Shown here: positions 1-50,845 of the stretch, in pieces
How positions within the stretch are numbered: position 1 is the stretch's first letter
Layout of the letters: every line of letters begins with the position of its first letter
NCBI GenBank assembly: GCA_963594595.1
Contig: CAVBFA010000002.1
Coordinates: 1-50,845 of the forward strand
Direction of reading: 5' to 3'
DNA: 50,845 nucleotides
DNA from: Oscillibacter sp.
Lineage (GTDB): Bacteria > Bacteroidota > Bacteroidia > Bacteroidales > Bacteroidaceae
Notes under the pieces: model-generated
What the model saw: the letters and a program-made list of their open reading frames with translations, nothing else
Databases searched by the model: none
Told to the model about the DNA's origin: nothing
Program-made: the position numbers and the translations under genes

Positions 1-57
1 TACCATTATTATTCAAATGCCTATAAGTCAAATATGACTCTGAAAGTTGTATCTTCA

Positions 58-147
58 TGTAGCATCATTGATTTTCAAGATATTGCATAGCTTTTATAGG
101 CATTGAAATATGTAGCCTACTTGTAGCGTCTTGTAGCACGATGTAGC
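58..147. repeat. Phased TGTAGC direct repeats (58, 111, 122, 132, 142)
   Basis: Five exact TGTAGC copies, four at 10-11 bp period; 11-bp inverted repeat AATGCCTATAA (16-26) / TTATAGGCATT (94-104) nearby. Confidence 0.7.
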
Positions 148-243
148 GTTATATCCTATTATTGGTACAAAATTAGTATAAAACCATTAGAATAAAGATA
201 AATTCCTCGTGTTTAACACTAACTTTGCACCAAAATACTGATG

Positions 244-639
244 TTAGAGGCTACAAACAAAGTCCTTTACCTTTGCTTGGTATTCTTCCTTGGTCATACC
301 TCCAGTCTCTATCATTGAGTCAAGTACATCGCCAAGCTCATCAAAAGCAATATCATGATGATATTCTTTTGTTGTTCCATCCTTTTCCCCATAGATACGG
401 TAGTAATCAGAGCCTTCATCCAAAGCAATATATACCTTGCCCTGAAATTGGAAACCATCCACCTGCATGACAAGAGCCGCCATAGTGAAGTCTTCGCCAT
501 TGACATTCTTGACAATTTGGGTAGCATACATCTTTGAGATGCCCCAACTATTGATAACGTCTATCGAGGTTGTGTGAAGCAATTGGGAGAAGATGGTGTT
601 CACAACGCTTCTTACATGTTCTCTGTCTAATGTTTTCAT
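244..639 (-). CDS. Hypothetical protein, paralog of 671-1072
   Basis: 131-aa ORF; shares SWG, ATQI, AAL, GF.xQG and LGxVLDxxIETGGM blocks with the adjacent ORF. Confidence 0.85.
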   Translation of the reverse strand: MKTLDREHVRSVVNTIFSQLLHTTSIDVINSWGISKMYATQIVKNVNGEDFTMAALVMQVDGFQFQGKVYIALDEGSDYYRIYGEKDGTTKEYHHDIAFDELGDVLDSMIETGGMTKEEYQAKVKDFVCSL

Positions 640-670
640 TCGTATAATCTTTTAAGTGGATATTCTTATA

Positions 671-1072
671 TTAAGCCAAAAGTCTCTTTGCATATTCACG
701 CAATCTTTGCAGGTGCTCCTGTTGGCTCATGCCGCCTGTCTCAATAACCGTATCGAGCACTTGCCCCAAGTCTTTATAGGCAATACTCTTCTTTTCCTCA
801 TGCAACATTCCGTTCTGTTCGCTATACAAGCCAAAGGCTTGCTTAACTCGGTTATTGGTTACATAGAGCCTGCCTTGGTAGCTGAAGCCATTAACATCCA
901 TCATCAAGGCAGCCACGTTTTTCTCCGTTCCATCAACCGTGATTTCTATTTGAGTTGCAACCTTGTTTGTTACTCCCCAACTATACACTACATTAAGAGG
1001 TGTGGTTAAAGCCAACTGCTGCAAGATGGTGCATGCAGCTCTTCCAATCTGTTTCTTACTTAATCTCTTCAT
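671..1072 (-). CDS. Hypothetical protein, paralog of 244-639
   Basis: 133-aa ORF, colinear similarity to neighbour, same strand, short spacer. Confidence 0.85.
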   Translation of the reverse strand: MKRLSKKQIGRAACTILQQLALTTPLNVVYSWGVTNKVATQIEITVDGTEKNVAALMMDVNGFSYQGRLYVTNNRVKQAFGLYSEQNGMLHEEKKSIAYKDLGQVLDTVIETGGMSQQEHLQRLREYAKRLLA

Positions 1073-1129
1073 ATTTCAAAGTGGTTATGCAAAGGGCAAA
1101 GCAGTGAACCTTATCCCTTGCGGTAAGTA

Positions 1130-1711
1130 CTAATCAAATTCAAATGGGTGTATATAATAATAGGTGTCCTCCGAGTCGTACTCGTATTCGTTGATGAAGT
1201 CCACCATTTCTTCCTCTGTCCGCTCGCCTTGGTTAATGCCGGTCTTCTCACACCATGCCTCAATAGCATCGCAGATGGTGTCATACTCATCTTCACAAAT
1301 ATCTTCAAAGTTGCCACCAGAAGAACTTACACAACACTCTTCGGGAAAGAAGTTTCCTTCATCGTGGACGTAAAATATCTCACATCCACATTCTATCTCA
1401 CGGTAACTTATAGAAAGTCCATTGCCAAGTACCTTATTCAATTCATCAAAGAACAGGTCGCAAGCCGACCATGCACTTTCGCTGTCGAATGATAACAGAC
1501 CTCTGTCCTCGTCATCCTCGAACTCTGCCCAGTAGATTTTTCCACGAACAGATATACCGCTATGCTCATAGTCAATGCCATAGTGCTCTGCCAACTTGTA
1601 AAGATAGACATCCTTACTATTCACTCCCATCATTTGAAGGGTGTTCCAAAGGTCGCTCAATGCCTTGCGTGAACCACTCACCTTGTACTGCGTATCACAA
1701 ATATTGCTCAT
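1130..1711 (-). CDS. Highly acidic hypothetical protein (possible YubB/DUF1281-like ferredoxin fold)
   Basis: 193-aa ORF rich in D/E; LSFDSESAWS resembles the F-x-T/S-x-W motif of YubB-like mobile-element proteins (weak). Confidence 0.8.
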   Translation of the reverse strand: MSNICDTQYKVSGSRKALSDLWNTLQMMGVNSKDVYLYKLAEHYGIDYEHSGISVRGKIYWAEFEDDEDRGLLSFDSESAWSACDLFFDELNKVLGNGLSISYREIECGCEIFYVHDEGNFFPEECCVSSSGGNFEDICEDEYDTICDAIEAWCEKTGINQGERTEEEMVDFINEYEYDSEDTYYYIHPFEFD

Positions 1712-1747
1712 ACTTCAAATTTTTTATTTTCCCTTTCGTAGAAAACT

Positions 1748-1930
1748 ACTTCCGGGATTTGTTAGAAATTATGTGCCTTAAAAAGGTGTTATGCACATCG
1801 ATGCAAGGTTTGGCACCAAAATACGACCCGTAGGCGTGGAGATTTTGGAAGCCAAGCAGGGCCTTGACCTTGCAAAGCGATAAGGCATAACAAATACCTT
1901 TGCACAATAATTTCAATAAATCTCGGAAGT
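1748..1930. promoter_or_regulatory. Long imperfect hairpin, candidate single-stranded-DNA (Frpo-like) promoter
   Basis: Arms pair over most of their length (ACTTCCGGGATTT/AAATCTCGGAAGT, TGCAAGGT/ACCTTGCA, CCAAAAT/ATTTTGG); consensus -7 TACCTTTG at 1895-1902 only on the distal arm. Confidence 0.7.
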
Positions 1931-2079
1931 TATATAATAAGATGGTGAGTGTTCTATGTTTATAATGTAACTTAGGACATTCTCTAAAAAAGTTAGCTGT
2001 AAAAGTGGTAACATACCACCATAAAAGGTGGTGCGACTTAATTTCAATTTTAATATAGATAGTAGTTGTTTGAGCAAAG

Positions 2080-2128
2080 AAATCCGCATACAGAGGCAGA
2101 CTTTATCTGTAACTGTATGCGGATTTTT
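2080..2128. terminator. Intrinsic terminator, probably bidirectional
   Basis: 14-bp stem AAATCCGCATACAG / CTGTATGCGGATTT with A- and T-rich flanks, downstream of the HNH gene. Confidence 0.8.
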
Positions 2129-2152
2129 ATTATATTGTTTGTGTGTGTGATT

Positions 2153-3037
2153 TTATCTCCACTTATAAGTAAAGAACCAATCAAAGTCCATTAGGAGATC
2201 CCAATAAGTACAATCTCCATCAGGAAACCCTGTGTACTTGTGGTATTCATTAGGAATGTTTTCAAAATTATTCAGATTGAAGATTTTCTTAAAGAATATG
2301 ATTCTGTCTTTTAACAGGTAACCTCTGACTGTTTCAATGTCAAGTTCTTGGTTGAATTCCCATATTTTATGCCATAAAATACGGATTTCCTTATAGGTGT
2401 CATCGTTAAGCGTTTGCAACATTTTCACCCATGATTCGTCTTTGGGGTATATTGCAACTGCACCGGAAATACCATCATAGACTATTCGCTCTTTCACCTC
2501 TGGCATAAGCATCAACGGTAACAAGTAGTCGTTGCTTCTTGCATTGTTGCAGCAACATCCACTGCTGACTTCTTCAAATTTTCCATAGCATGAGGCCAAC
2601 AGATTGGCAAGAGCAATACGGTGTGGAAATATTTTCACTCTTTCGATGTCTTGGACTGACTTGAAATTCCTTTTAGCAAAATCAGAGTCTAATTCCACAT
2701 TATCTGCTAACCATTTTGAGTTTTCTGTATATTTAGCGAACTCGTTGTGAGTGTCATTGGCTTTTAGGTTTCTGGGAATAACATGCTCTATGTTAAGTGC
2801 AGGGCTTTTGAGCCGCCTCATACAATAGCAACATCTGTCGTGTTGCTCTTGCAGAAGCAGGTTCTCCCAGCCAGCAATGCCCTTACGGTATTTCTTGGAT
2901 GAGAAATTACTATATGACTGATCTGAGTTTACACTTGGATAAAACGATTGTGTATCTTCGTTATAGCAGTCTTTTAGAAACTCTACATCCATTTTTTGCT
3001 CTTGCTCCAGGAATGGCCTTTTATCTATGAATTCCAT
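2153..3037 (-). CDS. ptuB: HNH endonuclease, PtuB/Septu-like
   Basis: LLQEQHDRCCYCMR, NIEHVIP, NLLASC, CCCNNAR motifs; overlaps the stop of the upstream ATPase. Confidence 0.75.
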   Translation of the reverse strand: MEFIDKRPFLEQEQKMDVEFLKDCYNEDTQSFYPSVNSDQSYSNFSSKKYRKGIAGWENLLLQEQHDRCCYCMRRLKSPALNIEHVIPRNLKANDTHNEFAKYTENSKWLADNVELDSDFAKRNFKSVQDIERVKIFPHRIALANLLASCYGKFEEVSSGCCCNNARSNDYLLPLMLMPEVKERIVYDGISGAVAIYPKDESWVKMLQTLNDDTYKEIRILWHKIWEFNQELDIETVRGYLLKDRIIFFKKIFNLNNFENIPNEYHKYTGFPDGDCTYWDLLMDFDWFFTYKWR

Positions 3038-4481
3038 ACTCCGCTGCCTTCTTTTTTATATTGTCCAGAACTTTAGCGTCTGTTCCGACAAGCTCTAATA
3101 TCTTATTGTAAATGGTTTGACTCTCTTCTTTCAAATCCATAGAAAGATAAGACAGATACAAGTCTTCCAAATTTTTTAGATTCTCATTTTTTGAAGGAGT
3201 CTCCATGAAATCTCTAAGAACAGCATTGTAATCAACTCCAATCAGATTTGGCAGTGCGTGAGGTTCTTCTTCTCCAGTATTCATTACAAGTATCTGATTG
3301 GCTTTTACGTTTGTACCATACATAACAGAAGTGTCCAAATTAGAGATTACAGCAACGGAATGCGTAGATACAAAGAATTGAATATTAGGGAATGTTGTAC
3401 AGAATGCATTTAATACAACCTGCTCCAATGCAGGATGCAAATGCAAGTCAATCTCGTCAATCACAACCACACCGTTTGATTCTATACCTTGATTGAGAAT
3501 ATATGAACGATATGCCATATCTATGACGATGGAGAACAAGCGTCTATAACCTGCTGGAAGGTCTTGAAGAAGACTCGTTTTACCATTTTTGAAATTAATT
3601 GTCAACTTATATCCCTCTTCAGATTGTGTCGCAAAGAAAAAGTCGATGTCATAACCATCAGACTGTACCTTTGGCAAATAAGATATGAATTTTGACAGCT
3701 TCTGCTGTATGTAGTCAACTTCATCGTGTAGCGGCACAAAAGTCTCGTTTAAACGCTTTTGATCTTCTACAAGTTTCTTGTACTCAGCATCTTCTTCAAG
3801 TTCTTTTTCATTCAGAACAGTTTCCTTTTCATGGATGGCTGATGCCAGTCTTGAAGCTGGGGTGTAAAGAGGTTGCATCTTAGCCAAGCAATTGCATAAC
3901 CTTGTTTCCCAAAGTGATGTGCATGCAGACTCTTCGTCCCACTGGTAATATCCAAAATTACGAGGTATCGAGTCTTGATTGATGACCTTCAATGTAGATT
4001 TTGTTATCTTGGAATATACATGAGGGTAAGAATCCGAATAATATGCCAACAAAGGCCATTGGCTATTAGGAGCTTTGGCAGAAGACATAAATGCCAGAAA
4101 GGCATCTTTGTATAATGAAGGATATAATGACGCCTTGGGGAAATTGCGCTTAAAGAGTGTCCAAGTCAAAACCTCACCATAGAAAAATCCATCAGCTTCT
4201 ATACTGGCTTCGTCTGCATATTCACGAGTTACTGCATCGAAATGAAAATCCGATGTATCATATCCTCTCACATTGAGAGTGTTGTTGCCAGCCGATAGAA
4301 AATCTGTCCCCAATGATTTATCATTAGAAAAGACAAAACTCAAGGCTTTAACCAAGGCGTGTATGAGTGTACTTTTACCTGTTCCGTTCCGGCCAATCAG
4401 CACATTCGCTTTAGGGCAGAATGTTGCCGAGTAACGATTGAAACATTTAAAGTTCTGTATCTTTATATGTTTAATATCCAT
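3021..4481 (-). CDS. ptuA: ABC/AAA-type ATPase, PtuA/Septu-like
   Basis: IQNFKCF start, Walker A GRNGTGKS, signature LPAGYR, Walker B/D-loop VVIDEIDLHLHP, H-loop STHS. Confidence 0.8.
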   Translation of the reverse strand: MDIKHIKIQNFKCFNRYSATFCPKANVLIGRNGTGKSTLIHALVKALSFVFSNDKSLGTDFLSAGNNTLNVRGYDTSDFHFDAVTREYADEASIEADGFFYGEVLTWTLFKRNFPKASLYPSLYKDAFLAFMSSAKAPNSQWPLLAYYSDSYPHVYSKITKSTLKVINQDSIPRNFGYYQWDEESACTSLWETRLCNCLAKMQPLYTPASRLASAIHEKETVLNEKELEEDAEYKKLVEDQKRLNETFVPLHDEVDYIQQKLSKFISYLPKVQSDGYDIDFFFATQSEEGYKLTINFKNGKTSLLQDLPAGYRRLFSIVIDMAYRSYILNQGIESNGVVVIDEIDLHLHPALEQVVLNAFCTTFPNIQFFVSTHSVAVISNLDTSVMYGTNVKANQILVMNTGEEEPHALPNLIGVDYNAVLRDFMETPSKNENLKNLEDLYLSYLSMDLKEESQTIYNKILELVGTDAKVLDNIKKKAAEYGIHR

Positions 4482-4500
4482 AGCCTACAACTTAAATATA

Positions 4501-4917
4501 TTATTGTTTGACCTCATTTATGGTCAATGTCTTAACTTGTATTTTCAGATTTTCAATCAAGTCATTCTTTGTGTTAAGAGTTTCCTCCTTTGCTTTCAAT
4601 GTCTCTCTAAGTCCCGATATTTCACGTCTCAAAGACTCATTCTCTATCATCAGATTGGTATTTACAGACACGTTACCAACATTATTGTTATTACCATTGA
4701 CATTGTTTGCCCTAAACGAACTTCCAACGCGAAAGTAATCCAACGGCATATGAAAGAAATCGGCCAGCACCTCCAATTTAGAGAGGCTAATATCTTTAGT
4801 ACGTCGGAAATAGCTCATTGTCTGTTTGCTTTTCTTGAATAGCAAGCTAATTAAATCCTGCTGTTGCTCCTTTGTCAAACCTGCATACAGGTTATCTATT
4901 AAATCTAAATTCAACAT
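4501..4917 (-). CDS. XRE-family HTH repressor with C-terminal coiled coil
   Basis: ISLSKLEVLADFFHMPLDYF is a typical XRE C-terminal helix motif; Asn/Gly linker then heptad-rich tail; divergent from a small HTH gene. Confidence 0.8.
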   Translation of the reverse strand: MLNLDLIDNLYAGLTKEQQQDLISLLFKKSKQTMSYFRRTKDISLSKLEVLADFFHMPLDYFRVGSSFRANNVNGNNNNVGNVSVNTNLMIENESLRREISGLRETLKAKEETLNTKNDLIENLKIQVKTLTINEVKQ

Positions 4918-4964
4918 AATGCTATATAATATTATAGTGGTGTTGTATTAATTTGTACTAATAC

Positions 4965-4980
4965 GCCCAATATATTGAGC
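4965..4980. promoter_or_regulatory. Palindromic operator-like site GCCCAATATATTGAGC
   Basis: 15/16 match to palindrome GCTCAATATATTGAGC that recurs in other intergenic regions. Confidence 0.65.
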
Positions 4981-4987
4981 AATACAC

Positions 4988-5030
4988 TTTGTTTTCTCCA
5001 ATGTTTGTACTACTTTTGCATGCAAATATA
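4988..5030. promoter_or_regulatory. Overlapping divergent Bacteroidota sigma-A promoters
   Basis: + strand TTTG (4988-4991), 19-nt spacer, TACTTTTG (5011-5018); - strand TATATTTG (5023-5030). Confidence 0.75.
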
Positions 5031-5091
5031 ATCAAAACCTCAGATAAACAATCAGAGAATAGTAATTATTTTGCGATAAAATATTAAGCAA

Positions 5092-5313
5092 ATGACACAA
5101 AAGGAAATTGCAGACTATTATAGTAGGCTATCGAACGGTGAGAAAGGGCGTTTTACCGCTTTCCTTAGTATGACACTCGGTGGCTCTCCTCACACTTGGC
5201 AGCAAAAGATATTGGGATGGACTCGCAATATAATAGGCAGACCCATATCACCTGTTGTAGAAAAGGAACTAACTTCAATTATCGAGAAAGACAAATGGAG
5301 GATGTCGTATTAA
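5092..5313 (+). CDS. Small Cro-like/HTH DNA-binding protein (putative)
   Basis: 73-aa ORF first in the rightward transcript, divergent from XRE gene; flanked by identical TAAAATATTAAGCA at 5077-5090 and 5311-5324. Confidence 0.7.
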   Translation: MTQKEIADYYSRLSNGEKGRFTAFLSMTLGGSPHTWQQKILGWTRNIIGRPISPVVEKELTSIIEKDKWRMSY

Positions 5314-5336
5314 AATATTAAGCATCGACGTATATA

Positions 5337-8300
5337 ATGAAGCGAATAAAGGACAAATACATAGACATTGTAAAATCACGAGTTGATATTTGCCAGCTCG
5401 TGGTAGACCTCTGTCCTGGCACGGTGTTAAAGTCGTCTGGACCACATAGAAAGAAATGCTGTTGTGTCTTTCATCAAGAGGAGACCCCCTCATTGATGTT
5501 GGACACCACAATGAACCGTTACAAATGCTACGGATGTGGGAAAAGCGGCGATGTCATTTCTTTTGTAGAGGAGTGCCAAGGCGTTGGATTCATTGATGCT
5601 ATCCGATGCCTTTTGGATATGTACTGTCCCGATGTCGATACACATGATCTTTTTGACCAAAGCACGACCCCAGAACAGGAGGAGCGTGACAGAAAAGCAG
5701 ATACCATGTATATCTATAACCAGTACGCCCAAGAGTTCTTTCGAGCACAGTACGAAGCAGACAATGATGAAGCAGCTGCGTGTCGTAGATACGCCGAAAA
5801 AACGAATGGCTCAACAAGTGGACGATGGGATAAGGATTTCTGCCGAACATTCGGTCTTGGCTACAGTCCAGCAAGAGGGAACAAATTTCTTCAATATGCA
5901 AAGGATAAGGGACTAAATCTGCAAATACTGGTTGAGATCGGTTTGCTCGGAGAGGATGACAGTCGCCCAGGTAACTACTACGACTTCTACCGTGGGCGCT
6001 TGATGATACCGCAGCGTGATAGATATGGCAGAGTACAGACCTTCACGGCAAGAAGCATCAATCCACAGGCGGCTGTCAAATACCTCAATGGATGCGACAG
6101 CCTTATATACCGAAAGAGCACATCCATTTTTGGCATTGATATAGCCATGAAAGCTGCGCGTCAATCGGGTAAGGTGTATCTTGTAGAGGGCGCACCGGAT
6201 GTTATGCGTCTTCAATCATTGGGTATAGCCAATGTGATAGCCTCACTCGGAGGCAGTTGGTCAAAGGAACAACTTGGATATTTCAGCAAGTTCAGTTGTA
6301 GTCTGTGCTTCATCCCTGACAGCGATAAGCCCAAGGATGGTGAGAAATTTGGAGCTGGAGAAAAGTTCGTGTTTGCCAATGGCAGACTGGCAACAGAGAT
6401 GGGTTTTCAAGTCTCAGTGCGTGAAATACCCAAAGAAGGTAACGCCAAGCAAGACGCAGACTCGTACATCACCTGTCTTGAACGTTGGGAAGGTCTGACA
6501 GAAAAGGACTTCATACTTTGGTATGCCGACAAACACTACGATACAGAAAGCACCAACGATGACCAGCTGAAAGTTATCAGCGATGTATGCGACCTACTTG
6601 TCAACATACAATCGGAGGTGCTTCAAGCTTCTCTGTTGACGGATCTGAAAGACAAATACCGTAAAGCCTCTGTTTGGAAAGGCGCTTTAGCAGACGCTGC
6701 AAGAAGACGGCAGGAGCAGAAACGGAGACAAGCCATCAAAAAGTCAGATGAGCTTGAAGGCTATCGTTTCTACAGAAAGGGCTATCACTATTACGACCTT
6801 GACCCACAAGGACGTGAAAGAGCTTGGACGAACTTCATCATTCGCCCATTGTTCCTCATTGCTGATGACAACAAGCCAAGCCGTATCTTTGAATTGGAAA
6901 ACGAAAACCGCATCAAACGAACCATAGAGCTACAGCAAGCCGACGTGACAAAGCTTGACCGCTTCAAAGAGAAAATCGAAGGCAAGGGCGACTTCCGCTT
7001 CTTCGAGAAACAGGAAAAATACGAGTTATTGAAAGCATACATCTACGGCAAGACAGAAGAAGCACAGCGAGTACCGCAATTGGGGTGGAACAATATAGGT
7101 GAGAGAGGCTTTTATGCTTTTACCAATGGTATTGTATATGAAGGAAAGTGGAAGCCTGTCGATGACTATGGCATCATCAGACTGGACAACGAGAACTTCT
7201 ACCTGCCGGCTCTTTCGAAGATACACAAGCACAACAAGAATGCCTATGTCAATGAGAGGCGTTTTATCCATGCGCCTAAGCGTGAGGTCTCTACCCAAGA
7301 ATACTTTGCGCTGCTTCATGAGTTATATGGAAACAATGGAATTGCGGCCATCTGCTTTTATCTTGCCACATTGTTTAGGGATATCATCACTGATACGACA
7401 CGCTCGTTTCCTATACTGAACATCTACGGCAAGAAAGGCACTGGAAAGACAGAATTTGCACTGTCGCTCATCAATCTGTTCCAGAGAAATCCAGAAGTCA
7501 GCAATTTGGACAGCACCACCTATTATGCTATGGGTGACAAATGCGCTGAAGTCAGCAATATGCTCGTTCATTTTGATGAATACAAAAACTCGTTGAGCAA
7601 GAAGCATATAGACTTTCTGAAAGGCATCTATGACAATGCCGGACGCTCGAAAAGGTCAGCAGACGGGGAGCGAAGGGAGTCCACGAATGTAGACTGTGGT
7701 GTTGTGCTCACCGGGCAAGAGATGCCAACGGCAGATATAGCCCTGTTTTCAAGAGTTATCTTCTTGGAGTCTCAGAGAAGTGAGCGAACAAAGGAAGAAA
7801 CTGACAAGTACCAGACATTCATGAAATTGCGCAATATGTGTCCGACCAATATAACAGTCAGTCTGATGCGTTATCGTGACAACTTTAACGCCGGATGGTT
7901 CAACGCATGGAAAAGAGCCTTGGGTGAGATAAAGAGCGAGGTGGATTACAGTACCATAGGAGAACGCTTCATCAATAACTGGGCAATGATGTTGGCGACA
8001 TACTATTGTCTGCATCCCATAGCGGAAGAACTTCCCTTTTCCGAGAAAGAAGTGCATGACATTTGCATTGAGGGACTGAAGTACCAACATTCATTGTGCA
8101 ACAGCACGGACGAGATAGCAGTATTCTGGTCGATGTTCTCCAAGGCAAGACAACTTGGAGACATAAGGGAAGGACAGGACTACAAGGTTTGCCTAATGAA
8201 TACGTTGAAAGTGACAGCAAAAGGCAAGCAGCGCAAGGTGGTAGACTTTGAAACGGACAGATACGTCCTCTTTATAAGGGAGAAAATCTGTATTGCTAAG

Positions 8301-8591
8301 GCAAACATACAAGCAAGAAGAGAAGGCAAAGTTCTTATACCAGACGAGTCGTTGCTCTCTTACCTTGTATCGACCCCGGACTACTACGGAAAAACTAACT
8401 CTCCGTTAAAGTTCTATATCCTTGACGAGAATGGAAAGCCGACAAGAAAAGCCAATGATTCAGGAAGTGCATCGCTTGTGTTTGACCAAGAACGTGCGCT
8501 TGCGTTTGACTACCAGTCCATTTGTGGAAATTACGACATCAACCTTGTCACGGTCTCTGAACCGGAAAAAGATAAGTTCAATAACGAATAG
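5337..8591 (+). CDS. DnaG-like primase (CHC2 Zn finger + Toprim) fused to C-terminal P-loop helicase-like domain
   Basis: CVFHQEETPS...CYGCG, FYRGRLMIP, KYLN, VEGAPDV, PDSD; Walker A GKKGTGKT and VHFDEY. Confidence 0.9.
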   Translation: MKRIKDKYIDIVKSRVDICQLVVDLCPGTVLKSSGPHRKKCCCVFHQEETPSLMLDTTMNRYKCYGCGKSGDVISFVEECQGVGFIDAIRCLLDMYCPDVDTHDLFDQSTTPEQEERDRKADTMYIYNQYAQEFFRAQYEADNDEAAACRRYAEKTNGSTSGRWDKDFCRTFGLGYSPARGNKFLQYAKDKGLNLQILVEIGLLGEDDSRPGNYYDFYRGRLMIPQRDRYGRVQTFTARSINPQAAVKYLNGCDSLIYRKSTSIFGIDIAMKAARQSGKVYLVEGAPDVMRLQSLGIANVIASLGGSWSKEQLGYFSKFSCSLCFIPDSDKPKDGEKFGAGEKFVFANGRLATEMGFQVSVREIPKEGNAKQDADSYITCLERWEGLTEKDFILWYADKHYDTESTNDDQLKVISDVCDLLVNIQSEVLQASLLTDLKDKYRKASVWKGALADAARRRQEQKRRQAIKKSDELEGYRFYRKGYHYYDLDPQGRERAWTNFIIRPLFLIADDNKPSRIFELENENRIKRTIELQQADVTKLDRFKEKIEGKGDFRFFEKQEKYELLKAYIYGKTEEAQRVPQLGWNNIGERGFYAFTNGIVYEGKWKPVDDYGIIRLDNENFYLPALSKIHKHNKNAYVNERRFIHAPKREVSTQEYFALLHELYGNNGIAAICFYLATLFRDIITDTTRSFPILNIYGKKGTGKTEFALSLINLFQRNPEVSNLDSTTYYAMGDKCAEVSNMLVHFDEYKNSLSKKHIDFLKGIYDNAGRSKRSADGERRESTNVDCGVVLTGQEMPTADIALFSRVIFLESQRSERTKEETDKYQTFMKLRNMCPTNITVSLMRYRDNFNAGWFNAWKRALGEIKSEVDYSTIGERFINNWAMMLATYYCLHPIAEELPFSEKEVHDICIEGLKYQHSLCNSTDEIAVFWSMFSKARQLGDIREGQDYKVCLMNTLKVTAKGKQRKVVDFETDRYVLFIREKICIAKANIQARREGKVLIPDESLLSYLVSTPDYYGKTNSPLKFYILDENGKPTRKANDSGSASLVFDQERALAFDYQSICGNYDINLVTVSEPEKDKFNNE

Positions 8592-8597
8592 AACGAT

Positions 8598-9185
8598 ATG
8601 GCATCACAAAATAACATCTATCCTCTTTTCTTCATATTGGAAAGGGTGCGTAATGGTTACATTCTTACTGCAAAGGAAGAAACAGGAGGATTAAAAGAAG
8701 CTGAATTTCGCAAGGAGGTGGTATCAGAAGACAAAATCAACGTTCGGATAGGTCAGATGCTCCACCTTGATGCAATGGTGAAAGAGCGTCCCGTTGTGTT
8801 TCATGTAGAAGCAGTCGGTGAAAGCACATACCAGATGGCGAACGAACGTTCTTCTGATGAACTGACGGAAGCAAAGCTCGCCTATGTCCACATCAACAGT
8901 AAGGATATAAAGGACGGCTCCATTCTGTCCTTGCTGATTAAGGACACCGACTCGATTGAGGTCTATGGCTTTGAGGCTGAACGAGCAGCCAAAAGCAACA
9001 ACATTCCACTGTTCAGAGTCAATGGAGTGCCTGTGCTAAGTTTTCCCAATACCAAGGATGGCAAGAAAGCCTTGGCGACTTGCGTTGGCAGGACACTACT
9101 CACGGAAATCAGCATCCAACAGCTTACAGACTGGTACCATTCCCACAAAGTATTGATGGAAAAGGAGAATAAGAAAGGGAAATAG
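8598..9185 (+). CDS. Hypothetical protein with possible degenerate MutS domain-I at C-terminus
   Basis: 195-aa ORF coupled to primase; IEVYGFEAERAAK...GVPVLSFP resembles [12 protein letters not shown]...KMAGFP of 41698-43713. Confidence 0.75.
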   Translation: MASQNNIYPLFFILERVRNGYILTAKEETGGLKEAEFRKEVVSEDKINVRIGQMLHLDAMVKERPVVFHVEAVGESTYQMANERSSDELTEAKLAYVHINSKDIKDGSILSLLIKDTDSIEVYGFEAERAAKSNNIPLFRVNGVPVLSFPNTKDGKKALATCVGRTLLTEISIQQLTDWYHSHKVLMEKENKKGK

Positions 9186-9256
9186 GCATATAATTTTGAG
9201 CAGAAAGATACAGAATATTGTACGGTTGTAAAGTTCTCAATATAAGGAAGTTTCAC

Positions 9257-9272
9257 GCTCAATATATTAAAC
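9257..9272. promoter_or_regulatory. Operator-like site GCTCAATATATTAAAC upstream of parA
   Basis: 14/16 match to recurring palindrome; weaker copy at 9186-9201. Confidence 0.55.
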
Positions 9273-9295
9273 GACATAATAAAACAATTTGAGAA

Positions 9296-10060
9296 ATGAA
9301 CACAAGAATTATCGCCGTAGCCAACCATAAAGGTGGTATCGGCAAAACCACAACAGTAGCAAATCTTGGAAGTATTCTTTCCAAGAAAGGTTTCCGTGTG
9401 TTGTTGATTGACCTTGACGCACAGGCCAATCTCACAACTTCGTTGGCATCCTCTTTTGATGGAGCCACAATCTACGAAGCACTGACCGGCAAGGTGGAAA
9501 CCTTACCAGTCATTGAAATCACAGACAGTTTGCATCTCGTTCCTGCATCCTTGACACTTGCCATGGTTGATGTGGAACTTTCCACAGCCATAGCAAGGGA
9601 GAGCATCCTGTCTGAAGTTCTGGAGAAAGCGGAAGTCTCAGCAAAATACGACTTCGTGTTGCTTGACTGCCCTCCCTCTTTGGGCTTGGTAACGCTCAAC
9701 GCCTTTACAGCCGCTACCGACATTGTCATCCCTCTCGTTTCTGAGGTGCTGCCATTCAAGGGACTGACCATGATTAACGATTTCATCAATATGGTAAGCC
9801 GAAAGCTCAACCCCCAAGCTCACATTACTGGCATCCTTATCACACGGTGGGAAGGAAGCAGGTTGTCAAAGGGCATTGAAGAAAAATTGCGTGAGGCAGT
9901 AGGTGACATCGTTTTCAATAGCAGAATACGCAAGAACATCCGTCTTGCAGAAGCCCCCTTGGAAAGTCGCAGCATTCTGGACTACGACAAGAATTGCAAC
10001 GGAGCCAAGGATTATCTGTTGTTTGCAGAAGAGTTTCTAAATAGAATGACACAAGTATAG
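9296..10060 (+). CDS. parA: ParA/Soj family partition ATPase
   Basis: Deviant Walker A KGGIGKTT, IDLDAQANLT, DCPPSLG. Confidence 0.95.
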   Translation: MNTRIIAVANHKGGIGKTTTVANLGSILSKKGFRVLLIDLDAQANLTTSLASSFDGATIYEALTGKVETLPVIEITDSLHLVPASLTLAMVDVELSTAIARESILSEVLEKAEVSAKYDFVLLDCPPSLGLVTLNAFTAATDIVIPLVSEVLPFKGLTMINDFINMVSRKLNPQAHITGILITRWEGSRLSKGIEEKLREAVGDIVFNSRIRKNIRLAEAPLESRSILDYDKNCNGAKDYLLFAEEFLNRMTQV

Positions 10061-10065
10061 GAGGA

Positions 10066-10416
10066 TTGACTATGGACAACAAGAGTCTGGACGCTTTGTT
10101 CACAGGACTTACGGTGACGGGCAACCCACAATCGGAGACAACGAACACGCCAAGAACGTCCGAAAAAGGAAAGAAGGGAAAGCCACTGTCGGCTAGAGCA
10201 AAGCAGAAAAAACTGGAGAAAGAAAGACAAGAAGAACGGTTCTGTACAATAGTTAGTTCTGACCTTCTGAAGAAAGTGCGCATAATCGCCACTCGTGAAG
10301 GGTTACAAATTAAAGATGTAGTGGAAGCTGCATTTGAGAAAGCCATCAGTAACTATGAGCGGAAACATGGAAAAATAGAAGACGACCCCAAGAAGAACGT
10401 TAAGGATCTTTTCTGA
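10066..10416 (+). CDS. Putative type Ib partition centromere-binding protein (ribbon-helix-helix)
   Basis: Small basic protein after parA; disordered N-terminus then RFCTIVSSDLLKKVRIIATREGLQIKDVVEAAF strand-helix-helix pattern. Confidence 0.7.
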   Translation: MTMDNKSLDALFTGLTVTGNPQSETTNTPRTSEKGKKGKPLSARAKQKKLEKERQEERFCTIVSSDLLKKVRIIATREGLQIKDVVEAAFEKAISNYERKHGKIEDDPKKNVKDLF

Positions 10417-10561
10417 CTTCGAACATCATTATATATATCGATACATCATAATTGATTGTGTAGGAATACTCAATTATTATGTCGTGGTGGCAGGTTGTTG
10501 TGAAACACTCTGCCACTTACGCTATTTATATCATTCTAATACAAAGGAAAAATACAATTCT

Positions 10562-10593
10562 TTGGTTCTATTCTATATTCTCATTAGAACCAA
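10562..10593. promoter_or_regulatory. Inverted repeat TTGGTTCTA-N14-TAGAACCAA upstream of tra operon
   Basis: Identical arms and spacer length at 30710-30741; 68 nt before TAATTTTG (10662-10669). Confidence 0.7.
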
Positions 10594-10705
10594 TCTACCA
10601 TTATTCCATTGGAAACCCCTGTTATTTGGAACTTTATATAAAGATAGTGGGCCATGCATGGTAATTTTGTGTTCGCAATTCACGAATTACCAACAAAAAA
10701 AATGA

Positions 10706-11407
10706 ATGATTATGAGTCCATTTATAATTTTCGTTATCGTATTGACCATCGCATATGTATTGTACTATGCGACCATAATAACAATGGATCTAAACGCGAA
10801 ATCCAAGAAAGAAGAAGAACATGAGGAAACCATTTCTGCAAGTGATACAAAAGAAGTGGAAGAAGAAAACACTCCACAGACCGTCTTGGAAGATACCAAA
10901 ACTGGAGGCTTCTCATTTTTAGAGTCAACCGAGGCACCGGGAAATCTAGTCGAAGAAGCTGCAGAAACAGAACCTGCACCAGCAATAGACGAAGGCATCC
11001 TGCCTGAGACTACAGAAACTCCGACAGACGCGAATAGAGACAATCATTTGGGTATGGAAGACAAGTCATCACAGGAAGACAATCCTGAGAATGACGATGA
11101 CAAAGAGGCTCCTATTTCAACTTCAGTGTTCCACGAAGAAGCCACATCAGAAGAAAAGCAGGAAGAACTTTTTGATGAAAGCAAGGCTTTTGATCAGGAT
11201 TTGACCCAACCTCAATATGCAGTCAGCTCAATCATTGACAATGAGAAAGACGCAGCCTTGGTTCAGCGAATAGACGCAATAAACCAAAGGTTAGTAGATT
11301 GCAAGACTGAGGGCGGATTAAGAAACCCAATGCAACTTGCCAGTGAGATACGAGAAAACAGAGAACATAGCAATATCGACTTCCAAAATGAATACACCCA
11401 ATGCTAA
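10706..11407 (+). CDS. Membrane-anchored acidic protein, first gene of tra operon
   Basis: N-terminal TM helix followed by E/D/T-rich low-complexity region. Confidence 0.8.
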   Translation: MIMSPFIIFVIVLTIAYVLYYATIITMDLNAKSKKEEEHEETISASDTKEVEEENTPQTVLEDTKTGGFSFLESTEAPGNLVEEAAETEPAPAIDEGILPETTETPTDANRDNHLGMEDKSSQEDNPENDDDKEAPISTSVFHEEATSEEKQEELFDESKAFDQDLTQPQYAVSSIIDNEKDAALVQRIDAINQRLVDCKTEGGLRNPMQLASEIRENREHSNIDFQNEYTQC

Positions 11408-11747
11408 CATCCCATACAGACTATGCACTGCACTATTGGCTGTATTATGCATTCAAGATGTTTCAGCCAGATGTGGGTCTGTGGACTATTCATGGGGAGC
11501 GGATGGACTTGCCGAAGCAACCGCATTCGTTGGCACCATGATGATATACACTGTGGAAATTCTGTATGCCGTGGCAGGTATTGTGGTGATTGTGGCCGCA
11601 TTGCAAATCGGTATAAAGATGAACTACCATGAGGGAGACATCACCAAAAGCATGATGATGCTTTTCGGCGGCATCCTCTTTATGATCGGTGCTTCAATTG
11701 TCATGCCAGCGTTGTTTGGCTATCAAGACATGAATTTCGTATTTTAG
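11337..11747 (+). CDS. DUF4134/TraE-like (VirB2-type pilin) protein
   Basis: Signal-like N-terminus and two hydrophobic helices YAVAGIVVIVAAL...GDITKSMMMLFGG; start may be the later ATG (MNTPNA). Confidence 0.75.
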   Translation: MPVRYEKTENIAISTSKMNTPNANIPYRLCTALLAVLCIQDVSARCGSVDYSWGADGLAEATAFVGTMMIYTVEILYAVAGIVVIVAALQIGIKMNYHEGDITKSMMMLFGGILFMIGASIVMPALFGYQDMNFVF

Positions 11748-11810
11748 ACTATTTAATCGCGAATAAAATAGAGTTATCACAAATTGTAGAACTAAAAAAT
11801 TAGAAAGTCA

Positions 11811-12203
11811 ATGAAAAAGTTTTTTTCAAACGTCTTTACTCCCATTAAGGCGAAAGTGTCTCACGCAAGGAATCGTGCAAAACTAATGATGATGGGTGCT
11901 GCGATTGCCGCTCTAACTCCTATCGGTGCTTCTGCACAGAACCTGGCCGGTACAGGCTATGATGCAGGAACTTCCGCATTGGAGGAGGTCGCATCCGAGT
12001 TGGTCAAGTACATTCCGTATGTAGTCAACTTGTGTTATGCTCTTGCAGGTATCGTTGCCATTGTCGGTGCCATCTCAGTATACATCGCCATGAACAACGA
12101 GGAGCAGGATGTCAAGAAGAAGATCATGATGACCGTCGGTGCTTGTATTTTCTTGATTGCCGCAGCCAATGCCCTCCCGCTCTTCTTCGGTATCAGTAAC
12201 TAA
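11811..12203 (+). CDS. traE: DUF4134/TraE (VirB2-type pilin)
   Basis: YALAGIVAIVGAISVYIAMNNEEQDVKKKIMMTVGACIFLIAAANALPLFFG motif of Bacteroidota TraE. Confidence 0.85.
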   Translation: MKKFFSNVFTPIKAKVSHARNRAKLMMMGAAIAALTPIGASAQNLAGTGYDAGTSALEEVASELVKYIPYVVNLCYALAGIVAIVGAISVYIAMNNEEQDVKKKIMMTVGACIFLIAAANALPLFFGISN

Positions 12204-12218
12204 TCCAGACGTCGTGTT

Positions 12219-12515
12219 ATGGCAGAGATAACAGAGACAAACATGGAATACCAGATGTTTAAGGGATTGCAGCGTCCTTTGGAGTTCATGGGACTTCAGG
12301 GACGCTACATCACTTGGGCAGCCGTCACCGCCGGTGTCGGCATATTGGGCTTCATGTTGGTTTACGCTCTGGTTGGTTTCCTTATCGCATTGGCATTTAC
12401 AGCAGTTTCCATAAGTAGTGGAATTTGCCTTATAATGGTCAAGCAACGAAAAGGACTCTACTCAAAGAAAAACGACAAGGGCATTTATGTCTATGCTTAC
12501 AGAGAGCGTTTGTGA
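12219..12515 (+). CDS. traF: DUF4133/TraF (VirB3-like)
   Basis: KGLQRPLEFMGLQGRYI motif, two TM helices, between pilin and VirB4. Confidence 0.85.
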   Translation: MAEITETNMEYQMFKGLQRPLEFMGLQGRYITWAAVTAGVGILGFMLVYALVGFLIALAFTAVSISSGICLIMVKQRKGLYSKKNDKGIYVYAYRERL

Positions 12516-12568
12516 AATCATTTACAGCCGATGGGAAATGTAAAGTTATAACATAGTAAACAATCAAC

Positions 12569-12603
12569 GGGTAGGCTCGATCCACGGCGGTAAGAGTCTA
12601 CCC
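12569..12603 (+). other. Intergenic stem-loop between traF and traG
   Basis: GGGTAGGCTC / GAGTCTACCC 10-bp stem with one G-U pair, 15-nt loop. Confidence 0.6.
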
Positions 12604-12624
12604 TTACTTGTATAAACAAAAACA

Positions 12625-15327
12625 ATGGTCATTTACGTTATCATTTTTCTGATTGCCGTATGCCTTGGCATGGCAATTTCCGTGTATTCTTTCGGTACAG
12701 GGAGCAAACGAGCCAAAATCTTCAAGGAAATCTATTTCTCCATCGAGGACATGGATGGTATCGGTGTGTTATACACCAAGACCGGTGAGTTTTCGGCCAT
12801 ACTTGCAATGCAGAACCCAGTACAGAAATTCTGCGCTGACATAAATGAGTATAATTCATTCTCCAATCTGTTGTCATCACTGATGTCAACCCTTGGTGAA
12901 GGCTATTCCATCCACAAGCAGGATGTTTTCACGAAAAAGAAGTTCCAATGTACGGACGAAGGCAACAAGGAGTTCCTGTCTGAAAGCTATTTCAAGTACT
13001 TCAAGGGAAGAGAGTATACGGATTGTAGCACATATATCGTCATTACACAAGAGAACAAGAAAAGCCGTCTGTTCAGTTATGATGGCAAGAAATGGAAAGA
13101 CTTTCTTGTCAAAGTCGGCAAGGTGAGGGACCAGCTTCGTGACCGTGGCGTTTCTTCACGCTTCTTGTCTGCCAGTGAAGCCAAGCTCTATGTTGACCAG
13201 TATCTTTCCCAGAACTACACGAGCAGAAATGTTTCTTTGAACAACTTCAATGTCAAGGATGACCAAATCGGCATCGGAGACAGAAAGTTCAAGGTATATA
13301 GTTTGGTGGATGTGGACAGCATTGTCCTGCCGACGCTTATCCGTCCATATACCAACATCGAGGTCAACAATATCAGTATGCCTGTGGACTTGATGTCTAT
13401 GGTGGATAGCATTCCAGAAGCAAAGAGCGTTGTCTTCAACCAAGTCATCTTCCTGCCAAGTCAGAAGCAGGAGATGAGTAGGTTGGCAAAGAAGAAGAAT
13501 CGCCATGCCTCCCTTCCAAACCCAAGCAATCAGATAGCCGTAGAGGACATCAAGAAGGTAGAAGAGCTGATAGCAAGAGAAAACAAGCAGCTTGTATATT
13601 GTCACTTCAACCTTGTGGTCACTGTCGATGTGAAAGCGGATCTTCAAAAATGCACCAACCATCTGGAGAACACCTTCGGACGTATCGGCATTCAGATAAG
13701 TCAAAGAGCTTACAACCAATTGGAGCTGTTCGTCAGCACCTTCCCTGGCAACTGCTATTCGCTGAACAAGGATTATGACCGATTCCTTACCCTAAGCGAT
13801 GCTGCTGGATGCTTGATGTATAAGGAAAAACTCCCTAAGAGTGAGGACACACCTTTGAAGGTCTATTATACAGACCGTCAAGGAGTGCCTGTAGCTATTG
13901 ATATTTCCGGTAAGGAAGGCAAGAGGAAATTGACGGACAACAGCAATTTCTTTTGTTTGGGTCCAAGTGGAAGTGGCAAATCGTTCCACATGAACAGTGT
14001 AGTACGCCAGTTATGGGAGCAGAATACCGATGTAGTTATGGTTGATACCGGTAACTCCTATGAGGGACTATGTGAGTATGTCGGTGGGAAATACATCAGC
14101 TATACGGAAGAACATCCTATCACAATGAATCCTTTCCGCATACAACGAGAGGAGTTGAACGTGGAGAAAATGGACTTTCTGAAGAACCTTATCATGCTCA
14201 TTTGGAAAGGCAACTCCGCCATACCGACAAAGATAGAGGAGTTGCTTATTGAGCAGGTTATCAAGGAGTACTACGAAGCCTATTTCGTAGGCTTTAAAGG
14301 CTACAACAAGTCCCAGATAGATGCCCTGCACAAGAAATTCCTCATTGAGACAGCCACAGAGGGCAAGCCTACCGACACCAACAAAGAGGTGGAGGAACGT
14401 ATCTGGAAGAAGATTAAGGAAATGGAAGACAGACGCAAGGCTTTGGTTGTTGATGAATTGTCATTCAACAGCTTCTTTGAATACAGTACGGAGCGCATTC
14501 CTTATATCTGCAGCGAGAATAAGATTACAGGCATAGACTTGTCTTCATACAACTACTCTTTGTCAGAGTTCTACCGTGGCGGCACATATGAGCGAACTTT
14601 GAATGAGAACATAGATAGTAGCCTGTTCGACGAGACATTCATCGTGTTCGAGATTGACACCATCAAGGACAACAAGACTCTTTTCCCTCTTGTAACGCTT
14701 ATCATTATGGATGTTTTTATCCAAAAGATGCGCATCAAAAAGAACCGCAAGGTGCTTGTCATTGAAGAAGCATGGAAAGCAGTGGCATCACCTATGATGG
14801 CAGAATACATCAAGTATCTGTATAAAACAGCCAGAAAATTCTGGGCTATGGTAGGTGTCGTTACGCAGGAGTTGCAGGATATTATTGGCTGTCCGATTGT
14901 CAAGGAAGCCATTATCAACAATTCTGATGTTACCATTCTTCTCGATCAGGGAAAGTTCAAGGAGCGTTTTGATGACATCAAGGCTGTGCTTGGATTGACT
15001 GATGTGGAGTGCAGGAAGATATTCACAATCAACCGTCTAGAGAATACGGAGGGACGAAGCTTTTTCCGAGAAGTCTTCATCCGTCGAGGTCTGGCCAGTG
15101 ATGTGTATGGTGTCGAGGAACCAAGAGAATGTTACATGACCTACACGACAGAGCGAGCTGAGAAAGAGGCATTGAAACTATATAAGGAACAACTTCAATG
15201 CAGCCATCAGGAAGCCATTGAAGCCTATTGTCGTGACTGGTTTCTTTCTGGCATAAGCAAATCCCTTGCCTTTGCGCAAAAAGTAAACAATGCAGGGCAA
15301 GTACTTAACTTGAAACAGAATAAATAG
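12625..15327 (+). CDS. traG: Conjugative VirB4-type ATPase TraG
   Basis: 900 aa; NFFCLGPSGSGKSF Walker A, VDTGNSY, VIEEAWK, KTARKF. Confidence 0.95.
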   Translation: MVIYVIIFLIAVCLGMAISVYSFGTGSKRAKIFKEIYFSIEDMDGIGVLYTKTGEFSAILAMQNPVQKFCADINEYNSFSNLLSSLMSTLGEGYSIHKQDVFTKKKFQCTDEGNKEFLSESYFKYFKGREYTDCSTYIVITQENKKSRLFSYDGKKWKDFLVKVGKVRDQLRDRGVSSRFLSASEAKLYVDQYLSQNYTSRNVSLNNFNVKDDQIGIGDRKFKVYSLVDVDSIVLPTLIRPYTNIEVNNISMPVDLMSMVDSIPEAKSVVFNQVIFLPSQKQEMSRLAKKKNRHASLPNPSNQIAVEDIKKVEELIARENKQLVYCHFNLVVTVDVKADLQKCTNHLENTFGRIGIQISQRAYNQLELFVSTFPGNCYSLNKDYDRFLTLSDAAGCLMYKEKLPKSEDTPLKVYYTDRQGVPVAIDISGKEGKRKLTDNSNFFCLGPSGSGKSFHMNSVVRQLWEQNTDVVMVDTGNSYEGLCEYVGGKYISYTEEHPITMNPFRIQREELNVEKMDFLKNLIMLIWKGNSAIPTKIEELLIEQVIKEYYEAYFVGFKGYNKSQIDALHKKFLIETATEGKPTDTNKEVEERIWKKIKEMEDRRKALVVDELSFNSFFEYSTERIPYICSENKITGIDLSSYNYSLSEFYRGGTYERTLNENIDSSLFDETFIVFEIDTIKDNKTLFPLVTLIIMDVFIQKMRIKKNRKVLVIEEAWKAVASPMMAEYIKYLYKTARKFWAMVGVVTQELQDIIGCPIVKEAIINNSDVTILLDQGKFKERFDDIKAVLGLTDVECRKIFTINRLENTEGRSFFREVFIRRGLASDVYGVEEPRECYMTYTTERAEKEALKLYKEQLQCSHQEAIEAYCRDWFLSGISKSLAFAQKVNNAGQVLNLKQNK

Positions 15328-15345
15328 ACAACAAAACCAAAGATA

Positions 15346-17964
15346 ATGAGACAGTTTGCCATCATATTAACCATCATATTCTCCTTGGCTGTGAACACAG
15401 CCAAGGCACAGTATGCCAGTGTCAATGTGGATTACAAGACAATGGAAGCCATGTCGGAAGCCTTTACAACAGAGGCCGCAATGGAGGCTCTTCACAATGA
15501 GAACCTTCAAAAGATTTACGACAGTTATAAAGCGGCTGAAATTGCCAGCGCAGGTATCTTTTCTTCCAAGTACCTTGACAGAAAGGCTCTTACCAATCTC
15601 AATCTTTGGGACGACAAGAAAGAGAACTACTATTATAACCGTATCTACAATATGGTAAGCAAGAGAATTATTCCAAAGACCATCACCTGCGCACAGCTGA
15701 TGGTCGAGGATCCTTCTACGGCAATCTACTGGGGCAGCTATCTTTTGAAAACCACAGAAGATGTAAAGTCCCTTTGCCAGCAATTTGAGAGTGTTGTGAC
15801 AAACAGCACCCTCAGCTTCAAAGATATAGCCTTTTTACAAATATCCGAAGAACTGAAAGCTGTGTTCAATATCACCCAATTAGGTGGAATCGATTGGAAG
15901 AATCTTTTTGAACACCTTGGGGATGACATAGAAAACAGTTTTACCAAAGAAAATTTGGAAAAAGACTTGGACAATCTTATCGGGAAAGGTGTTGGTATGG
16001 CCAATGCCGGCTATAACAATGGAATGAACGAATTGCTGAAAGGAACCAGTTTCGGTGGAACCTTTCAGCAGAAACTAGGCAGCATATTGACCTTTGTGGA
16101 TAATGCAAGCGGTTTGTATGCTGATTTCAAGAACAGTTCCACGCAGCACGTGTTGAACAGACTTGTGGGCGAAGATAAGATTAAAGACCTTTTCTGTATT
16201 GGTGACTATAATCTCACACGATGGATTGATGACTATTCCAAAGCCTCGCAAGGTCAATACTATACACAGAGAGTGTATATCTACAGACGAGACTACGGCT
16301 CGGAAACACTCTGTAATTACGTTCCGCCCAAGGATGACGATGCCATATTGTATGGAGACCATTGGTATAGAATAAGCACAAAGGATCCAAACTTTTCTCC
16401 AAGTTCCTCCCAATATGAGGCAATACTCTCAAATTCAGAAACTCATGCAGGATGGAGCAGAAAACGGGTTGCGGAATTAAATGCGCAAGACTCCAAGAAC
16501 ACGTATAGAATAAACAACTACATTTCAGCCTACATATTGAGCAAAAAGAAAAGTGGGCAATATGCAAAGGCATACGCTTATTCAATCAATGTAACAAAAT
16601 CGTGGGACGTAAAAGAAGAAGTATACGAAGCGGTCTATGACAGCTACAGTATGGACTGGAATACATTTATGGCTCAGATGAATGCAAGGTTGACACAATA
16701 TAATGCCAATGGTGACCATCAGGAAATCAACAACGCCGATGACTTGCAGGACTATATGGACACTCACCCCAACGAGTCCAACTACACCTATTATATAGGT
16801 TATGACACCCGACACTACTATACTGCCACAGATGCACGCAAGATAGCAGGTGCTTCTACAGCTACATTCAGTATAACCTGCCATGATGGAGGAACATTAG
16901 GAAAAGGCAGCACAACCTACAAATGTGACAAATGCGGCAGAAGCGTAAGTGAGCATACAAAGAGCTGTTCCATGCGTTCTACATTAAATGGTGATGGTGG
17001 AGCGGTACAGACTGGTGAGCTTGAAGCCAAGCTCACACAACTCCAACAAGAAGTTGACTACTTACAAAAGGAGTTGGATGCGCTCAACAAGGAAAACAGC
17101 GAGTTGTTACGCAAGATGTCCAATGCTGCCACAACTGAGGAATACAACACCTATCGTACCAAATACGAAAATAACAAGAAAAAGATAAATGAACTACAGT
17201 CGCAGCTTGACAACACCAATGACATCATCGTCCAGACCAAACAAGCCATAAAGGAAGCAGAAGATGGAGAGAAGGCTCAAACGGATGATTACAACAGAAT
17301 ACCGCAACTGATGAAAGCCATGAAAGATGCTTACGGCATCACATGGACGGACAATGGTTCTTGGACTGGCTACACGTTCATCCGTCATGGCACTGTGGGC
17401 AGCGTCAAGGGTGAGGTCGTCTTCAAAGCATCCCTTTCCATTGCGAGAAAACCAAAGTATTTCCTGGGCATCAAGATACACCGTGCAATCGTACAGATCG
17501 ACTGGCAATTGACGAGCAGTTGGAGTGACACTTCCGTTGTTGAGACTATGGAACTGGATTCCAATAACACTGATGAAGAAAATGCAAGACTCGTCAACCA
17601 ACGCATAAGCGAACTTGCCAAAGATCATCCCAACTGCGATGTCACCGTAGAATATTCTAAGACTCCAGGAATAGAAACCGATGATACGGATGGAGTCAGG
17701 CATTTGCTATGGGCAAGTGACAGACTGGAAATTGCCCGAAGCATAGAGGCACGCCTTGCAAGGATATATACCGACCTTGTTATGGTGGAAAAGTTCCTCC
17801 ATTACAAGCATAGCCTCTTAGATTGGGTACATGACCTTGTTCCCAAGCTAAATGCAGACAAAGACAGAAAGCTCACTATTGCGGAACGTTGTCGTAGACG
17901 ATGGCTGCATAACAGCGGAAGTGCATACTATGAATGGGAAGATGAAGACAATGAATATGAGTAA
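15346..17964 (+). CDS. Large secreted tra-operon protein with coiled coil
   Basis: Signal peptide (...NTAKAQ), long heptad region, small CxxC-containing module; function unassigned. Confidence 0.85.
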   Translation: MRQFAIILTIIFSLAVNTAKAQYASVNVDYKTMEAMSEAFTTEAAMEALHNENLQKIYDSYKAAEIASAGIFSSKYLDRKALTNLNLWDDKKENYYYNRIYNMVSKRIIPKTITCAQLMVEDPSTAIYWGSYLLKTTEDVKSLCQQFESVVTNSTLSFKDIAFLQISEELKAVFNITQLGGIDWKNLFEHLGDDIENSFTKENLEKDLDNLIGKGVGMANAGYNNGMNELLKGTSFGGTFQQKLGSILTFVDNASGLYADFKNSSTQHVLNRLVGEDKIKDLFCIGDYNLTRWIDDYSKASQGQYYTQRVYIYRRDYGSETLCNYVPPKDDDAILYGDHWYRISTKDPNFSPSSSQYEAILSNSETHAGWSRKRVAELNAQDSKNTYRINNYISAYILSKKKSGQYAKAYAYSINVTKSWDVKEEVYEAVYDSYSMDWNTFMAQMNARLTQYNANGDHQEINNADDLQDYMDTHPNESNYTYYIGYDTRHYYTATDARKIAGASTATFSITCHDGGTLGKGSTTYKCDKCGRSVSEHTKSCSMRSTLNGDGGAVQTGELEAKLTQLQQEVDYLQKELDALNKENSELLRKMSNAATTEEYNTYRTKYENNKKKINELQSQLDNTNDIIVQTKQAIKEAEDGEKAQTDDYNRIPQLMKAMKDAYGITWTDNGSWTGYTFIRHGTVGSVKGEVVFKASLSIARKPKYFLGIKIHRAIVQIDWQLTSSWSDTSVVETMELDSNNTDEENARLVNQRISELAKDHPNCDVTVEYSKTPGIETDDTDGVRHLLWASDRLEIARSIEARLARIYTDLVMVEKFLHYKHSLLDWVHDLVPKLNADKDRKLTIAERCRRRWLHNSGSAYYEWEDEDNEYE

Positions 17965-17982
17965 TATCAGTAACATATAAAT

Positions 17983-18762
17983 ATGAGTAAAATGAATAAT
18001 ACAGGTAATACGAAACACAATGACAACCATGTGCTGAAATGGCTCATGCTTGTATTGATGTGCATATTCCAACTGTCACCCATTGGAGTAAAGGCACAGC
18101 TTGTTCCACGCGACATCCCCACAATAGAAGCATACATCAACGACCACAAGAAGCAACGCAGTCTGTTGTTGGCACGATCCACGCTTGAAGAAAGCAACAA
18201 GCTCCTGCATCAGGCAAGCAAGGTAACACATCGTGAATACCGAGATGTCAATTGGGAACTTGACAAATACACCAAAGCGTTTGACGTGATAGACCTTGTG
18301 TACAACACTGTGAGTACAGGCTTTAACGTTTATCGAACCTATGATACGGTATCAGACAAAATCGGGAAGTACAAGTCTTTGTTGTCGGACTTCAATGAAA
18401 AAATTGTAAAACGAAAGCGTTTTGAAACTGCCGACACCCTCTTGCTTGCCGTCAACGTCAGAGCCGTAAGGAATTTGGCAACGGAGTGTCAGAACCTATA
18501 CACCTCCGTAACAGTACTCGCTGCCTATGCCAGTGGCAAAGTCCATTGTACCACAGCGTCAATGATGCTGATGATAGAGAATATCAACAAATCGTTAGAC
18601 CGTATAAAATCCATAGTTAACACGGCCTATTTCCAGACTTGGAAGTTCATAAAGGCAAGAACGAGTTATTGGAAATCAGAGCTGTATCGATCAAAGACCA
18701 TAAGAGAGGTGGCCAACGATGCCTTAGGGCGGTGGATGGAAGCCGGAATGCTTGATTATTAA
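17983..18762 (+). CDS. Secreted helical tra protein (VirB5/TraI-like by inference)
   Basis: Signal peptide (...GVKAQ), helical composition, operon position before traJ. Confidence 0.75.
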   Translation: MSKMNNTGNTKHNDNHVLKWLMLVLMCIFQLSPIGVKAQLVPRDIPTIEAYINDHKKQRSLLLARSTLEESNKLLHQASKVTHREYRDVNWELDKYTKAFDVIDLVYNTVSTGFNVYRTYDTVSDKIGKYKSLLSDFNEKIVKRKRFETADTLLLAVNVRAVRNLATECQNLYTSVTVLAAYASGKVHCTTASMMLMIENINKSLDRIKSIVNTAYFQTWKFIKARTSYWKSELYRSKTIREVANDALGRWMEAGMLDY

Positions 18763-18780
18763 CACCGAAATCACAACGAC

Positions 18781-19515
18781 ATGAAACCATATAAAATAGC
18801 AATGGCTATCATAATGATGGCGGTTACAGTAAATACATTTGGTCAGTCAATGACTTACAACCATGATGCTTCGAAGATGGGGCAGATACAAGTTATGGAG
18901 TTAGGAGCAGGCGTTCTCACCCCGGACTTATACTACTCCATTACGCACAGTGGCTATAAAAAAGGAGCTAAGTCTGCCACATCCGTCAAAAACACTTTGC
19001 GTATGGCCGCAAATATAGCCTCTATGCCTCAGGTGGAATATGCCGACAGTATCAAGGCAGATTTGGAAGGACGGGCAAAGGTGGAAGCAACAAACATCGC
19101 AGACAGGCAAATAGACATTGCCTGGTTGACTGAAGGTGAGAGAATACAAGCAAAGTTGCGAGCTTTCAAATCAAATATCGGCAGCTTGAATGGAAAGACA
19201 TGCAGCGAGGAAATAACGGCATGGGAAGACCTTGGAAAAATGTATGACTTTGCCATTAAGACCACAAAGAAAGCATATATGCCAAACAGCGAACGGCAAA
19301 AGCAGTATCTCGCCATATATGATGAGATAACAACAACCAATGACAATCTTCTATTGAGAATACGTTATTTGGCTACAAAACGCCAAGCTGACAACATTGT
19401 AGCAGCCATGACACAATTCCATCATAGGGTTAGTGAGAATGCAACCGCATCATGCAACAGGTGGCGTAACAGCGCAAACGATGCAGGAACTGTAAAACAT
19501 AAAACAAAAAGATAA
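18781..19515 (+). CDS. DUF5045-like secreted tra protein
   Basis: Signal peptide and TYNHDASK...QVME.G.G.LTP.LYY N-terminal motif. Confidence 0.7.
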   Translation: MKPYKIAMAIIMMAVTVNTFGQSMTYNHDASKMGQIQVMELGAGVLTPDLYYSITHSGYKKGAKSATSVKNTLRMAANIASMPQVEYADSIKADLEGRAKVEATNIADRQIDIAWLTEGERIQAKLRAFKSNIGSLNGKTCSEEITAWEDLGKMYDFAIKTTKKAYMPNSERQKQYLAIYDEITTTNDNLLLRIRYLATKRQADNIVAAMTQFHHRVSENATASCNRWRNSANDAGTVKHKTKR

Positions 19516-19521
19516 CAGCGT

Positions 19522-20646
19522 ATGACAAATGACAGTACAGCGGTAGACTTTGGCATCAATCTGCTTGAAGAGGAGATTGATGATGTAATATTCCGCACAA
19601 ACGAGTTTCTGACGGATGCCACTTTCACCGGTGGACAAGGGCCGTTCTGGTGGATTCTCCAGATGTCAATGGCTCTTGCCGGATTGTTCGCAATCATCAT
19701 GTGTGCAAATATGGCTTACAAGATGATGGTCAAGCGTGAGCCGTTGGATGTAATGAAACTGTTCAAGCCATTGGCGATTAGTATCATCCTTTGTTGGTGG
19801 TACCCACCTGCAGATACAGGTATTGGTGGTGGAAGAAGTTCATGGTGTGCCTTGGACTTCCTTAGCTACATACCCAATGCTATAGGTAGCTACACCCACG
19901 ACCTCTATGAAGCGGAAGCAGCGCAAGTGGAAGACAGGATGGCTGATGTCCAACAGTTGATGTATCAGTTGGGCGATGAAGCCTCTGATCCAATGTCCAC
20001 AATCAAGGCTGCAAGCAATGCGGTCAGCACATTACTCACCCAAAGCAGTGTCCAGGACGTGACTGATGCCGATGCTGCAGCCCAAGATGAAAAGAACATC
20101 GTAAAGGCAGAAATGACAAGCACGTCAGCCGGGCTTGTGATGATGATAGACAAGATAATCATGCTCATAGCGTTGATAACTTTCCGCATTGGTTGGTGGG
20201 GAACCATCTATTGCCAACAGATTCTGTTGGGTATGCTCACCATTTTCGGACCAATACAATGGGCTTTTTCGCTATTGCCAAAATGGGAAGGAGCATGGGC
20301 AAAATGGATAATACGCTATCTTACCGTCCATTTCTATGGAGCAATGCTGTATTTCGTAGGTTTCTATGTATTGCTGTTGTTTGATATTGTCATCAATATC
20401 CAGTACAATGACCTTGCAGCTGTTACCGCTACGGATGAGACCGTTGTTAATTATCTGCAAAACGCATTCTTCTCCGCTGGCTATCTGATGGCTGCAAGTG
20501 TTGTTGCCTTGAAATGTCTCAACCTTGTTCCTGACCTTGCAGCATGGATGATACCAGAAGGTGACACAGCTTTTTCAACAAGAAGTTTTGGTGAGGGTAT
20601 TGCTACATCAATGAGACAATCAGCCAGTCGTGTAGTCGGCATTTAA
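19522..20646 (+). CDS. traJ: TraJ (VirB6-like polytopic membrane protein)
   Basis: Multiple TM helices; LTIFGPIQWAFSLLPKWEGAWAKWIIRYL; position before traK. Confidence 0.85.
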   Translation: MTNDSTAVDFGINLLEEEIDDVIFRTNEFLTDATFTGGQGPFWWILQMSMALAGLFAIIMCANMAYKMMVKREPLDVMKLFKPLAISIILCWWYPPADTGIGGGRSSWCALDFLSYIPNAIGSYTHDLYEAEAAQVEDRMADVQQLMYQLGDEASDPMSTIKAASNAVSTLLTQSSVQDVTDADAAAQDEKNIVKAEMTSTSAGLVMMIDKIIMLIALITFRIGWWGTIYCQQILLGMLTIFGPIQWAFSLLPKWEGAWAKWIIRYLTVHFYGAMLYFVGFYVLLLFDIVINIQYNDLAAVTATDETVVNYLQNAFFSAGYLMAASVVALKCLNLVPDLAAWMIPEGDTAFSTRSFGEGIATSMRQSASRVVGI

Positions 20647-20669
20647 CAATCTCGAAAAAAGTAAACAAT

Positions 20670-21284
20670 ATGGTAATAAAAAATTTAGAGAACAAAATCA
20701 AGCTTGTGCTTATCCTCTGTTCCTTGTTTCTCGTTGGATGCGTGGTCATTTCTCTTGGCAGCATCTGGACTGCACGAACAATGGTTGATGATGCACAGAA
20801 GAAAATCTATGTACTTGATGGCAATGTGCCGATACTTGTAAACCGCAGCACAATGGAAGAGACCCTGGATGTGGAAGCCAAAAGCCATGTAGAGATGTTC
20901 CACCATTATTTCTTCACATTGGCTCCAGATGACAAGTACATCAAATATACGATGGAGAAGGCTATGTATCTCATTGATGAGAGTGGACTTGCACAGTATA
21001 ATGCGTTGAAGGAGAAAGGCTTCTATGGAAACATCATGGGAACCAGTGCCGTATTCAGCATTTTCTGTGACAGTATCAAGTTCAATAAGGAGAATATGTC
21101 ATTCATATATTATGGAAGACAGCGTATAGAGCGACGTATATCTGTTCTGATGCGTGAACTCGTTACTGAAGGTTTTGTCAAGAGGGTGCCAAGAACGGAG
21201 AACAATCCTCATGGCTTGCTCATAGTCAACTGGCGTACTATTCTGAACAAGGACATTGACCAGAAAACAAAATCCAACTATTAA
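20670..21284 (+). CDS. traK: TraK (VirB8-like)
   Basis: KIYVLDG, HVEMFHHYFFTLAPD, RTENNPHGLLI motifs. Confidence 0.93.
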   Translation: MVIKNLENKIKLVLILCSLFLVGCVVISLGSIWTARTMVDDAQKKIYVLDGNVPILVNRSTMEETLDVEAKSHVEMFHHYFFTLAPDDKYIKYTMEKAMYLIDESGLAQYNALKEKGFYGNIMGTSAVFSIFCDSIKFNKENMSFIYYGRQRIERRISVLMRELVTEGFVKRVPRTENNPHGLLIVNWRTILNKDIDQKTKSNY

Positions 21285-21295
21285 ACATACAGCGT

Positions 21296-21676
21296 ATGAA
21301 TATCAAGAAAGTAATATTAGGGGAGAAAGTCCCGGACAAGGATGACCCCAACTACAAGAAACGCCATGAAGAAGGCGTTGAAGCAGGGAAGTCCTTTGCA
21401 AGGACTATGTGTTTGGATAAGGCGGCTGCTAAAGTTCAGCATTTTGCATCCACCTACCCCAAGCTTTTCCTGTGCCTGATTTTCGGATTTGTCCTTTTCA
21501 GTGTTGGCTTGAACCTTTACAGGATGTCAACAGCTGTCAGTTACCGAAGCAAGCCGTCAAGTGCAGTGGTACGTCAGGAGAAAGAGTTACACTTCAATCG
21601 CCATCATGCCAATGACGGAGAGAGAAAAGAAATAAAAACAAACAACAACGTTCAAAGAGAAGAATATGGGCATTAA
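21296..21676 (+). CDS. traL: TraL-like membrane protein
   Basis: Single TM helix, between traK and traM. Confidence 0.6.
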   Translation: MNIKKVILGEKVPDKDDPNYKKRHEEGVEAGKSFARTMCLDKAAAKVQHFASTYPKLFLCLIFGFVLFSVGLNLYRMSTAVSYRSKPSSAVVRQEKELHFNRHHANDGERKEIKTNNNVQREEYGH

Positions 21677-22883
21677 AGACAAGATAAACTTTCGGCAGCC
21701 GAAATACATGCTCCCTGCCATCATATATCTTCCACTCCTGTTCTTTGGGTATTTCTTCTTTCGTTTTTTCAACACAGAAAAGGCGGAGGTGAACAATAAG
21801 ATGCAGACAACGGAATACTATAATGACAAGTTGCCAGATGCGAACCTCAAAGGTGATGGTATCGGTGACAAGTATAGTAATATGGTCAACAATTTCGGCA
21901 AGATAAAAGACGAGTCAGCTGTAGAGAACATAGAGAGGGGCAATGAAGACCAAAAAGAGGAATACAATTCACAATATAGTGATGCCGAGGTTGCCGCTAT
22001 AGATCAGCAAAGTGATGAAGCGCAGCAATCCATGGAAAGACTGCGTAGATTACAAGCACAGATTAAGGAGCAACAGGCAAAAGATGAGAACGTCACTGGA
22101 TCACGGATTAGTGGCAATACTGAAGACGAGGAACAAACCCTTGAAAATCTCCGCAAGGCATTGGAAGAAGCTCAGAATGAGGGCAAATCTCATGTCGGAA
22201 CCACAGAAGGAAGTTCTGAGGAATACCACAATCAGTCCGCTCAAAAAGTCAAGAAGAACGACAATGAAGACAAAAAGGTCGTAAACGAGCATTCTGTCAG
22301 TGAGATTTCAGAAGATGCCAAAGCTGAAGAGGTTGTTAAGAAACAGAAAGAGACCTCTGACTATTTCAATACCATCGTTTCCAACGAACCAGAGCATAAG
22401 CTTATCAGAGCCATAGTCGACGAGGATGTCAAGGCGGTTGATGGAAGCCGTGTCAGACTGAGACTCCTCGATGACATAGATATTGGTGACAGAACTATCG
22501 CCAAAGGGAATTATCTGTATTGCACATTGAATGGGTTTGGTCAACAGCGTGTCAAGGGTACAGTCAAAAGTGTTCTAGTGAACGATGAACTTGTAAAAGT
22601 CAATCTTAGTATTTATGACACGGATGGACTTGAAGGATTATATGTCCCCAAGAGCAGTTTCTCGGAAACAGCAAAGGATATTGTCAGCGGTACTGTTAGC
22701 CAGAATATGAACATCAATGATGGATCATCGACAAGTTCTACTGGTAAATGGGGAATGCAAGCCCTACAAAACGCTTATCAAAAAGCTGCCAATGCCTTAT
22801 CCAAGAACATTCGAAAGAATAAGGTCAAGGTAAAATATGGTACCCAAGTGTTTCTGGTAAACAGTAGAGAGAAAAGAAAATAA
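21666..22883 (+). CDS. traM: TraM (VirB10-like)
   Basis: N-terminal TM, coiled coil, GSRVRLRLLDD and YDTDGLEGLYVP motifs. Confidence 0.93.
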   Translation: MGIKDKINFRQPKYMLPAIIYLPLLFFGYFFFRFFNTEKAEVNNKMQTTEYYNDKLPDANLKGDGIGDKYSNMVNNFGKIKDESAVENIERGNEDQKEEYNSQYSDAEVAAIDQQSDEAQQSMERLRRLQAQIKEQQAKDENVTGSRISGNTEDEEQTLENLRKALEEAQNEGKSHVGTTEGSSEEYHNQSAQKVKKNDNEDKKVVNEHSVSEISEDAKAEEVVKKQKETSDYFNTIVSNEPEHKLIRAIVDEDVKAVDGSRVRLRLLDDIDIGDRTIAKGNYLYCTLNGFGQQRVKGTVKSVLVNDELVKVNLSIYDTDGLEGLYVPKSSFSETAKDIVSGTVSQNMNINDGSSTSSTGKWGMQALQNAYQKAANALSKNIRKNKVKVKYGTQVFLVNSREKRK

Positions 22884-22916
22884 ATTTAATCATTGGAACG
22901 AAAACAATAAAACATA

Positions 22917-23771
22917 ATGAGAACATTCAAACATTTTTGTGCCGTTATGATAGTGACTTTATTGACGGCAGTACAATCAAATGCCCAGAAAACGATGGAT
23001 GGCATGCAGCTGCTTACTGTCAACGAGAATATCACCACCGTCATCACTGCCAGTGAGCCAGTACGTTTTGTGGACATCAGTACCGACAAGGTTGTTGGTG
23101 ACCAACCGATCAACAATACCATTCGCTTGAAGCCCAAGGAAGGCGTGGAGGTAAACCGAGACGGTGACATCTTGGCTGTAGTTACCATTGTGACAGAGCG
23201 ATACCGCAGTCAGTATGCGTTGATATACACATCGCATAAGGAAGAAGCCGTTACAGACAAGGCTATAGAGATTGACGAGCGTGTGGCATACAAAAACCCT
23301 GCCGTTAGCATGTCAACCGAGGATATGGCAAGATATGCAAGAAAGATATGGTCTTCTCCGGCTCGTTATCGCAATGTTTCCACCAAACAGCACCGTATGA
23401 CAATGCGTCTAAATAACATCTACAGCGTTGGTGAGTATTTCTTTTTGGATTTTTCTGTTGAGAACAGAACCAATATCCGCTTTGACATTGACCAACTAAG
23501 GGTTAAGCTCAACGATAAGAAGACAGCAAAGGCAACTACTATGCAGACCATAGAACTCACGCCGGACTTTATGTTGGACAATACCCAGTCGTTCCTCTAT
23601 GGTTATAGGAACGTACTTGTGGTAAAGAAAATGACTTTCCCAAATGACAAGATACTCACCATAGAATTGAGTGAACAACAGATAAGTGGCAGAACCATTA
23701 GCCTTAGTGTGGGATATGAGGATGTGCTTAATGCAGACTCTTTCAACAAGGCATTGTTATATGAATATTAA
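22917..23771 (+). CDS. traN: TraN / DUF4138 (VirB9-like)
   Basis: Signal peptide; NRTNIRFDIDQ, KMTFPNDKILTIELSE...SGRTI. Confidence 0.9.
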   Translation: MRTFKHFCAVMIVTLLTAVQSNAQKTMDGMQLLTVNENITTVITASEPVRFVDISTDKVVGDQPINNTIRLKPKEGVEVNRDGDILAVVTIVTERYRSQYALIYTSHKEEAVTDKAIEIDERVAYKNPAVSMSTEDMARYARKIWSSPARYRNVSTKQHRMTMRLNNIYSVGEYFFLDFSVENRTNIRFDIDQLRVKLNDKKTAKATTMQTIELTPDFMLDNTQSFLYGYRNVLVVKKMTFPNDKILTIELSEQQISGRTISLSVGYEDVLNADSFNKALLYEY

Positions 23772-23782
23772 AGGTTAACGGT

Positions 23783-24310
23783 ATGGACATCATTCATAAT
23801 ATCAAGGTGGTGGCATTAGCCATTTGCCTTGTCTTTTCAATCTCTGTTGGTTTTGCGCAAAGCAATAGTAACCGTATCTCACTTGGAGTTGGCGCACTCT
23901 ATGAACGTGGTTTTGACGCTACGATTTCTGTAGAGCACGAGACAAAGAATCACAATGCTTGGGAATACTATCTGAATGGCTATGTCAAATACGCCAAAGA
24001 TAATACAGTCGGCCATATTACGAAAGACTCATTCTGGCGCAACTATCGCACATGGGGATTAGGTATTGCCTACAAACCATGCGTGTATCGTGCAAAAAAT
24101 GCTTATGGAAGCCTACGGTTAGGTGGCGGTATCGGTAGTGACACCAAAAAGGTTGTTGGCTGGGCTAATGTAGGCTATGAGCAGAACTATGTTCTCAGAC
24201 ATGGCTGGCAACTATATTGGCAGGTGAAGTCGGATGTTTGCATCAACGGCAAGGATTTGTGCCGCACAGGTGTTGTGTTAGGTTTCAAGTTACCTACATG
24301 TTCAAGATAA
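23783..24310 (+). CDS. traO: TraO-like outer membrane beta-barrel protein
   Basis: Signal peptide, alternating beta-strand pattern, position after traN. Confidence 0.7.
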   Translation: MDIIHNIKVVALAICLVFSISVGFAQSNSNRISLGVGALYERGFDATISVEHETKNHNAWEYYLNGYVKYAKDNTVGHITKDSFWRNYRTWGLGIAYKPCVYRAKNAYGSLRLGGGIGSDTKKVVGWANVGYEQNYVLRHGWQLYWQVKSDVCINGKDLCRTGVVLGFKLPTCSR

Positions 24311-24321
24311 AAAGGAAAACT

Positions 24322-24981
24322 ATGAAGATTAACAAGTATATCATGGGACTGCTTATGTCACTCCCTTTTGTAAGTTCGTGTGATAACCACGTCTACGAGG
24401 ATGCCTCTTGGCACGCATGGACACCTGGCATGGTCTATTGCTCCAATGGAGAAATCATGTCATATGAAAACTGTGTTTCCAAAGGAAATACACCAGAGGC
24501 TGTGCTCTTTTTTGTGGATAAGGAAGGTGCTTTCTCTGGAAAAGCGTATGCTGTTGCATTGAATGACTATCCGGATAAAGAGTTCATAGACCCAGACACA
24601 ACTTACTTTGCGCAAGGTACGTCTGCCGACATCATGCAGTTTGACGGTGAAAGCAACACCGTAAAGCTCAGGTATTTTCAGGTGCAGTCACCGATAGCAA
24701 AAAGCGTAAATCCAAAGTTCTTCATCCCGTCTGTGGCAGAGATGTACAAGCTTTACGTTTCAAAAGATGTGATAAACTCAACCATCGAGAAGTGTGGCGG
24801 TATGCCTCTACCATTTGACAAAGATGAGTGTTGGTATTGGACCAGTACGGAGTGTGATGGTGCCGAGACCGATAGAGCGTGGCGATACAGCCTGTCCTCT
24901 GGGCGTTTCGAGATGGCTGACAAGCATAGCAGTTATGCGACACGACCGATTATAAGTATCAAGTTAAACAAGGAAGAGTAA
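24322..24981 (+). CDS. Lipoprotein with DUF1566/C-type-lectin-like C-terminal domain
   Basis: Start reassigned to MKINKY; lipobox FVSSC; IPSVAEM...YWTSTE...AW...TRPI pattern. Confidence 0.75.
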   Translation: MKINKYIMGLLMSLPFVSSCDNHVYEDASWHAWTPGMVYCSNGEIMSYENCVSKGNTPEAVLFFVDKEGAFSGKAYAVALNDYPDKEFIDPDTTYFAQGTSADIMQFDGESNTVKLRYFQVQSPIAKSVNPKFFIPSVAEMYKLYVSKDVINSTIEKCGGMPLPFDKDECWYWTSTECDGAETDRAWRYSLSSGRFEMADKHSSYATRPIISIKLNKEE

Positions 24982-24986
24982 TCCGC

Positions 24987-27173
24987 ATGGAAGAAAGCAA
25001 AGACCTCCAAACCCTTTATAAGGTATTTCGTACTTTCATATACGTTTCACTGATAGTCGAGTTCTTCGAGTATGCCATAAACCCCGATGTGTTGGATCAT
25101 TGGGGCGGCATTCTCGTAGAAATCCACGACCGTCTTAAACTATTGGATGTGTATCAGAACGGTCATCTGCTTCACAGTAAGGTGATGACGCTGCTGATTA
25201 TTTGCATAACCTGCATAGGAACCAGAAACAAGAAGCATTTGGAGTTCAATGCCAAGAAGATGGTCATCTATCCTATTTCTATTGGCATTGTCCTGATGTT
25301 CCTTTCAGTATGGGTCTTTTACCAACATTGGACACCCAATTTCTTCACCCTATATAGCAGTACATGGTTGTACTTCTTCATGTCAATTGTTGGTACTATC
25401 CTTTGTCAAATTGCTCTCGATAACATATCAAAATATTTGAAGGACGGACTTTTGAAAGACCGTTTCAACTTTGAGAATGAAAGCTTTGAGCAGATGAAAG
25501 ATAAAGTCAGTAACAAGTACAGCGTTAATATCCCCATGCGTTACTATTACAAGGGGAAGTTCCGGAAAGGATGGGTCAATATCGTGAATCCTTTCCGAGG
25601 AACATGGGTTGTTGGTACTCCAGGCTCAGGTAAGACATTCTCCATCATCGAGCCGTTCATCCGTCAGCATAGTGCCAAAGGCTTCGCTATTGTCGCCTAC
25701 GACTACAAGTTTCCGACTCTTGCCCAAAAGTTATATTACCATTATAGGATAAACAAAAAAGCAGGACTTACGCCAAAAGGCTGTGCTTTCAATATCATCA
25801 ACTTCGTCAATGTGGAATACAGTCGTAGGGTGAATCCTATACAGCTGAAATACATCAGCAACCTTGCAGCAGCCAGTGAAACAGCTGAAACATTGTTGGA
25901 GTCATTGCAGAAAGGTAAGAAAGAAGGTGGAGGTGGAAGTGACCAATTTTTCCAAACATCAGCTGTCAACTTCTTAGCTGCTTGTATCTATTTCTTCTGT
26001 AATTATGAGAAGCGACCTTACGATGAGAATGGACAGGAGATGAACTACGACAAGACCATTGACCCTGAAACCGGCATGATAAAGCCAACTGGTGTTGTCC
26101 GTGATGCAATGGGCAACGTCAAGGAACCTGCTTATTGGTTGGGAAAGTATAGTGATATGCCTCATATCCTGTCATTTCTGAATGAGAGCTATGAGACTAT
26201 CTTTGAGGTTTTGATGACCGACACGGAGGTTGCTCCTCTTCTTGGTCCTTTCAGAACGGCTTTTGACAATAAGGCTATGGAACAGCTTGAAGGTATGATA
26301 GGTACACTTCGAGTCTTCACATCCCGACTGGCAACAAAGGAGTCGTATTGGATTTTTAGTAAAGAAGGTGATGACTTCGACCTGAAGGTCAGCGACCCTA
26401 ACCATCCGAGCTACCTGCTCATAGCTAATGACCCTGAGATGGAAAGCATCATCGGAGCCTTAAATGCACTTATTTTGAACCGACTTGTAACGAGAGTAAA
26501 TACAGGACAAGGCAAGAATGTGCCAGTCAGTATCATCGTCGACGAGTTGCCGACACTTTATTTCCACAAGATAGACCGCTTGATAGGTACGGCACGAAGT
26601 AATAAGGTAAGTGTCACTTTGGGCTTTCAGGAATTGCCACAGCTCGAAACTGATTATGGCAAGACTGGTATGCAGAAGATTATCACGACCGTCGGTAATG
26701 TTGTCAGTGGTTCTGCACGAGCCAAGGAAACCCTTGAATGGCTATCCAATGACATCTTTGGCAAGGTTGTTCAGTTAAAGAAAGGTGTGACTATCGACAG
26801 AGACCGTACCTCTATCAACATCAATGAAAACATGGACTCACTTGTTCCTGGTTCCAAGATTGCTGATATGCCAACAGGCTGGATCTGTGGCCAGACAGCA
26901 AGAGATTTCGTCAAGACCAAAACAGGACGTGGTGACAGTATGGACATTCAAGAAGCAGAAGAGTTCCAAACCAGTAAATTCTTCTGTAAGACAGACTTCA
27001 ATATGGAGGAAATAGGCAATGAAGAAAAAGACTACGCCAAATACCCACTTCCCAAGTTCTATAAATTCCCCTCTGTAGAAGCCAAAGAACGTATCTTGTA
27101 TGCCAACTTTTTGAAAATTAATAAGGAGGTCAAGGATATGATCTCTGAGATACAGGAGTTCAATAAGAAGTGA
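24987..27173 (+). CDS. Type IV coupling protein (VirD4/TraD-like, YWFCY family)
   Basis: N-terminal TM helices, VNPFRGTWVVGTPGSGKT, YDYKFP, VDELPTLYF, ARSNKV. Confidence 0.93.
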   Translation: MEESKDLQTLYKVFRTFIYVSLIVEFFEYAINPDVLDHWGGILVEIHDRLKLLDVYQNGHLLHSKVMTLLIICITCIGTRNKKHLEFNAKKMVIYPISIGIVLMFLSVWVFYQHWTPNFFTLYSSTWLYFFMSIVGTILCQIALDNISKYLKDGLLKDRFNFENESFEQMKDKVSNKYSVNIPMRYYYKGKFRKGWVNIVNPFRGTWVVGTPGSGKTFSIIEPFIRQHSAKGFAIVAYDYKFPTLAQKLYYHYRINKKAGLTPKGCAFNIINFVNVEYSRRVNPIQLKYISNLAAASETAETLLESLQKGKKEGGGGSDQFFQTSAVNFLAACIYFFCNYEKRPYDENGQEMNYDKTIDPETGMIKPTGVVRDAMGNVKEPAYWLGKYSDMPHILSFLNESYETIFEVLMTDTEVAPLLGPFRTAFDNKAMEQLEGMIGTLRVFTSRLATKESYWIFSKEGDDFDLKVSDPNHPSYLLIANDPEMESIIGALNALILNRLVTRVNTGQGKNVPVSIIVDELPTLYFHKIDRLIGTARSNKVSVTLGFQELPQLETDYGKTGMQKIITTVGNVVSGSARAKETLEWLSNDIFGKVVQLKKGVTIDRDRTSININENMDSLVPGSKIADMPTGWICGQTARDFVKTKTGRGDSMDIQEAEEFQTSKFFCKTDFNMEEIGNEEKDYAKYPLPKFYKFPSVEAKERILYANFLKINKEVKDMISEIQEFNKK

Positions 27174-27190
27174 TTACCTATATGATGTGT

Positions 27191-27228
27191 ACTGCAAAAA
27201 TAGTCGCACATTCGGCTATTTTTGCAGT
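27191..27228. terminator. Stem-loop terminating the tra operon
   Basis: ACTGCAAAAATAGTCG / CGGCTATTTTTGCAGT 16-bp stem 18 nt after the coupling protein stop. Confidence 0.75.
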
Positions 27229-27258
27229 TGAATATTTCATATAATAAACAATCAAGAC

Positions 27259-27295
27259 AAAAAGCCTCACTAATAATCAAAATTAGAAGCGAGGC
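27259..27295 (-). terminator. Intrinsic terminator of the ImmA/PIN cassette
   Basis: GCCTC...GAGGC stem with inner CTAAT/ATTAG, followed by T5 on the minus strand. Confidence 0.55.
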
Positions 27296-27304
27296 ATTAT
27301 GATG

Positions 27305-27790
27305 TTATATAAGAACTCCGAGTTCTCTGAGAGCAGTATTTAAATCACAAGATCTTACGCCAATAGCATTGCAAGCATCAGGTATCATGACACGATTCCG
27401 TCGTTGCGGATTACTCTTTTCGTATGTAACAAGAACCATGTCCTTTGCTGCAGCTGTTGCAACAAGATATGAATCTGCCACATTGACATAACCAGATATA
27501 GCAGATGGAGAGAATCCTACAGGATTGTTTTGAGCCCAAGCAATCGTTTCTACCATTTTTGCCATTACTGATGCATCCTGTTTCAAGAAAAATCCACGTG
27601 GTGCATTCTTATGAATCCAATTTGTAAGTTCATCTCCGCCCTTATCTATCTCATCTTTTACTTTATCTATTGAATGAATATTGCCAGATTTTATGAGACC
27701 AATCATTTTTGTCCAAAATGTAGGCCAAATATCCATTGGCAAATTCTTCTTGGATTCTACGAAGATATTAGTATCGAATAAATATTCCAT
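27305..27790 (-). CDS. PIN-domain protein, DUF4411 family
   Basis: YLFDTNIF, VKDEI, ADSYLVA, LVTYE, IPDAC motifs. Confidence 0.88.
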   Translation of the reverse strand: MEYLFDTNIFVESKKNLPMDIWPTFWTKMIGLIKSGNIHSIDKVKDEIDKGGDELTNWIHKNAPRGFFLKQDASVMAKMVETIAWAQNNPVGFSPSAISGYVNVADSYLVATAAAKDMVLVTYEKSNPQRRNRVMIPDACNAIGVRSCDLNTALRELGVLI

Positions 27791-27796
27791 GCCGTG

Positions 27797-28915
27797 TTAA
27801 ATATTATTGGTCATAAAATTATCGTACGTTTTTCCGTATAATCCAGTTAAACGATACGCTTCCGTATAATTCAGTTGCTTGTTATTGACTGCATTTCTAA
27901 CATGAATGGCGAAATTACGCCCCACACGTTTTACACTTGTTAAATAGAAACTTCCTCCAGTAGATTTTTTTTTAATCCGTAATTGACGCTGACTATACAT
28001 TGCCCAAAAAGCTCTATATTCAGTGTCAGACATAAGACACAAATCATGAGCACGCCTTGCCACAACTAACTCACTGGCTTTAAAACGTCGTGATGCTGAT
28101 TTTGTGTCGTTAATCCAAATCTCACGTAATACTGATGCAGGAACCAAGAATTCCGCCGCAACCATATCGCAATAATTTTCAGTTGCCTCATGATTCAAAA
28201 CTTCACTTCCTGCATGTCCAGCACTCACTCCAAGCATAAGGTGAGCCACCTCATGTATTAGTGTGAAGAGTTGCGCACTTTTGCTATCAGCACTGTTGAC
28301 AAAAATATATGGTGCTTTTTCATTTACTAAAGCAAAACCTCTGCACTCGCTCACCTTTAATGGGCGATGTGTATTATTACCAACTACACCATTATAAGCG
28401 AGAAAGACTCCAGTATCTTCAATTTTTTGCCCAAGAAGACTTACTGCTGCATCTGGAGTCGCTAAACTAAAAGCCCATCTATCATCAAGATCCAAAATGG
28501 CCCTCAATCTGCGGACTGTTTCACTTATAGATGTTTTAGTGGTAATGGAACCTATAAAATTGCATGTTTTAATGTCATTATCTTCAAGATATTCTTCCAA
28601 CCATTCCTGTCTTGCTTGAACATTCATAACAGTGTCATAAACATTCAAGTTGAAATGGTCTTGTTGTTCTGCTTCACCACGAAACATTGGGAATGGAATG
28701 TTCTCTATGGGCAAATTGCTCATAAATAAATATCCGAAAGGAACATAGAATTTTGCAGCGAAATTTTTTAATTGATTTAAAGTTGGCTGTTTCTCTTGAG
28801 ACAACCAACCATTAAGCAAAGGAAAAGTTTCTATCGCTTTTTCTTCGCTTATTCCTGCTCGTTGTATTACCCAACGAAGCAAATTTGGTTGAATATTTAA
28901 TCTTTCTACAGCCAT
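27797..28915 (-). CDS. XRE-HTH + ImmA/IrrE Zn metallopeptidase
   Basis: Start reassigned to MAVERL (downstream of -7 TATTTTTG at 28934-28941); N-terminal HTH (QPTLNQLKNFA), FTLIHEVAH (HExxH), ENYCDMVAAEFLVP. Confidence 0.9.
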   Translation of the reverse strand: MAVERLNIQPNLLRWVIQRAGISEEKAIETFPLLNGWLSQEKQPTLNQLKNFAAKFYVPFGYLFMSNLPIENIPFPMFRGEAEQQDHFNLNVYDTVMNVQARQEWLEEYLEDNDIKTCNFIGSITTKTSISETVRRLRAILDLDDRWAFSLATPDAAVSLLGQKIEDTGVFLAYNGVVGNNTHRPLKVSECRGFALVNEKAPYIFVNSADSKSAQLFTLIHEVAHLMLGVSAGHAGSEVLNHEATENYCDMVAAEFLVPASVLREIWINDTKSASRRFKASELVVARRAHDLCLMSDTEYRAFWAMYSQRQLRIKKKSTGGSFYLTSVKRVGRNFAIHVRNAVNNKQLNYTEAYRLTGLYGKTYDNFMTNNI

Positions 28916-29037
28916 AAGATATATCTTGCTATGCAAAAATACAGAAAAAAGTCGAGAACAAAGAATAAAATGTCCCAACCATGTGCACTTTCATTTATAA
29001 ATTAATACATGACAAATTACAGCAACACAAATTAACA

Positions 29038-29181
29038 CTACCAACCAAAGAACTTTCCTCCATCATCACAAGTTTTCTCCCAATCGGATTTGCCCCACAA
29101 CGTTCGTTTGTGGCGTTTCTTCGTTTTGTCGTGTTTTGCAATGACAAGCAACACTGCAATGATTATCAATATCGGTCCCAT
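29038..29181 (-). CDS. Small membrane protein, 47 aa (not in ORF track)
   Basis: ATG 4 nt after M23 stop; MGPILIIIAVLLVIAKHDKTKKRHKRTLWGKSDWEKTCDDGGKFFGW; hydrophobic helix then basic patch. Confidence 0.6.
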   Translation of the reverse strand: MGPILIIIAVLLVIAKHDKTKKRHKRTLWGKSDWEKTCDDGGKFFGW

Positions 29182-29185
29182 ATGT

Positions 29186-29833
29186 TCACTCCTTATTAAA
29201 TAATTGTTCTGTAACAAACCTCAGTATCAACATAGGATTAAAGAATTTGCCCCTCTCATTTTTCCATCTGCATGAAATGTGAAGATGTGGGCCTGTCGTC
29301 CTTTTACCAGAGTTTCCGCTGATGGCGATAATATATCCTGCCGTGACACGCTGTCCTGTCCTTACCAATATCTTTGACAGATGTAGGTAGGAGCATACAC
29401 ATATGCCATGATTGATGGTCACATAATACCCACCATTTGTGGAGTATGATGCAGCCGTAACCACACCTGGCAGCATGGAATACACCTCCTCAAACTTCGC
29501 TTTCAAGTCAAGCCCATTATGTATGCGTTTTGTCCGCTTGTTCATTGGGTCTTTCCGCACTCCAAATGGTGAATTGACTTGGATATGCTTCAATGGCAAT
29601 GAAACAGACAGAACATACTTTCTGATGCTATCCATTGGTGGATTGGTGATGTATTCAATATTCGCAACCTCATCAAAAGCATCAGCATCTCTATCCCTTA
29701 CATCATTGTTTCTGATTTTACCATAAGCATCCCCGACTGTGTTGAACGGAAAATGTCTATTGGTCTGTGCCATACTTTGGAAATGTGAAAACATGCCTAA
29801 GCAGACAACAAGAGCAATGAGGCGATTCCTCAT
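29186..29833 (-). CDS. M23 family peptidase with signal peptide
   Basis: Start reassigned to MRNRLI; HNGLD and GPHLH zinc motifs. Confidence 0.9.
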   Translation of the reverse strand: MRNRLIALVVCLGMFSHFQSMAQTNRHFPFNTVGDAYGKIRNNDVRDRDADAFDEVANIEYITNPPMDSIRKYVLSVSLPLKHIQVNSPFGVRKDPMNKRTKRIHNGLDLKAKFEEVYSMLPGVVTAASYSTNGGYYVTINHGICVCSYLHLSKILVRTGQRVTAGYIIAISGNSGKRTTGPHLHISCRWKNERGKFFNPMLILRFVTEQLFNKE

Positions 29834-29936
29834 ATACAAAGGTATAAAATATTTCTTACGTATCAAAATATTGAGCAATGTATTTATGGGTGATTTATTA
29901 AAATGTGCGTTTTTGATTATAACAATATTTTGAGCA

Positions 29937-30629
29937 TTAGTCGCAAAATAATCTATTGTATATTGACTTTGCCATCTTTGCTACTTTGGTGATATATCGA
30001 GGGTCTTCTGCATATCCGATTCGTTTGAGAAAATTCAAGTAGTTTCCTCCCTTATACCTATACTGTATCATCTTCCCATAACCCACCACACTATCTTCCC
30101 ATCTTTCAAAGCGATAGTAATCCCTGTTCTTACTGTCATACAAGCCGAATAGGTTGTTGTATTCCTTACAGATCCTGCTGCTGAAATTTCCAGTTTCCAG
30201 CATTGCTTGCGCAAGCACAAATAATTTGTTTGAGAGACCTACTTCAGTTATTACGTCAGTCAAGTTCTTCAGATTAAGTTCTCTTGGGTTCCATTGACGA
30301 TAGCTATGTATTCTTTTGCTGTTACCGACTGATGGAACACGACTTGTGCTTTTCCTTAAAGATATTTCTCGATCATATTTTTCTATCAAATACTTCAACT
30401 CTTCAATAGAGTAAGATGACTGTTCTGTACTGGCATTCTGCTCTGGAAGTACAGGACTCGATGGTGACGAAATGCTGTCATTCGGATCGTCAAGGTGTAC
30501 ATTCTTCACGCTTGTTCTCTTTAAATTCGTATTACCCAATGAATAAAATCGTCCTGATGAAATTTGTGCGATACAAGTAGTGTTGAATGCCAATAGAACT
30601 ATGATTGCTGATATGAGTATTCTTTTCAT
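29937..30629 (-). CDS. GH73 glucosaminidase-family peptidoglycan hydrolase with signal peptide
   Basis: Start reassigned to MKRILI; AQAMLETG, NNLFG, GYAEDPRY. Confidence 0.88.
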   Translation of the reverse strand: MKRILISAIIVLLAFNTTCIAQISSGRFYSLGNTNLKRTSVKNVHLDDPNDSISSPSSPVLPEQNASTEQSSYSIEELKYLIEKYDREISLRKSTSRVPSVGNSKRIHSYRQWNPRELNLKNLTDVITEVGLSNKLFVLAQAMLETGNFSSRICKEYNNLFGLYDSKNRDYYRFERWEDSVVGYGKMIQYRYKGGNYLNFLKRIGYAEDPRYITKVAKMAKSIYNRLFCD

Positions 30630-30681
30630 GTTGCAAAGATAAATCACATGAGCATTACATATAATAAGGCAATCTTATAAT

Positions 30682-30697
30682 GCGCAATATATTGAGC
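30682..30697. promoter_or_regulatory. Palindromic operator-like site GCGCAATATATTGAGC
   Basis: 15/16 match to recurring palindrome; second copy at 30762-30777 (13/16). Confidence 0.65.
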
Positions 30698-30709
30698 AAA
30701 ACAGCTTTA

Positions 30710-30741
30710 TTGGTTCTATTCTGTGTGATGAATAGAACCAA
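30710..30741. promoter_or_regulatory. Inverted repeat TTGGTTCTA-N14-TAGAACCAA upstream of second operon
   Basis: Same arms and spacer as 10562-10593; 67 nt before TAACTTTG (30809-30816). Confidence 0.7.
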
Positions 30742-30845
30742 TGAATGAAAAACCATACAAATCTCAATGAATTGAGCATAATTCTATATAAGTGAACATA
30801 AACGAAAGTAACTTTGCTAAAGATTACATTTACAAAAATACGTTT

Positions 30846-31703
30846 ATGACGAATAAAAGATTTCATAGGGACGAATATCCATTTGACATTCTCGGTGAGT
30901 TCGGACTCACTGAGAACATGATTTATGACCTCCCTGATTATGTTCACGAGAACATTGAGATGGGTGGAATGTCTCCATTATTGCCCATATCAATCAAGCA
31001 ACCGTTTGGTTGCACTCACTGCTACGCCAAGTTCTGCCTCATAGAAGTAGAAGATGGTATAGATGTGTTGTTTTCGCCAAAACTGAAGGAAGCAGACCTT
31101 TCAAATTTCTTGAAACAAGACCGACAGTTGCTTCTGGAAGGAAAGACCATCGTTTCAGAAGTGGAGAAAGCCGTCTTGTTGGATGATGGAACGGAAAACA
31201 AAAGAAGGGTAAAGGCATTTGTCCAATTGGATAAAGAGACAAACAGCGTAGTCTATGCCCCTACACAGATTATTGGCCGAAACCTACAGACAGTCACCAA
31301 TGAGTTTGATCTATCGGAGAGTGAGCTTCAAGGATTTTGGAAAGGCGAGCTGGTCACTACTGAAATGTCCGATGAGGACAAAGTTACAGCCAATATCACC
31401 ATAGGTATAGACCTCTTTTCAGAAAAGGGTGTGGTCTTAATTCCTGGTGGTGCAGCACAATGGAAACGAGTCGTTCATAAATCCATGCCTGAATACAATT
31501 TTGGCAATGATGGATGTTGGGTTAACAGACATGGAATGTTGGAGTATGTTCCAGAGGAGAATTTCACACAAGACATTTTGGAAGCTCTGGAAAGACAAGC
31601 GCGTCAATCTGGTATACCTAAGGAGAATCTTCAGAACATTTCTGTCGGACATTCCTTCCCAAATAGTGAAGCATACGATGATGCCCGACAAATCACAAGA
31701 TAA
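30846..31703 (+). CDS. DUF4099-like protein
   Basis: Start reassigned to MTNKRF (after the -7 element); EYPFDILGEFGLTENMI and AFVQLDKETN resemble segments of the DUF3945/DUF4099 gene at 49628-50659. Confidence 0.75.
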   Translation: MTNKRFHRDEYPFDILGEFGLTENMIYDLPDYVHENIEMGGMSPLLPISIKQPFGCTHCYAKFCLIEVEDGIDVLFSPKLKEADLSNFLKQDRQLLLEGKTIVSEVEKAVLLDDGTENKRRVKAFVQLDKETNSVVYAPTQIIGRNLQTVTNEFDLSESELQGFWKGELVTTEMSDEDKVTANITIGIDLFSEKGVVLIPGGAAQWKRVVHKSMPEYNFGNDGCWVNRHGMLEYVPEENFTQDILEALERQARQSGIPKENLQNISVGHSFPNSEAYDDARQITR

Positions 31704-31726
31704 ACCAATCATTAAATTAAAACAAA

Positions 31727-31942
31727 ATGCCAATGAATTATCCCGATTATGACACCCTGCGTGAAGAATACGAAGCAGGGAACATCACTGCTGTTGATTT
31801 CGTACTACAGCAATCAGATGAGGTAACAGAAGACTATCACCAGTTCTGCAAGGACGAGGGACTTTCACCAACCTCTGTAGAATCTGCAAAAGCCTTCATA
31901 GACTTTCGTGAAGAGCTTTTTGAAGAGAGTATCAGCAACTAA
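31727..31942 (+). CDS. Small acidic hypothetical protein
   Basis: 71 aa, operon-embedded, A-rich leader. Confidence 0.75.
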   Translation: MPMNYPDYDTLREEYEAGNITAVDFVLQQSDEVTEDYHQFCKDEGLSPTSVESAKAFIDFREELFEESISN

Positions 31943-31962
31943 TCACTTAAACAGAAGCGACT

Positions 31963-33600
31963 ATGAGCATCCGTTCAGAATCTATGCCTTATCGTGGAGA
32001 ACTCTCGTACCAGTTACAAGACCTTCTCCGCAGAAATGGTATGAAAGCCCAACTTGTCGTAGAGCAAGACCAATACAAGTTGTTGGTACAGGGGCATGAC
32101 TCTCCTTTGTTGGAATATCCCATCAACGAGAAGCAGTTCAAGGCTCTCGCTGACGGTGGTACCAACTATGCCAACAAGAATGCCTACAAGACGTTTAACA
32201 ACATCGTCGGAAGGGATTTCGATATGCCATCATCCTATGTGGCAGCAAGAAATGTCAACGGTCGTGTTGCCATGGGACTTCATGGTTATAGAGAAAGATT
32301 CTATGAACGCCATCCTAATATTCCGCCACACGCCTTTGGGAGGGATTTCTTAGGTTGGACACCGAGAATGCAGGAAGGTTTCCATTTGCGCAGAATGAGT
32401 GGCGTTGCCGTTTCACCGATGGTTGTAGAACATTCCGATGGACGTTTACGTCCGGGAGAACTCAAAAGTGGCAGTTATGGTTATTACTACAAAGGTGATA
32501 GCAAAAGTCAGAGCATGGATCCACTGAAAGATATGCAAGCCTACTTTCCTGCTGTTGTAACACGTCCAAGACCCCAAGAGCCAGCCAAGCCATACAAGGA
32601 GCTTATAACCTCAAATGTTTATTTCACCAATGAAAAGTGGCAAGAAGTGCTTTCGTCCCATGGTATCATTGTGGATGCCGACAAAAAGACACTGACTGTA
32701 CAATCCAATGGTACACAGCAGGATTTCGTTTATGACCTGACAGACAACGAAGTCAAGAAACTGACAGACAATTCGTTGAAGAGCACTCCACTCAACGAGC
32801 GTCTGAGCATCTTGAACAATGCCATCAGCGGAGACTTCAAAGACAAGGTAACGATGGATATGCTCAACAGTAAAGAGCGCATCTCTATCACATTGAAGCC
32901 AGAAGTGGAAGAGTCTTTCCGCAAACAACTTCAGGAAGATGTGCAAGTTGTCAGTGATCCGTTGGAAAATGAGCAGCATTTTGCACCGACACTAAATCCA
33001 GAACAAGGTTACGCAAATGGCAAGGACCTTGAAGCCATGAATGAGCGTAAAGGGTGGTATCGTGAAGGTAAACATGGCCGTGAAGTTGAAGTCGGTGATA
33101 TTTGGGTGGAAAAGGTTCCTTCAAAAGTTCAACAGGAAGCCAAGCAACCTCAAAAAGATCAAAAAGACGACGAGAAGTTCACCTACCGTATGAGCGCGGT
33201 CATCAATGGAGAAGTTATCACGCATGAAATCAGCAAGAAGCAATACGACAAGTTCATGGCCGTGGATGACTATCAACGCCAACGCATGATGTCAAAGATA
33301 TTCAATGAGGTTGACATGAAAACCAGACCGGAAATGCGTCAAGGGTTCAACTTGGGAGCATTCCTGGGTGCCGGACTTACAGCAATGAGTGAAGCAACCT
33401 ACCTTGGTGCAGACATCGCACACAATGTTGAGCATATCAAGCATCCCCATCCATCCCCGGAGATTCACCAAGAAGTTCATGGTAGTGGACGCATATATGT
33501 CAAGCCGGGAGTTGACTCACCACAGGATATTGCAGAAAGAGCTTTTGAAGCAGGGCTCAACGTCGGTGCGCACAGCCACGGTATGGGACATGGAAGATAA
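31963..33600 (+). CDS. Hypothetical protein with C-terminal GMGHGR tail
   Basis: 545-aa ORF in operon; no signal peptide. Confidence 0.85.
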   Translation: MSIRSESMPYRGELSYQLQDLLRRNGMKAQLVVEQDQYKLLVQGHDSPLLEYPINEKQFKALADGGTNYANKNAYKTFNNIVGRDFDMPSSYVAARNVNGRVAMGLHGYRERFYERHPNIPPHAFGRDFLGWTPRMQEGFHLRRMSGVAVSPMVVEHSDGRLRPGELKSGSYGYYYKGDSKSQSMDPLKDMQAYFPAVVTRPRPQEPAKPYKELITSNVYFTNEKWQEVLSSHGIIVDADKKTLTVQSNGTQQDFVYDLTDNEVKKLTDNSLKSTPLNERLSILNNAISGDFKDKVTMDMLNSKERISITLKPEVEESFRKQLQEDVQVVSDPLENEQHFAPTLNPEQGYANGKDLEAMNERKGWYREGKHGREVEVGDIWVEKVPSKVQQEAKQPQKDQKDDEKFTYRMSAVINGEVITHEISKKQYDKFMAVDDYQRQRMMSKIFNEVDMKTRPEMRQGFNLGAFLGAGLTAMSEATYLGADIAHNVEHIKHPHPSPEIHQEVHGSGRIYVKPGVDSPQDIAERAFEAGLNVGAHSHGMGHGR

Positions 33601-33620
33601 ACAACTTAAAATATAAAGCA

Positions 33621-33869
33621 ATGAGTAAAAAGAAAAAGAGAAAACAACAGTATAGCGTATCTCCAGAAGAGATTCGGCTTATTGAGAAAGACCTTGGAGT
33701 GGAATTTATCGATTTCTACAAGGGCATTTTCAAATCCAATGGTATTGTCTGGAAGCCGGTGAAAAACGGAATCGAACTCCTATGTGCAGCTTGGGATAAT
33801 GTTCCGATGTTACAAATCTCATCAGGACGTTCCGCATGCCAATTCGTTCCTTTGGAGTGGGAACCATAA
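33621..33869 (+). CDS. Small hypothetical protein
   Basis: 82-aa ORF filling the gap in the operon with an A-rich leader. Confidence 0.65.
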   Translation: MSKKKKRKQQYSVSPEEIRLIEKDLGVEFIDFYKGIFKSNGIVWKPVKNGIELLCAAWDNVPMLQISSGRSACQFVPLEWEP

Positions 33870-33897
33870 AATGCAGTCAAAGTAACTAACTATAATT

Positions 33898-35652
33898 TTG
33901 GCAGACCAATTATCATACGACGATTTCAAGGCACGGATTGACATTCAAGACGTGTTGAAGGACGCAGGCTATCACTTCTATCGATGTGATGGCTTGCGCT
34001 ATCCCTCATATGTACGTCTTGACAGCAATGGAGGCCGGGTCAGAGGAGACAAGTTCATTGTGACAGCAAACGGGAAATGCTGTTTCCAACCGCCACAGCA
34101 GAAAGTGTACAATGTCATTTCTTTTATCACGGAGCATCCAGATTTCTTTCAGGAATACCATGCCGGTATCAATCCGCATCATCTTGTAAATCTTGTCTGT
34201 AACCGTCTACTGAACAATCCAATAGAATACGATATGCGCAACATCATAGAACCCAGACATAACATCAAGCCTTTTGACATTAAGGATTACACAGTCCTAA
34301 AATTCAAAAAGCACGATATGGAGAACATCAAGAAGTTCTATCCATTCTTCAAGAGTCGCATGATAGATATTGCCACTCAAAAAGCCTTTGGCTCATCGTT
34401 CATGCTTGCCACAAGACAGGCTTCGGAACAGAAAGGACGGTATTTCAAAAATTTATCCTTCCCACTGTACATACCAGGGCAGACTGCCGTTGTCGGTTTT
34501 GAAGAAAGAAGCAAGCCACGTCTTGACGGCACAAGCGGCTACAAAGGAAAGGCTCTTGGCAGCAATTCGTCTGAAGGGCTATGGATAGCAAGTCCTAATG
34601 GTACGGAACTGAAAGATGCAAAAGATGTCCTGTGGTTTGAAAGTGCCTATGATGCAATGGCATATTACCAACTATGCGCACACAAGGACAAGTCGCTCGC
34701 TGATGCGGTTTTCCTCTCAACAGGCGGCAACCCAACCGTCCTGCAGTTCCGTGGAGTAATCAAAGAAGCTCAGAATGCCTGTCACCACTTATGTTTCGAC
34801 AATGACATGGCAGGAAAACAGTTCGTTTTGAATTTCAATACGGAGCTTAAACACGTCAAGGAAAGCATCCCCAAATATGGTGAAGACATGGTGGAATACA
34901 TGGGCTCGCTTATGGATAAAGACAACTTTCTGTCAGGTAATGAAGACTTTTTGCCTGATGATGTTGGCAAACTATATGGCAAGTATGAAACGGAAGCGGA
35001 GGAATACATGTCCATGAAATACAGTGGATTGTGTTATGAAGGCGATGTCAAAGACCAATTGGATAAAGCCAACCGCTTACATAAAGAGTATGTCAACAAG
35101 ATGAAAGAGAAGCTATGTATCGGAAGCGAACAGGGGCATCTCAAAGACCTTGGCACATACGACATCCCTGATTGGGCTATCTGCGCTATTGAAAATGGTG
35201 ACTATGAAGGATTGACAGAGGAAGAGGAAACACTTGTAACGGAGTTCCTTGAAAAGCATTTCCCTGAAGGTTATGTGTCAAATATAGACTTTGACAATTA
35301 TAACGAGCTCAATCTCTATCCTGCCTTTGGCACGAGAAACAGCAATGCTTTGGTCAGTCACGGAGAGTCACCATATGAAGCGGTAAAGACCTATTCCGTA
35401 CAGTTCTTCCATCCTACACAACGTGAAAGTTATGCCCTGCCAAACCTTACGGTTGTCCGTGAAGTCCCTGAAGACGGCAGCAAAGATTGGAATGACCAGC
35501 TAATCCGTCAAGAAACAGAACGGATTGTGCAAAAAAGTCAAGGCGGTGAAGACGATAGGACTGTAAGTGCAGGAATAGACCTTAACAGCGACGGTGAGAT
35601 TGAAATCAGCGAGAGTGATGAGAAGAAGCACCGTCACAATATAGGCAGATAA
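33898..35652 (+). CDS. Toprim-domain (TraP/DUF3991-like) primase-like protein
   Basis: WFESAYDAMAY, LSTGGNP, CFDND and KDWND motifs; acidic insertion before KDWND. Confidence 0.85.
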   Translation: MADQLSYDDFKARIDIQDVLKDAGYHFYRCDGLRYPSYVRLDSNGGRVRGDKFIVTANGKCCFQPPQQKVYNVISFITEHPDFFQEYHAGINPHHLVNLVCNRLLNNPIEYDMRNIIEPRHNIKPFDIKDYTVLKFKKHDMENIKKFYPFFKSRMIDIATQKAFGSSFMLATRQASEQKGRYFKNLSFPLYIPGQTAVVGFEERSKPRLDGTSGYKGKALGSNSSEGLWIASPNGTELKDAKDVLWFESAYDAMAYYQLCAHKDKSLADAVFLSTGGNPTVLQFRGVIKEAQNACHHLCFDNDMAGKQFVLNFNTELKHVKESIPKYGEDMVEYMGSLMDKDNFLSGNEDFLPDDVGKLYGKYETEAEEYMSMKYSGLCYEGDVKDQLDKANRLHKEYVNKMKEKLCIGSEQGHLKDLGTYDIPDWAICAIENGDYEGLTEEEETLVTEFLEKHFPEGYVSNIDFDNYNELNLYPAFGTRNSNALVSHGESPYEAVKTYSVQFFHPTQRESYALPNLTVVREVPEDGSKDWNDQLIRQETERIVQKSQGGEDDRTVSAGIDLNSDGEIEISESDEKKHRHNIGR

Positions 35653-35653
35653 T

Positions 35654-36145
35654 ATGAGCATATCATATCCATCCATAAGAATACATCCTTCAGTGATGCA
35701 GTTCTACACAGAAGAAGGAATGACCATTGCCAGTGTTATTGTCCTGGTAGCGTTGGCAGGTTATGACGGTCTCACTCCAAGGTGGATGCCACCTTATATA
35801 ATAGGTGTAGCCGTCATCTTAATCCTTTACTTGCTCTATCAGTATCTGTATGTGACTCGAACGGTATATGTAATCACATCGGAGCAGTTGAAATACGAGT
35901 GTGGAGTCTTCTCTTGTAGCAGGGATTTCATTGAATTGTACAGGGTCATAGATTACAGTGAGCAGCGTTCCTTCCTCCAGATGTTATTGGGTATTAAAAC
36001 AATCAGCATTTATAGCGGAGATAGAACCCACCCACGTCTTGACTTTGTAGGCATTAGCAATAAGGTGGACCTGATTCCCACGATACGAGAACGAGTTGAA
36101 TTAAACAAAAAGCGTCACAATATACATGAATTTACGAACACATAA
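35654..36145 (+). CDS. Membrane protein with bacterial PH (bPH_2) domain
   Basis: Two TM helices then YVITSEQL...GVFS...IELYRV...LQMLLGIKTI. Confidence 0.82.
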   Translation: MSISYPSIRIHPSVMQFYTEEGMTIASVIVLVALAGYDGLTPRWMPPYIIGVAVILILYLLYQYLYVTRTVYVITSEQLKYECGVFSCSRDFIELYRVIDYSEQRSFLQMLLGIKTISIYSGDRTHPRLDFVGISNKVDLIPTIRERVELNKKRHNIHEFTNT

Positions 36146-36905
36146 AACATTCCGCAAATTGGAAAATCGTTTGTTTCCCTTTGGTAAAGATGATGCCAAC
36201 GGCAAATGGCTCATTGTGTCTGTTGTCGCATTGATACTGCTGTTGATAACAAGCAGTCGAACATATGGGCAGGTTGTAACCTCGAACCCTGGCGAATACA
36301 CAATCCTCGCTACTGGCAACAATCTCATTAACGGAACCGTCAAGTCGGAAACCCAAGCACAGCGTAATACTGCACTGGCGCAAAATGTGATGGCAGGAGA
36401 ATTTACCAAGATGAAACAATGGGAGAAAGATTATAACAGTTATCTGAAAACTGCCACAAACTATGCTTCCGCATTAAAGGCTGCTACGCACATCTATGAT
36501 GATGGCGTGCGCATATTGCTGACACTTGGAAAACTAAGAAAAGCTGTCAACAACAACCCACAAGGTATAGCCGCTACTGTAAGCATGAAAAATCTCTATA
36601 TGGAAACAACTACAGAAATGCTGTCGGTGTTCACATTGTTAAAGGATGCCATTGCCAAAGGCGGATCAACCAATATGCTCACTGGAGCCGAACGTTCCAA
36701 AACCTTATGGGAACTGGAAGACAAACTGTTCTCATTTTCACATAAGTTGCATTTGTTGTATATCAGTATACGTCATTACCAGATGAGTGATGTCTGGAAC
36801 CGAGCTACAGCAGGAATGATTGAAAGGGACAAGCATGAAGTGGCATTGCAGTCATTGTCACATTGGAAGCGTTATGCCAAAGAAGTTTCACTGTATTCAA
36901 AGTAG
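36126..36905 (+). CDS. Secreted helical protein (VirB5-like by inference)
   Basis: Hydrophobic leader ending TYGQ; W/Y-x-K-x-Y-N-S-Y-L-K block shared with next ORF. Confidence 0.75.
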   Translation: MNLRTHKTFRKLENRLFPFGKDDANGKWLIVSVVALILLLITSSRTYGQVVTSNPGEYTILATGNNLINGTVKSETQAQRNTALAQNVMAGEFTKMKQWEKDYNSYLKTATNYASALKAATHIYDDGVRILLTLGKLRKAVNNNPQGIAATVSMKNLYMETTTEMLSVFTLLKDAIAKGGSTNMLTGAERSKTLWELEDKLFSFSHKLHLLYISIRHYQMSDVWNRATAGMIERDKHEVALQSLSHWKRYAKEVSLYSK

Positions 36906-36908
36906 CGT

Positions 36909-37604
36909 ATGAAGACCATTGTATTACCCATATTACTTGGCTTACTCGTATGGATGAATCCTACAAGAAGCTATGCACAGATGGATCCTGTCTTGACCGG
37001 TATGATTATAGACTACACCAACAAGGCAAAGTCGCAATACAACTCACAGTTGAAAACTATGGCAACAGAAACCGAGGGACATGTATGGCTGAAGCAGGAA
37101 GTGGAGAGTACAGCCAACTATCAGAAACAGTTTGACAACTATCTGAAATCCTTCCGTAGCATCATCTCATACGCTGCGCAAACCTACGGTTTCTATTATG
37201 AGATCAATCATCTGTGTGAGAACATGAACAAGTTGTCTGCACAGATTGGCAATGCGCCGACAAATGCCGTGGCCGTAGCCTTGCACAACAAGCGTAACGA
37301 CATTTATGTCAGCATCATAAACAAGAGCGTCGGCATCGTCAATACAATCCGTCAGGTGTGTATCAACAATAAGATGACCGAGAAGCAACGCATAGAACTG
37401 GTATTCTCTATCCGTCCTCAGCTAAAGGACATGAACTATCAGTTAGCAACATTGACAAAACTTGTCAGATGCACGAATATGGGACTTGTGTGGCACAACA
37501 TTGAATATGGCTCCTTGCCACATAGAACTGGTAAGGCAGGAATTATAGAAGACTGTCTGAGTGTGTGGAGAGTAAATGCAAAGAGTGTAAAACCTAAAAA
37601 ATAG
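36909..37604 (+). CDS. Secreted helical protein (VirB5/DUF4141-like by inference)
   Basis: Signal peptide ending SYAQ-MDP; YQKQFDNYLK and KMTEKQRIE motifs. Confidence 0.75.
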   Translation: MKTIVLPILLGLLVWMNPTRSYAQMDPVLTGMIIDYTNKAKSQYNSQLKTMATETEGHVWLKQEVESTANYQKQFDNYLKSFRSIISYAAQTYGFYYEINHLCENMNKLSAQIGNAPTNAVAVALHNKRNDIYVSIINKSVGIVNTIRQVCINNKMTEKQRIELVFSIRPQLKDMNYQLATLTKLVRCTNMGLVWHNIEYGSLPHRTGKAGIIEDCLSVWRVNAKSVKPKK

Positions 37605-37610
37605 AAAGAT

Positions 37611-38288
37611 ATGGGTTGGTTATCATTAGCTACAAGGGTTATACCCAAACTATGGAGAAGTGGAGTTAAAGTAACGTCCACGCTATGGAAAGGCGGCAGT
37701 TCCGTTGTTGGCGCTGTCGCAAAAAATCCGAAAACCACAGCAGTTGCAAGTGTGGCAACTTTCGCAGGATGGCAGAAACTTTCGCATCCAGACGAGTCCA
37801 TTGGTACAGCTGTAGGTAAAACGCTCCGTGGTGGAACAGACGGAACTGGAGACTTTGCGCACGATGTCGTAAACGGCTATACAGGTGAAAACACGGTAGA
37901 GCAAGTAAAGGACACCACAAACAAGGTCATTTCAGAAATTAAGGACACCGCAGCGGAAACAAAAGGATTGCTGGGAACTTTTGGGGACACATTGAAAGGC
38001 ATCAGCTCTTTCATCGGCAACATGTTTGGAGGCAACGGAACCAATATGTTTGGTAATTTCTTCAACAATCTTGCTTCGGGGAAAATCTCCGGTTGGGGAA
38101 TAGGTGCTTTGATAGCTGCTGCCTATATGGTATTTGGTCGGACTGGACTACTGGGAAAAGTCGGTGGCGCATTGATGGCCATGATGATGATAGGCAACAA
38201 CTCACAACGGCAGACACAGACAGTTGCCCAAGCCGAAAATCAAGAGATGATGCAAGATGAACAGCAACAACGCAACAGGCATCGGTAA
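37611..38288 (+). CDS. Gly-rich membrane-insertion-like protein
   Basis: Gly-zipper-like hydrophobic hairpin near C-terminus; Gln-rich tail ending RNRHR. Confidence 0.82.
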   Translation: MGWLSLATRVIPKLWRSGVKVTSTLWKGGSSVVGAVAKNPKTTAVASVATFAGWQKLSHPDESIGTAVGKTLRGGTDGTGDFAHDVVNGYTGENTVEQVKDTTNKVISEIKDTAAETKGLLGTFGDTLKGISSFIGNMFGGNGTNMFGNFFNNLASGKISGWGIGALIAAAYMVFGRTGLLGKVGGALMAMMMIGNNSQRQTQTVAQAENQEMMQDEQQQRNRHR

Positions 38289-38316
38289 TATCAGTAACAT
38301 CAATAATACGAATAAT

Positions 38317-38805
38317 ATGAGAAAGACATTAACAGTATTTGGAGCAAGCCTGTTTGCAAGTCAGGCATTTGCAGACAGCATTACAGATGGCATTGGAACT
38401 GCAGGTGATGCCATTAATAGCTATACGCCGTATGTTCAAGCATTGGGTTATGTCCTTGCAAGCATCATAGGCATAGTGGCAGCGTTTGTCATCTATTATG
38501 CCATTGCCAACAATGACAGAAATGTAAAGAAGCGCATTCTCACATGGGGAGGAGGTTGTGTAGCCATGTTGTGTATGACGATTGCCCTTCCTAAGTTCTT
38601 CGACTATCAGGAGTCGGGCTTGCTTGCAGGAAACACGAACTCTTCGGGAGGTTCCTCTGGTGACTTTGCAGGTGGAGACCGTTGGGGAAAAATAGACATA
38701 ACCATTCCCGACATCAACAATCCGATCTGGCGGCCAGACCATAGGTTTGACCCAATCTTAAGACCAGGCACAGGTATCGTCAAGCCGGACATAAAGCTCA
38801 ACTAA
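38317..38805 (+). CDS. DUF4134/TraE-like pilin paralog with C-terminal extension
   Basis: Start reassigned to MRKTLT; YTPYVQALGYVLASIIGIVAAF...NNDRNVKKRI...ALPKFF aligns with 11811-12203. Confidence 0.8.
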   Translation: MRKTLTVFGASLFASQAFADSITDGIGTAGDAINSYTPYVQALGYVLASIIGIVAAFVIYYAIANNDRNVKKRILTWGGGCVAMLCMTIALPKFFDYQESGLLAGNTNSSGGSSGDFAGGDRWGKIDITIPDINNPIWRPDHRFDPILRPGTGIVKPDIKLN

Positions 38806-38821
38806 ACAAATAAGCAAAGAC

Positions 38822-39682
38822 ATGGAATACAAACAATCTATGAATCTTGTTTCTCCAAGCGGTTACGCCATGCCATTTGAGTTGTCAGAAACGACACCTT
38901 TGGAGATAACGCTCGGCTATGGTAAACAGACACACCCTGTGACTGGCAAGGAGTTCTTTCACCATGGAGTAGACTTCAAGGTCTATCCCCACACATGGCT
39001 CAAAGCTCTTGCCACAGGTGTAGTATCTGGAATAGCCAGTGACCGTGAAAAAGGATTCAACATAACAGTTAACTATCGCAATTATGCAGCAGGAAACTCC
39101 GCTGTCTATGATGTGGTCTATTCACATATCAAGGAATCCATTTGCAATTTTGGCAAAAGCGTAAATGCTGGTGACAACATTGCTGTGTGTGATGACACCC
39201 TTCACATTGAAGTTCGTTTCAATGGTGATGAAATAGACCCGATTGAGTTTCTTACGATGGTGAGGGACAATCTTATAGTTTATGAGCAGAAGACCATTCA
39301 AGGGAACAATCCTGAAATTGCTACTTTAGACTTCAAAGTGGAAACTCCATACGATAGCCAGCAACCAGAGATTGACCAAATGTATCAGAGGTTCTTCGGC
39401 AAGTACATGATAGACTTGCTGACAAGCAGATACAAGGTACCCAACGGAACGGAGCAAGTCCTACGTGATGTCTTGGCAGAGGGTGCAAGTAGTGGAGCTT
39501 ATTATGAACACACACCGAGTATGCTCAACCCATTGGGTTTGGGAGAGCGTAGCTTGGGTATCATAGGACGCATACAGACAATCTTGACACATGACTTTCT
39601 CAACTACCTTGCTCTGATGCATGGAGTGTTCCTCTCCACAATGACCGAGTACGAAAAAAAAAAGCTACTTACAACGCCATAG
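38822..39682 (+). CDS. M23 peptidase-like protein (no signal peptide), short form of a frameshifted gene
   Basis: FHHGVDF and YSHI present; DTLHIE lacks the first His of HxH; A10 run at 39654-39663. Confidence 0.85.
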   Translation: MEYKQSMNLVSPSGYAMPFELSETTPLEITLGYGKQTHPVTGKEFFHHGVDFKVYPHTWLKALATGVVSGIASDREKGFNITVNYRNYAAGNSAVYDVVYSHIKESICNFGKSVNAGDNIAVCDDTLHIEVRFNGDEIDPIEFLTMVRDNLIVYEQKTIQGNNPEIATLDFKVETPYDSQQPEIDQMYQRFFGKYMIDLLTSRYKVPNGTEQVLRDVLAEGASSGAYYEHTPSMLNPLGLGERSLGIIGRIQTILTHDFLNYLALMHGVFLSTMTEYEKKKLLTTP

Positions 39683-39996
39683 CAAGCCAAGGGATAATAG
39701 ACCCTTTCGAGAATTTCGACATAGACATTCAGAGCTTCGACATACAGCGTACCGTCAGCGTCTATCCCGACAAGGACGGCATCGTGTGGTGGACAAAGGC
39801 TTGGTTCAATGGCAAGAAGAAAGGTGAACGAGCCATAGAAATCAATCGCCAGTTAGCCATTAAGTTCATACAGGACAATGTGGCAAAGGACGAGTGGTTG
39901 GAAGAGTTTTTCCCTCGTCAGATGGAAGTCCTCCATGCAGCCCTTGCCCAAACAAGAGAACAGGTAATCAATCAGTTAAGACAGTCATTCATATAA
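39664..39996 (+). CDS. -1 frame extension of the M23-like gene (110 aa)
   Basis: Frame open from 39595 to TAA 39994-39996 with no ATG/GTG/TTG until 39784; begins at A-AAA-AAG; stop is 2 nt before next ATG. Confidence 0.7.
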   Translation, partial: ATYNAIASQGIIDPFENFDIDIQSFDIQRTVSVYPDKDGIVWWTKAWFNGKKKGERAIEINRQLAIKFIQDNVAKDEWLEEFFPRQMEVLHAALAQTREQVINQLRQSFI

Positions 39997-39998
39997 TC

Positions 39999-41654
39999 AT
40001 GGCAACAGCAAATAGCGACAAGCAAGACATCTTCACATCCAAAGTCATCCCCATCATGAAGAAAGTTCGTGATGACCTAAGCCGTAAACAGATGGAGGAA
40101 TATGGAAGATATAGTTCTTCATTGGGAGCTGTTTTGGCGGGGGCAGCAGGGCCAGATGGTGGCATGACTGCCACAGCGACCTATTATAACAACCTAAAAT
40201 ACATTGGCGAGTGGAATAGTAAGACGGTAGATGACTATATCAACATGGTAAAGGCTGAACTAAAAAGACAGCACATAACCGTTGATGCTGTGATGGAGAA
40301 AAAGATGATAGACTACCTTGTCAAGCAGCAAATGCCAAAGTCAAGTGCAGACTACATACTCCGTAAAGCGGCAGAAGGAAGTATCTTCTATATTCCTGAA
40401 AGGGTCAGAACGACCTCATTGCAAGACCATATAAATAAGAAAGCTGAAGAAAAGTACAACCCTTCTCTTCTTGAAGAAGTGGCAGGAAACATCGGCTCAT
40501 GGCTTATCAATGCTGCTACCACATGGGGTGCTGGCGGTTTCTTCGGACAGTTGGCTATGGATGGTGGTACGGAAGTGGTTGAACGCACGTCCCAAGGCCA
40601 ACAAAAAAAGTATGTAGAACAACAGAAACAACAGGCAAAGAAGGAGGTAGCAGCTGCAAGCAAGAAGAAAGCCAGTGTCCCTAAATGGATGCTTGATCAG
40701 ATGGGATTCAAAAGTTGTGCTTATGCCACAGACAAACAGTTGAGCATTGCTTTGGACTGGGCAAACAAGAATGGTCAGAGATATAGGAATAAGGTCAATC
40801 AAGCCGTCAATGCTGGGGAACGAACGGTGAAAGCAAACGGCAAATCCACCATGATGTCCGTTTCTGATGCCACTTTTCGTGCTATGGAATACGAGACATT
40901 CGCCAAAGTAATACAGAAAGAACTCGTAGGCCGCAAAAATGGTAAAGATGCAGTGCATTATTCCAATATAGCGGAAGCTGAAGAGTCTACGGCTTACATG
41001 AAAAATGCCGATGAAGCAGAGGCCGCGCAAGCAACAATGCCGGGTGCTTCTACTGGAGAATACGCAGGATGGGACAACTTGATTGGTTCCGTGGAAATGG
41101 GTGGCATGGGGGACACTATGCAACATCTGGGAATCACACTGTCCATGCTGCCAGACATGTTAGTCGGCGTGTTTACGGGAAAGACAAGGTCTATAGGGCT
41201 GAACAAGGAAACAATGATTCCTTTGGCGGCCCTTGTCAGTGGAACATTCATCAGTAATCCTTTGATGAAGATACCGCTCATGTTGTATGGTGGTGCCAGT
41301 CTGTTCAATACTGTTGGTCAAGAGGCTCTTGCCGAGTATCGGAAAGAGAATGGCGAGCAACCGGTCTCTCGCTATAAGCGGTATGCAGATGAAGAGCTTG
41401 ACAAACGACTGAAGAACCCACAGATAGAAGGTAACGTGTTACTTGTTGACATGGATAACGTTCCTCGTCTTGTCACTTTGCCGCAATCCGTTATCGAAGC
41501 ATACAATGAGGGAGCCTTGACTGTGAACACGATAGCCAATCGTATACTATCAAAGGCGGATCAGTCAACCATGTCTAACAGACAAGGCATGCACAATGTT
41601 TCTGAACGCTATGAGCAGACGCAGGATAGAGAGCAAGTCCGAGGAATACGCTAA
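39999..41654 (+). CDS. Hypothetical Ala/Gly-rich helical protein with hydrophobic segments
   Basis: Start reassigned to MATANS; 551 aa; ends QDREQVRGIR. Confidence 0.85.
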   Translation: MATANSDKQDIFTSKVIPIMKKVRDDLSRKQMEEYGRYSSSLGAVLAGAAGPDGGMTATATYYNNLKYIGEWNSKTVDDYINMVKAELKRQHITVDAVMEKKMIDYLVKQQMPKSSADYILRKAAEGSIFYIPERVRTTSLQDHINKKAEEKYNPSLLEEVAGNIGSWLINAATTWGAGGFFGQLAMDGGTEVVERTSQGQQKKYVEQQKQQAKKEVAAASKKKASVPKWMLDQMGFKSCAYATDKQLSIALDWANKNGQRYRNKVNQAVNAGERTVKANGKSTMMSVSDATFRAMEYETFAKVIQKELVGRKNGKDAVHYSNIAEAEESTAYMKNADEAEAAQATMPGASTGEYAGWDNLIGSVEMGGMGDTMQHLGITLSMLPDMLVGVFTGKTRSIGLNKETMIPLAALVSGTFISNPLMKIPLMLYGGASLFNTVGQEALAEYRKENGEQPVSRYKRYADEELDKRLKNPQIEGNVLLVDMDNVPRLVTLPQSVIEAYNEGALTVNTIANRILSKADQSTMSNRQGMHNVSERYEQTQDREQVRGIR

Positions 41655-41697
41655 GAACAAGAAATAATAATGATAAAAGAACAAATGATACGATAAT

Positions 41698-43713
41698 ATG
41701 GCAGAAGAAAACATCAACAAAAAAACAGGTGCAGAGCGACAAGCGGAAGTCTTGGTTGCAACCCTTGAAAGAGCTAACAAGAATGGAGGTACCTTGCTTA
41801 ATGCAGGGCAAAAGGCGATGCCTCAGTTCTATGACAAGACATTACGGATTACCCCCGTCAATGCCCTCGTTATGGCAATGCATAGTGATAGCGGTGAGTT
41901 CAAGACCAACAGCTACACCATGTTCAATGAGACCCATGACCGCAACGAAGCCGTGAAGAAAGGTCAAAAAGGAGTTCCTTTCGTTTGGCAGAACCTCAAC
42001 CAGTACGTCAACAAAGACAATGCGGAGGATAAAATCAGCCGTGCAGAATACAATTCTCTCGCAGATGCAGAAAAAGCAAAATACAAGGTTAATCCTCGTG
42101 AGGATGTGTATACGGTCTTCAACATCGACCAAACCACCATGTCCCATGTTCATAAGGAAGAATACGCCAAGCAGGTGGAGCAGTTTGGATCAAACAGATC
42201 GACAGATGAAAAGCTCCTTCGAATGGATGTCAACAAATTCATCCAGAGTATGAAGGACAATCTCGTCCCTATCCGCAAGGATGCCACTGGTATTGCACAT
42301 TATGATAGCAAAAAAGACACATTACACATCCCTGCTCAGAAGGATTTTCCTTCGTATGCAGACTATGTGCAAGAGGTAACCCGGCAGATTGTTCATGCGA
42401 CTGGAGTTCCACAACGCTTGGGACGAGAAGGACTTTCCGTCGATGGCGTAAAGACACCGTCAGAAGTACAGCAACATATGGAAATGCTTGTGGAAGAGCT
42501 TGCGTCTGCACACAGAATGCTTGAATTGGGCATGACAGCGAAGATGCGTCCGCAGACCGTTGAACAGTTACCGAATATCATTTCCGAACTGAAAGCGGAT
42601 CCGACGATGGCGCAAAAGGTTCTCCATGACGTGAATCGCACAGTTGGGATGATAAAGAAGGCTGAGAATGGAGAAAAGATCAAACTCATCGAGAAGCCTT
42701 CTGAAAAACGCCAACAGGCATGGGCTTCACAATTTCCTATAGACAAGGTTCCATCAACCTTTACACAGATCTCAATGCTGAAGGACGATGAAGGCAAGTG
42801 GACACTTGCTGCAAAGCCTGAGAATGCCCGTACTTTTGCTGTTCATCCCAGTCGTGAGGATGTCAGCCTGTATTTTGACATGATGAAGAATGACCATGAT
42901 GAAACTCATGTGAATGAATTCAAAACCCAGTTCGCTCAGAAATACTACTCAGTAGTGGCAGCTAATCCCGAAAAGGAAGCCAACATCTTTAGAAGCAATG
43001 CCTCACAAGATGCGTTAGACCTTATCAGCAAGGTCAATGCCTTTAAGACAAAGGACAACAAAATTCTGCTTGTTGCCACCATCGGTGATGAGAAGCAGAA
43101 GTCCGTGCAGATAAGCCAGTCGCAATGGCAAAGAATGTGGCTTGCTGATGACAAGCAGGACTACAAGACACACCTCGCAGCCATTCTGTATTCTGATGTC
43201 CTTGCAGGAAAACTAGAGGAGATGAAGCGTTCTGTCTCTCCTGACGTGGAGGGAACTCAGCTTCATGAGGAGAATGAGCACCGTGAATACCACGAGGAGG
43301 AGAAACGGCAGCAACAGCAGATGTCGAATGTACCCCCGATTATCAAGCAATACAATGATTTGAAGCAAAAGCATCCAGATGCATTATTACTTTTCCGTTG
43401 TGGCGATTTCTATGAAACCTACAAGGAAGACGCGGTAAAGGCCTCCAATATCTTAGGTATCACGCTCACAAAGCACAGCAAGCGTATGGATGAGGAAGGA
43501 AAGCCGTTAAAGATGGCCGGTTTTCCATATCATGCCCTCGATACTTACCTTCCCAAGCTTATCAGAGCAGGAGAACGAGTTGCCATTTGTGACCAGTTGG
43601 AATCTCCAAGACAGAAAACCTCACAGCAGGAGGAAAACAAGCCAGAAGCCAAGCAAGAGGTTAAGGAAGTTGTCTCCGCTCAGAAAGAGGAGCGCCATGG
43701 TATGCACAGATAA
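41698..43713 (+). CDS. ArdC-N + degenerate zincin metallopeptidase + MutS domain-I polyvalent protein
   Basis: [34 protein letters not shown] instead of HExx[26 protein letters not shown]...AGFP...RVAICDQLE. Confidence 0.88.
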
Positions 43714-43724
43714 AGCAGTATGAT

Positions 43725-45299
43725 ATGACATCATCAAGACAACAATACATAGAACGGTATGCAGAGTATGCTATGGAGCAGATGCGGCGATATGGCATAC
43801 CTGCATCCATAACTCTTGCCCAGGGCATCATCGAGTCTGCCGATGGCAAAAGTACACTGGCAAACACTGCCAACAATCATTTCGGCGTAAAGGGAGCATA
43901 TAATGGAAACTATGTCCTTGCTGACGATGACAAACCAAATGAGAAGTTCAAGAAGTATGACAATGTTGGGCAAAGCTATGAAGACCATTCCAAGGTGCTC
44001 ATGGCACAGCGATACCAGCGATATGTCAGAAATCTGTCTCCCGATAACTATAAAGGTTGGGCTGCAGGTATCAAGAAGGGCGGTTATGCGTCTGCAAGTA
44101 ACTATGTGTCTACAGTGGTCAACGTCATCGAAGGTGCAAAGCTCCAACGTTTTGACAAAATGGTGATACAACAGATGAATGCCGAAAGAAAGCAATTCGG
44201 TGTTCAGTCCAACCCATTGTCAAACAATGAAGGTACAAAAGCCAAAGCTACTGGAATGAATTTGCCACAATCAAGTTACAGTATGCCGGTACAGCGCAGG
44301 GAGTTCATGCTCATTACTTCACCTTACGGTCAACGCGAAGATCCTATAAACAAAGGCAAAACGCAGATACACCACGGCATAGACATCAAGACCAATAAGG
44401 ACAATGTCCTTGCCACAGAAAACAATGGCGTGGTTGTCGGTGTCGATCATCGAACTACAACTGGTGGCGGTAAAACCGTTACGGTGGAGTATGCTCGTGA
44501 AGACGGAACTAAAACAAGAGTGCAATACATGCATCTTAGTGAAATATCCGTCAAGAAAGGCGATACGGTCAATGCTGGTCAGAAGTTAGGCGTTTCGGGT
44601 AATACCGGCACACGAACCACTAGTGAGCATCTTCATTTTGGTGTCATTAACGTCTCGGCTGACAATAAGTTGCAATGGGTCAATCCAGCTGCCTACCTTG
44701 CAGAAATCAGTCAAAAGGGCAATCTCAATATCGAGGCACGACATAACGGAAAGGACATACTTGCCGAATACATGACTGCCGGAACGAAAGCTGTAAACAC
44801 CGACGAGCAAACACCAGAAAACTGGATGAGTAAACTCCTCGGCTCTGAAGATGCAGCCCTCGGCATTGAAGGTGGAGGTGACAAAGGTCTCTTGGGAAAC
44901 CTAATGCAAATGTTCATGACATTGCTTATGCTTACCATCCAAATGGAGAACAAAAGTAAGGAAGAAAAGATGCAAGCGGTCAGTGATGCTGTTATCAATC
45001 GGCATATTGACATCAGCAGCTTTGTCCCCAACCTGAAGTCTGCTGTATTGAGCATCAATGACAAAGGAAATGCGGTTCTTGTCGTTAATGATGGCAAGAA
45101 GGAATACTCCCATGAATTGACCAATGCAGAGAAGAACAGTATCTCCAACATTCTTCAAAGCGACAGTGGCGATACCACAAAGCGACAAAGGATTGGCTGC
45201 ATTGTCAATGCCATAACATTCTCTTATCAGGCATCCAACAATTATGAGCAGATTGAAGCACAGCAACAATCCCAGCAACAGACCATTCAAAGAAGATAA
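43725..45299 (+). CDS. GH73 glucosaminidase + M23 peptidase fusion, no signal peptide
   Basis: GIPASITLAQGIIES, NNHFGVK, GGYA; HHGIDI, YMHL, EHLHF; Gln-rich tail ending IQRR. Confidence 0.9.
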   Translation: MTSSRQQYIERYAEYAMEQMRRYGIPASITLAQGIIESADGKSTLANTANNHFGVKGAYNGNYVLADDDKPNEKFKKYDNVGQSYEDHSKVLMAQRYQRYVRNLSPDNYKGWAAGIKKGGYASASNYVSTVVNVIEGAKLQRFDKMVIQQMNAERKQFGVQSNPLSNNEGTKAKATGMNLPQSSYSMPVQRREFMLITSPYGQREDPINKGKTQIHHGIDIKTNKDNVLATENNGVVVGVDHRTTTGGGKTVTVEYAREDGTKTRVQYMHLSEISVKKGDTVNAGQKLGVSGNTGTRTTSEHLHFGVINVSADNKLQWVNPAAYLAEISQKGNLNIEARHNGKDILAEYMTAGTKAVNTDEQTPENWMSKLLGSEDAALGIEGGGDKGLLGNLMQMFMTLLMLTIQMENKSKEEKMQAVSDAVINRHIDISSFVPNLKSAVLSINDKGNAVLVVNDGKKEYSHELTNAEKNSISNILQSDSGDTTKRQRIGCIVNAITFSYQASNNYEQIEAQQQSQQQTIQRR

Positions 45300-45320
45300 T
45301 AACAATCAAACTTACAAGAT

Positions 45321-45950
45321 ATGATTAAAGCAGAAACAAATGTCATAGGTACGATAAAGCGCAGCGCAAATATTCGTACAGACAAGAACAACAATCCGTA
45401 TTTGTCATTTGTCATGACAGTCGTTTTAACGGATGCTAAGACAACAAGTAAAAGCATCGATGTGTTTGTCTCGCTTCCAAACGCCAAGCAGGACGAGGCG
45501 CAGTCCTATGTTGAAGGACTGCGTGTGGCTGTAAACGGCAATTTGGACATCCGCAAGAAAGAAGACATTTTGAATTTCTATCTGACAGGCAACACCATAA
45601 CTGCCCAGAATGTGGCTGAACTTGACTCTATTTCAGGTACACTCTCATTCCGTGGCTATCTGAAGAAAGAGAATATCTATCAGCAGAAGACAGACAAGAA
45701 CGGTCATCCGTTCATCGTGTTCTCTGCCTATTCCTTGGAAAAGAACGGACAGGAGTATCTGAGCACATGGGTTAATTTCATGCGCTTCCCAGAAAAAGGC
45801 GCAGCAGTTGAGAGCATCATTCCTGATTGGATGCACTCTAAGGCACATGTGGACATAACCGGTGAATTGCAGGTTTCAGCCTACAATGACGTGGTAAGAC
45901 TTTCTTGTCGTGTGCATGACATGACCGAATACATCAACACCCAACAGTAA
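45321..45950 (+). CDS. Tandem OB-fold SSB-like protein
   Basis: Two repeats (RTDKNNNPYLSF...VAVNGNL / KTDKNGHPFIVF...VDITGEL) with SSB-like strand pattern. Confidence 0.7.
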   Translation: MIKAETNVIGTIKRSANIRTDKNNNPYLSFVMTVVLTDAKTTSKSIDVFVSLPNAKQDEAQSYVEGLRVAVNGNLDIRKKEDILNFYLTGNTITAQNVAELDSISGTLSFRGYLKKENIYQQKTDKNGHPFIVFSAYSLEKNGQEYLSTWVNFMRFPEKGAAVESIIPDWMHSKAHVDITGELQVSAYNDVVRLSCRVHDMTEYINTQQ

Positions 45951-45960
45951 AGCAGAGCGT

Positions 45961-47214
45961 ATGAAAAAGAATACATACAATACCGATGGGCTTAGTGCGG
46001 AAGACCGCGCTTTGAACACCTTTGCGGAACTTATGATTGAAAAGATCCGCAACTTGCAGGAAGACTGGAAGAAGCCTTGGTTTTCACCGCAAGTAGCCCA
46101 ACTGCCCAAAAACCTCAATGGTCGGAACTACAATGGCATGAACAGCATTGTTCTGATGCTCATGCAGGAAAAGAATGGATGGCAGACTTCTCGTTATGCC
46201 ACCTTTGACCGCATTGTAAGTCTGAACTTCACAAAAGATAAAGATGGCAAGAAGGCAGCAGTAGACGAGAACGGCAACAAACTCCCTCGTGTTGGCATCA
46301 ATAAAGGAGAAAAGAGCACCCCGGTTATGCTGACCACATTCACATGTGTACATAAAGAAACAAAAGAGCACATCAAGTACGACGATTATAAGCAGCTCAC
46401 TCAAGACGAGAGGAATAACTACAATGTCTACCCAAAGTTACAGGTTTATAACGTCTTCAATCTCGACCAGACCAATCTCAAAGAAGCACGTCCAGAGATG
46501 TATCAAAAGTTCAAGGATGAAGCCGTTGGGCAAAGTCTGCGCACCACAGATGGTATGGTTGATTTCCCTGCTTTGGATGCCATGATAGAGAAAGACCTCT
46601 ATGTATGTCCCATAAAGCCCATTCATGGGGACAATGCCTATTATAGCATCAGTAAAGACGAGATAGTCATTCCTGAAAAGGCACAGTTCATAGATGGTGA
46701 GTCCTTCTACAGTAATCTCTTACATGAGATGAGCCATGCCTCAGGTTCAGAAAACCGCTTGAATCGATTGGTTTCTGGCTCCACCTTTGGAAGTGAGTCA
46801 TACGCAAAGGAAGAACTTGTCGCAGAGCTTACAGCCGCACTTGTCTCTTCACAGTACGGCATGGAGAAGCATGTAAAAAGCGACAGCGCCGCTTACTTGA
46901 AGTCTTGGCTTGACAGTCTGAAGGAAGACCCCAATTTCATCAAGACTTCTCTAATGGATGTCAAGCGTTCTTCCTCATTCATCAGTCAGAGGCTTGATGC
47001 TGTGGCGCAGCGTCTTGAACGAGACGGTTGGGAGGCTGATTTCTCGGACATCCGTGAAAAGAACAAGGCTTTCACTCCTGTTTTTGGTAACAAGGCTGAG
47101 AGACCGACTGCGTCAAATCAAGAAAATCAGTCTACACAAGAGCAAACCAAACCCCAAGTCCAACATGAGGAGGTAGCAGCAAGAAGCACCGAACAGCCCC
47201 GATTTCATCGTTAA
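45961..47214 (+). CDS. ardC: ArdC-family antirestriction / ssDNA-binding protein with zincin metallopeptidase domain
   Basis: WKKPW, PKNLNGRNYNGMN, INKGEKS, YNVFNLDQT, LLHEMSH, YAKEELVAE, SAAYLKSWL. Confidence 0.9.
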   Translation: MKKNTYNTDGLSAEDRALNTFAELMIEKIRNLQEDWKKPWFSPQVAQLPKNLNGRNYNGMNSIVLMLMQEKNGWQTSRYATFDRIVSLNFTKDKDGKKAAVDENGNKLPRVGINKGEKSTPVMLTTFTCVHKETKEHIKYDDYKQLTQDERNNYNVYPKLQVYNVFNLDQTNLKEARPEMYQKFKDEAVGQSLRTTDGMVDFPALDAMIEKDLYVCPIKPIHGDNAYYSISKDEIVIPEKAQFIDGESFYSNLLHEMSHASGSENRLNRLVSGSTFGSESYAKEELVAELTAALVSSQYGMEKHVKSDSAAYLKSWLDSLKEDPNFIKTSLMDVKRSSSFISQRLDAVAQRLERDGWEADFSDIREKNKAFTPVFGNKAERPTASNQENQSTQEQTKPQVQHEEVAARSTEQPRFHR

Positions 47215-47242
47215 AATATATGAGCCGAACCCTAAATTAGAA

Positions 47243-48178
47243 GTGTTGTTCACAATATCAGAAGAAGAAGGAGCAGAGATGTATCTTGGAAATACACCAA
47301 TAGAAGTTGATTTGAGTACAGCGATATATATGTTACAGCAGAAAGACAATATGCCAGAAGGGATGGCTTGGGGTAACTATTTCCCTGCTGTTATCAATCA
47401 TACCAGTTCTGTCATAGCACGCAAACATCCTGATTTCCATGCAGCAAAACATGGAGATTATGATGCAGCGTTACGCTTGGTCAACGACTTGGTTAAGGAT
47501 GACAAAGTTGGCTATATTGCAAGATGCTATCCCAACGCCCATATAGCTTATAATCACAAGATGCAAGACAGTAAGGTCAATATGATACCGGCTGCTTACG
47601 CTGCAAAATTCTTGGCAATAGGGATGGATGTAGAACATAATATCATTGCGGTCACAGACGTCTCCCATACCAATGCTTCTGACATATCAAGGATTAGCAA
47701 ACGTGTACGTTTTGAAGGTGAGGTCAAGAAAGGGGTAGACTATATCCTCTTGGATGATTTTATTACATCGGGTGCCGAACTTCGGGATATGAGGGACTAC
47801 ATACAAAGCAAGGGTGGTAATGTGGTGATGATGACCACATTCGGACATGGCAGTTTCGGCAAACTCAAAGATATAAGAATAGACAACAGCCTTATCGAAA
47901 GACTAAAGGCATCGGGTATTACAGACCAAGATTTAAGAAAATATGGAATTGCATCAGAAATCAGGTGTCTTACCATCGGAGAAGCGGCAAAACTCTCCAG
48001 AATGGTTAACGCCAAAGCAAAAACAACAGTTGCACAACTCTGCGCAAGAGTTCAACGAACACACCAAGAATGCCCCAATCTGCCAGCAATGGAGACAGAA
48101 GTTCCAAGAAATGGGGTTCAAGGTGTCAAAACTAAAGAGATAACAGAAGAAAGTAAAACAATCAAATTCAAATTATGA
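47243..48178 (+). CDS. Type I phosphoribosyltransferase-fold protein
   Basis: PRPP-binding loop YILLDDFITSGAEL; AAKHGDYDAA and NMIP motifs; exact start uncertain. Confidence 0.8.
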   Translation: MLFTISEEEGAEMYLGNTPIEVDLSTAIYMLQQKDNMPEGMAWGNYFPAVINHTSSVIARKHPDFHAAKHGDYDAALRLVNDLVKDDKVGYIARCYPNAHIAYNHKMQDSKVNMIPAAYAAKFLAIGMDVEHNIIAVTDVSHTNASDISRISKRVRFEGEVKKGVDYILLDDFITSGAELRDMRDYIQSKGGNVVMMTTFGHGSFGKLKDIRIDNSLIERLKASGITDQDLRKYGIASEIRCLTIGEAAKLSRMVNAKAKTTVAQLCARVQRTHQECPNLPAMETEVPRNGVQGVKTKEITEESKTIKFKL

Positions 48179-49443
48179 AGAAGTATGTATTCATGTTTCT
48201 GCTCAGCCTGACATCTATGGTGTCTATGGCAAGAGACAGTATTGTAACGGCACAGCAACGATGCCAAATTGAAGCAAGGGACAAAGCCGAGTTACTTGTT
48301 CCTTTAACTCCATCTTACCTTGACGGTATAACATCAACTACTGGTTGGGATAACAATTGGTTCGTGGAAGCAAAAGGAGGGACCTCCGCTTTCATCGGCA
48401 CTCCTAAAGGGTGTGGAGACCTTTTCGACCGTGTTATGCCGGTGTTGCAAATCGGTGTTGGTAAGTGGTTCACTCCTGCCGTCGGTGGCAGAATTGGTTA
48501 TCAAGGGATTAAATTCAAGAACGCAAACTTACAATCTATGAAGTACCAGTTCGTTCATGCAGACTTCATGTATAATCTCACGCACAACCTGCAGTGCAAC
48601 GAGTATGGTTTGTCGAAATTTGATGTAATTCCTTACGTCGGTGTCGGTATGATACGCAACTCTTCAAACACTCCTGGTTATTTTCTAACGGACAATGCTC
48701 CTTCCGGCAACCATCCGTTTGCTTTCAGCTATGGTGTTGAGTTTCGTTATCTCCTTGCCGACCGTCTTCATCTTGTCAGTGAAGTCAGTGGTATGACAAC
48801 AATGAAAAGCTTCGATTGTGTCGGTACTTCAAGCAGATTTGGTGACCACATGGTCAGTGCCTCTGTCGGTTTGTCGTACACCATAGGCAAGAGGGGATGG
48901 AAAAAAGTCGTTGATGCACGTCCGTACATCAACCAAAACAACTATCTTCTGAAGAGATATTCGGAACACTCACAGCAAGCTAATGGCAACAACAATAAAG
49001 AAGCACAATCCACCGACAAGAACAACTATAGTGGTCTTAACTCCCTCCGTTATAGAATGTCGTTAGGAAATGAGAACAATGATAGTTCTTCGGATAGCCT
49101 GTCACAGAACACTAAAGTAACCATAGGTGTTCCCATTTACTTCTATTTCAAGTTGAACACAGCAAAATTGGTGGACAAAACACAGTTGGTCAATCTTGAT
49201 GAGATTGCAAAGATTGCAAAAGAACAAAACCTAACCATTCATATATCGGGAGCAGCTGACAAAGCAACTGGCTCAGATAAGCGAAATCGTCTTCTGAGTA
49301 TTGAAAGAGCCAAGTACATCTGTAAACAATTGATGAAACGAGGGGTTGATAAAGATGCCATGAAAGCTACAAGTTTAGGTGGCATTGAGCAGTTCTTACC
49401 AAAAGAAGCCAATAGATTTGGAGTGGTATTATTGACTCAATAG
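48175..49443 (+). CDS. OmpA-family outer membrane protein
   Basis: Signal peptide, beta-barrel (GKWFTPAVGGR, IPYVGVG), C-terminal GAADKATGS..NRLLSIERA...ANR peptidoglycan-binding domain. Confidence 0.9.
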   Translation: MKKYVFMFLLSLTSMVSMARDSIVTAQQRCQIEARDKAELLVPLTPSYLDGITSTTGWDNNWFVEAKGGTSAFIGTPKGCGDLFDRVMPVLQIGVGKWFTPAVGGRIGYQGIKFKNANLQSMKYQFVHADFMYNLTHNLQCNEYGLSKFDVIPYVGVGMIRNSSNTPGYFLTDNAPSGNHPFAFSYGVEFRYLLADRLHLVSEVSGMTTMKSFDCVGTSSRFGDHMVSASVGLSYTIGKRGWKKVVDARPYINQNNYLLKRYSEHSQQANGNNNKEAQSTDKNNYSGLNSLRYRMSLGNENNDSSSDSLSQNTKVTIGVPIYFYFKLNTAKLVDKTQLVNLDEIAKIAKEQNLTIHISGAADKATGSDKRNRLLSIERAKYICKQLMKRGVDKDAMKATSLGGIEQFLPKEANRFGVVLLTQ

Positions 49444-49470
49444 AACTAACTTTTTCTATTTCCTAAAATC

Positions 49471-49510
49471 AGACCTGTCTGCTATTATAATTATAGCATT
49501 CAGGTTTTTT
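49471..49510 (+). terminator. Intrinsic terminator of the second operon
   Basis: ACCTG...TGCTA/TAGCA...CAGGT stem followed by T-run. Confidence 0.7.
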
Positions 49511-49627
49511 GTGTCTATAGAATCAAGATTTATGGCTTAATGTAGAAAATAATTCTTCAAACAGGAAAATATTTATCGTATTAGGCAATTTCCAATATAA
49601 AAGCCTTACCTTTGTAATCAAAATATT

Positions 49628-50659
49628 CTAAAATACTATAGTAATGGCTGACAATTGTGCCTTGCGCTCCTGCAAACTCTTCTTATCACCAAAGATAAAT
49701 TCGGTGCCTTTCTTTTCTGCATTGACTTGAAGCGTGGCATCAAAAGACTTGCCACTCTTCGAGGTCATACCCTCTACTTTCACAGCCTTGCCCTCAAGGA
49801 GGTCTTTGTACTGCAGGTCTGAGAGGGTGACGCCTTTTATTTCCTTGGGGATAGACACTCTGTCGGCACGCAAAGCGATAACTTCATTCGTCTGTGGGTC
49901 AATGGAAACATAGGCAGAGAAAGGCTCGCCGTTTTTGGGCGTTACTTCGATGGTTTTACCCAAATTTCCCGTTGCCAAAAGGATTTCCTTTTCCTCATTC
50001 GAAAACTTGTGTCCCATATAGGGAAAGTCGAGTTGCGGTTCTTTTCTTAGGGAATGGACGGCTATGGAGATTTTTCCCTCTTCGTCTGTCCGGAATGCAA
50101 GGCGTGCTTCGGTGTGGATGGTGGTTTCTCCTACGGGAATGGCAATCGGCAAAAGATTGGTTTTCTGCCAATTGAGCATTTTGTCGAGTTCGCCGTTCTG
50201 TTCGAGTTTTTCTTTGGAAAGTCCTAAGGTTTCAAGCATCTTCCAGTCCACGCGTTCGGGATTGATGGCTGTGGCATTTTTCTGCTGAGGAAGGTAATCT
50301 TCGAAATCGAGCTGAATGTCTTTTATCTTCTGCTGATTGTCGGGATTTTGCTTGTTTTGCAACATAGTTTTGAGATTCGCCACGCCTTGTTCCACATTGT
50401 CAGCAAGCACCTTATACAAGCCAAAACGCTTGGGTTCGTTGAACTGTTTGAGGAAATTCTTCATGAAGTTCTTCAAGAGTCCATCTCTACTATTGAATTT
50501 GAAGAAGTCGCCTTGGTTGGCTTCTTCGGCAGGGGATATCTTGAGTTTCCCCTTTTCATCGATGTTTGAAACTACGGAAAGTTTACCTACTTCCGCCTCG
50601 TTTTTGACCTCCGTGCGGTCTTCCAAGACCAGCACATAATTATTGTTGTTCGATTCCAT
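49628..50659 (-). pseudogene. DUF3945/DUF4099 conjugative-transposon protein, probably C-terminally truncated
   Basis: LKNFMKNF, VDWKMLETLGLS, LLATGNLG, YVSIDPQTNE, GKSFDATLQVNAEKKG motifs; ends abruptly in AT-rich sequence (…AITIVF). Confidence 0.65.
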
Positions 50660-50845
50660 AATGGTTTGTTGTTGAATGGATAATAGTTTTGACGACAAAG
50701 ATATCATCTTACGTCTGCACGGCTGGAATTTAGGGGTTTATGAAGGAAAACAAAAGAAAAATGAAGATTTCTGCGGAAATCTTTGTTCGAATCAGAAGTT
50801 CTTTGCATATTTGCAACCTAACATGTTCGTTATACAAGATTATAT

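Follow-up and report, generated by a model that had tools for sequence, protein, structure and literature searches.

Promoters that work on single-stranded DNA (ssDNA) have been demonstrated, according to the literature on these systems, only in F and in IncI plasmids of enterobacteria (PMC9849209, PMC12672017, PMC11541004). Frpo1/Frpo2 (ssp1a/b) of plasmid F and ssi1-3 of ColIb-P9/pESBL make up class 1 of these promoters. Published screens for Frpo relied on BLAST comparison with known Frpo sequences and on sigma70 boxes (PMC11541004). It was suggested by Wen et al. that ssDNA promoters are not recognised by the sigma factors of distant bacteria, and for this reason phylum-specific versions can be predicted. 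In a literature search that left subscription journals mostly outside its reach, no published report of a ssDNA promoter from Bacteroidota was found; the main text of PMC11541004 does not contain "bacteroid", and among the supplement matches listed there were only TraN rows.

The window, by which we mean the whole stretch of 50,845 nucleotides that was analysed, is the entire contig C2 of a 290-contig genome (91% complete). Its proteins (DnaG-type primase, ParA, DUF4134 pilins, TraG, TraK, TraM, DUF4138, coupling protein, and the products of ArdC-type and SSB-like genes) mark a Bacteroidales conjugative element. Close to its left end there is a long hairpin, which with a probability of roughly 0.7 is a Frpo-like ssDNA promoter of this element, built from Bacteroidota sigma boxes. 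The neighbouring genes would most likely be switched on only while freshly transferred DNA is single-stranded. The locus has the following features:

1748-1930, + strand: imperfect fold-back hairpin of 183 nt, candidate ssDNA promoter, the + strand being the folding (template, T) strand (folding, inverted-repeat scan)
1895-1902, + strand: -7 box TACCTTTG on the gene-distal (non-template) arm, T1895 and A1896 being unpaired or held by G.T in the fold (sequence, fold)
1869-1872, + strand: -33-like (C)TTG on the distal arm, 22 nt upstream of the box and paired with CAAG (sequence, fold)
1781-1788, - strand: partner of the box, reading CACCTTTT on the coding strand, with two mismatches (sequence)
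1777-1781, + strand: template-side bulge of 5 nt within the box region, between TTT and G (fold; kept as a 4-6 nt bulge in the alignment)
1820-1846, + strand: apical module AAATAC-N-ACC / TGGAGATTT with an internal loop and a cGTAg loop, invariant in the family (invariant alignment columns)
2080-2126, no strand assigned: inverted repeat of 21 bp with T-runs on both sides (inverted-repeat scan)
1712-1772, - strand: predicted mRNA leader of about 60 nt, containing a small RNA hairpin as well as A-rich sequence ahead of the ATG (start-site offsets; leader fold of -10.6 kcal/mol)
1130-1711, - strand: 193-aa protein, first gene of the predicted operon (ORF; ferredoxin-like fold, weak YubB/DUF1281-like lead)
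671-1072, - strand: 133-aa protein, paralogue of the 131-aa gene with 37% identity (ORF, comparison)
244-639, - strand: 131-aa protein, last gene of the predicted operon (ORF)

Folded as DNA, the + strand of 1748-1930 reached -49.1 kcal/mol (z -9.73), and none of 200 shuffled sequences was as good; the value for the - strand was -45.6 kcal/mol (z -8.68). The arms, 1748-1776 and 1902-1930, are the longest inverted repeat within positions 1-6000. Between the start of the stem at 1748 and the ATG of the 193-aa ORF at 1711-1709 there are 36 nt. An earlier note on this DNA had described a 183-nt imperfect hairpin at that distance from the leftward operon; all its coordinates were right, and folding of both strands, which it had proposed as a check, favoured the + strand. 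The box is not part of a plain duplex in the fold, as 1893-1896 (AATA, including the invariant TA) are unpaired or held by G.T wobble. Such a fold-back is rare around boxes of this kind: none of 284 TAnnTTYG sites sampled from 25 other contigs of the genome lies in one, and among the 72 sites of the window only 1895-1902 passed a looser fold-back test.

Promoters of Bacteroidota are defined by a -33 TTG and a -7 TAnnTTTG box (PMC7366714, PMC9723704). TACCTTTG at 1895-1902 and the CTTG 22 nt upstream were found on the distal arm of the + strand exactly where the earlier note had placed them, and their partners on the template arm are just 15 nt apart. Because the coding strand reads CACCTTTT, with two mismatches, there is no consensus leftward duplex promoter at 1781-1788. 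The + strand box is the sole TAnnTTTG without a mismatch in 1701-2160; the - strand of this region has seven one-mismatch sites and no perfect -7 box. The claim that duplex DNA lacks a consensus leftward promoter was thus borne out for the - strand of 1701-2160, but it left unsaid that in duplex DNA the same box, as TTG-22-TACCTTTG on the + strand, is a complete promoter aimed rightward, away from the genes. No sigma70-type site was present on either strand of 1748-1930. Four real promoters of Bacteroides thetaiotaomicron have spacers of 19-20 nt, shorter than the 22 nt of the distal arm, and start 5-6 nt past the final G (PMC7366714 supplement); from these offsets a start at 1771-1772 (opposite 1907-1908) and a leader of about 60 nt are predicted. 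In the start-site table for strain VPI-5482 of this species (PMC7366714), among the matches listed, none of five starts with GACCTTG resembled the family arm; as this strain is without PcfK and is not a known carrier of the hairpin, the table speaks neither for nor against the promoter.

BLAST matches to the hairpin were obtained in 49 of 301 genomes of the bacterial family, and 28 of the 30 loci returned had the full hairpin, the other two (L007 and L029) being deletion forms. The alignment used for model R1 consisted of 26 loci, two that were identical to a third having been left out. Compensatory change was assessed in the unfitted MAFFT alignment of these 26 loci with the alifold structure: 117 cells were altered on both sides, compared to 35.5 in shuffled alignments and at most 35 in slid controls. 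For two of the five measures the signal was less clear, with 19 and 53 of 500 shuffles as high. Relatives are not independent of each other, and the p-value of 0.002 is for that reason too favourable. With an apical-module pattern that is blind to the -7 box at least 122 loci were collected; for the hits in 80 of these, an out-of-training alignment gave 434 versus 117 shuffled, a figure that leans toward structure because the alignment was model-fitted. About 70 paired positions covary in stems that vary in sequence, and the covariation check proposed earlier came out above shuffles in both data sets. The columns of the apical module are invariant in a sequence set chosen by BLAST and not by that motif. 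An Rfam search with the window and 20 family loci, another of the proposed checks, gave no match at the gathering score.

Judged by record titles, the family is spread over Bacteroidales, Flavobacteriales, Cytophagales, Sphingobacteriales and Chitinophagales, with a few contigs binned with Bacillota. A blastn search of the hairpin at distant settings against 72,556 plasmids matched six records, all of them from Bacteroidales. Copies on an element lie on one strand: up to eight candidates in L033, two or three in C7, G311 and G329, and two in G409, G455 and G459. Each is located about 35-160 nt before a gene start, in a single orientation. On contig C7 of the same genome two divergent family hairpins were noticed, at 5508-5709 (-) and near 2045 (-), together with a further -7 box near the contig start. 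A subfamily from Flavobacteriales and Cytophagales (L036, L062, L068, L070, L080, L098, L102 and similar) has a longer distal arm, with the box 61-68 nt from the apical motif; no -7 box was found in L062. These hairpins precede DUF6943 or DUF6266 genes; many of them are arranged in tandem and have no tra genes in the 10-kb flanks. The apical motif also occurs in 108 IMG/VR stretches (L210-L317), four times in one contig, a collection in which phage and ICE fragments were not distinguished. In the deletion forms L007 and L029/L164 (G191, G124) the 131-aa gene at about 415 is joined to the hairpin at about 1866 across a short shared GCCT stretch, and the proximal arm and two genes are gone; L007 retains the box and L029 is without it.

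Pooling of the loci gave 156 motif hits, of which 134 were distinct and had enough flank, and 124 of these folded at -25 kcal/mol or better, among the matches listed; the ten hairpins dropped at this threshold were L038, L041, L047, L084, L090, L112, L114, L141, L145 and L150. The distal arm carried TAnnTTYG in 119 of the 124, and in no case was it present on the proximal arm's coding strand. In the box-blind subset the numbers were 94 and 0 of 99, both counts referring to the matches listed, and in IMG/VR loci 59 versus 0 of 63 hairpins (from 73 distinct matches). The background for this pattern was 7.8% (1017 of 13000 random 110-nt windows). A TTG was found 18-26 nt upstream of the box, mostly at 19-23 nt, in 28 of 35 representatives, and the partner arm was only 14-19 nt long in all but one of the 15 cases where it could be measured. 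These values are consistent with the earlier proposal that folding makes the distal arm a non-template strand carrying the boxes of the host. The mean unpaired probability was highest, 0.5-0.6, around the TA of the box. Opposite the first T of the box, 22 of the 26 aligned homologues have G and 4 have A; this G can pair on the + strand alone and, moreover, disrupts the box on the coding strand. The CTn subfamily has TACCTTTT on its coding strand, which departs from the consensus by a single base. Divergent members have TTTG (at 20-21 nt) or ATTTG in place of CCTTG, with the partners compensated, which indicates that the conserved feature is the -33-like TTG.

The hairpin contains inverted AAGGT/ACCTT motifs in two pairs, which could alternatively be protein sites on duplex DNA, i.e. 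an array of repressor operators giving zygotic derepression, a mode that exists for establishment genes in p576 (PMC6294495). We find this hardly credible: it requires the leftward duplex promoter, which is absent, and operators have no need for about 70 covarying paired positions or for a strand bias.

The strand bias is pronounced. With DNA energies the box strand was the more stable one in 120 of the 124 hairpins; among representatives sharing less than 75% identity this was so in 38 of 39. In a strand-neutral alignment of the arms the ratio of G.T to A.C mismatches was 275:101 for all hairpins and 71:38 for the representatives, of which 23 favoured G.T and 9 A.C, with 7 ties; the hairpin of the window has two G.T and no A.C. 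DNA GNA triloops and RNA UNCG loops are both known for their stability. Among the apical loops 41 fit both a GNA triloop (+ strand, DNA) and a UNCG loop (- strand, RNA), 25 fit GNA alone, one UNCG alone and 57 neither. Stability, the excess of G.T and the loop types all favour the box strand, and the folding strand is consequently the template of the adjacent genes and not their mRNA. The window hairpin and its family thus share with ssDNA promoters a long stem-loop on the template strand of the downstream genes.

The same data bear on the alternative that the structure is formed by RNA, as an attenuator or riboregulator in the 5' leader of the leftward operon (- strand), with the promoter further upstream. 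The - strand does fold (z -8.7), covariation cannot separate DNA from RNA, and 42 of the 124 apical loops can be read as RNA cUNCGg on the - strand. However, even with RNA energies the + (box) strand was better in 36 of the 39 representatives, the G.T excess is on the + strand, a perfect leftward -7 box is missing upstream in 1701-2160, no Rfam family was matched, and the perfect box on the opposite strand would be left unexplained. An RNA leader is therefore highly improbable. A smaller, RNA-style hairpin with a purine-rich internal loop was noticed within the predicted leader (1730-1757, - strand), and by eye in several subfamilies; it may guard the 5' end or aid the release of the RNA from the ssDNA template.

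The three leftward genes have no family match, the weak YubB-like lead being the only one, and the operon ends about 240 nt from the contig start. The product of the first gene is very acidic (45 D/E versus 12 K/R) and has 715 relatives and a confident ferredoxin-like model (pLDDT 93.5); no Pfam, NCBIfam or PHROG family and no PDB fold at E<=0.001 matched it, and its direct BLAST comparison with a DUF1281 protein was not significant. The + strand ORF 1471-1833, antisense to this gene, was taken as spurious. At the 3' end of the operon (220-235, +) we noticed a consensus -7 box, TAACTTTG, pointing right and thus antisense into the three genes; it is missing in the relative L164. Next to hairpins of relatives (64 representatives of clusters with at least three members) the gene families were SSB, ArdA, DUF932, PcfK, PcfJ, DUF3873, DUF6956, LPD11, PRTRC, DUF1281, DUF6943 and DUF6266. 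In 61 contexts, all on loci longer than 5 kb, the proximal-side ORFs up to 2 kb away pointed away from the hairpin in a ratio of 110:36, and those on the distal side pointed back at it in a ratio of 65:31. Similarity of the relatives to the window stops at 1930-1935 in the contigs of all four sequencing runs, one RNA-labelled and three others, and in G231, G326 and G191, and this break indicates that the hairpin and the genes to its left travel as one module.

The full TTG-22-TACCTTTG on the + strand raises the question of an ordinary duplex promoter that fires rightward and produces an antisense or small RNA ending at 2080-2126, with the hairpin being incidental or acting on that RNA. In its favour, the proximal arm has been lost in L007 and L029; the former retains the box, the latter has lost that as well. 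But the fold is upstream of the rightward start and hence outside that RNA, the sequence to the right of 1930 is not conserved, and the outward promoter serves no conserved gene, the distal-side genes mostly facing the hairpin (65:31 within 2 kb). These observations make this explanation very unlikely. The repeat at 2080-2126, which a simple terminator scan missed, is read as a probable bidirectional terminator between the hairpin and a PtuAB-like operon. The latter (2153-4481, - strand) encodes an ATPase and an HNH nuclease whose likeness to PtuA/PtuB, of the Septu or retron Ec78 effector type, stays under the family cut-offs, and this pair to the right of the hairpin is variable cargo.

Protein-family and own-genome searches of the whole contig revealed neither a relaxase nor an oriT in the window. 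In the rest of the genome a single MOBP relaxase was encoded by C197 and a single MobV by C7, the latter contig being a second, related element. The primase of the window had no match among the plasmids searched. In an element of the same type in G065, with a family hairpin on the + strand and an ssb gene to the left of the primase, the end of the contig was reached before any relaxase. Bases 58-124 of the window resemble the end of contig C203 (G000:C203 5025-5091, L001; 96% over 67 nt), next to what we take to be a tRNA-Ser 3' remnant, and on these grounds the left end of the contig looks like an element terminus. It is on this side that an oriT was predicted by the earlier note. The contig depth is raised in 1-180, suggesting a repeated terminus (shared end-like region 58-190). 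At the other end, the DUF4099/DUF3945 gene (49628-50707, - strand) encodes 359 aa compared to about 467 aa in most of seven annotated relatives, where topoisomerase and large helicase-like genes come next; this suggests a shortened piece of the topoisomerase/helicase block of another element, with a junction near 49600.

Relatives provide information on the transferred strand. In nine CTn-type elements, picked as hairpin matches on long contigs, the order was always the same: genes for the coupling protein, the MOBP relaxase and mobA point left, tra genes point right, and after them come left-pointing ArdA or PcfJ/K genes with the hairpin on the + strand. The hairpin was 15-20 kb from mobA and opposite to the relaxase operon in all nine. 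In every case a single AYAYCYTGY was present on the + strand, preceded by an inverted repeat and no more than 1.5 kb away from the start of the relaxase, and the - strand had none; this pattern was drawn from eight of the nine elements, so that G342 is the sole independent case. More closely, a nick-like (C/T)A(C/T)C(C/T)TGC with an inverted repeat lies about 100-120 nt upstream of mobA in the nine elements (L192-L209). It is one or two bases off the MOBP consensus (C/T)ATCCTG(C/T), and the 5' end to which the MOBP relaxase becomes attached lies downstream of the inverted repeat (PMC3772185). Since the repeat and the MOBP-like nick motif are on the + strand and the order is oriT, tra, hairpin, the + strand would be the transferred one in the CTn-type relatives, an order that agrees with the relaxase-last rule (PMC11541004). 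Transfer of the + strand, as the earlier note predicted, fits the strand of the nick motif in nine of nine CTn-type relatives, and it is from these relatives that we infer it for the window.

In MobV-type elements (C7, G311, G329, L033, L071) the main hairpin cluster is about 5-17 kb upstream of mobV, with its genes pointing toward mobV. This arrangement, too, fits the relaxase-last rule. But a pMV158-like geometry would presumably make the other strand the transferred one in these relatives, and L033 has two weaker hairpins beyond mobV. A conserved block upstream of mobV (L033 8398-8602, G000:C7 15357-15564), containing in L033 a 12-nt palindrome and a GTGTCC..GGACAC repeat, is a candidate oriT of MobV-type Bacteroidales elements.

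The oriT-like inverted repeat of the CTn elements is enclosed by a GCAAGG/CCTTGC pairing that echoes the core of the hairpin. This shared outer pairing (GCAAGG / ACCTTGC around an inverted repeat) is the argument for a nic-like site or secondary oriT, in which the core GCAAGG..IR..ACCTTGC would be cut by the relaxase. Model R1, however, does not recognise any oriT region even at E values of up to 10, the divergent members that swap ACCTTG for ATTTG or TTTG with compensated partners keep TTG alone, the CTn elements already have an oriT beside mobA, and the -7 box would be unexplained, so we consider this scarcely plausible. Identity of the hairpin with a CTn-type MOBP oriT was rejected, there being no relaxase beside it, no recognition of the oriT regions by model R1 and no ACCTTG in divergent members. 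None of the four alternatives treated so far, i.e. the outward promoter, the RNA leader, the nic-like site and the operator array, accounts for both the polarity and the strand bias.

A further alternative concerns the second strand. The fold might mainly prime or pause its synthesis, by an RNA polymerase primer or a host priming protein at the apical loop, gene expression being secondary. The invariant apical internal loop lies far from the boxes, family members are also present in IMG/VR contigs, and in F ssp1/Frpo primes and ssp2 blocks conversion (10.64898/2026.01.09.698686). As the main function this is unlikely, given copies about 35-160 nt before gene starts, in one orientation and several per element, and the -33-like TTG that 28 of 35 representatives have 18-26 nt before the box. 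Priming or roadblock and ssDNA-promoter roles are nevertheless compatible and do not exclude each other. None of the readings weighed here accounts for the invariant apical module.

The ssoA and ssoU signals of rolling-circle plasmids are long, orientation-dependent ssDNA hairpins with conserved loop sequences, bound by the host RNA polymerase; there is one per replicon, a short primer is made, and there is no fixed link to a downstream gene. The hairpin family resembles them in its length, its dependence on orientation and its conserved loop, but it occurs in several copies, each before genes, on large conjugative elements.

A ssDNA promoter at this locus would act as follows. The + strand would enter the recipient as ssDNA and fold back on itself. 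The distal arm would become the non-template strand and supply the -33 TTG and the -7 TACCTTTG, the TA being pre-opened in a small bubble. Host RNA polymerase with sigma-A (sigma-ABfr) would start at about 1771-1772 and read leftward through three small establishment-type genes, until second-strand synthesis removed the fold and ended leftward transcription. The transcript may also prime the second strand, like Frpo1/2 of F. Recognition by RNA polymerase, the start site and the timing are what we infer here from DNA sequence. The geometry, the polarity of the box (119 of 124 versus 0), the bias of the folding strand, the neighbouring genes and the strand of the nick motif lend comparative support to the Frpo-type reading made originally from the window. 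Several points count against it: the position in CTn types, 15-20 kb from oriT and behind the whole tra operon, unlike in F, where Frpo is beside oriT; the distal spacing of 22 nt; the 42 apical loops that can be read as UNCG on the - strand; the CTn coding strand that is a single base off the consensus; and, in MobV-type relatives, the geometry that would reverse the strand.

The likeness to Frpo and ssi (PMC9849209, PMC12672017, PMC11541004) consists in a long stretch of the template/T strand that folds back and thereby rebuilds promoter boxes, in a position ahead of genes of ssb/ardA type that the T strand encodes (here in relatives), in several copies per element, and in the silence toward the genes as duplex that is predicted for the hairpin. 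The hairpin differs in having the Bacteroidota -33 TTG and -7 TAnnTTTG instead of TTGACA and TATAAT, an invariant apical module of its own and a bubble at the TA. It was not filed in the Frpo sequence family since its stem has no sigma70 boxes; it is the boxes, and not a direct sequence comparison, that set it apart. Class 2-3 ssDNA promoters (PMC9849209, PMC12672017, PMC11541004) are a parallel in that they, too, are sequence-unrelated hairpins with the job that is proposed here, but they are still sigma70-type and enterobacterial. Transient expression of establishment genes after transfer, as proposed here, is also achieved by the Reg576-repressed promoters of p576, which are, unlike the hairpin, duplex promoters with operators that need no strand-specific folding (PMC6294495).

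A wider reading is possible, though on balance doubtful: the hairpins of CTn-type and MobV-type ICEs, integrase islands and some viral contigs might represent a phylum-wide, separately evolved class of ssDNA promoters of Bacteroidota mobile elements that act as a conformational switch and go beyond an Frpo with exchanged boxes. The fold would pre-open the TA of the -7 box, asymmetric bulges would shorten the over-long spacer of 21-22 nt, and the apical internal loop would recruit a host factor or control second-strand synthesis. In that case the family model would point out the transferred strand and the early anti-defence genes even in elements without a known oriT.

The hairpin is a real, widespread and well-conserved DNA element and, judged by its comparative features, a strong candidate for a Bacteroidota-specific ssDNA promoter. 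The start at 1771-1772, the dependence on the strand and rescue by compensatory mutations are directly testable predictions. If the proposal is true, the device has been re-tuned to the host polymerase, and it would explain how ssb, ardA and similar genes are expressed at the entry of CTnDOT/CTn341-like elements, major gene carriers among gut Bacteroidales. The hairpin would then serve as a marker of the transferred strand, and it would provide a list of uncharacterised early genes, such as that of the acidic 193-aa protein, as anti-defence candidates.

Follow-up and report, generated by a model that had tools for sequence, protein, structure and literature searches.

Introduction

Conjugative elements of the Bacteroidales spread genes widely through gut communities. 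Among described T4SS substrates, C-terminal signals are represented by the Arg signal of the Agrobacterium VirB/D4 system (VirF) and the BID-plus-tail signal of Bartonella (PMC10025392, PMC8740702). VirF ends in Arg-Gly-Leu; the XVIPCD tail of X-Tfe proteins consists of Gln, Ala, Glu and Arg up to position −8, followed from −6 to −1 by Arg and hydrophobic or small residues without acids, and removal of the final six residues from a Xanthomonas T4SS effector cuts killing to 5% (PMC8740702). Transfer of polyvalent proteins together with the DNA has been proposed, and the ArdC-N + MPTase + MutS-I architecture has already been noted in Bacteroidetes (Iyer et al., 2017; PMC5512222); the term ‘secretion signal’ was not found in the part of that text that was available. 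In an F system SSB undergoes translocation (PMC8406263). F-system substrates carry diverse, often internal signals (PMC11288057), and R388 ArdC is functional if the recipient expresses it but not if the donor does (PMC7213743). In the literature covered, which included few subscription papers and no supplements, no description was found of the tail reported here, or of T4SS protein substrates or an export signal, in Bacteroidales ICEs. The supplements of Iyer et al. may list operons of this type.

Materials and methods

The window is the whole stretch of DNA that was analysed (50,845 nucleotides); genes are named by their first coordinate. Homologues were drawn from a search of related loci (78 loci). 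The tail data set consisted of 182 dereplicated homologue tails from nine candidate families and the host reference of 2162 tails. In the leave-one-family-out test, a model trained on eight families was used to score the ninth.

The conjugative element

The window holds most of a Bacteroidales conjugative element that is common in gut members of the order. Its T4SS operon (11388..27173, + strand) encodes DUF4134 pilins, the TraG ATPase, a TraJ-like protein, TraK, TraM and TraN, and ends with the coupling protein (24987–27173, + strand); the parts by which such elements are recognized (VirB4-like TraG, TraK/M/N and coupling protein) are all present, and this operon presumably encodes the export machine for the tailed proteins described below. 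The coupling protein lies upstream of the tailed-protein operon in ten of the 15 other elements examined, and a search for its homologues returned, among the 120 matches listed, only copies of 99–100% identity. On the − strand a signal-peptide M23 protein and a signal-peptide glucosaminidase (29186..30647) are encoded, neither of which has a tail (homologues 0/33 and 0/8); they are the Sec-route counterparts of the hydrolase 43725.

Neither a relaxase of the element nor an integrase is present in the window, and none was found elsewhere in the 91%-complete assembly at high identity; a sibling element, 94–99% identical, has a MobV relaxase and an integrase. In 25 of 26 loci the tailed operon lies downstream of the MobV relaxase gene, in convergent orientation, and this side relative to the relaxase is typically the last to be transferred (PMC11541004). 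The operon thus appears to lie on the late-transferred (lagging) side, the polarity of oriT itself being deduced, so that early expression from the incoming DNA would be unlikely and protein delivery is favoured. Gene set and order are fixed across homologous loci at 25–50% identity. A match to 43725 at E ≤ 1e-60 was obtained in one of 300 other genomes in an order-wide sample, and the distribution of the element is therefore patchy. A scan for sigma-70 promoters gave no excess (43 versus 37.7 in shuffles). RNA run X1 covers 29 of 30 bins, although coverage alone is no proof of transcription.

A shared C-terminal tail

The initial annotation had described the operon 30846–48178 as encoding proteins without signal peptides that end in Gln/Glu-rich tails with a terminal Arg. 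All nine C-termini that it quoted were present: DDARQITR (30846), HSHGMGHGR (31963), KKHRHNIGR (33898), QQQRNRHR (37611), REQVRGIR (39999), EERHGMHR (41698), QQQTIQRR (43725), EQPRFHR (45961) and the weaker KTIKFKL (47243). Its remark that the signal-peptide proteins 36126, 36909, 38317 and 48175 lack the tail also held in the window. Four genes that it did not mention, 33621, 35654, 38822 and 45321, have neither signal peptide nor tail. The tails share one pattern, which is weak in 30846 and 47243 as they stand in the window (91st and 84th host percentile in the leave-one-family-out test). 31963 is an exception to the enrichment in Gln and Glu (family Q+E fraction 0.11 versus 0.10 in the host). 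The positive charge claimed earlier is confined to the last six residues, which carry +1 to +3. Over the last 25 residues the net charge is close to neutral (between −3 and +3; families average −2.5 to +2.2), and the tailed families do not show the net positive charge that VirB/D4-type signals have there. They do share another mark of such signals, an unstructured tail whose extreme C-terminus contains Arg and no acidic residues, and the final residues have low confidence in both AF2 models (31963 and 39999).

Across the 182 tails two zones are seen, an E/Q-rich linker followed by an acid-free G/R-hydrophobic-R/H-R tip. Eight of the 16 operon proteins end in Arg, compared with 7.9% of the 2162 host tails (binomial p = 1e-5); among the homologues the proportion is 133/182 versus 33/295 for polar host tails. 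The last five residues are free of Asp and Glu in 173/182 candidate tails and in 1130/2162 host tails. The leave-one-family-out AUC was 0.90–1.00 for the nine families against the host tails (seven control families, 0.39–0.82) and 0.79–1.00 against the 295 polar host tails (controls, 0.16–0.62). The last four residues are better conserved than positions −11 to −25 in 9/9 tailed families; in the controls this was so in two of six, by at most 0.06, with two more within 0.02. Lack of conservation in homologues had been named beforehand as grounds for abandoning the idea; conservation was found. On the megaplasmid pE2-28, where gene order is shuffled, the tail is kept in six of eight orthologous copies. 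Distant representatives were collected through an internal module and not through the tail, and 96/139 scored above the host 99th percentile (11 of 150 were left out with fewer than 25 residues after the module, and many low scorers look like fragments); their commonest ends are RGL, RGV, RGI and RGR. In 12 tra families, one of 81 machine-protein tails exceeded the threshold. These comparisons show the tail to be a conserved, position-locked protein feature common to non-homologous families.

A single folded module preceding all of the tails was also considered and was supported for 31963 and 41698 only; 43725 (P=28%) and 39999 (P=0.5%) did not join in the shared-module search, and iteration brought in no further family.

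The tailed proteins

All genes of the operon lie on the + strand. 30846 (30846..31703) is a DUF4099/DUF3945-like protein with a weak-to-moderate tail (hhalign P=96% to the window’s DUF3945 protein; ortholog annotated DUF4099 in RefSeq); its family has an AUC of 0.97, with 12/24 tails above the host 99th percentile. 31963 (31963..33600; AF2 pLDDT 64, pTM 0.31) consists of three beta-beta-beta-alpha-alpha modules, the third related to residues 453–503 of 41698 (hhalign P=83%), and has one conserved uncharged (hydrophobic) helix at residues 468–486 and a Gly/His/Arg tip (family AUC 0.98). 33898 (33898..35652) is a Toprim primase-like protein (Pfam Toprim_2 and DUF6926) whose family keeps the tail after 64–284 variable residues, with 27/34 tails above the 99th percentile.

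37611 (37611..38288) is a Gly-rich amphipathic protein without a signal peptide. It has the strongest tail and a conserved hydrophobic hairpin at about residues 158–196; Arg223 is invariant in 23 aligned sequences behind a divergent linker, and 22/22 dereplicated tails end in Arg. No family was found for it in Pfam, the ESM Atlas or by PDB sequence, a tape-measure match being weak (E 0.004). In the ESM Atlas 37611 and 39999 matched only Bacteroidota clusters without names, and a PDB sequence search with 37611 and 47243 gave no match below E 0.05. 39999 (39999..41654; AF2 pLDDT 67) is a helical protein with three conserved uncharged, hydrophobic segments and a C-terminal beta-beta-beta-alpha-alpha module (family tail AUC 0.98). 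The 31963 and 39999 models have no significant PDB match, at Z ≥ 5 for 31963 (best VIA Z 4.4) and at Z ≥ 8 for 39999 (best VIA Z 7.3), nor a Foldseek match at E ≤ 0.001; any fold is still possible for both.

41698 (41698..43713) is a polyvalent protein with ArdC-N, an MPTase domain lacking HExxH (absent throughout the family alignment), the shared module and MutS-I; 21/21 tails are above the 99th percentile, and its relatives reach 1500–3200 residues with ART, LPD1, helicase, PRTase and DUF6926 domains. 43725 (43725..45299) is a peptidoglycan hydrolase (glucosaminidase plus M23 by Pfam) with no signal peptide, an extra C-terminal domain and a Gln-rich tail. Its catalytic residues are intact (Glu in 24/27 with three gaps, HxxxD in 24/27, HxH in 24/27 and 23/27), and 13/14 family tails are above the 99th percentile. 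45961 (45961..47214; ArdC-N plus MPTase with HEMSH) matches the R388 ArdC structure at E 1e-22, from which an anti-restriction role is predicted by homology; the alignment stops at residue 343 of 417 (286 of 297 in R388 ArdC), leaving about 75 extra C-terminal residues that end in a tail which R388 ArdC lacks. All 20 family members are tailed, and the tip is still terminal after 52–379 inserted residues (20/20). 47243 (47243..48178) is PRTase-like (E 0.002) with a tail that is weak in the window and clear in some homologues; 3/6 family tails are above the 99th percentile.

The ArdcN, MPTase-PolyVal, MutS_I and Toprim_2 domains named in the initial annotation were thus recovered, the PRTase as a weak match only. 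Its phrase ‘de-fused polyvalent toolkit’ fits 33898, 41698, 45961 and 47243 alone, and 41698 is itself a fused polyvalent protein; de-fusion also runs against the available text of PMC5512222, which argues for accretion from solo domains. At least two disparate conflict domains per chain beside T4SS genes, the mark of a polyvalent protein, are found in 41698 and 45961 and not in 30846, 31963, 37611 or 39999. The tailed proteins outside the toolkit are the peptidoglycan hydrolase, the DUF4099/DUF3945 relative and three proteins with hydrophobic helices.

Untailed genes and the relaxase

An 82-residue ORF (33621..33869) has no tail and no family was found for it. The bPH_2 membrane protein (35654..36145; AUC 0.53), the SSB-like protein (45321..45950; Pfam SSB E 7e-4; 0/19 tailed) and the OmpA-family signal-peptide protein (48175..49443; 0/18) served as untailed controls, and the DUF4134 pilin-like signal-peptide protein (38317..38805) also has no tail (0/6 by rule). 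36126 and 36909 (36126..37604) are paralogous signal-peptide helical proteins (hhalign P=99%), the second resembling the C-terminus of the tra-region protein 15346 (hhalign P=71%); both are possibly pilus-associated. Many of their homologues carry Arg close to the C-terminus (AUC 0.82 and 0.69 against the host), with 0/19 and 2/17 above the host 99th percentile. The relaxase, which the initial annotation had proposed to check for the same tail, has its basic tip without an E/Q block: in the MobV family 2/11 tails are above the 99th percentile (AUC 0.86) and the net charge of the last 25 residues is +8.1.

Comparison with known systems

As in X-Tfe proteins, which require their final six residues for transfer, the tail has a Q/E-rich linker to about −8 and an acid-free tip of Arg, hydrophobic and small residues, is variable in length, and occurs on a peptidoglycan hydrolase without a signal peptide. 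Unlike X-Tfe, the tailed set belongs to a DNA-transferring element and includes proteins of the anti-restriction type as well as a primase, its tips often contain His, and 43725 has no adjacent immunity gene, neither neighbour (41698 and 45321) being a signal-peptide immunity gene. No Pfam match to the XVIPCD domain (alpha-alpha-beta-beta-beta) was found in the tailed proteins. An XVIPCD-like rule, our own coding of the published description, passes 98/182 candidate and 57/2162 host tails and is non-specific, as it also passes 7/19 and 9/17 tails of two signal-peptide families and 10/11 relaxase tails.

The Arg-dependent extreme C-terminus of VirF has its likeness in the RGL ends among relatives, and the small internal module, of which relatives of 31963 contain as many as four copies, recalls BID in Beps. 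In contrast to VirB/D4 and BID signals, the last 25 residues are about neutral and not basic and the target would be a bacterium; unlike BID, the module is seen in two families only and has no known fold match. 41698 has the architecture given in PMC5512222, whereas five of the nine tailed families carry no polyvalent domains, unlike in that account. Primase- and ArdC-type proteins, predicted here to be moved by a conjugation system, are shared with the co-transferred RP4 TraC, IncI Sog and pED208 substrates (PMC7213743, PMC11288057, PMC8406263); what differs here is that one motif, in place of diverse signals, marks a whole operon, probably on the lagging side, and that envelope-acting proteins are included.

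Proposed function and alternatives

The reading that we prefer, with a probability of about 0.65 on sequence evidence, is that the tail is a C-terminal translocation signal for the element’s own T4SS and that the operon encodes eight or nine exported substrates, most of them bound for the recipient. The tailed proteins would be made in the donor, recognized by the coupling protein or TraG through the tail, and exported during mating. ArdC, the polyvalent ArdC-N/MutS-I protein, the Toprim primase and the PRTase would shield and prime the incoming strand, while the cell envelope at the mating junction would be the target of the hydrolase 43725 and the proteins with hydrophobic helices. Recognition, export and destination are each deduced. 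Export is favoured because the tail fits published T4SS C-terminal signals (XVIPCD, VirF), because it is nearly absent from the T4SS machine and Sec-exported proteins and, for 43725, because a peptidoglycan hydrolase that is intact and lacks a signal peptide finds no substrate in the cytoplasm. Against it, the full model gives poor scores to the relaxase, which is the one sure substrate, the SSB-like 45321 has no tail although the F-system SSB is translocated, R388 ArdC acts from recipient expression, F-system signals are diverse and often internal, one Toprim ortholog on pE2-28 lacks the tail, the XVIPCD-like rule passes just 98/182 tails and a common folded recognition module is found in two families only.

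The same signal might instead serve export that stops on the donor side, in the periplasm, pilus or surface, for machine-building or junction parts. The operon does include a pilin and OmpA together with two secreted proteins of pilus-like type, and assembly could be the task of the hydrolase and the hydrophobic proteins; but the M23 and glucosaminidase genes with signal peptides already cover donor wall work, the periplasm offers no role to ArdC, primase, MutS-I or PRTase domains and core tra proteins lack the tail, which makes such a stop unlikely. Equally unlikely is a docking or turnover motif for an element-encoded intracellular hub (chaperone, protease or relaxosome part): a conserved free C-terminal motif suits any C-terminus-binding partner, and neither the relaxase nor SSB matches the full pattern, yet such a motif would explain neither a peptidoglycan hydrolase in the cytoplasm whose catalytic residues are intact nor the close fit to tested T4SS tails.

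A role for the operon as a set of antibacterial effectors in the manner of the X-Tfes, a wall hydrolase and pore formers killing neighbours, is less probable still. The layout of 43725 (hydrolase, C-terminal domain, Gln-rich tail) is that of an X-Tfe and 37611 and 39999 have hydrophobic helices, whereas no signal-peptide immunity gene flanks 43725, gene content and order are fixed and not variable, and half of the set handles DNA. That disordered ends, codon bias or translational coupling produce the pattern as an artefact has been largely refuted. The families were indeed chosen by their tails and the terminal Arg codons are mostly AGA/CGA (100/133); host terminal Arg codons are equally biased (76% of 175), an origin of the tail in a DNA motif was rejected, and the signal persists against polar host tails and on dispersed genes.

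A more elaborate form of the export reading, which seems doubtful though less so than these rivals, has two destinations. 43725, 37611, 39999 and 31963 would go ahead through the T4SS to breach the recipient wall and form a way in across the membrane, in the manner of phage ejection proteins or T3SS translocators. The remaining half would protect and prime the DNA in the cytoplasm, and a slippage-controlled dead M23 paralog would tune or restrain the hydrolase. If true, it would name long-sought recipient-side parts of the conjugation channel. More generally, one scoreable tail would yield a list of candidate substrates and a short tag; if the hydrolase and membrane-type proteins do enter the recipient envelope, the crossing of the recipient wall and membranes by DNA becomes directly testable, and late-side anti-restriction genes would show an alternative to early expression from the leading region.

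A putative slippage site in the M23-like gene

38822 (38822..39682, + strand) is the short form of a frameshifted gene, a degenerate M23 protein with no signal peptide and no tail; the first His of HxH is lost in 16/16 family members. An A10 run within it (39654..39663, + strand) is a putative slippage site, and a conserved 111-residue −1-frame extension (39661..39996, + strand) has no conserved start codon, no tail and no Pfam match. Of 40 homologues, 38 have the extension open in the −1 frame; the other two, with one A fewer, have it open in the +1 frame. As a hidden carrier of the tail it was rejected (tail score <2 in all 38). An A9 run within 75 nt of the stop occurs in three of 2324 genome ORFs, two of which are copies of this gene. 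One RNA contig covering the run, from a different strain and available as contigs only, has an extra A, which was not seen in three other RNA runs or in 40 genomic copies; in-phase A-AAA-AAN heptamers equally allow ribosomal shifting. No account of slippage in Bacteroidales conjugative elements was found in the literature covered. The closest case is T6SS tssM, where transcriptional slippage at a poly-A run just before a premature stop gives short and long forms (PMC4256274). The M23-like gene, likewise a secretion-system gene, has a conserved run of at least nine A shortly ahead of a premature stop, and its shifted frame is conserved too. Unlike tssM it belongs to a T4SS element, its products are predicted, and the run is kept across 40 distinct homologues, as A9–10 in 39 and A8 in one.

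Homologue collection and tail scoring

Homologues of the cargo operon (30846–49443; genes are named by start coordinate) were collected as 78 loci via homologues of 31963, nearly all from Bacteroidales records, and the set was extended by 60 regions taken from 30 of these genomes. The nine tailed families (30846, 31963, 33898, 37611, 39999, 41698, 43725, 45961 and 47243) yielded 182 tails after dereplication at 70% tail identity; matches whose alignment ended short of the family core (0–8 per family) were excluded. For leave-one-family-out scoring, a position model was trained on eight families and the ninth was scored against 2162 host tails. Tail counts are descriptive only, since kin sequences are not independent.

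The element and its relatives

The assembly comprises 3.47 Mb in 290 contigs, and the window covers contig C2 entirely. It contains a primase, ParA, a Bacteroidales T4SS operon (DUF4134 pilins, TraG, TraK, TraM, TraN and coupling protein) and the cargo operon. An 872-residue signal-peptide coiled-coil protein of no family is encoded in the tra operon (15346–17964); its C-terminus is similar to 36909. A PtuA/PtuB (Septu-like) defence pair (2153–4481) and a DUF4411 gene with an IrrE/ImmA-type metallopeptidase (27305–28915, between the tra and cargo operons) lie on the minus strand, and the latter pair also adjoins the C7 operon copy. The minus-strand DUF4099-DUF3945-Toprim_Crpt gene (49628–50707) is apparently shortened near 49640, where the sequence becomes AT-rich; this end looks like a junction with another element.

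A diverged second operon copy is present on contig C7 and part of a third on C232; contigs C7, C232, C31, C170, C219 and C238 carry parts of at least two further elements of the same family. The window contains no relaxase, and the only one in this assembly, on C7, is 42% identical. In a sibling element (94–99% identical), a MobV relaxase and an integrase lie on the far side of a BREX insertion (L083:2181–12667; brxA, brxB, brxC, pglX and a ThsA-like gene between operon and relaxase).

The C-terminal tail

The C-termini quoted in the initial annotation were correct at their genes. Terminal Arg occurs in 8 of 16 operon genes versus 7.9% of host ORFs (p = 1e-5); codon bias is the same as the host's. 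In the family-weighted profile of the 182 tails, Glu and Gln are enriched 2–7 times at positions −20 to −7, the tip has almost no acidic residues, and the preferred residues are G/R at −4, M/F/R/I at −3, R/H/G at −2 and R at −1 (71%). Lys is depleted in the last six residues (0.28 versus 0.82 in polar host tails). Basic charge is confined to the tip.

Leave-one-family-out AUC was 0.90–1.00 across the nine families and 0.79–1.00 against 295 polar host tails. The host 99th percentile was exceeded by 12/24 tails (30846), 9/18 (31963), 27/34 (33898), 21/22 (37611), 12/23 (39999), 21/21 (41698), 13/14 (43725), 20/20 (45961) and 3/6 (47243), and among operon controls by 0/15 (M23-like), 0/19 (SSB-like), 0/12 (bPH_2), 0/18 (OmpA), 0/19 (36126, signal peptide) and 2/17 (36909, signal peptide). 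Among the tra proteins (12 families, 81 tails), a single tail passes the full model. In the genome itself 42 of 2324 ORFs pass, including orthologues on C2 (eight), C7 (eight) and C232 (one), a count not independent of training. Conservation is higher in the last four residues than in the linker, and the tip is still terminal after 52–379 residues of variable insert in 20/20 ArdC homologues and, despite variable inserts, in most Toprim homologues. Two further tests depend less on the training data. Among distant representatives retrieved via an internal module, a few of them also in the training set, 96/139 pass. On plasmid pE2-28, six of eight orthologous copies, which are dispersed and 26–42% identical, pass, as do five other ORFs among about 160; in a P. 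distasonis record 8/8 pass, yet these are near training loci.

Tailed proteins

On the DNA side are the Toprim primase-like 33898, polyvalent 41698, ArdC 45961 and PRTase-like 47243; 30846 is a relative of DUF4099/DUF3945. In relatives, DNA-side domains are fused in chains of 1500–3200 residues, again with the tail at the end. One such protein, of 3234 residues (pE2-28, L146:522–10226), has methylase, SNF2 helicase, PRTase, nucleotidyltransferase, DUF6926 and MutS-I domains and a terminal tail.

43725 is a glucosaminidase-M23 hydrolase whose catalytic residues are conserved and which lacks a signal peptide; the M23 and glucosaminidase proteins of the element that do have a signal peptide carry no tail. 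Conserved uncharged hydrophobic segments occur in 37611, 39999, 31963 and 43725, and these four are putative envelope-side proteins. They may be analogous to phage ejection proteins and T3SS translocators. Predicted structures contain a beta-beta-beta-alpha-alpha module, three times in 31963 and once at the end of 39999; sequence homology of the module was demonstrated for the 31963/41698 pair only.

In two related regions (L089:14764–15222 and L090:10429–10890), a YspA/SLOG gene directly follows OmpA, towards the relaxase; the L090 copy, with a high tail score, is a candidate additional T4SS substrate. A Zn-ribbon/Toprim primase of an apparently different element type (L111:17277–18248) has a basic-hydrophobic tip at its end, and other Bacteroidales ICE families may share the tail signal.

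Relaxase and comparison with known systems

The initial annotation had raised the relaxase as a possible bearer of the same tail. MobV homologues finish in a Lys/Arg cluster and match the tail in part: against polar host tails, AUC is 0.86 for the tip only and 0.29 for the linker only. A conserved inverted repeat around a short hairpin upstream of mobV (30 loci) is likely to be oriT. The operon is convergent with mobV and downstream of it in 25/26 loci, and the lagging side is typically the one marked by the relaxase (PMC11541004, an excerpt in which MOBV is unmentioned). A late arrival of the anti-restriction and primase genes would be easier to understand if the proteins themselves are transferred.

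The tail closely matches the XVIPCD tail as described in an excerpt of PMC8740702, where removal of the last six residues blocks transfer and leaves VirD4 binding unaffected; T4SS signal types are reviewed in PMC10025392 (excerpt), and PMC5512222 (excerpt) already contains both the polyvalent architecture and the proposal of co-transfer. Against delivery stand R388 ArdC, which works from the recipient (PMC7213743, excerpt), the diversity of F-system signals (PMC11288057, excerpt) and the tailless SSB-like protein of this operon. The proposal of T4SS-delivered cargo is upheld in part: the tail is shared, conserved and like known signals. The tailed proteins most likely form a T4SS substrate set under a known kind of signal, which is new for Bacteroidales as far as literature searches reach; the set would include an envelope-acting half that the initial annotation had missed.

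Poly-A run in 38822

The degenerate M23-like gene 38822 stops directly after an A10 run followed by a −1-frame extension (39654–39996). The run is present in 40/40 distinct homologues (A9–10 in 39/40), as is a conserved frame of 105–113 residues 3′ of it with no common start codon; the genome has few runs of this kind (3/2324). The sole metatranscriptome contig spanning the site has an extra A that places the extension in frame, and three other sequencing runs are without it. This one RNA contig, from another strain, gives a hint of transcript slippage like that of tssM (PMC4256274, excerpt). In one orthologue the extension is annotated by RefSeq as a separate 93-residue gene.
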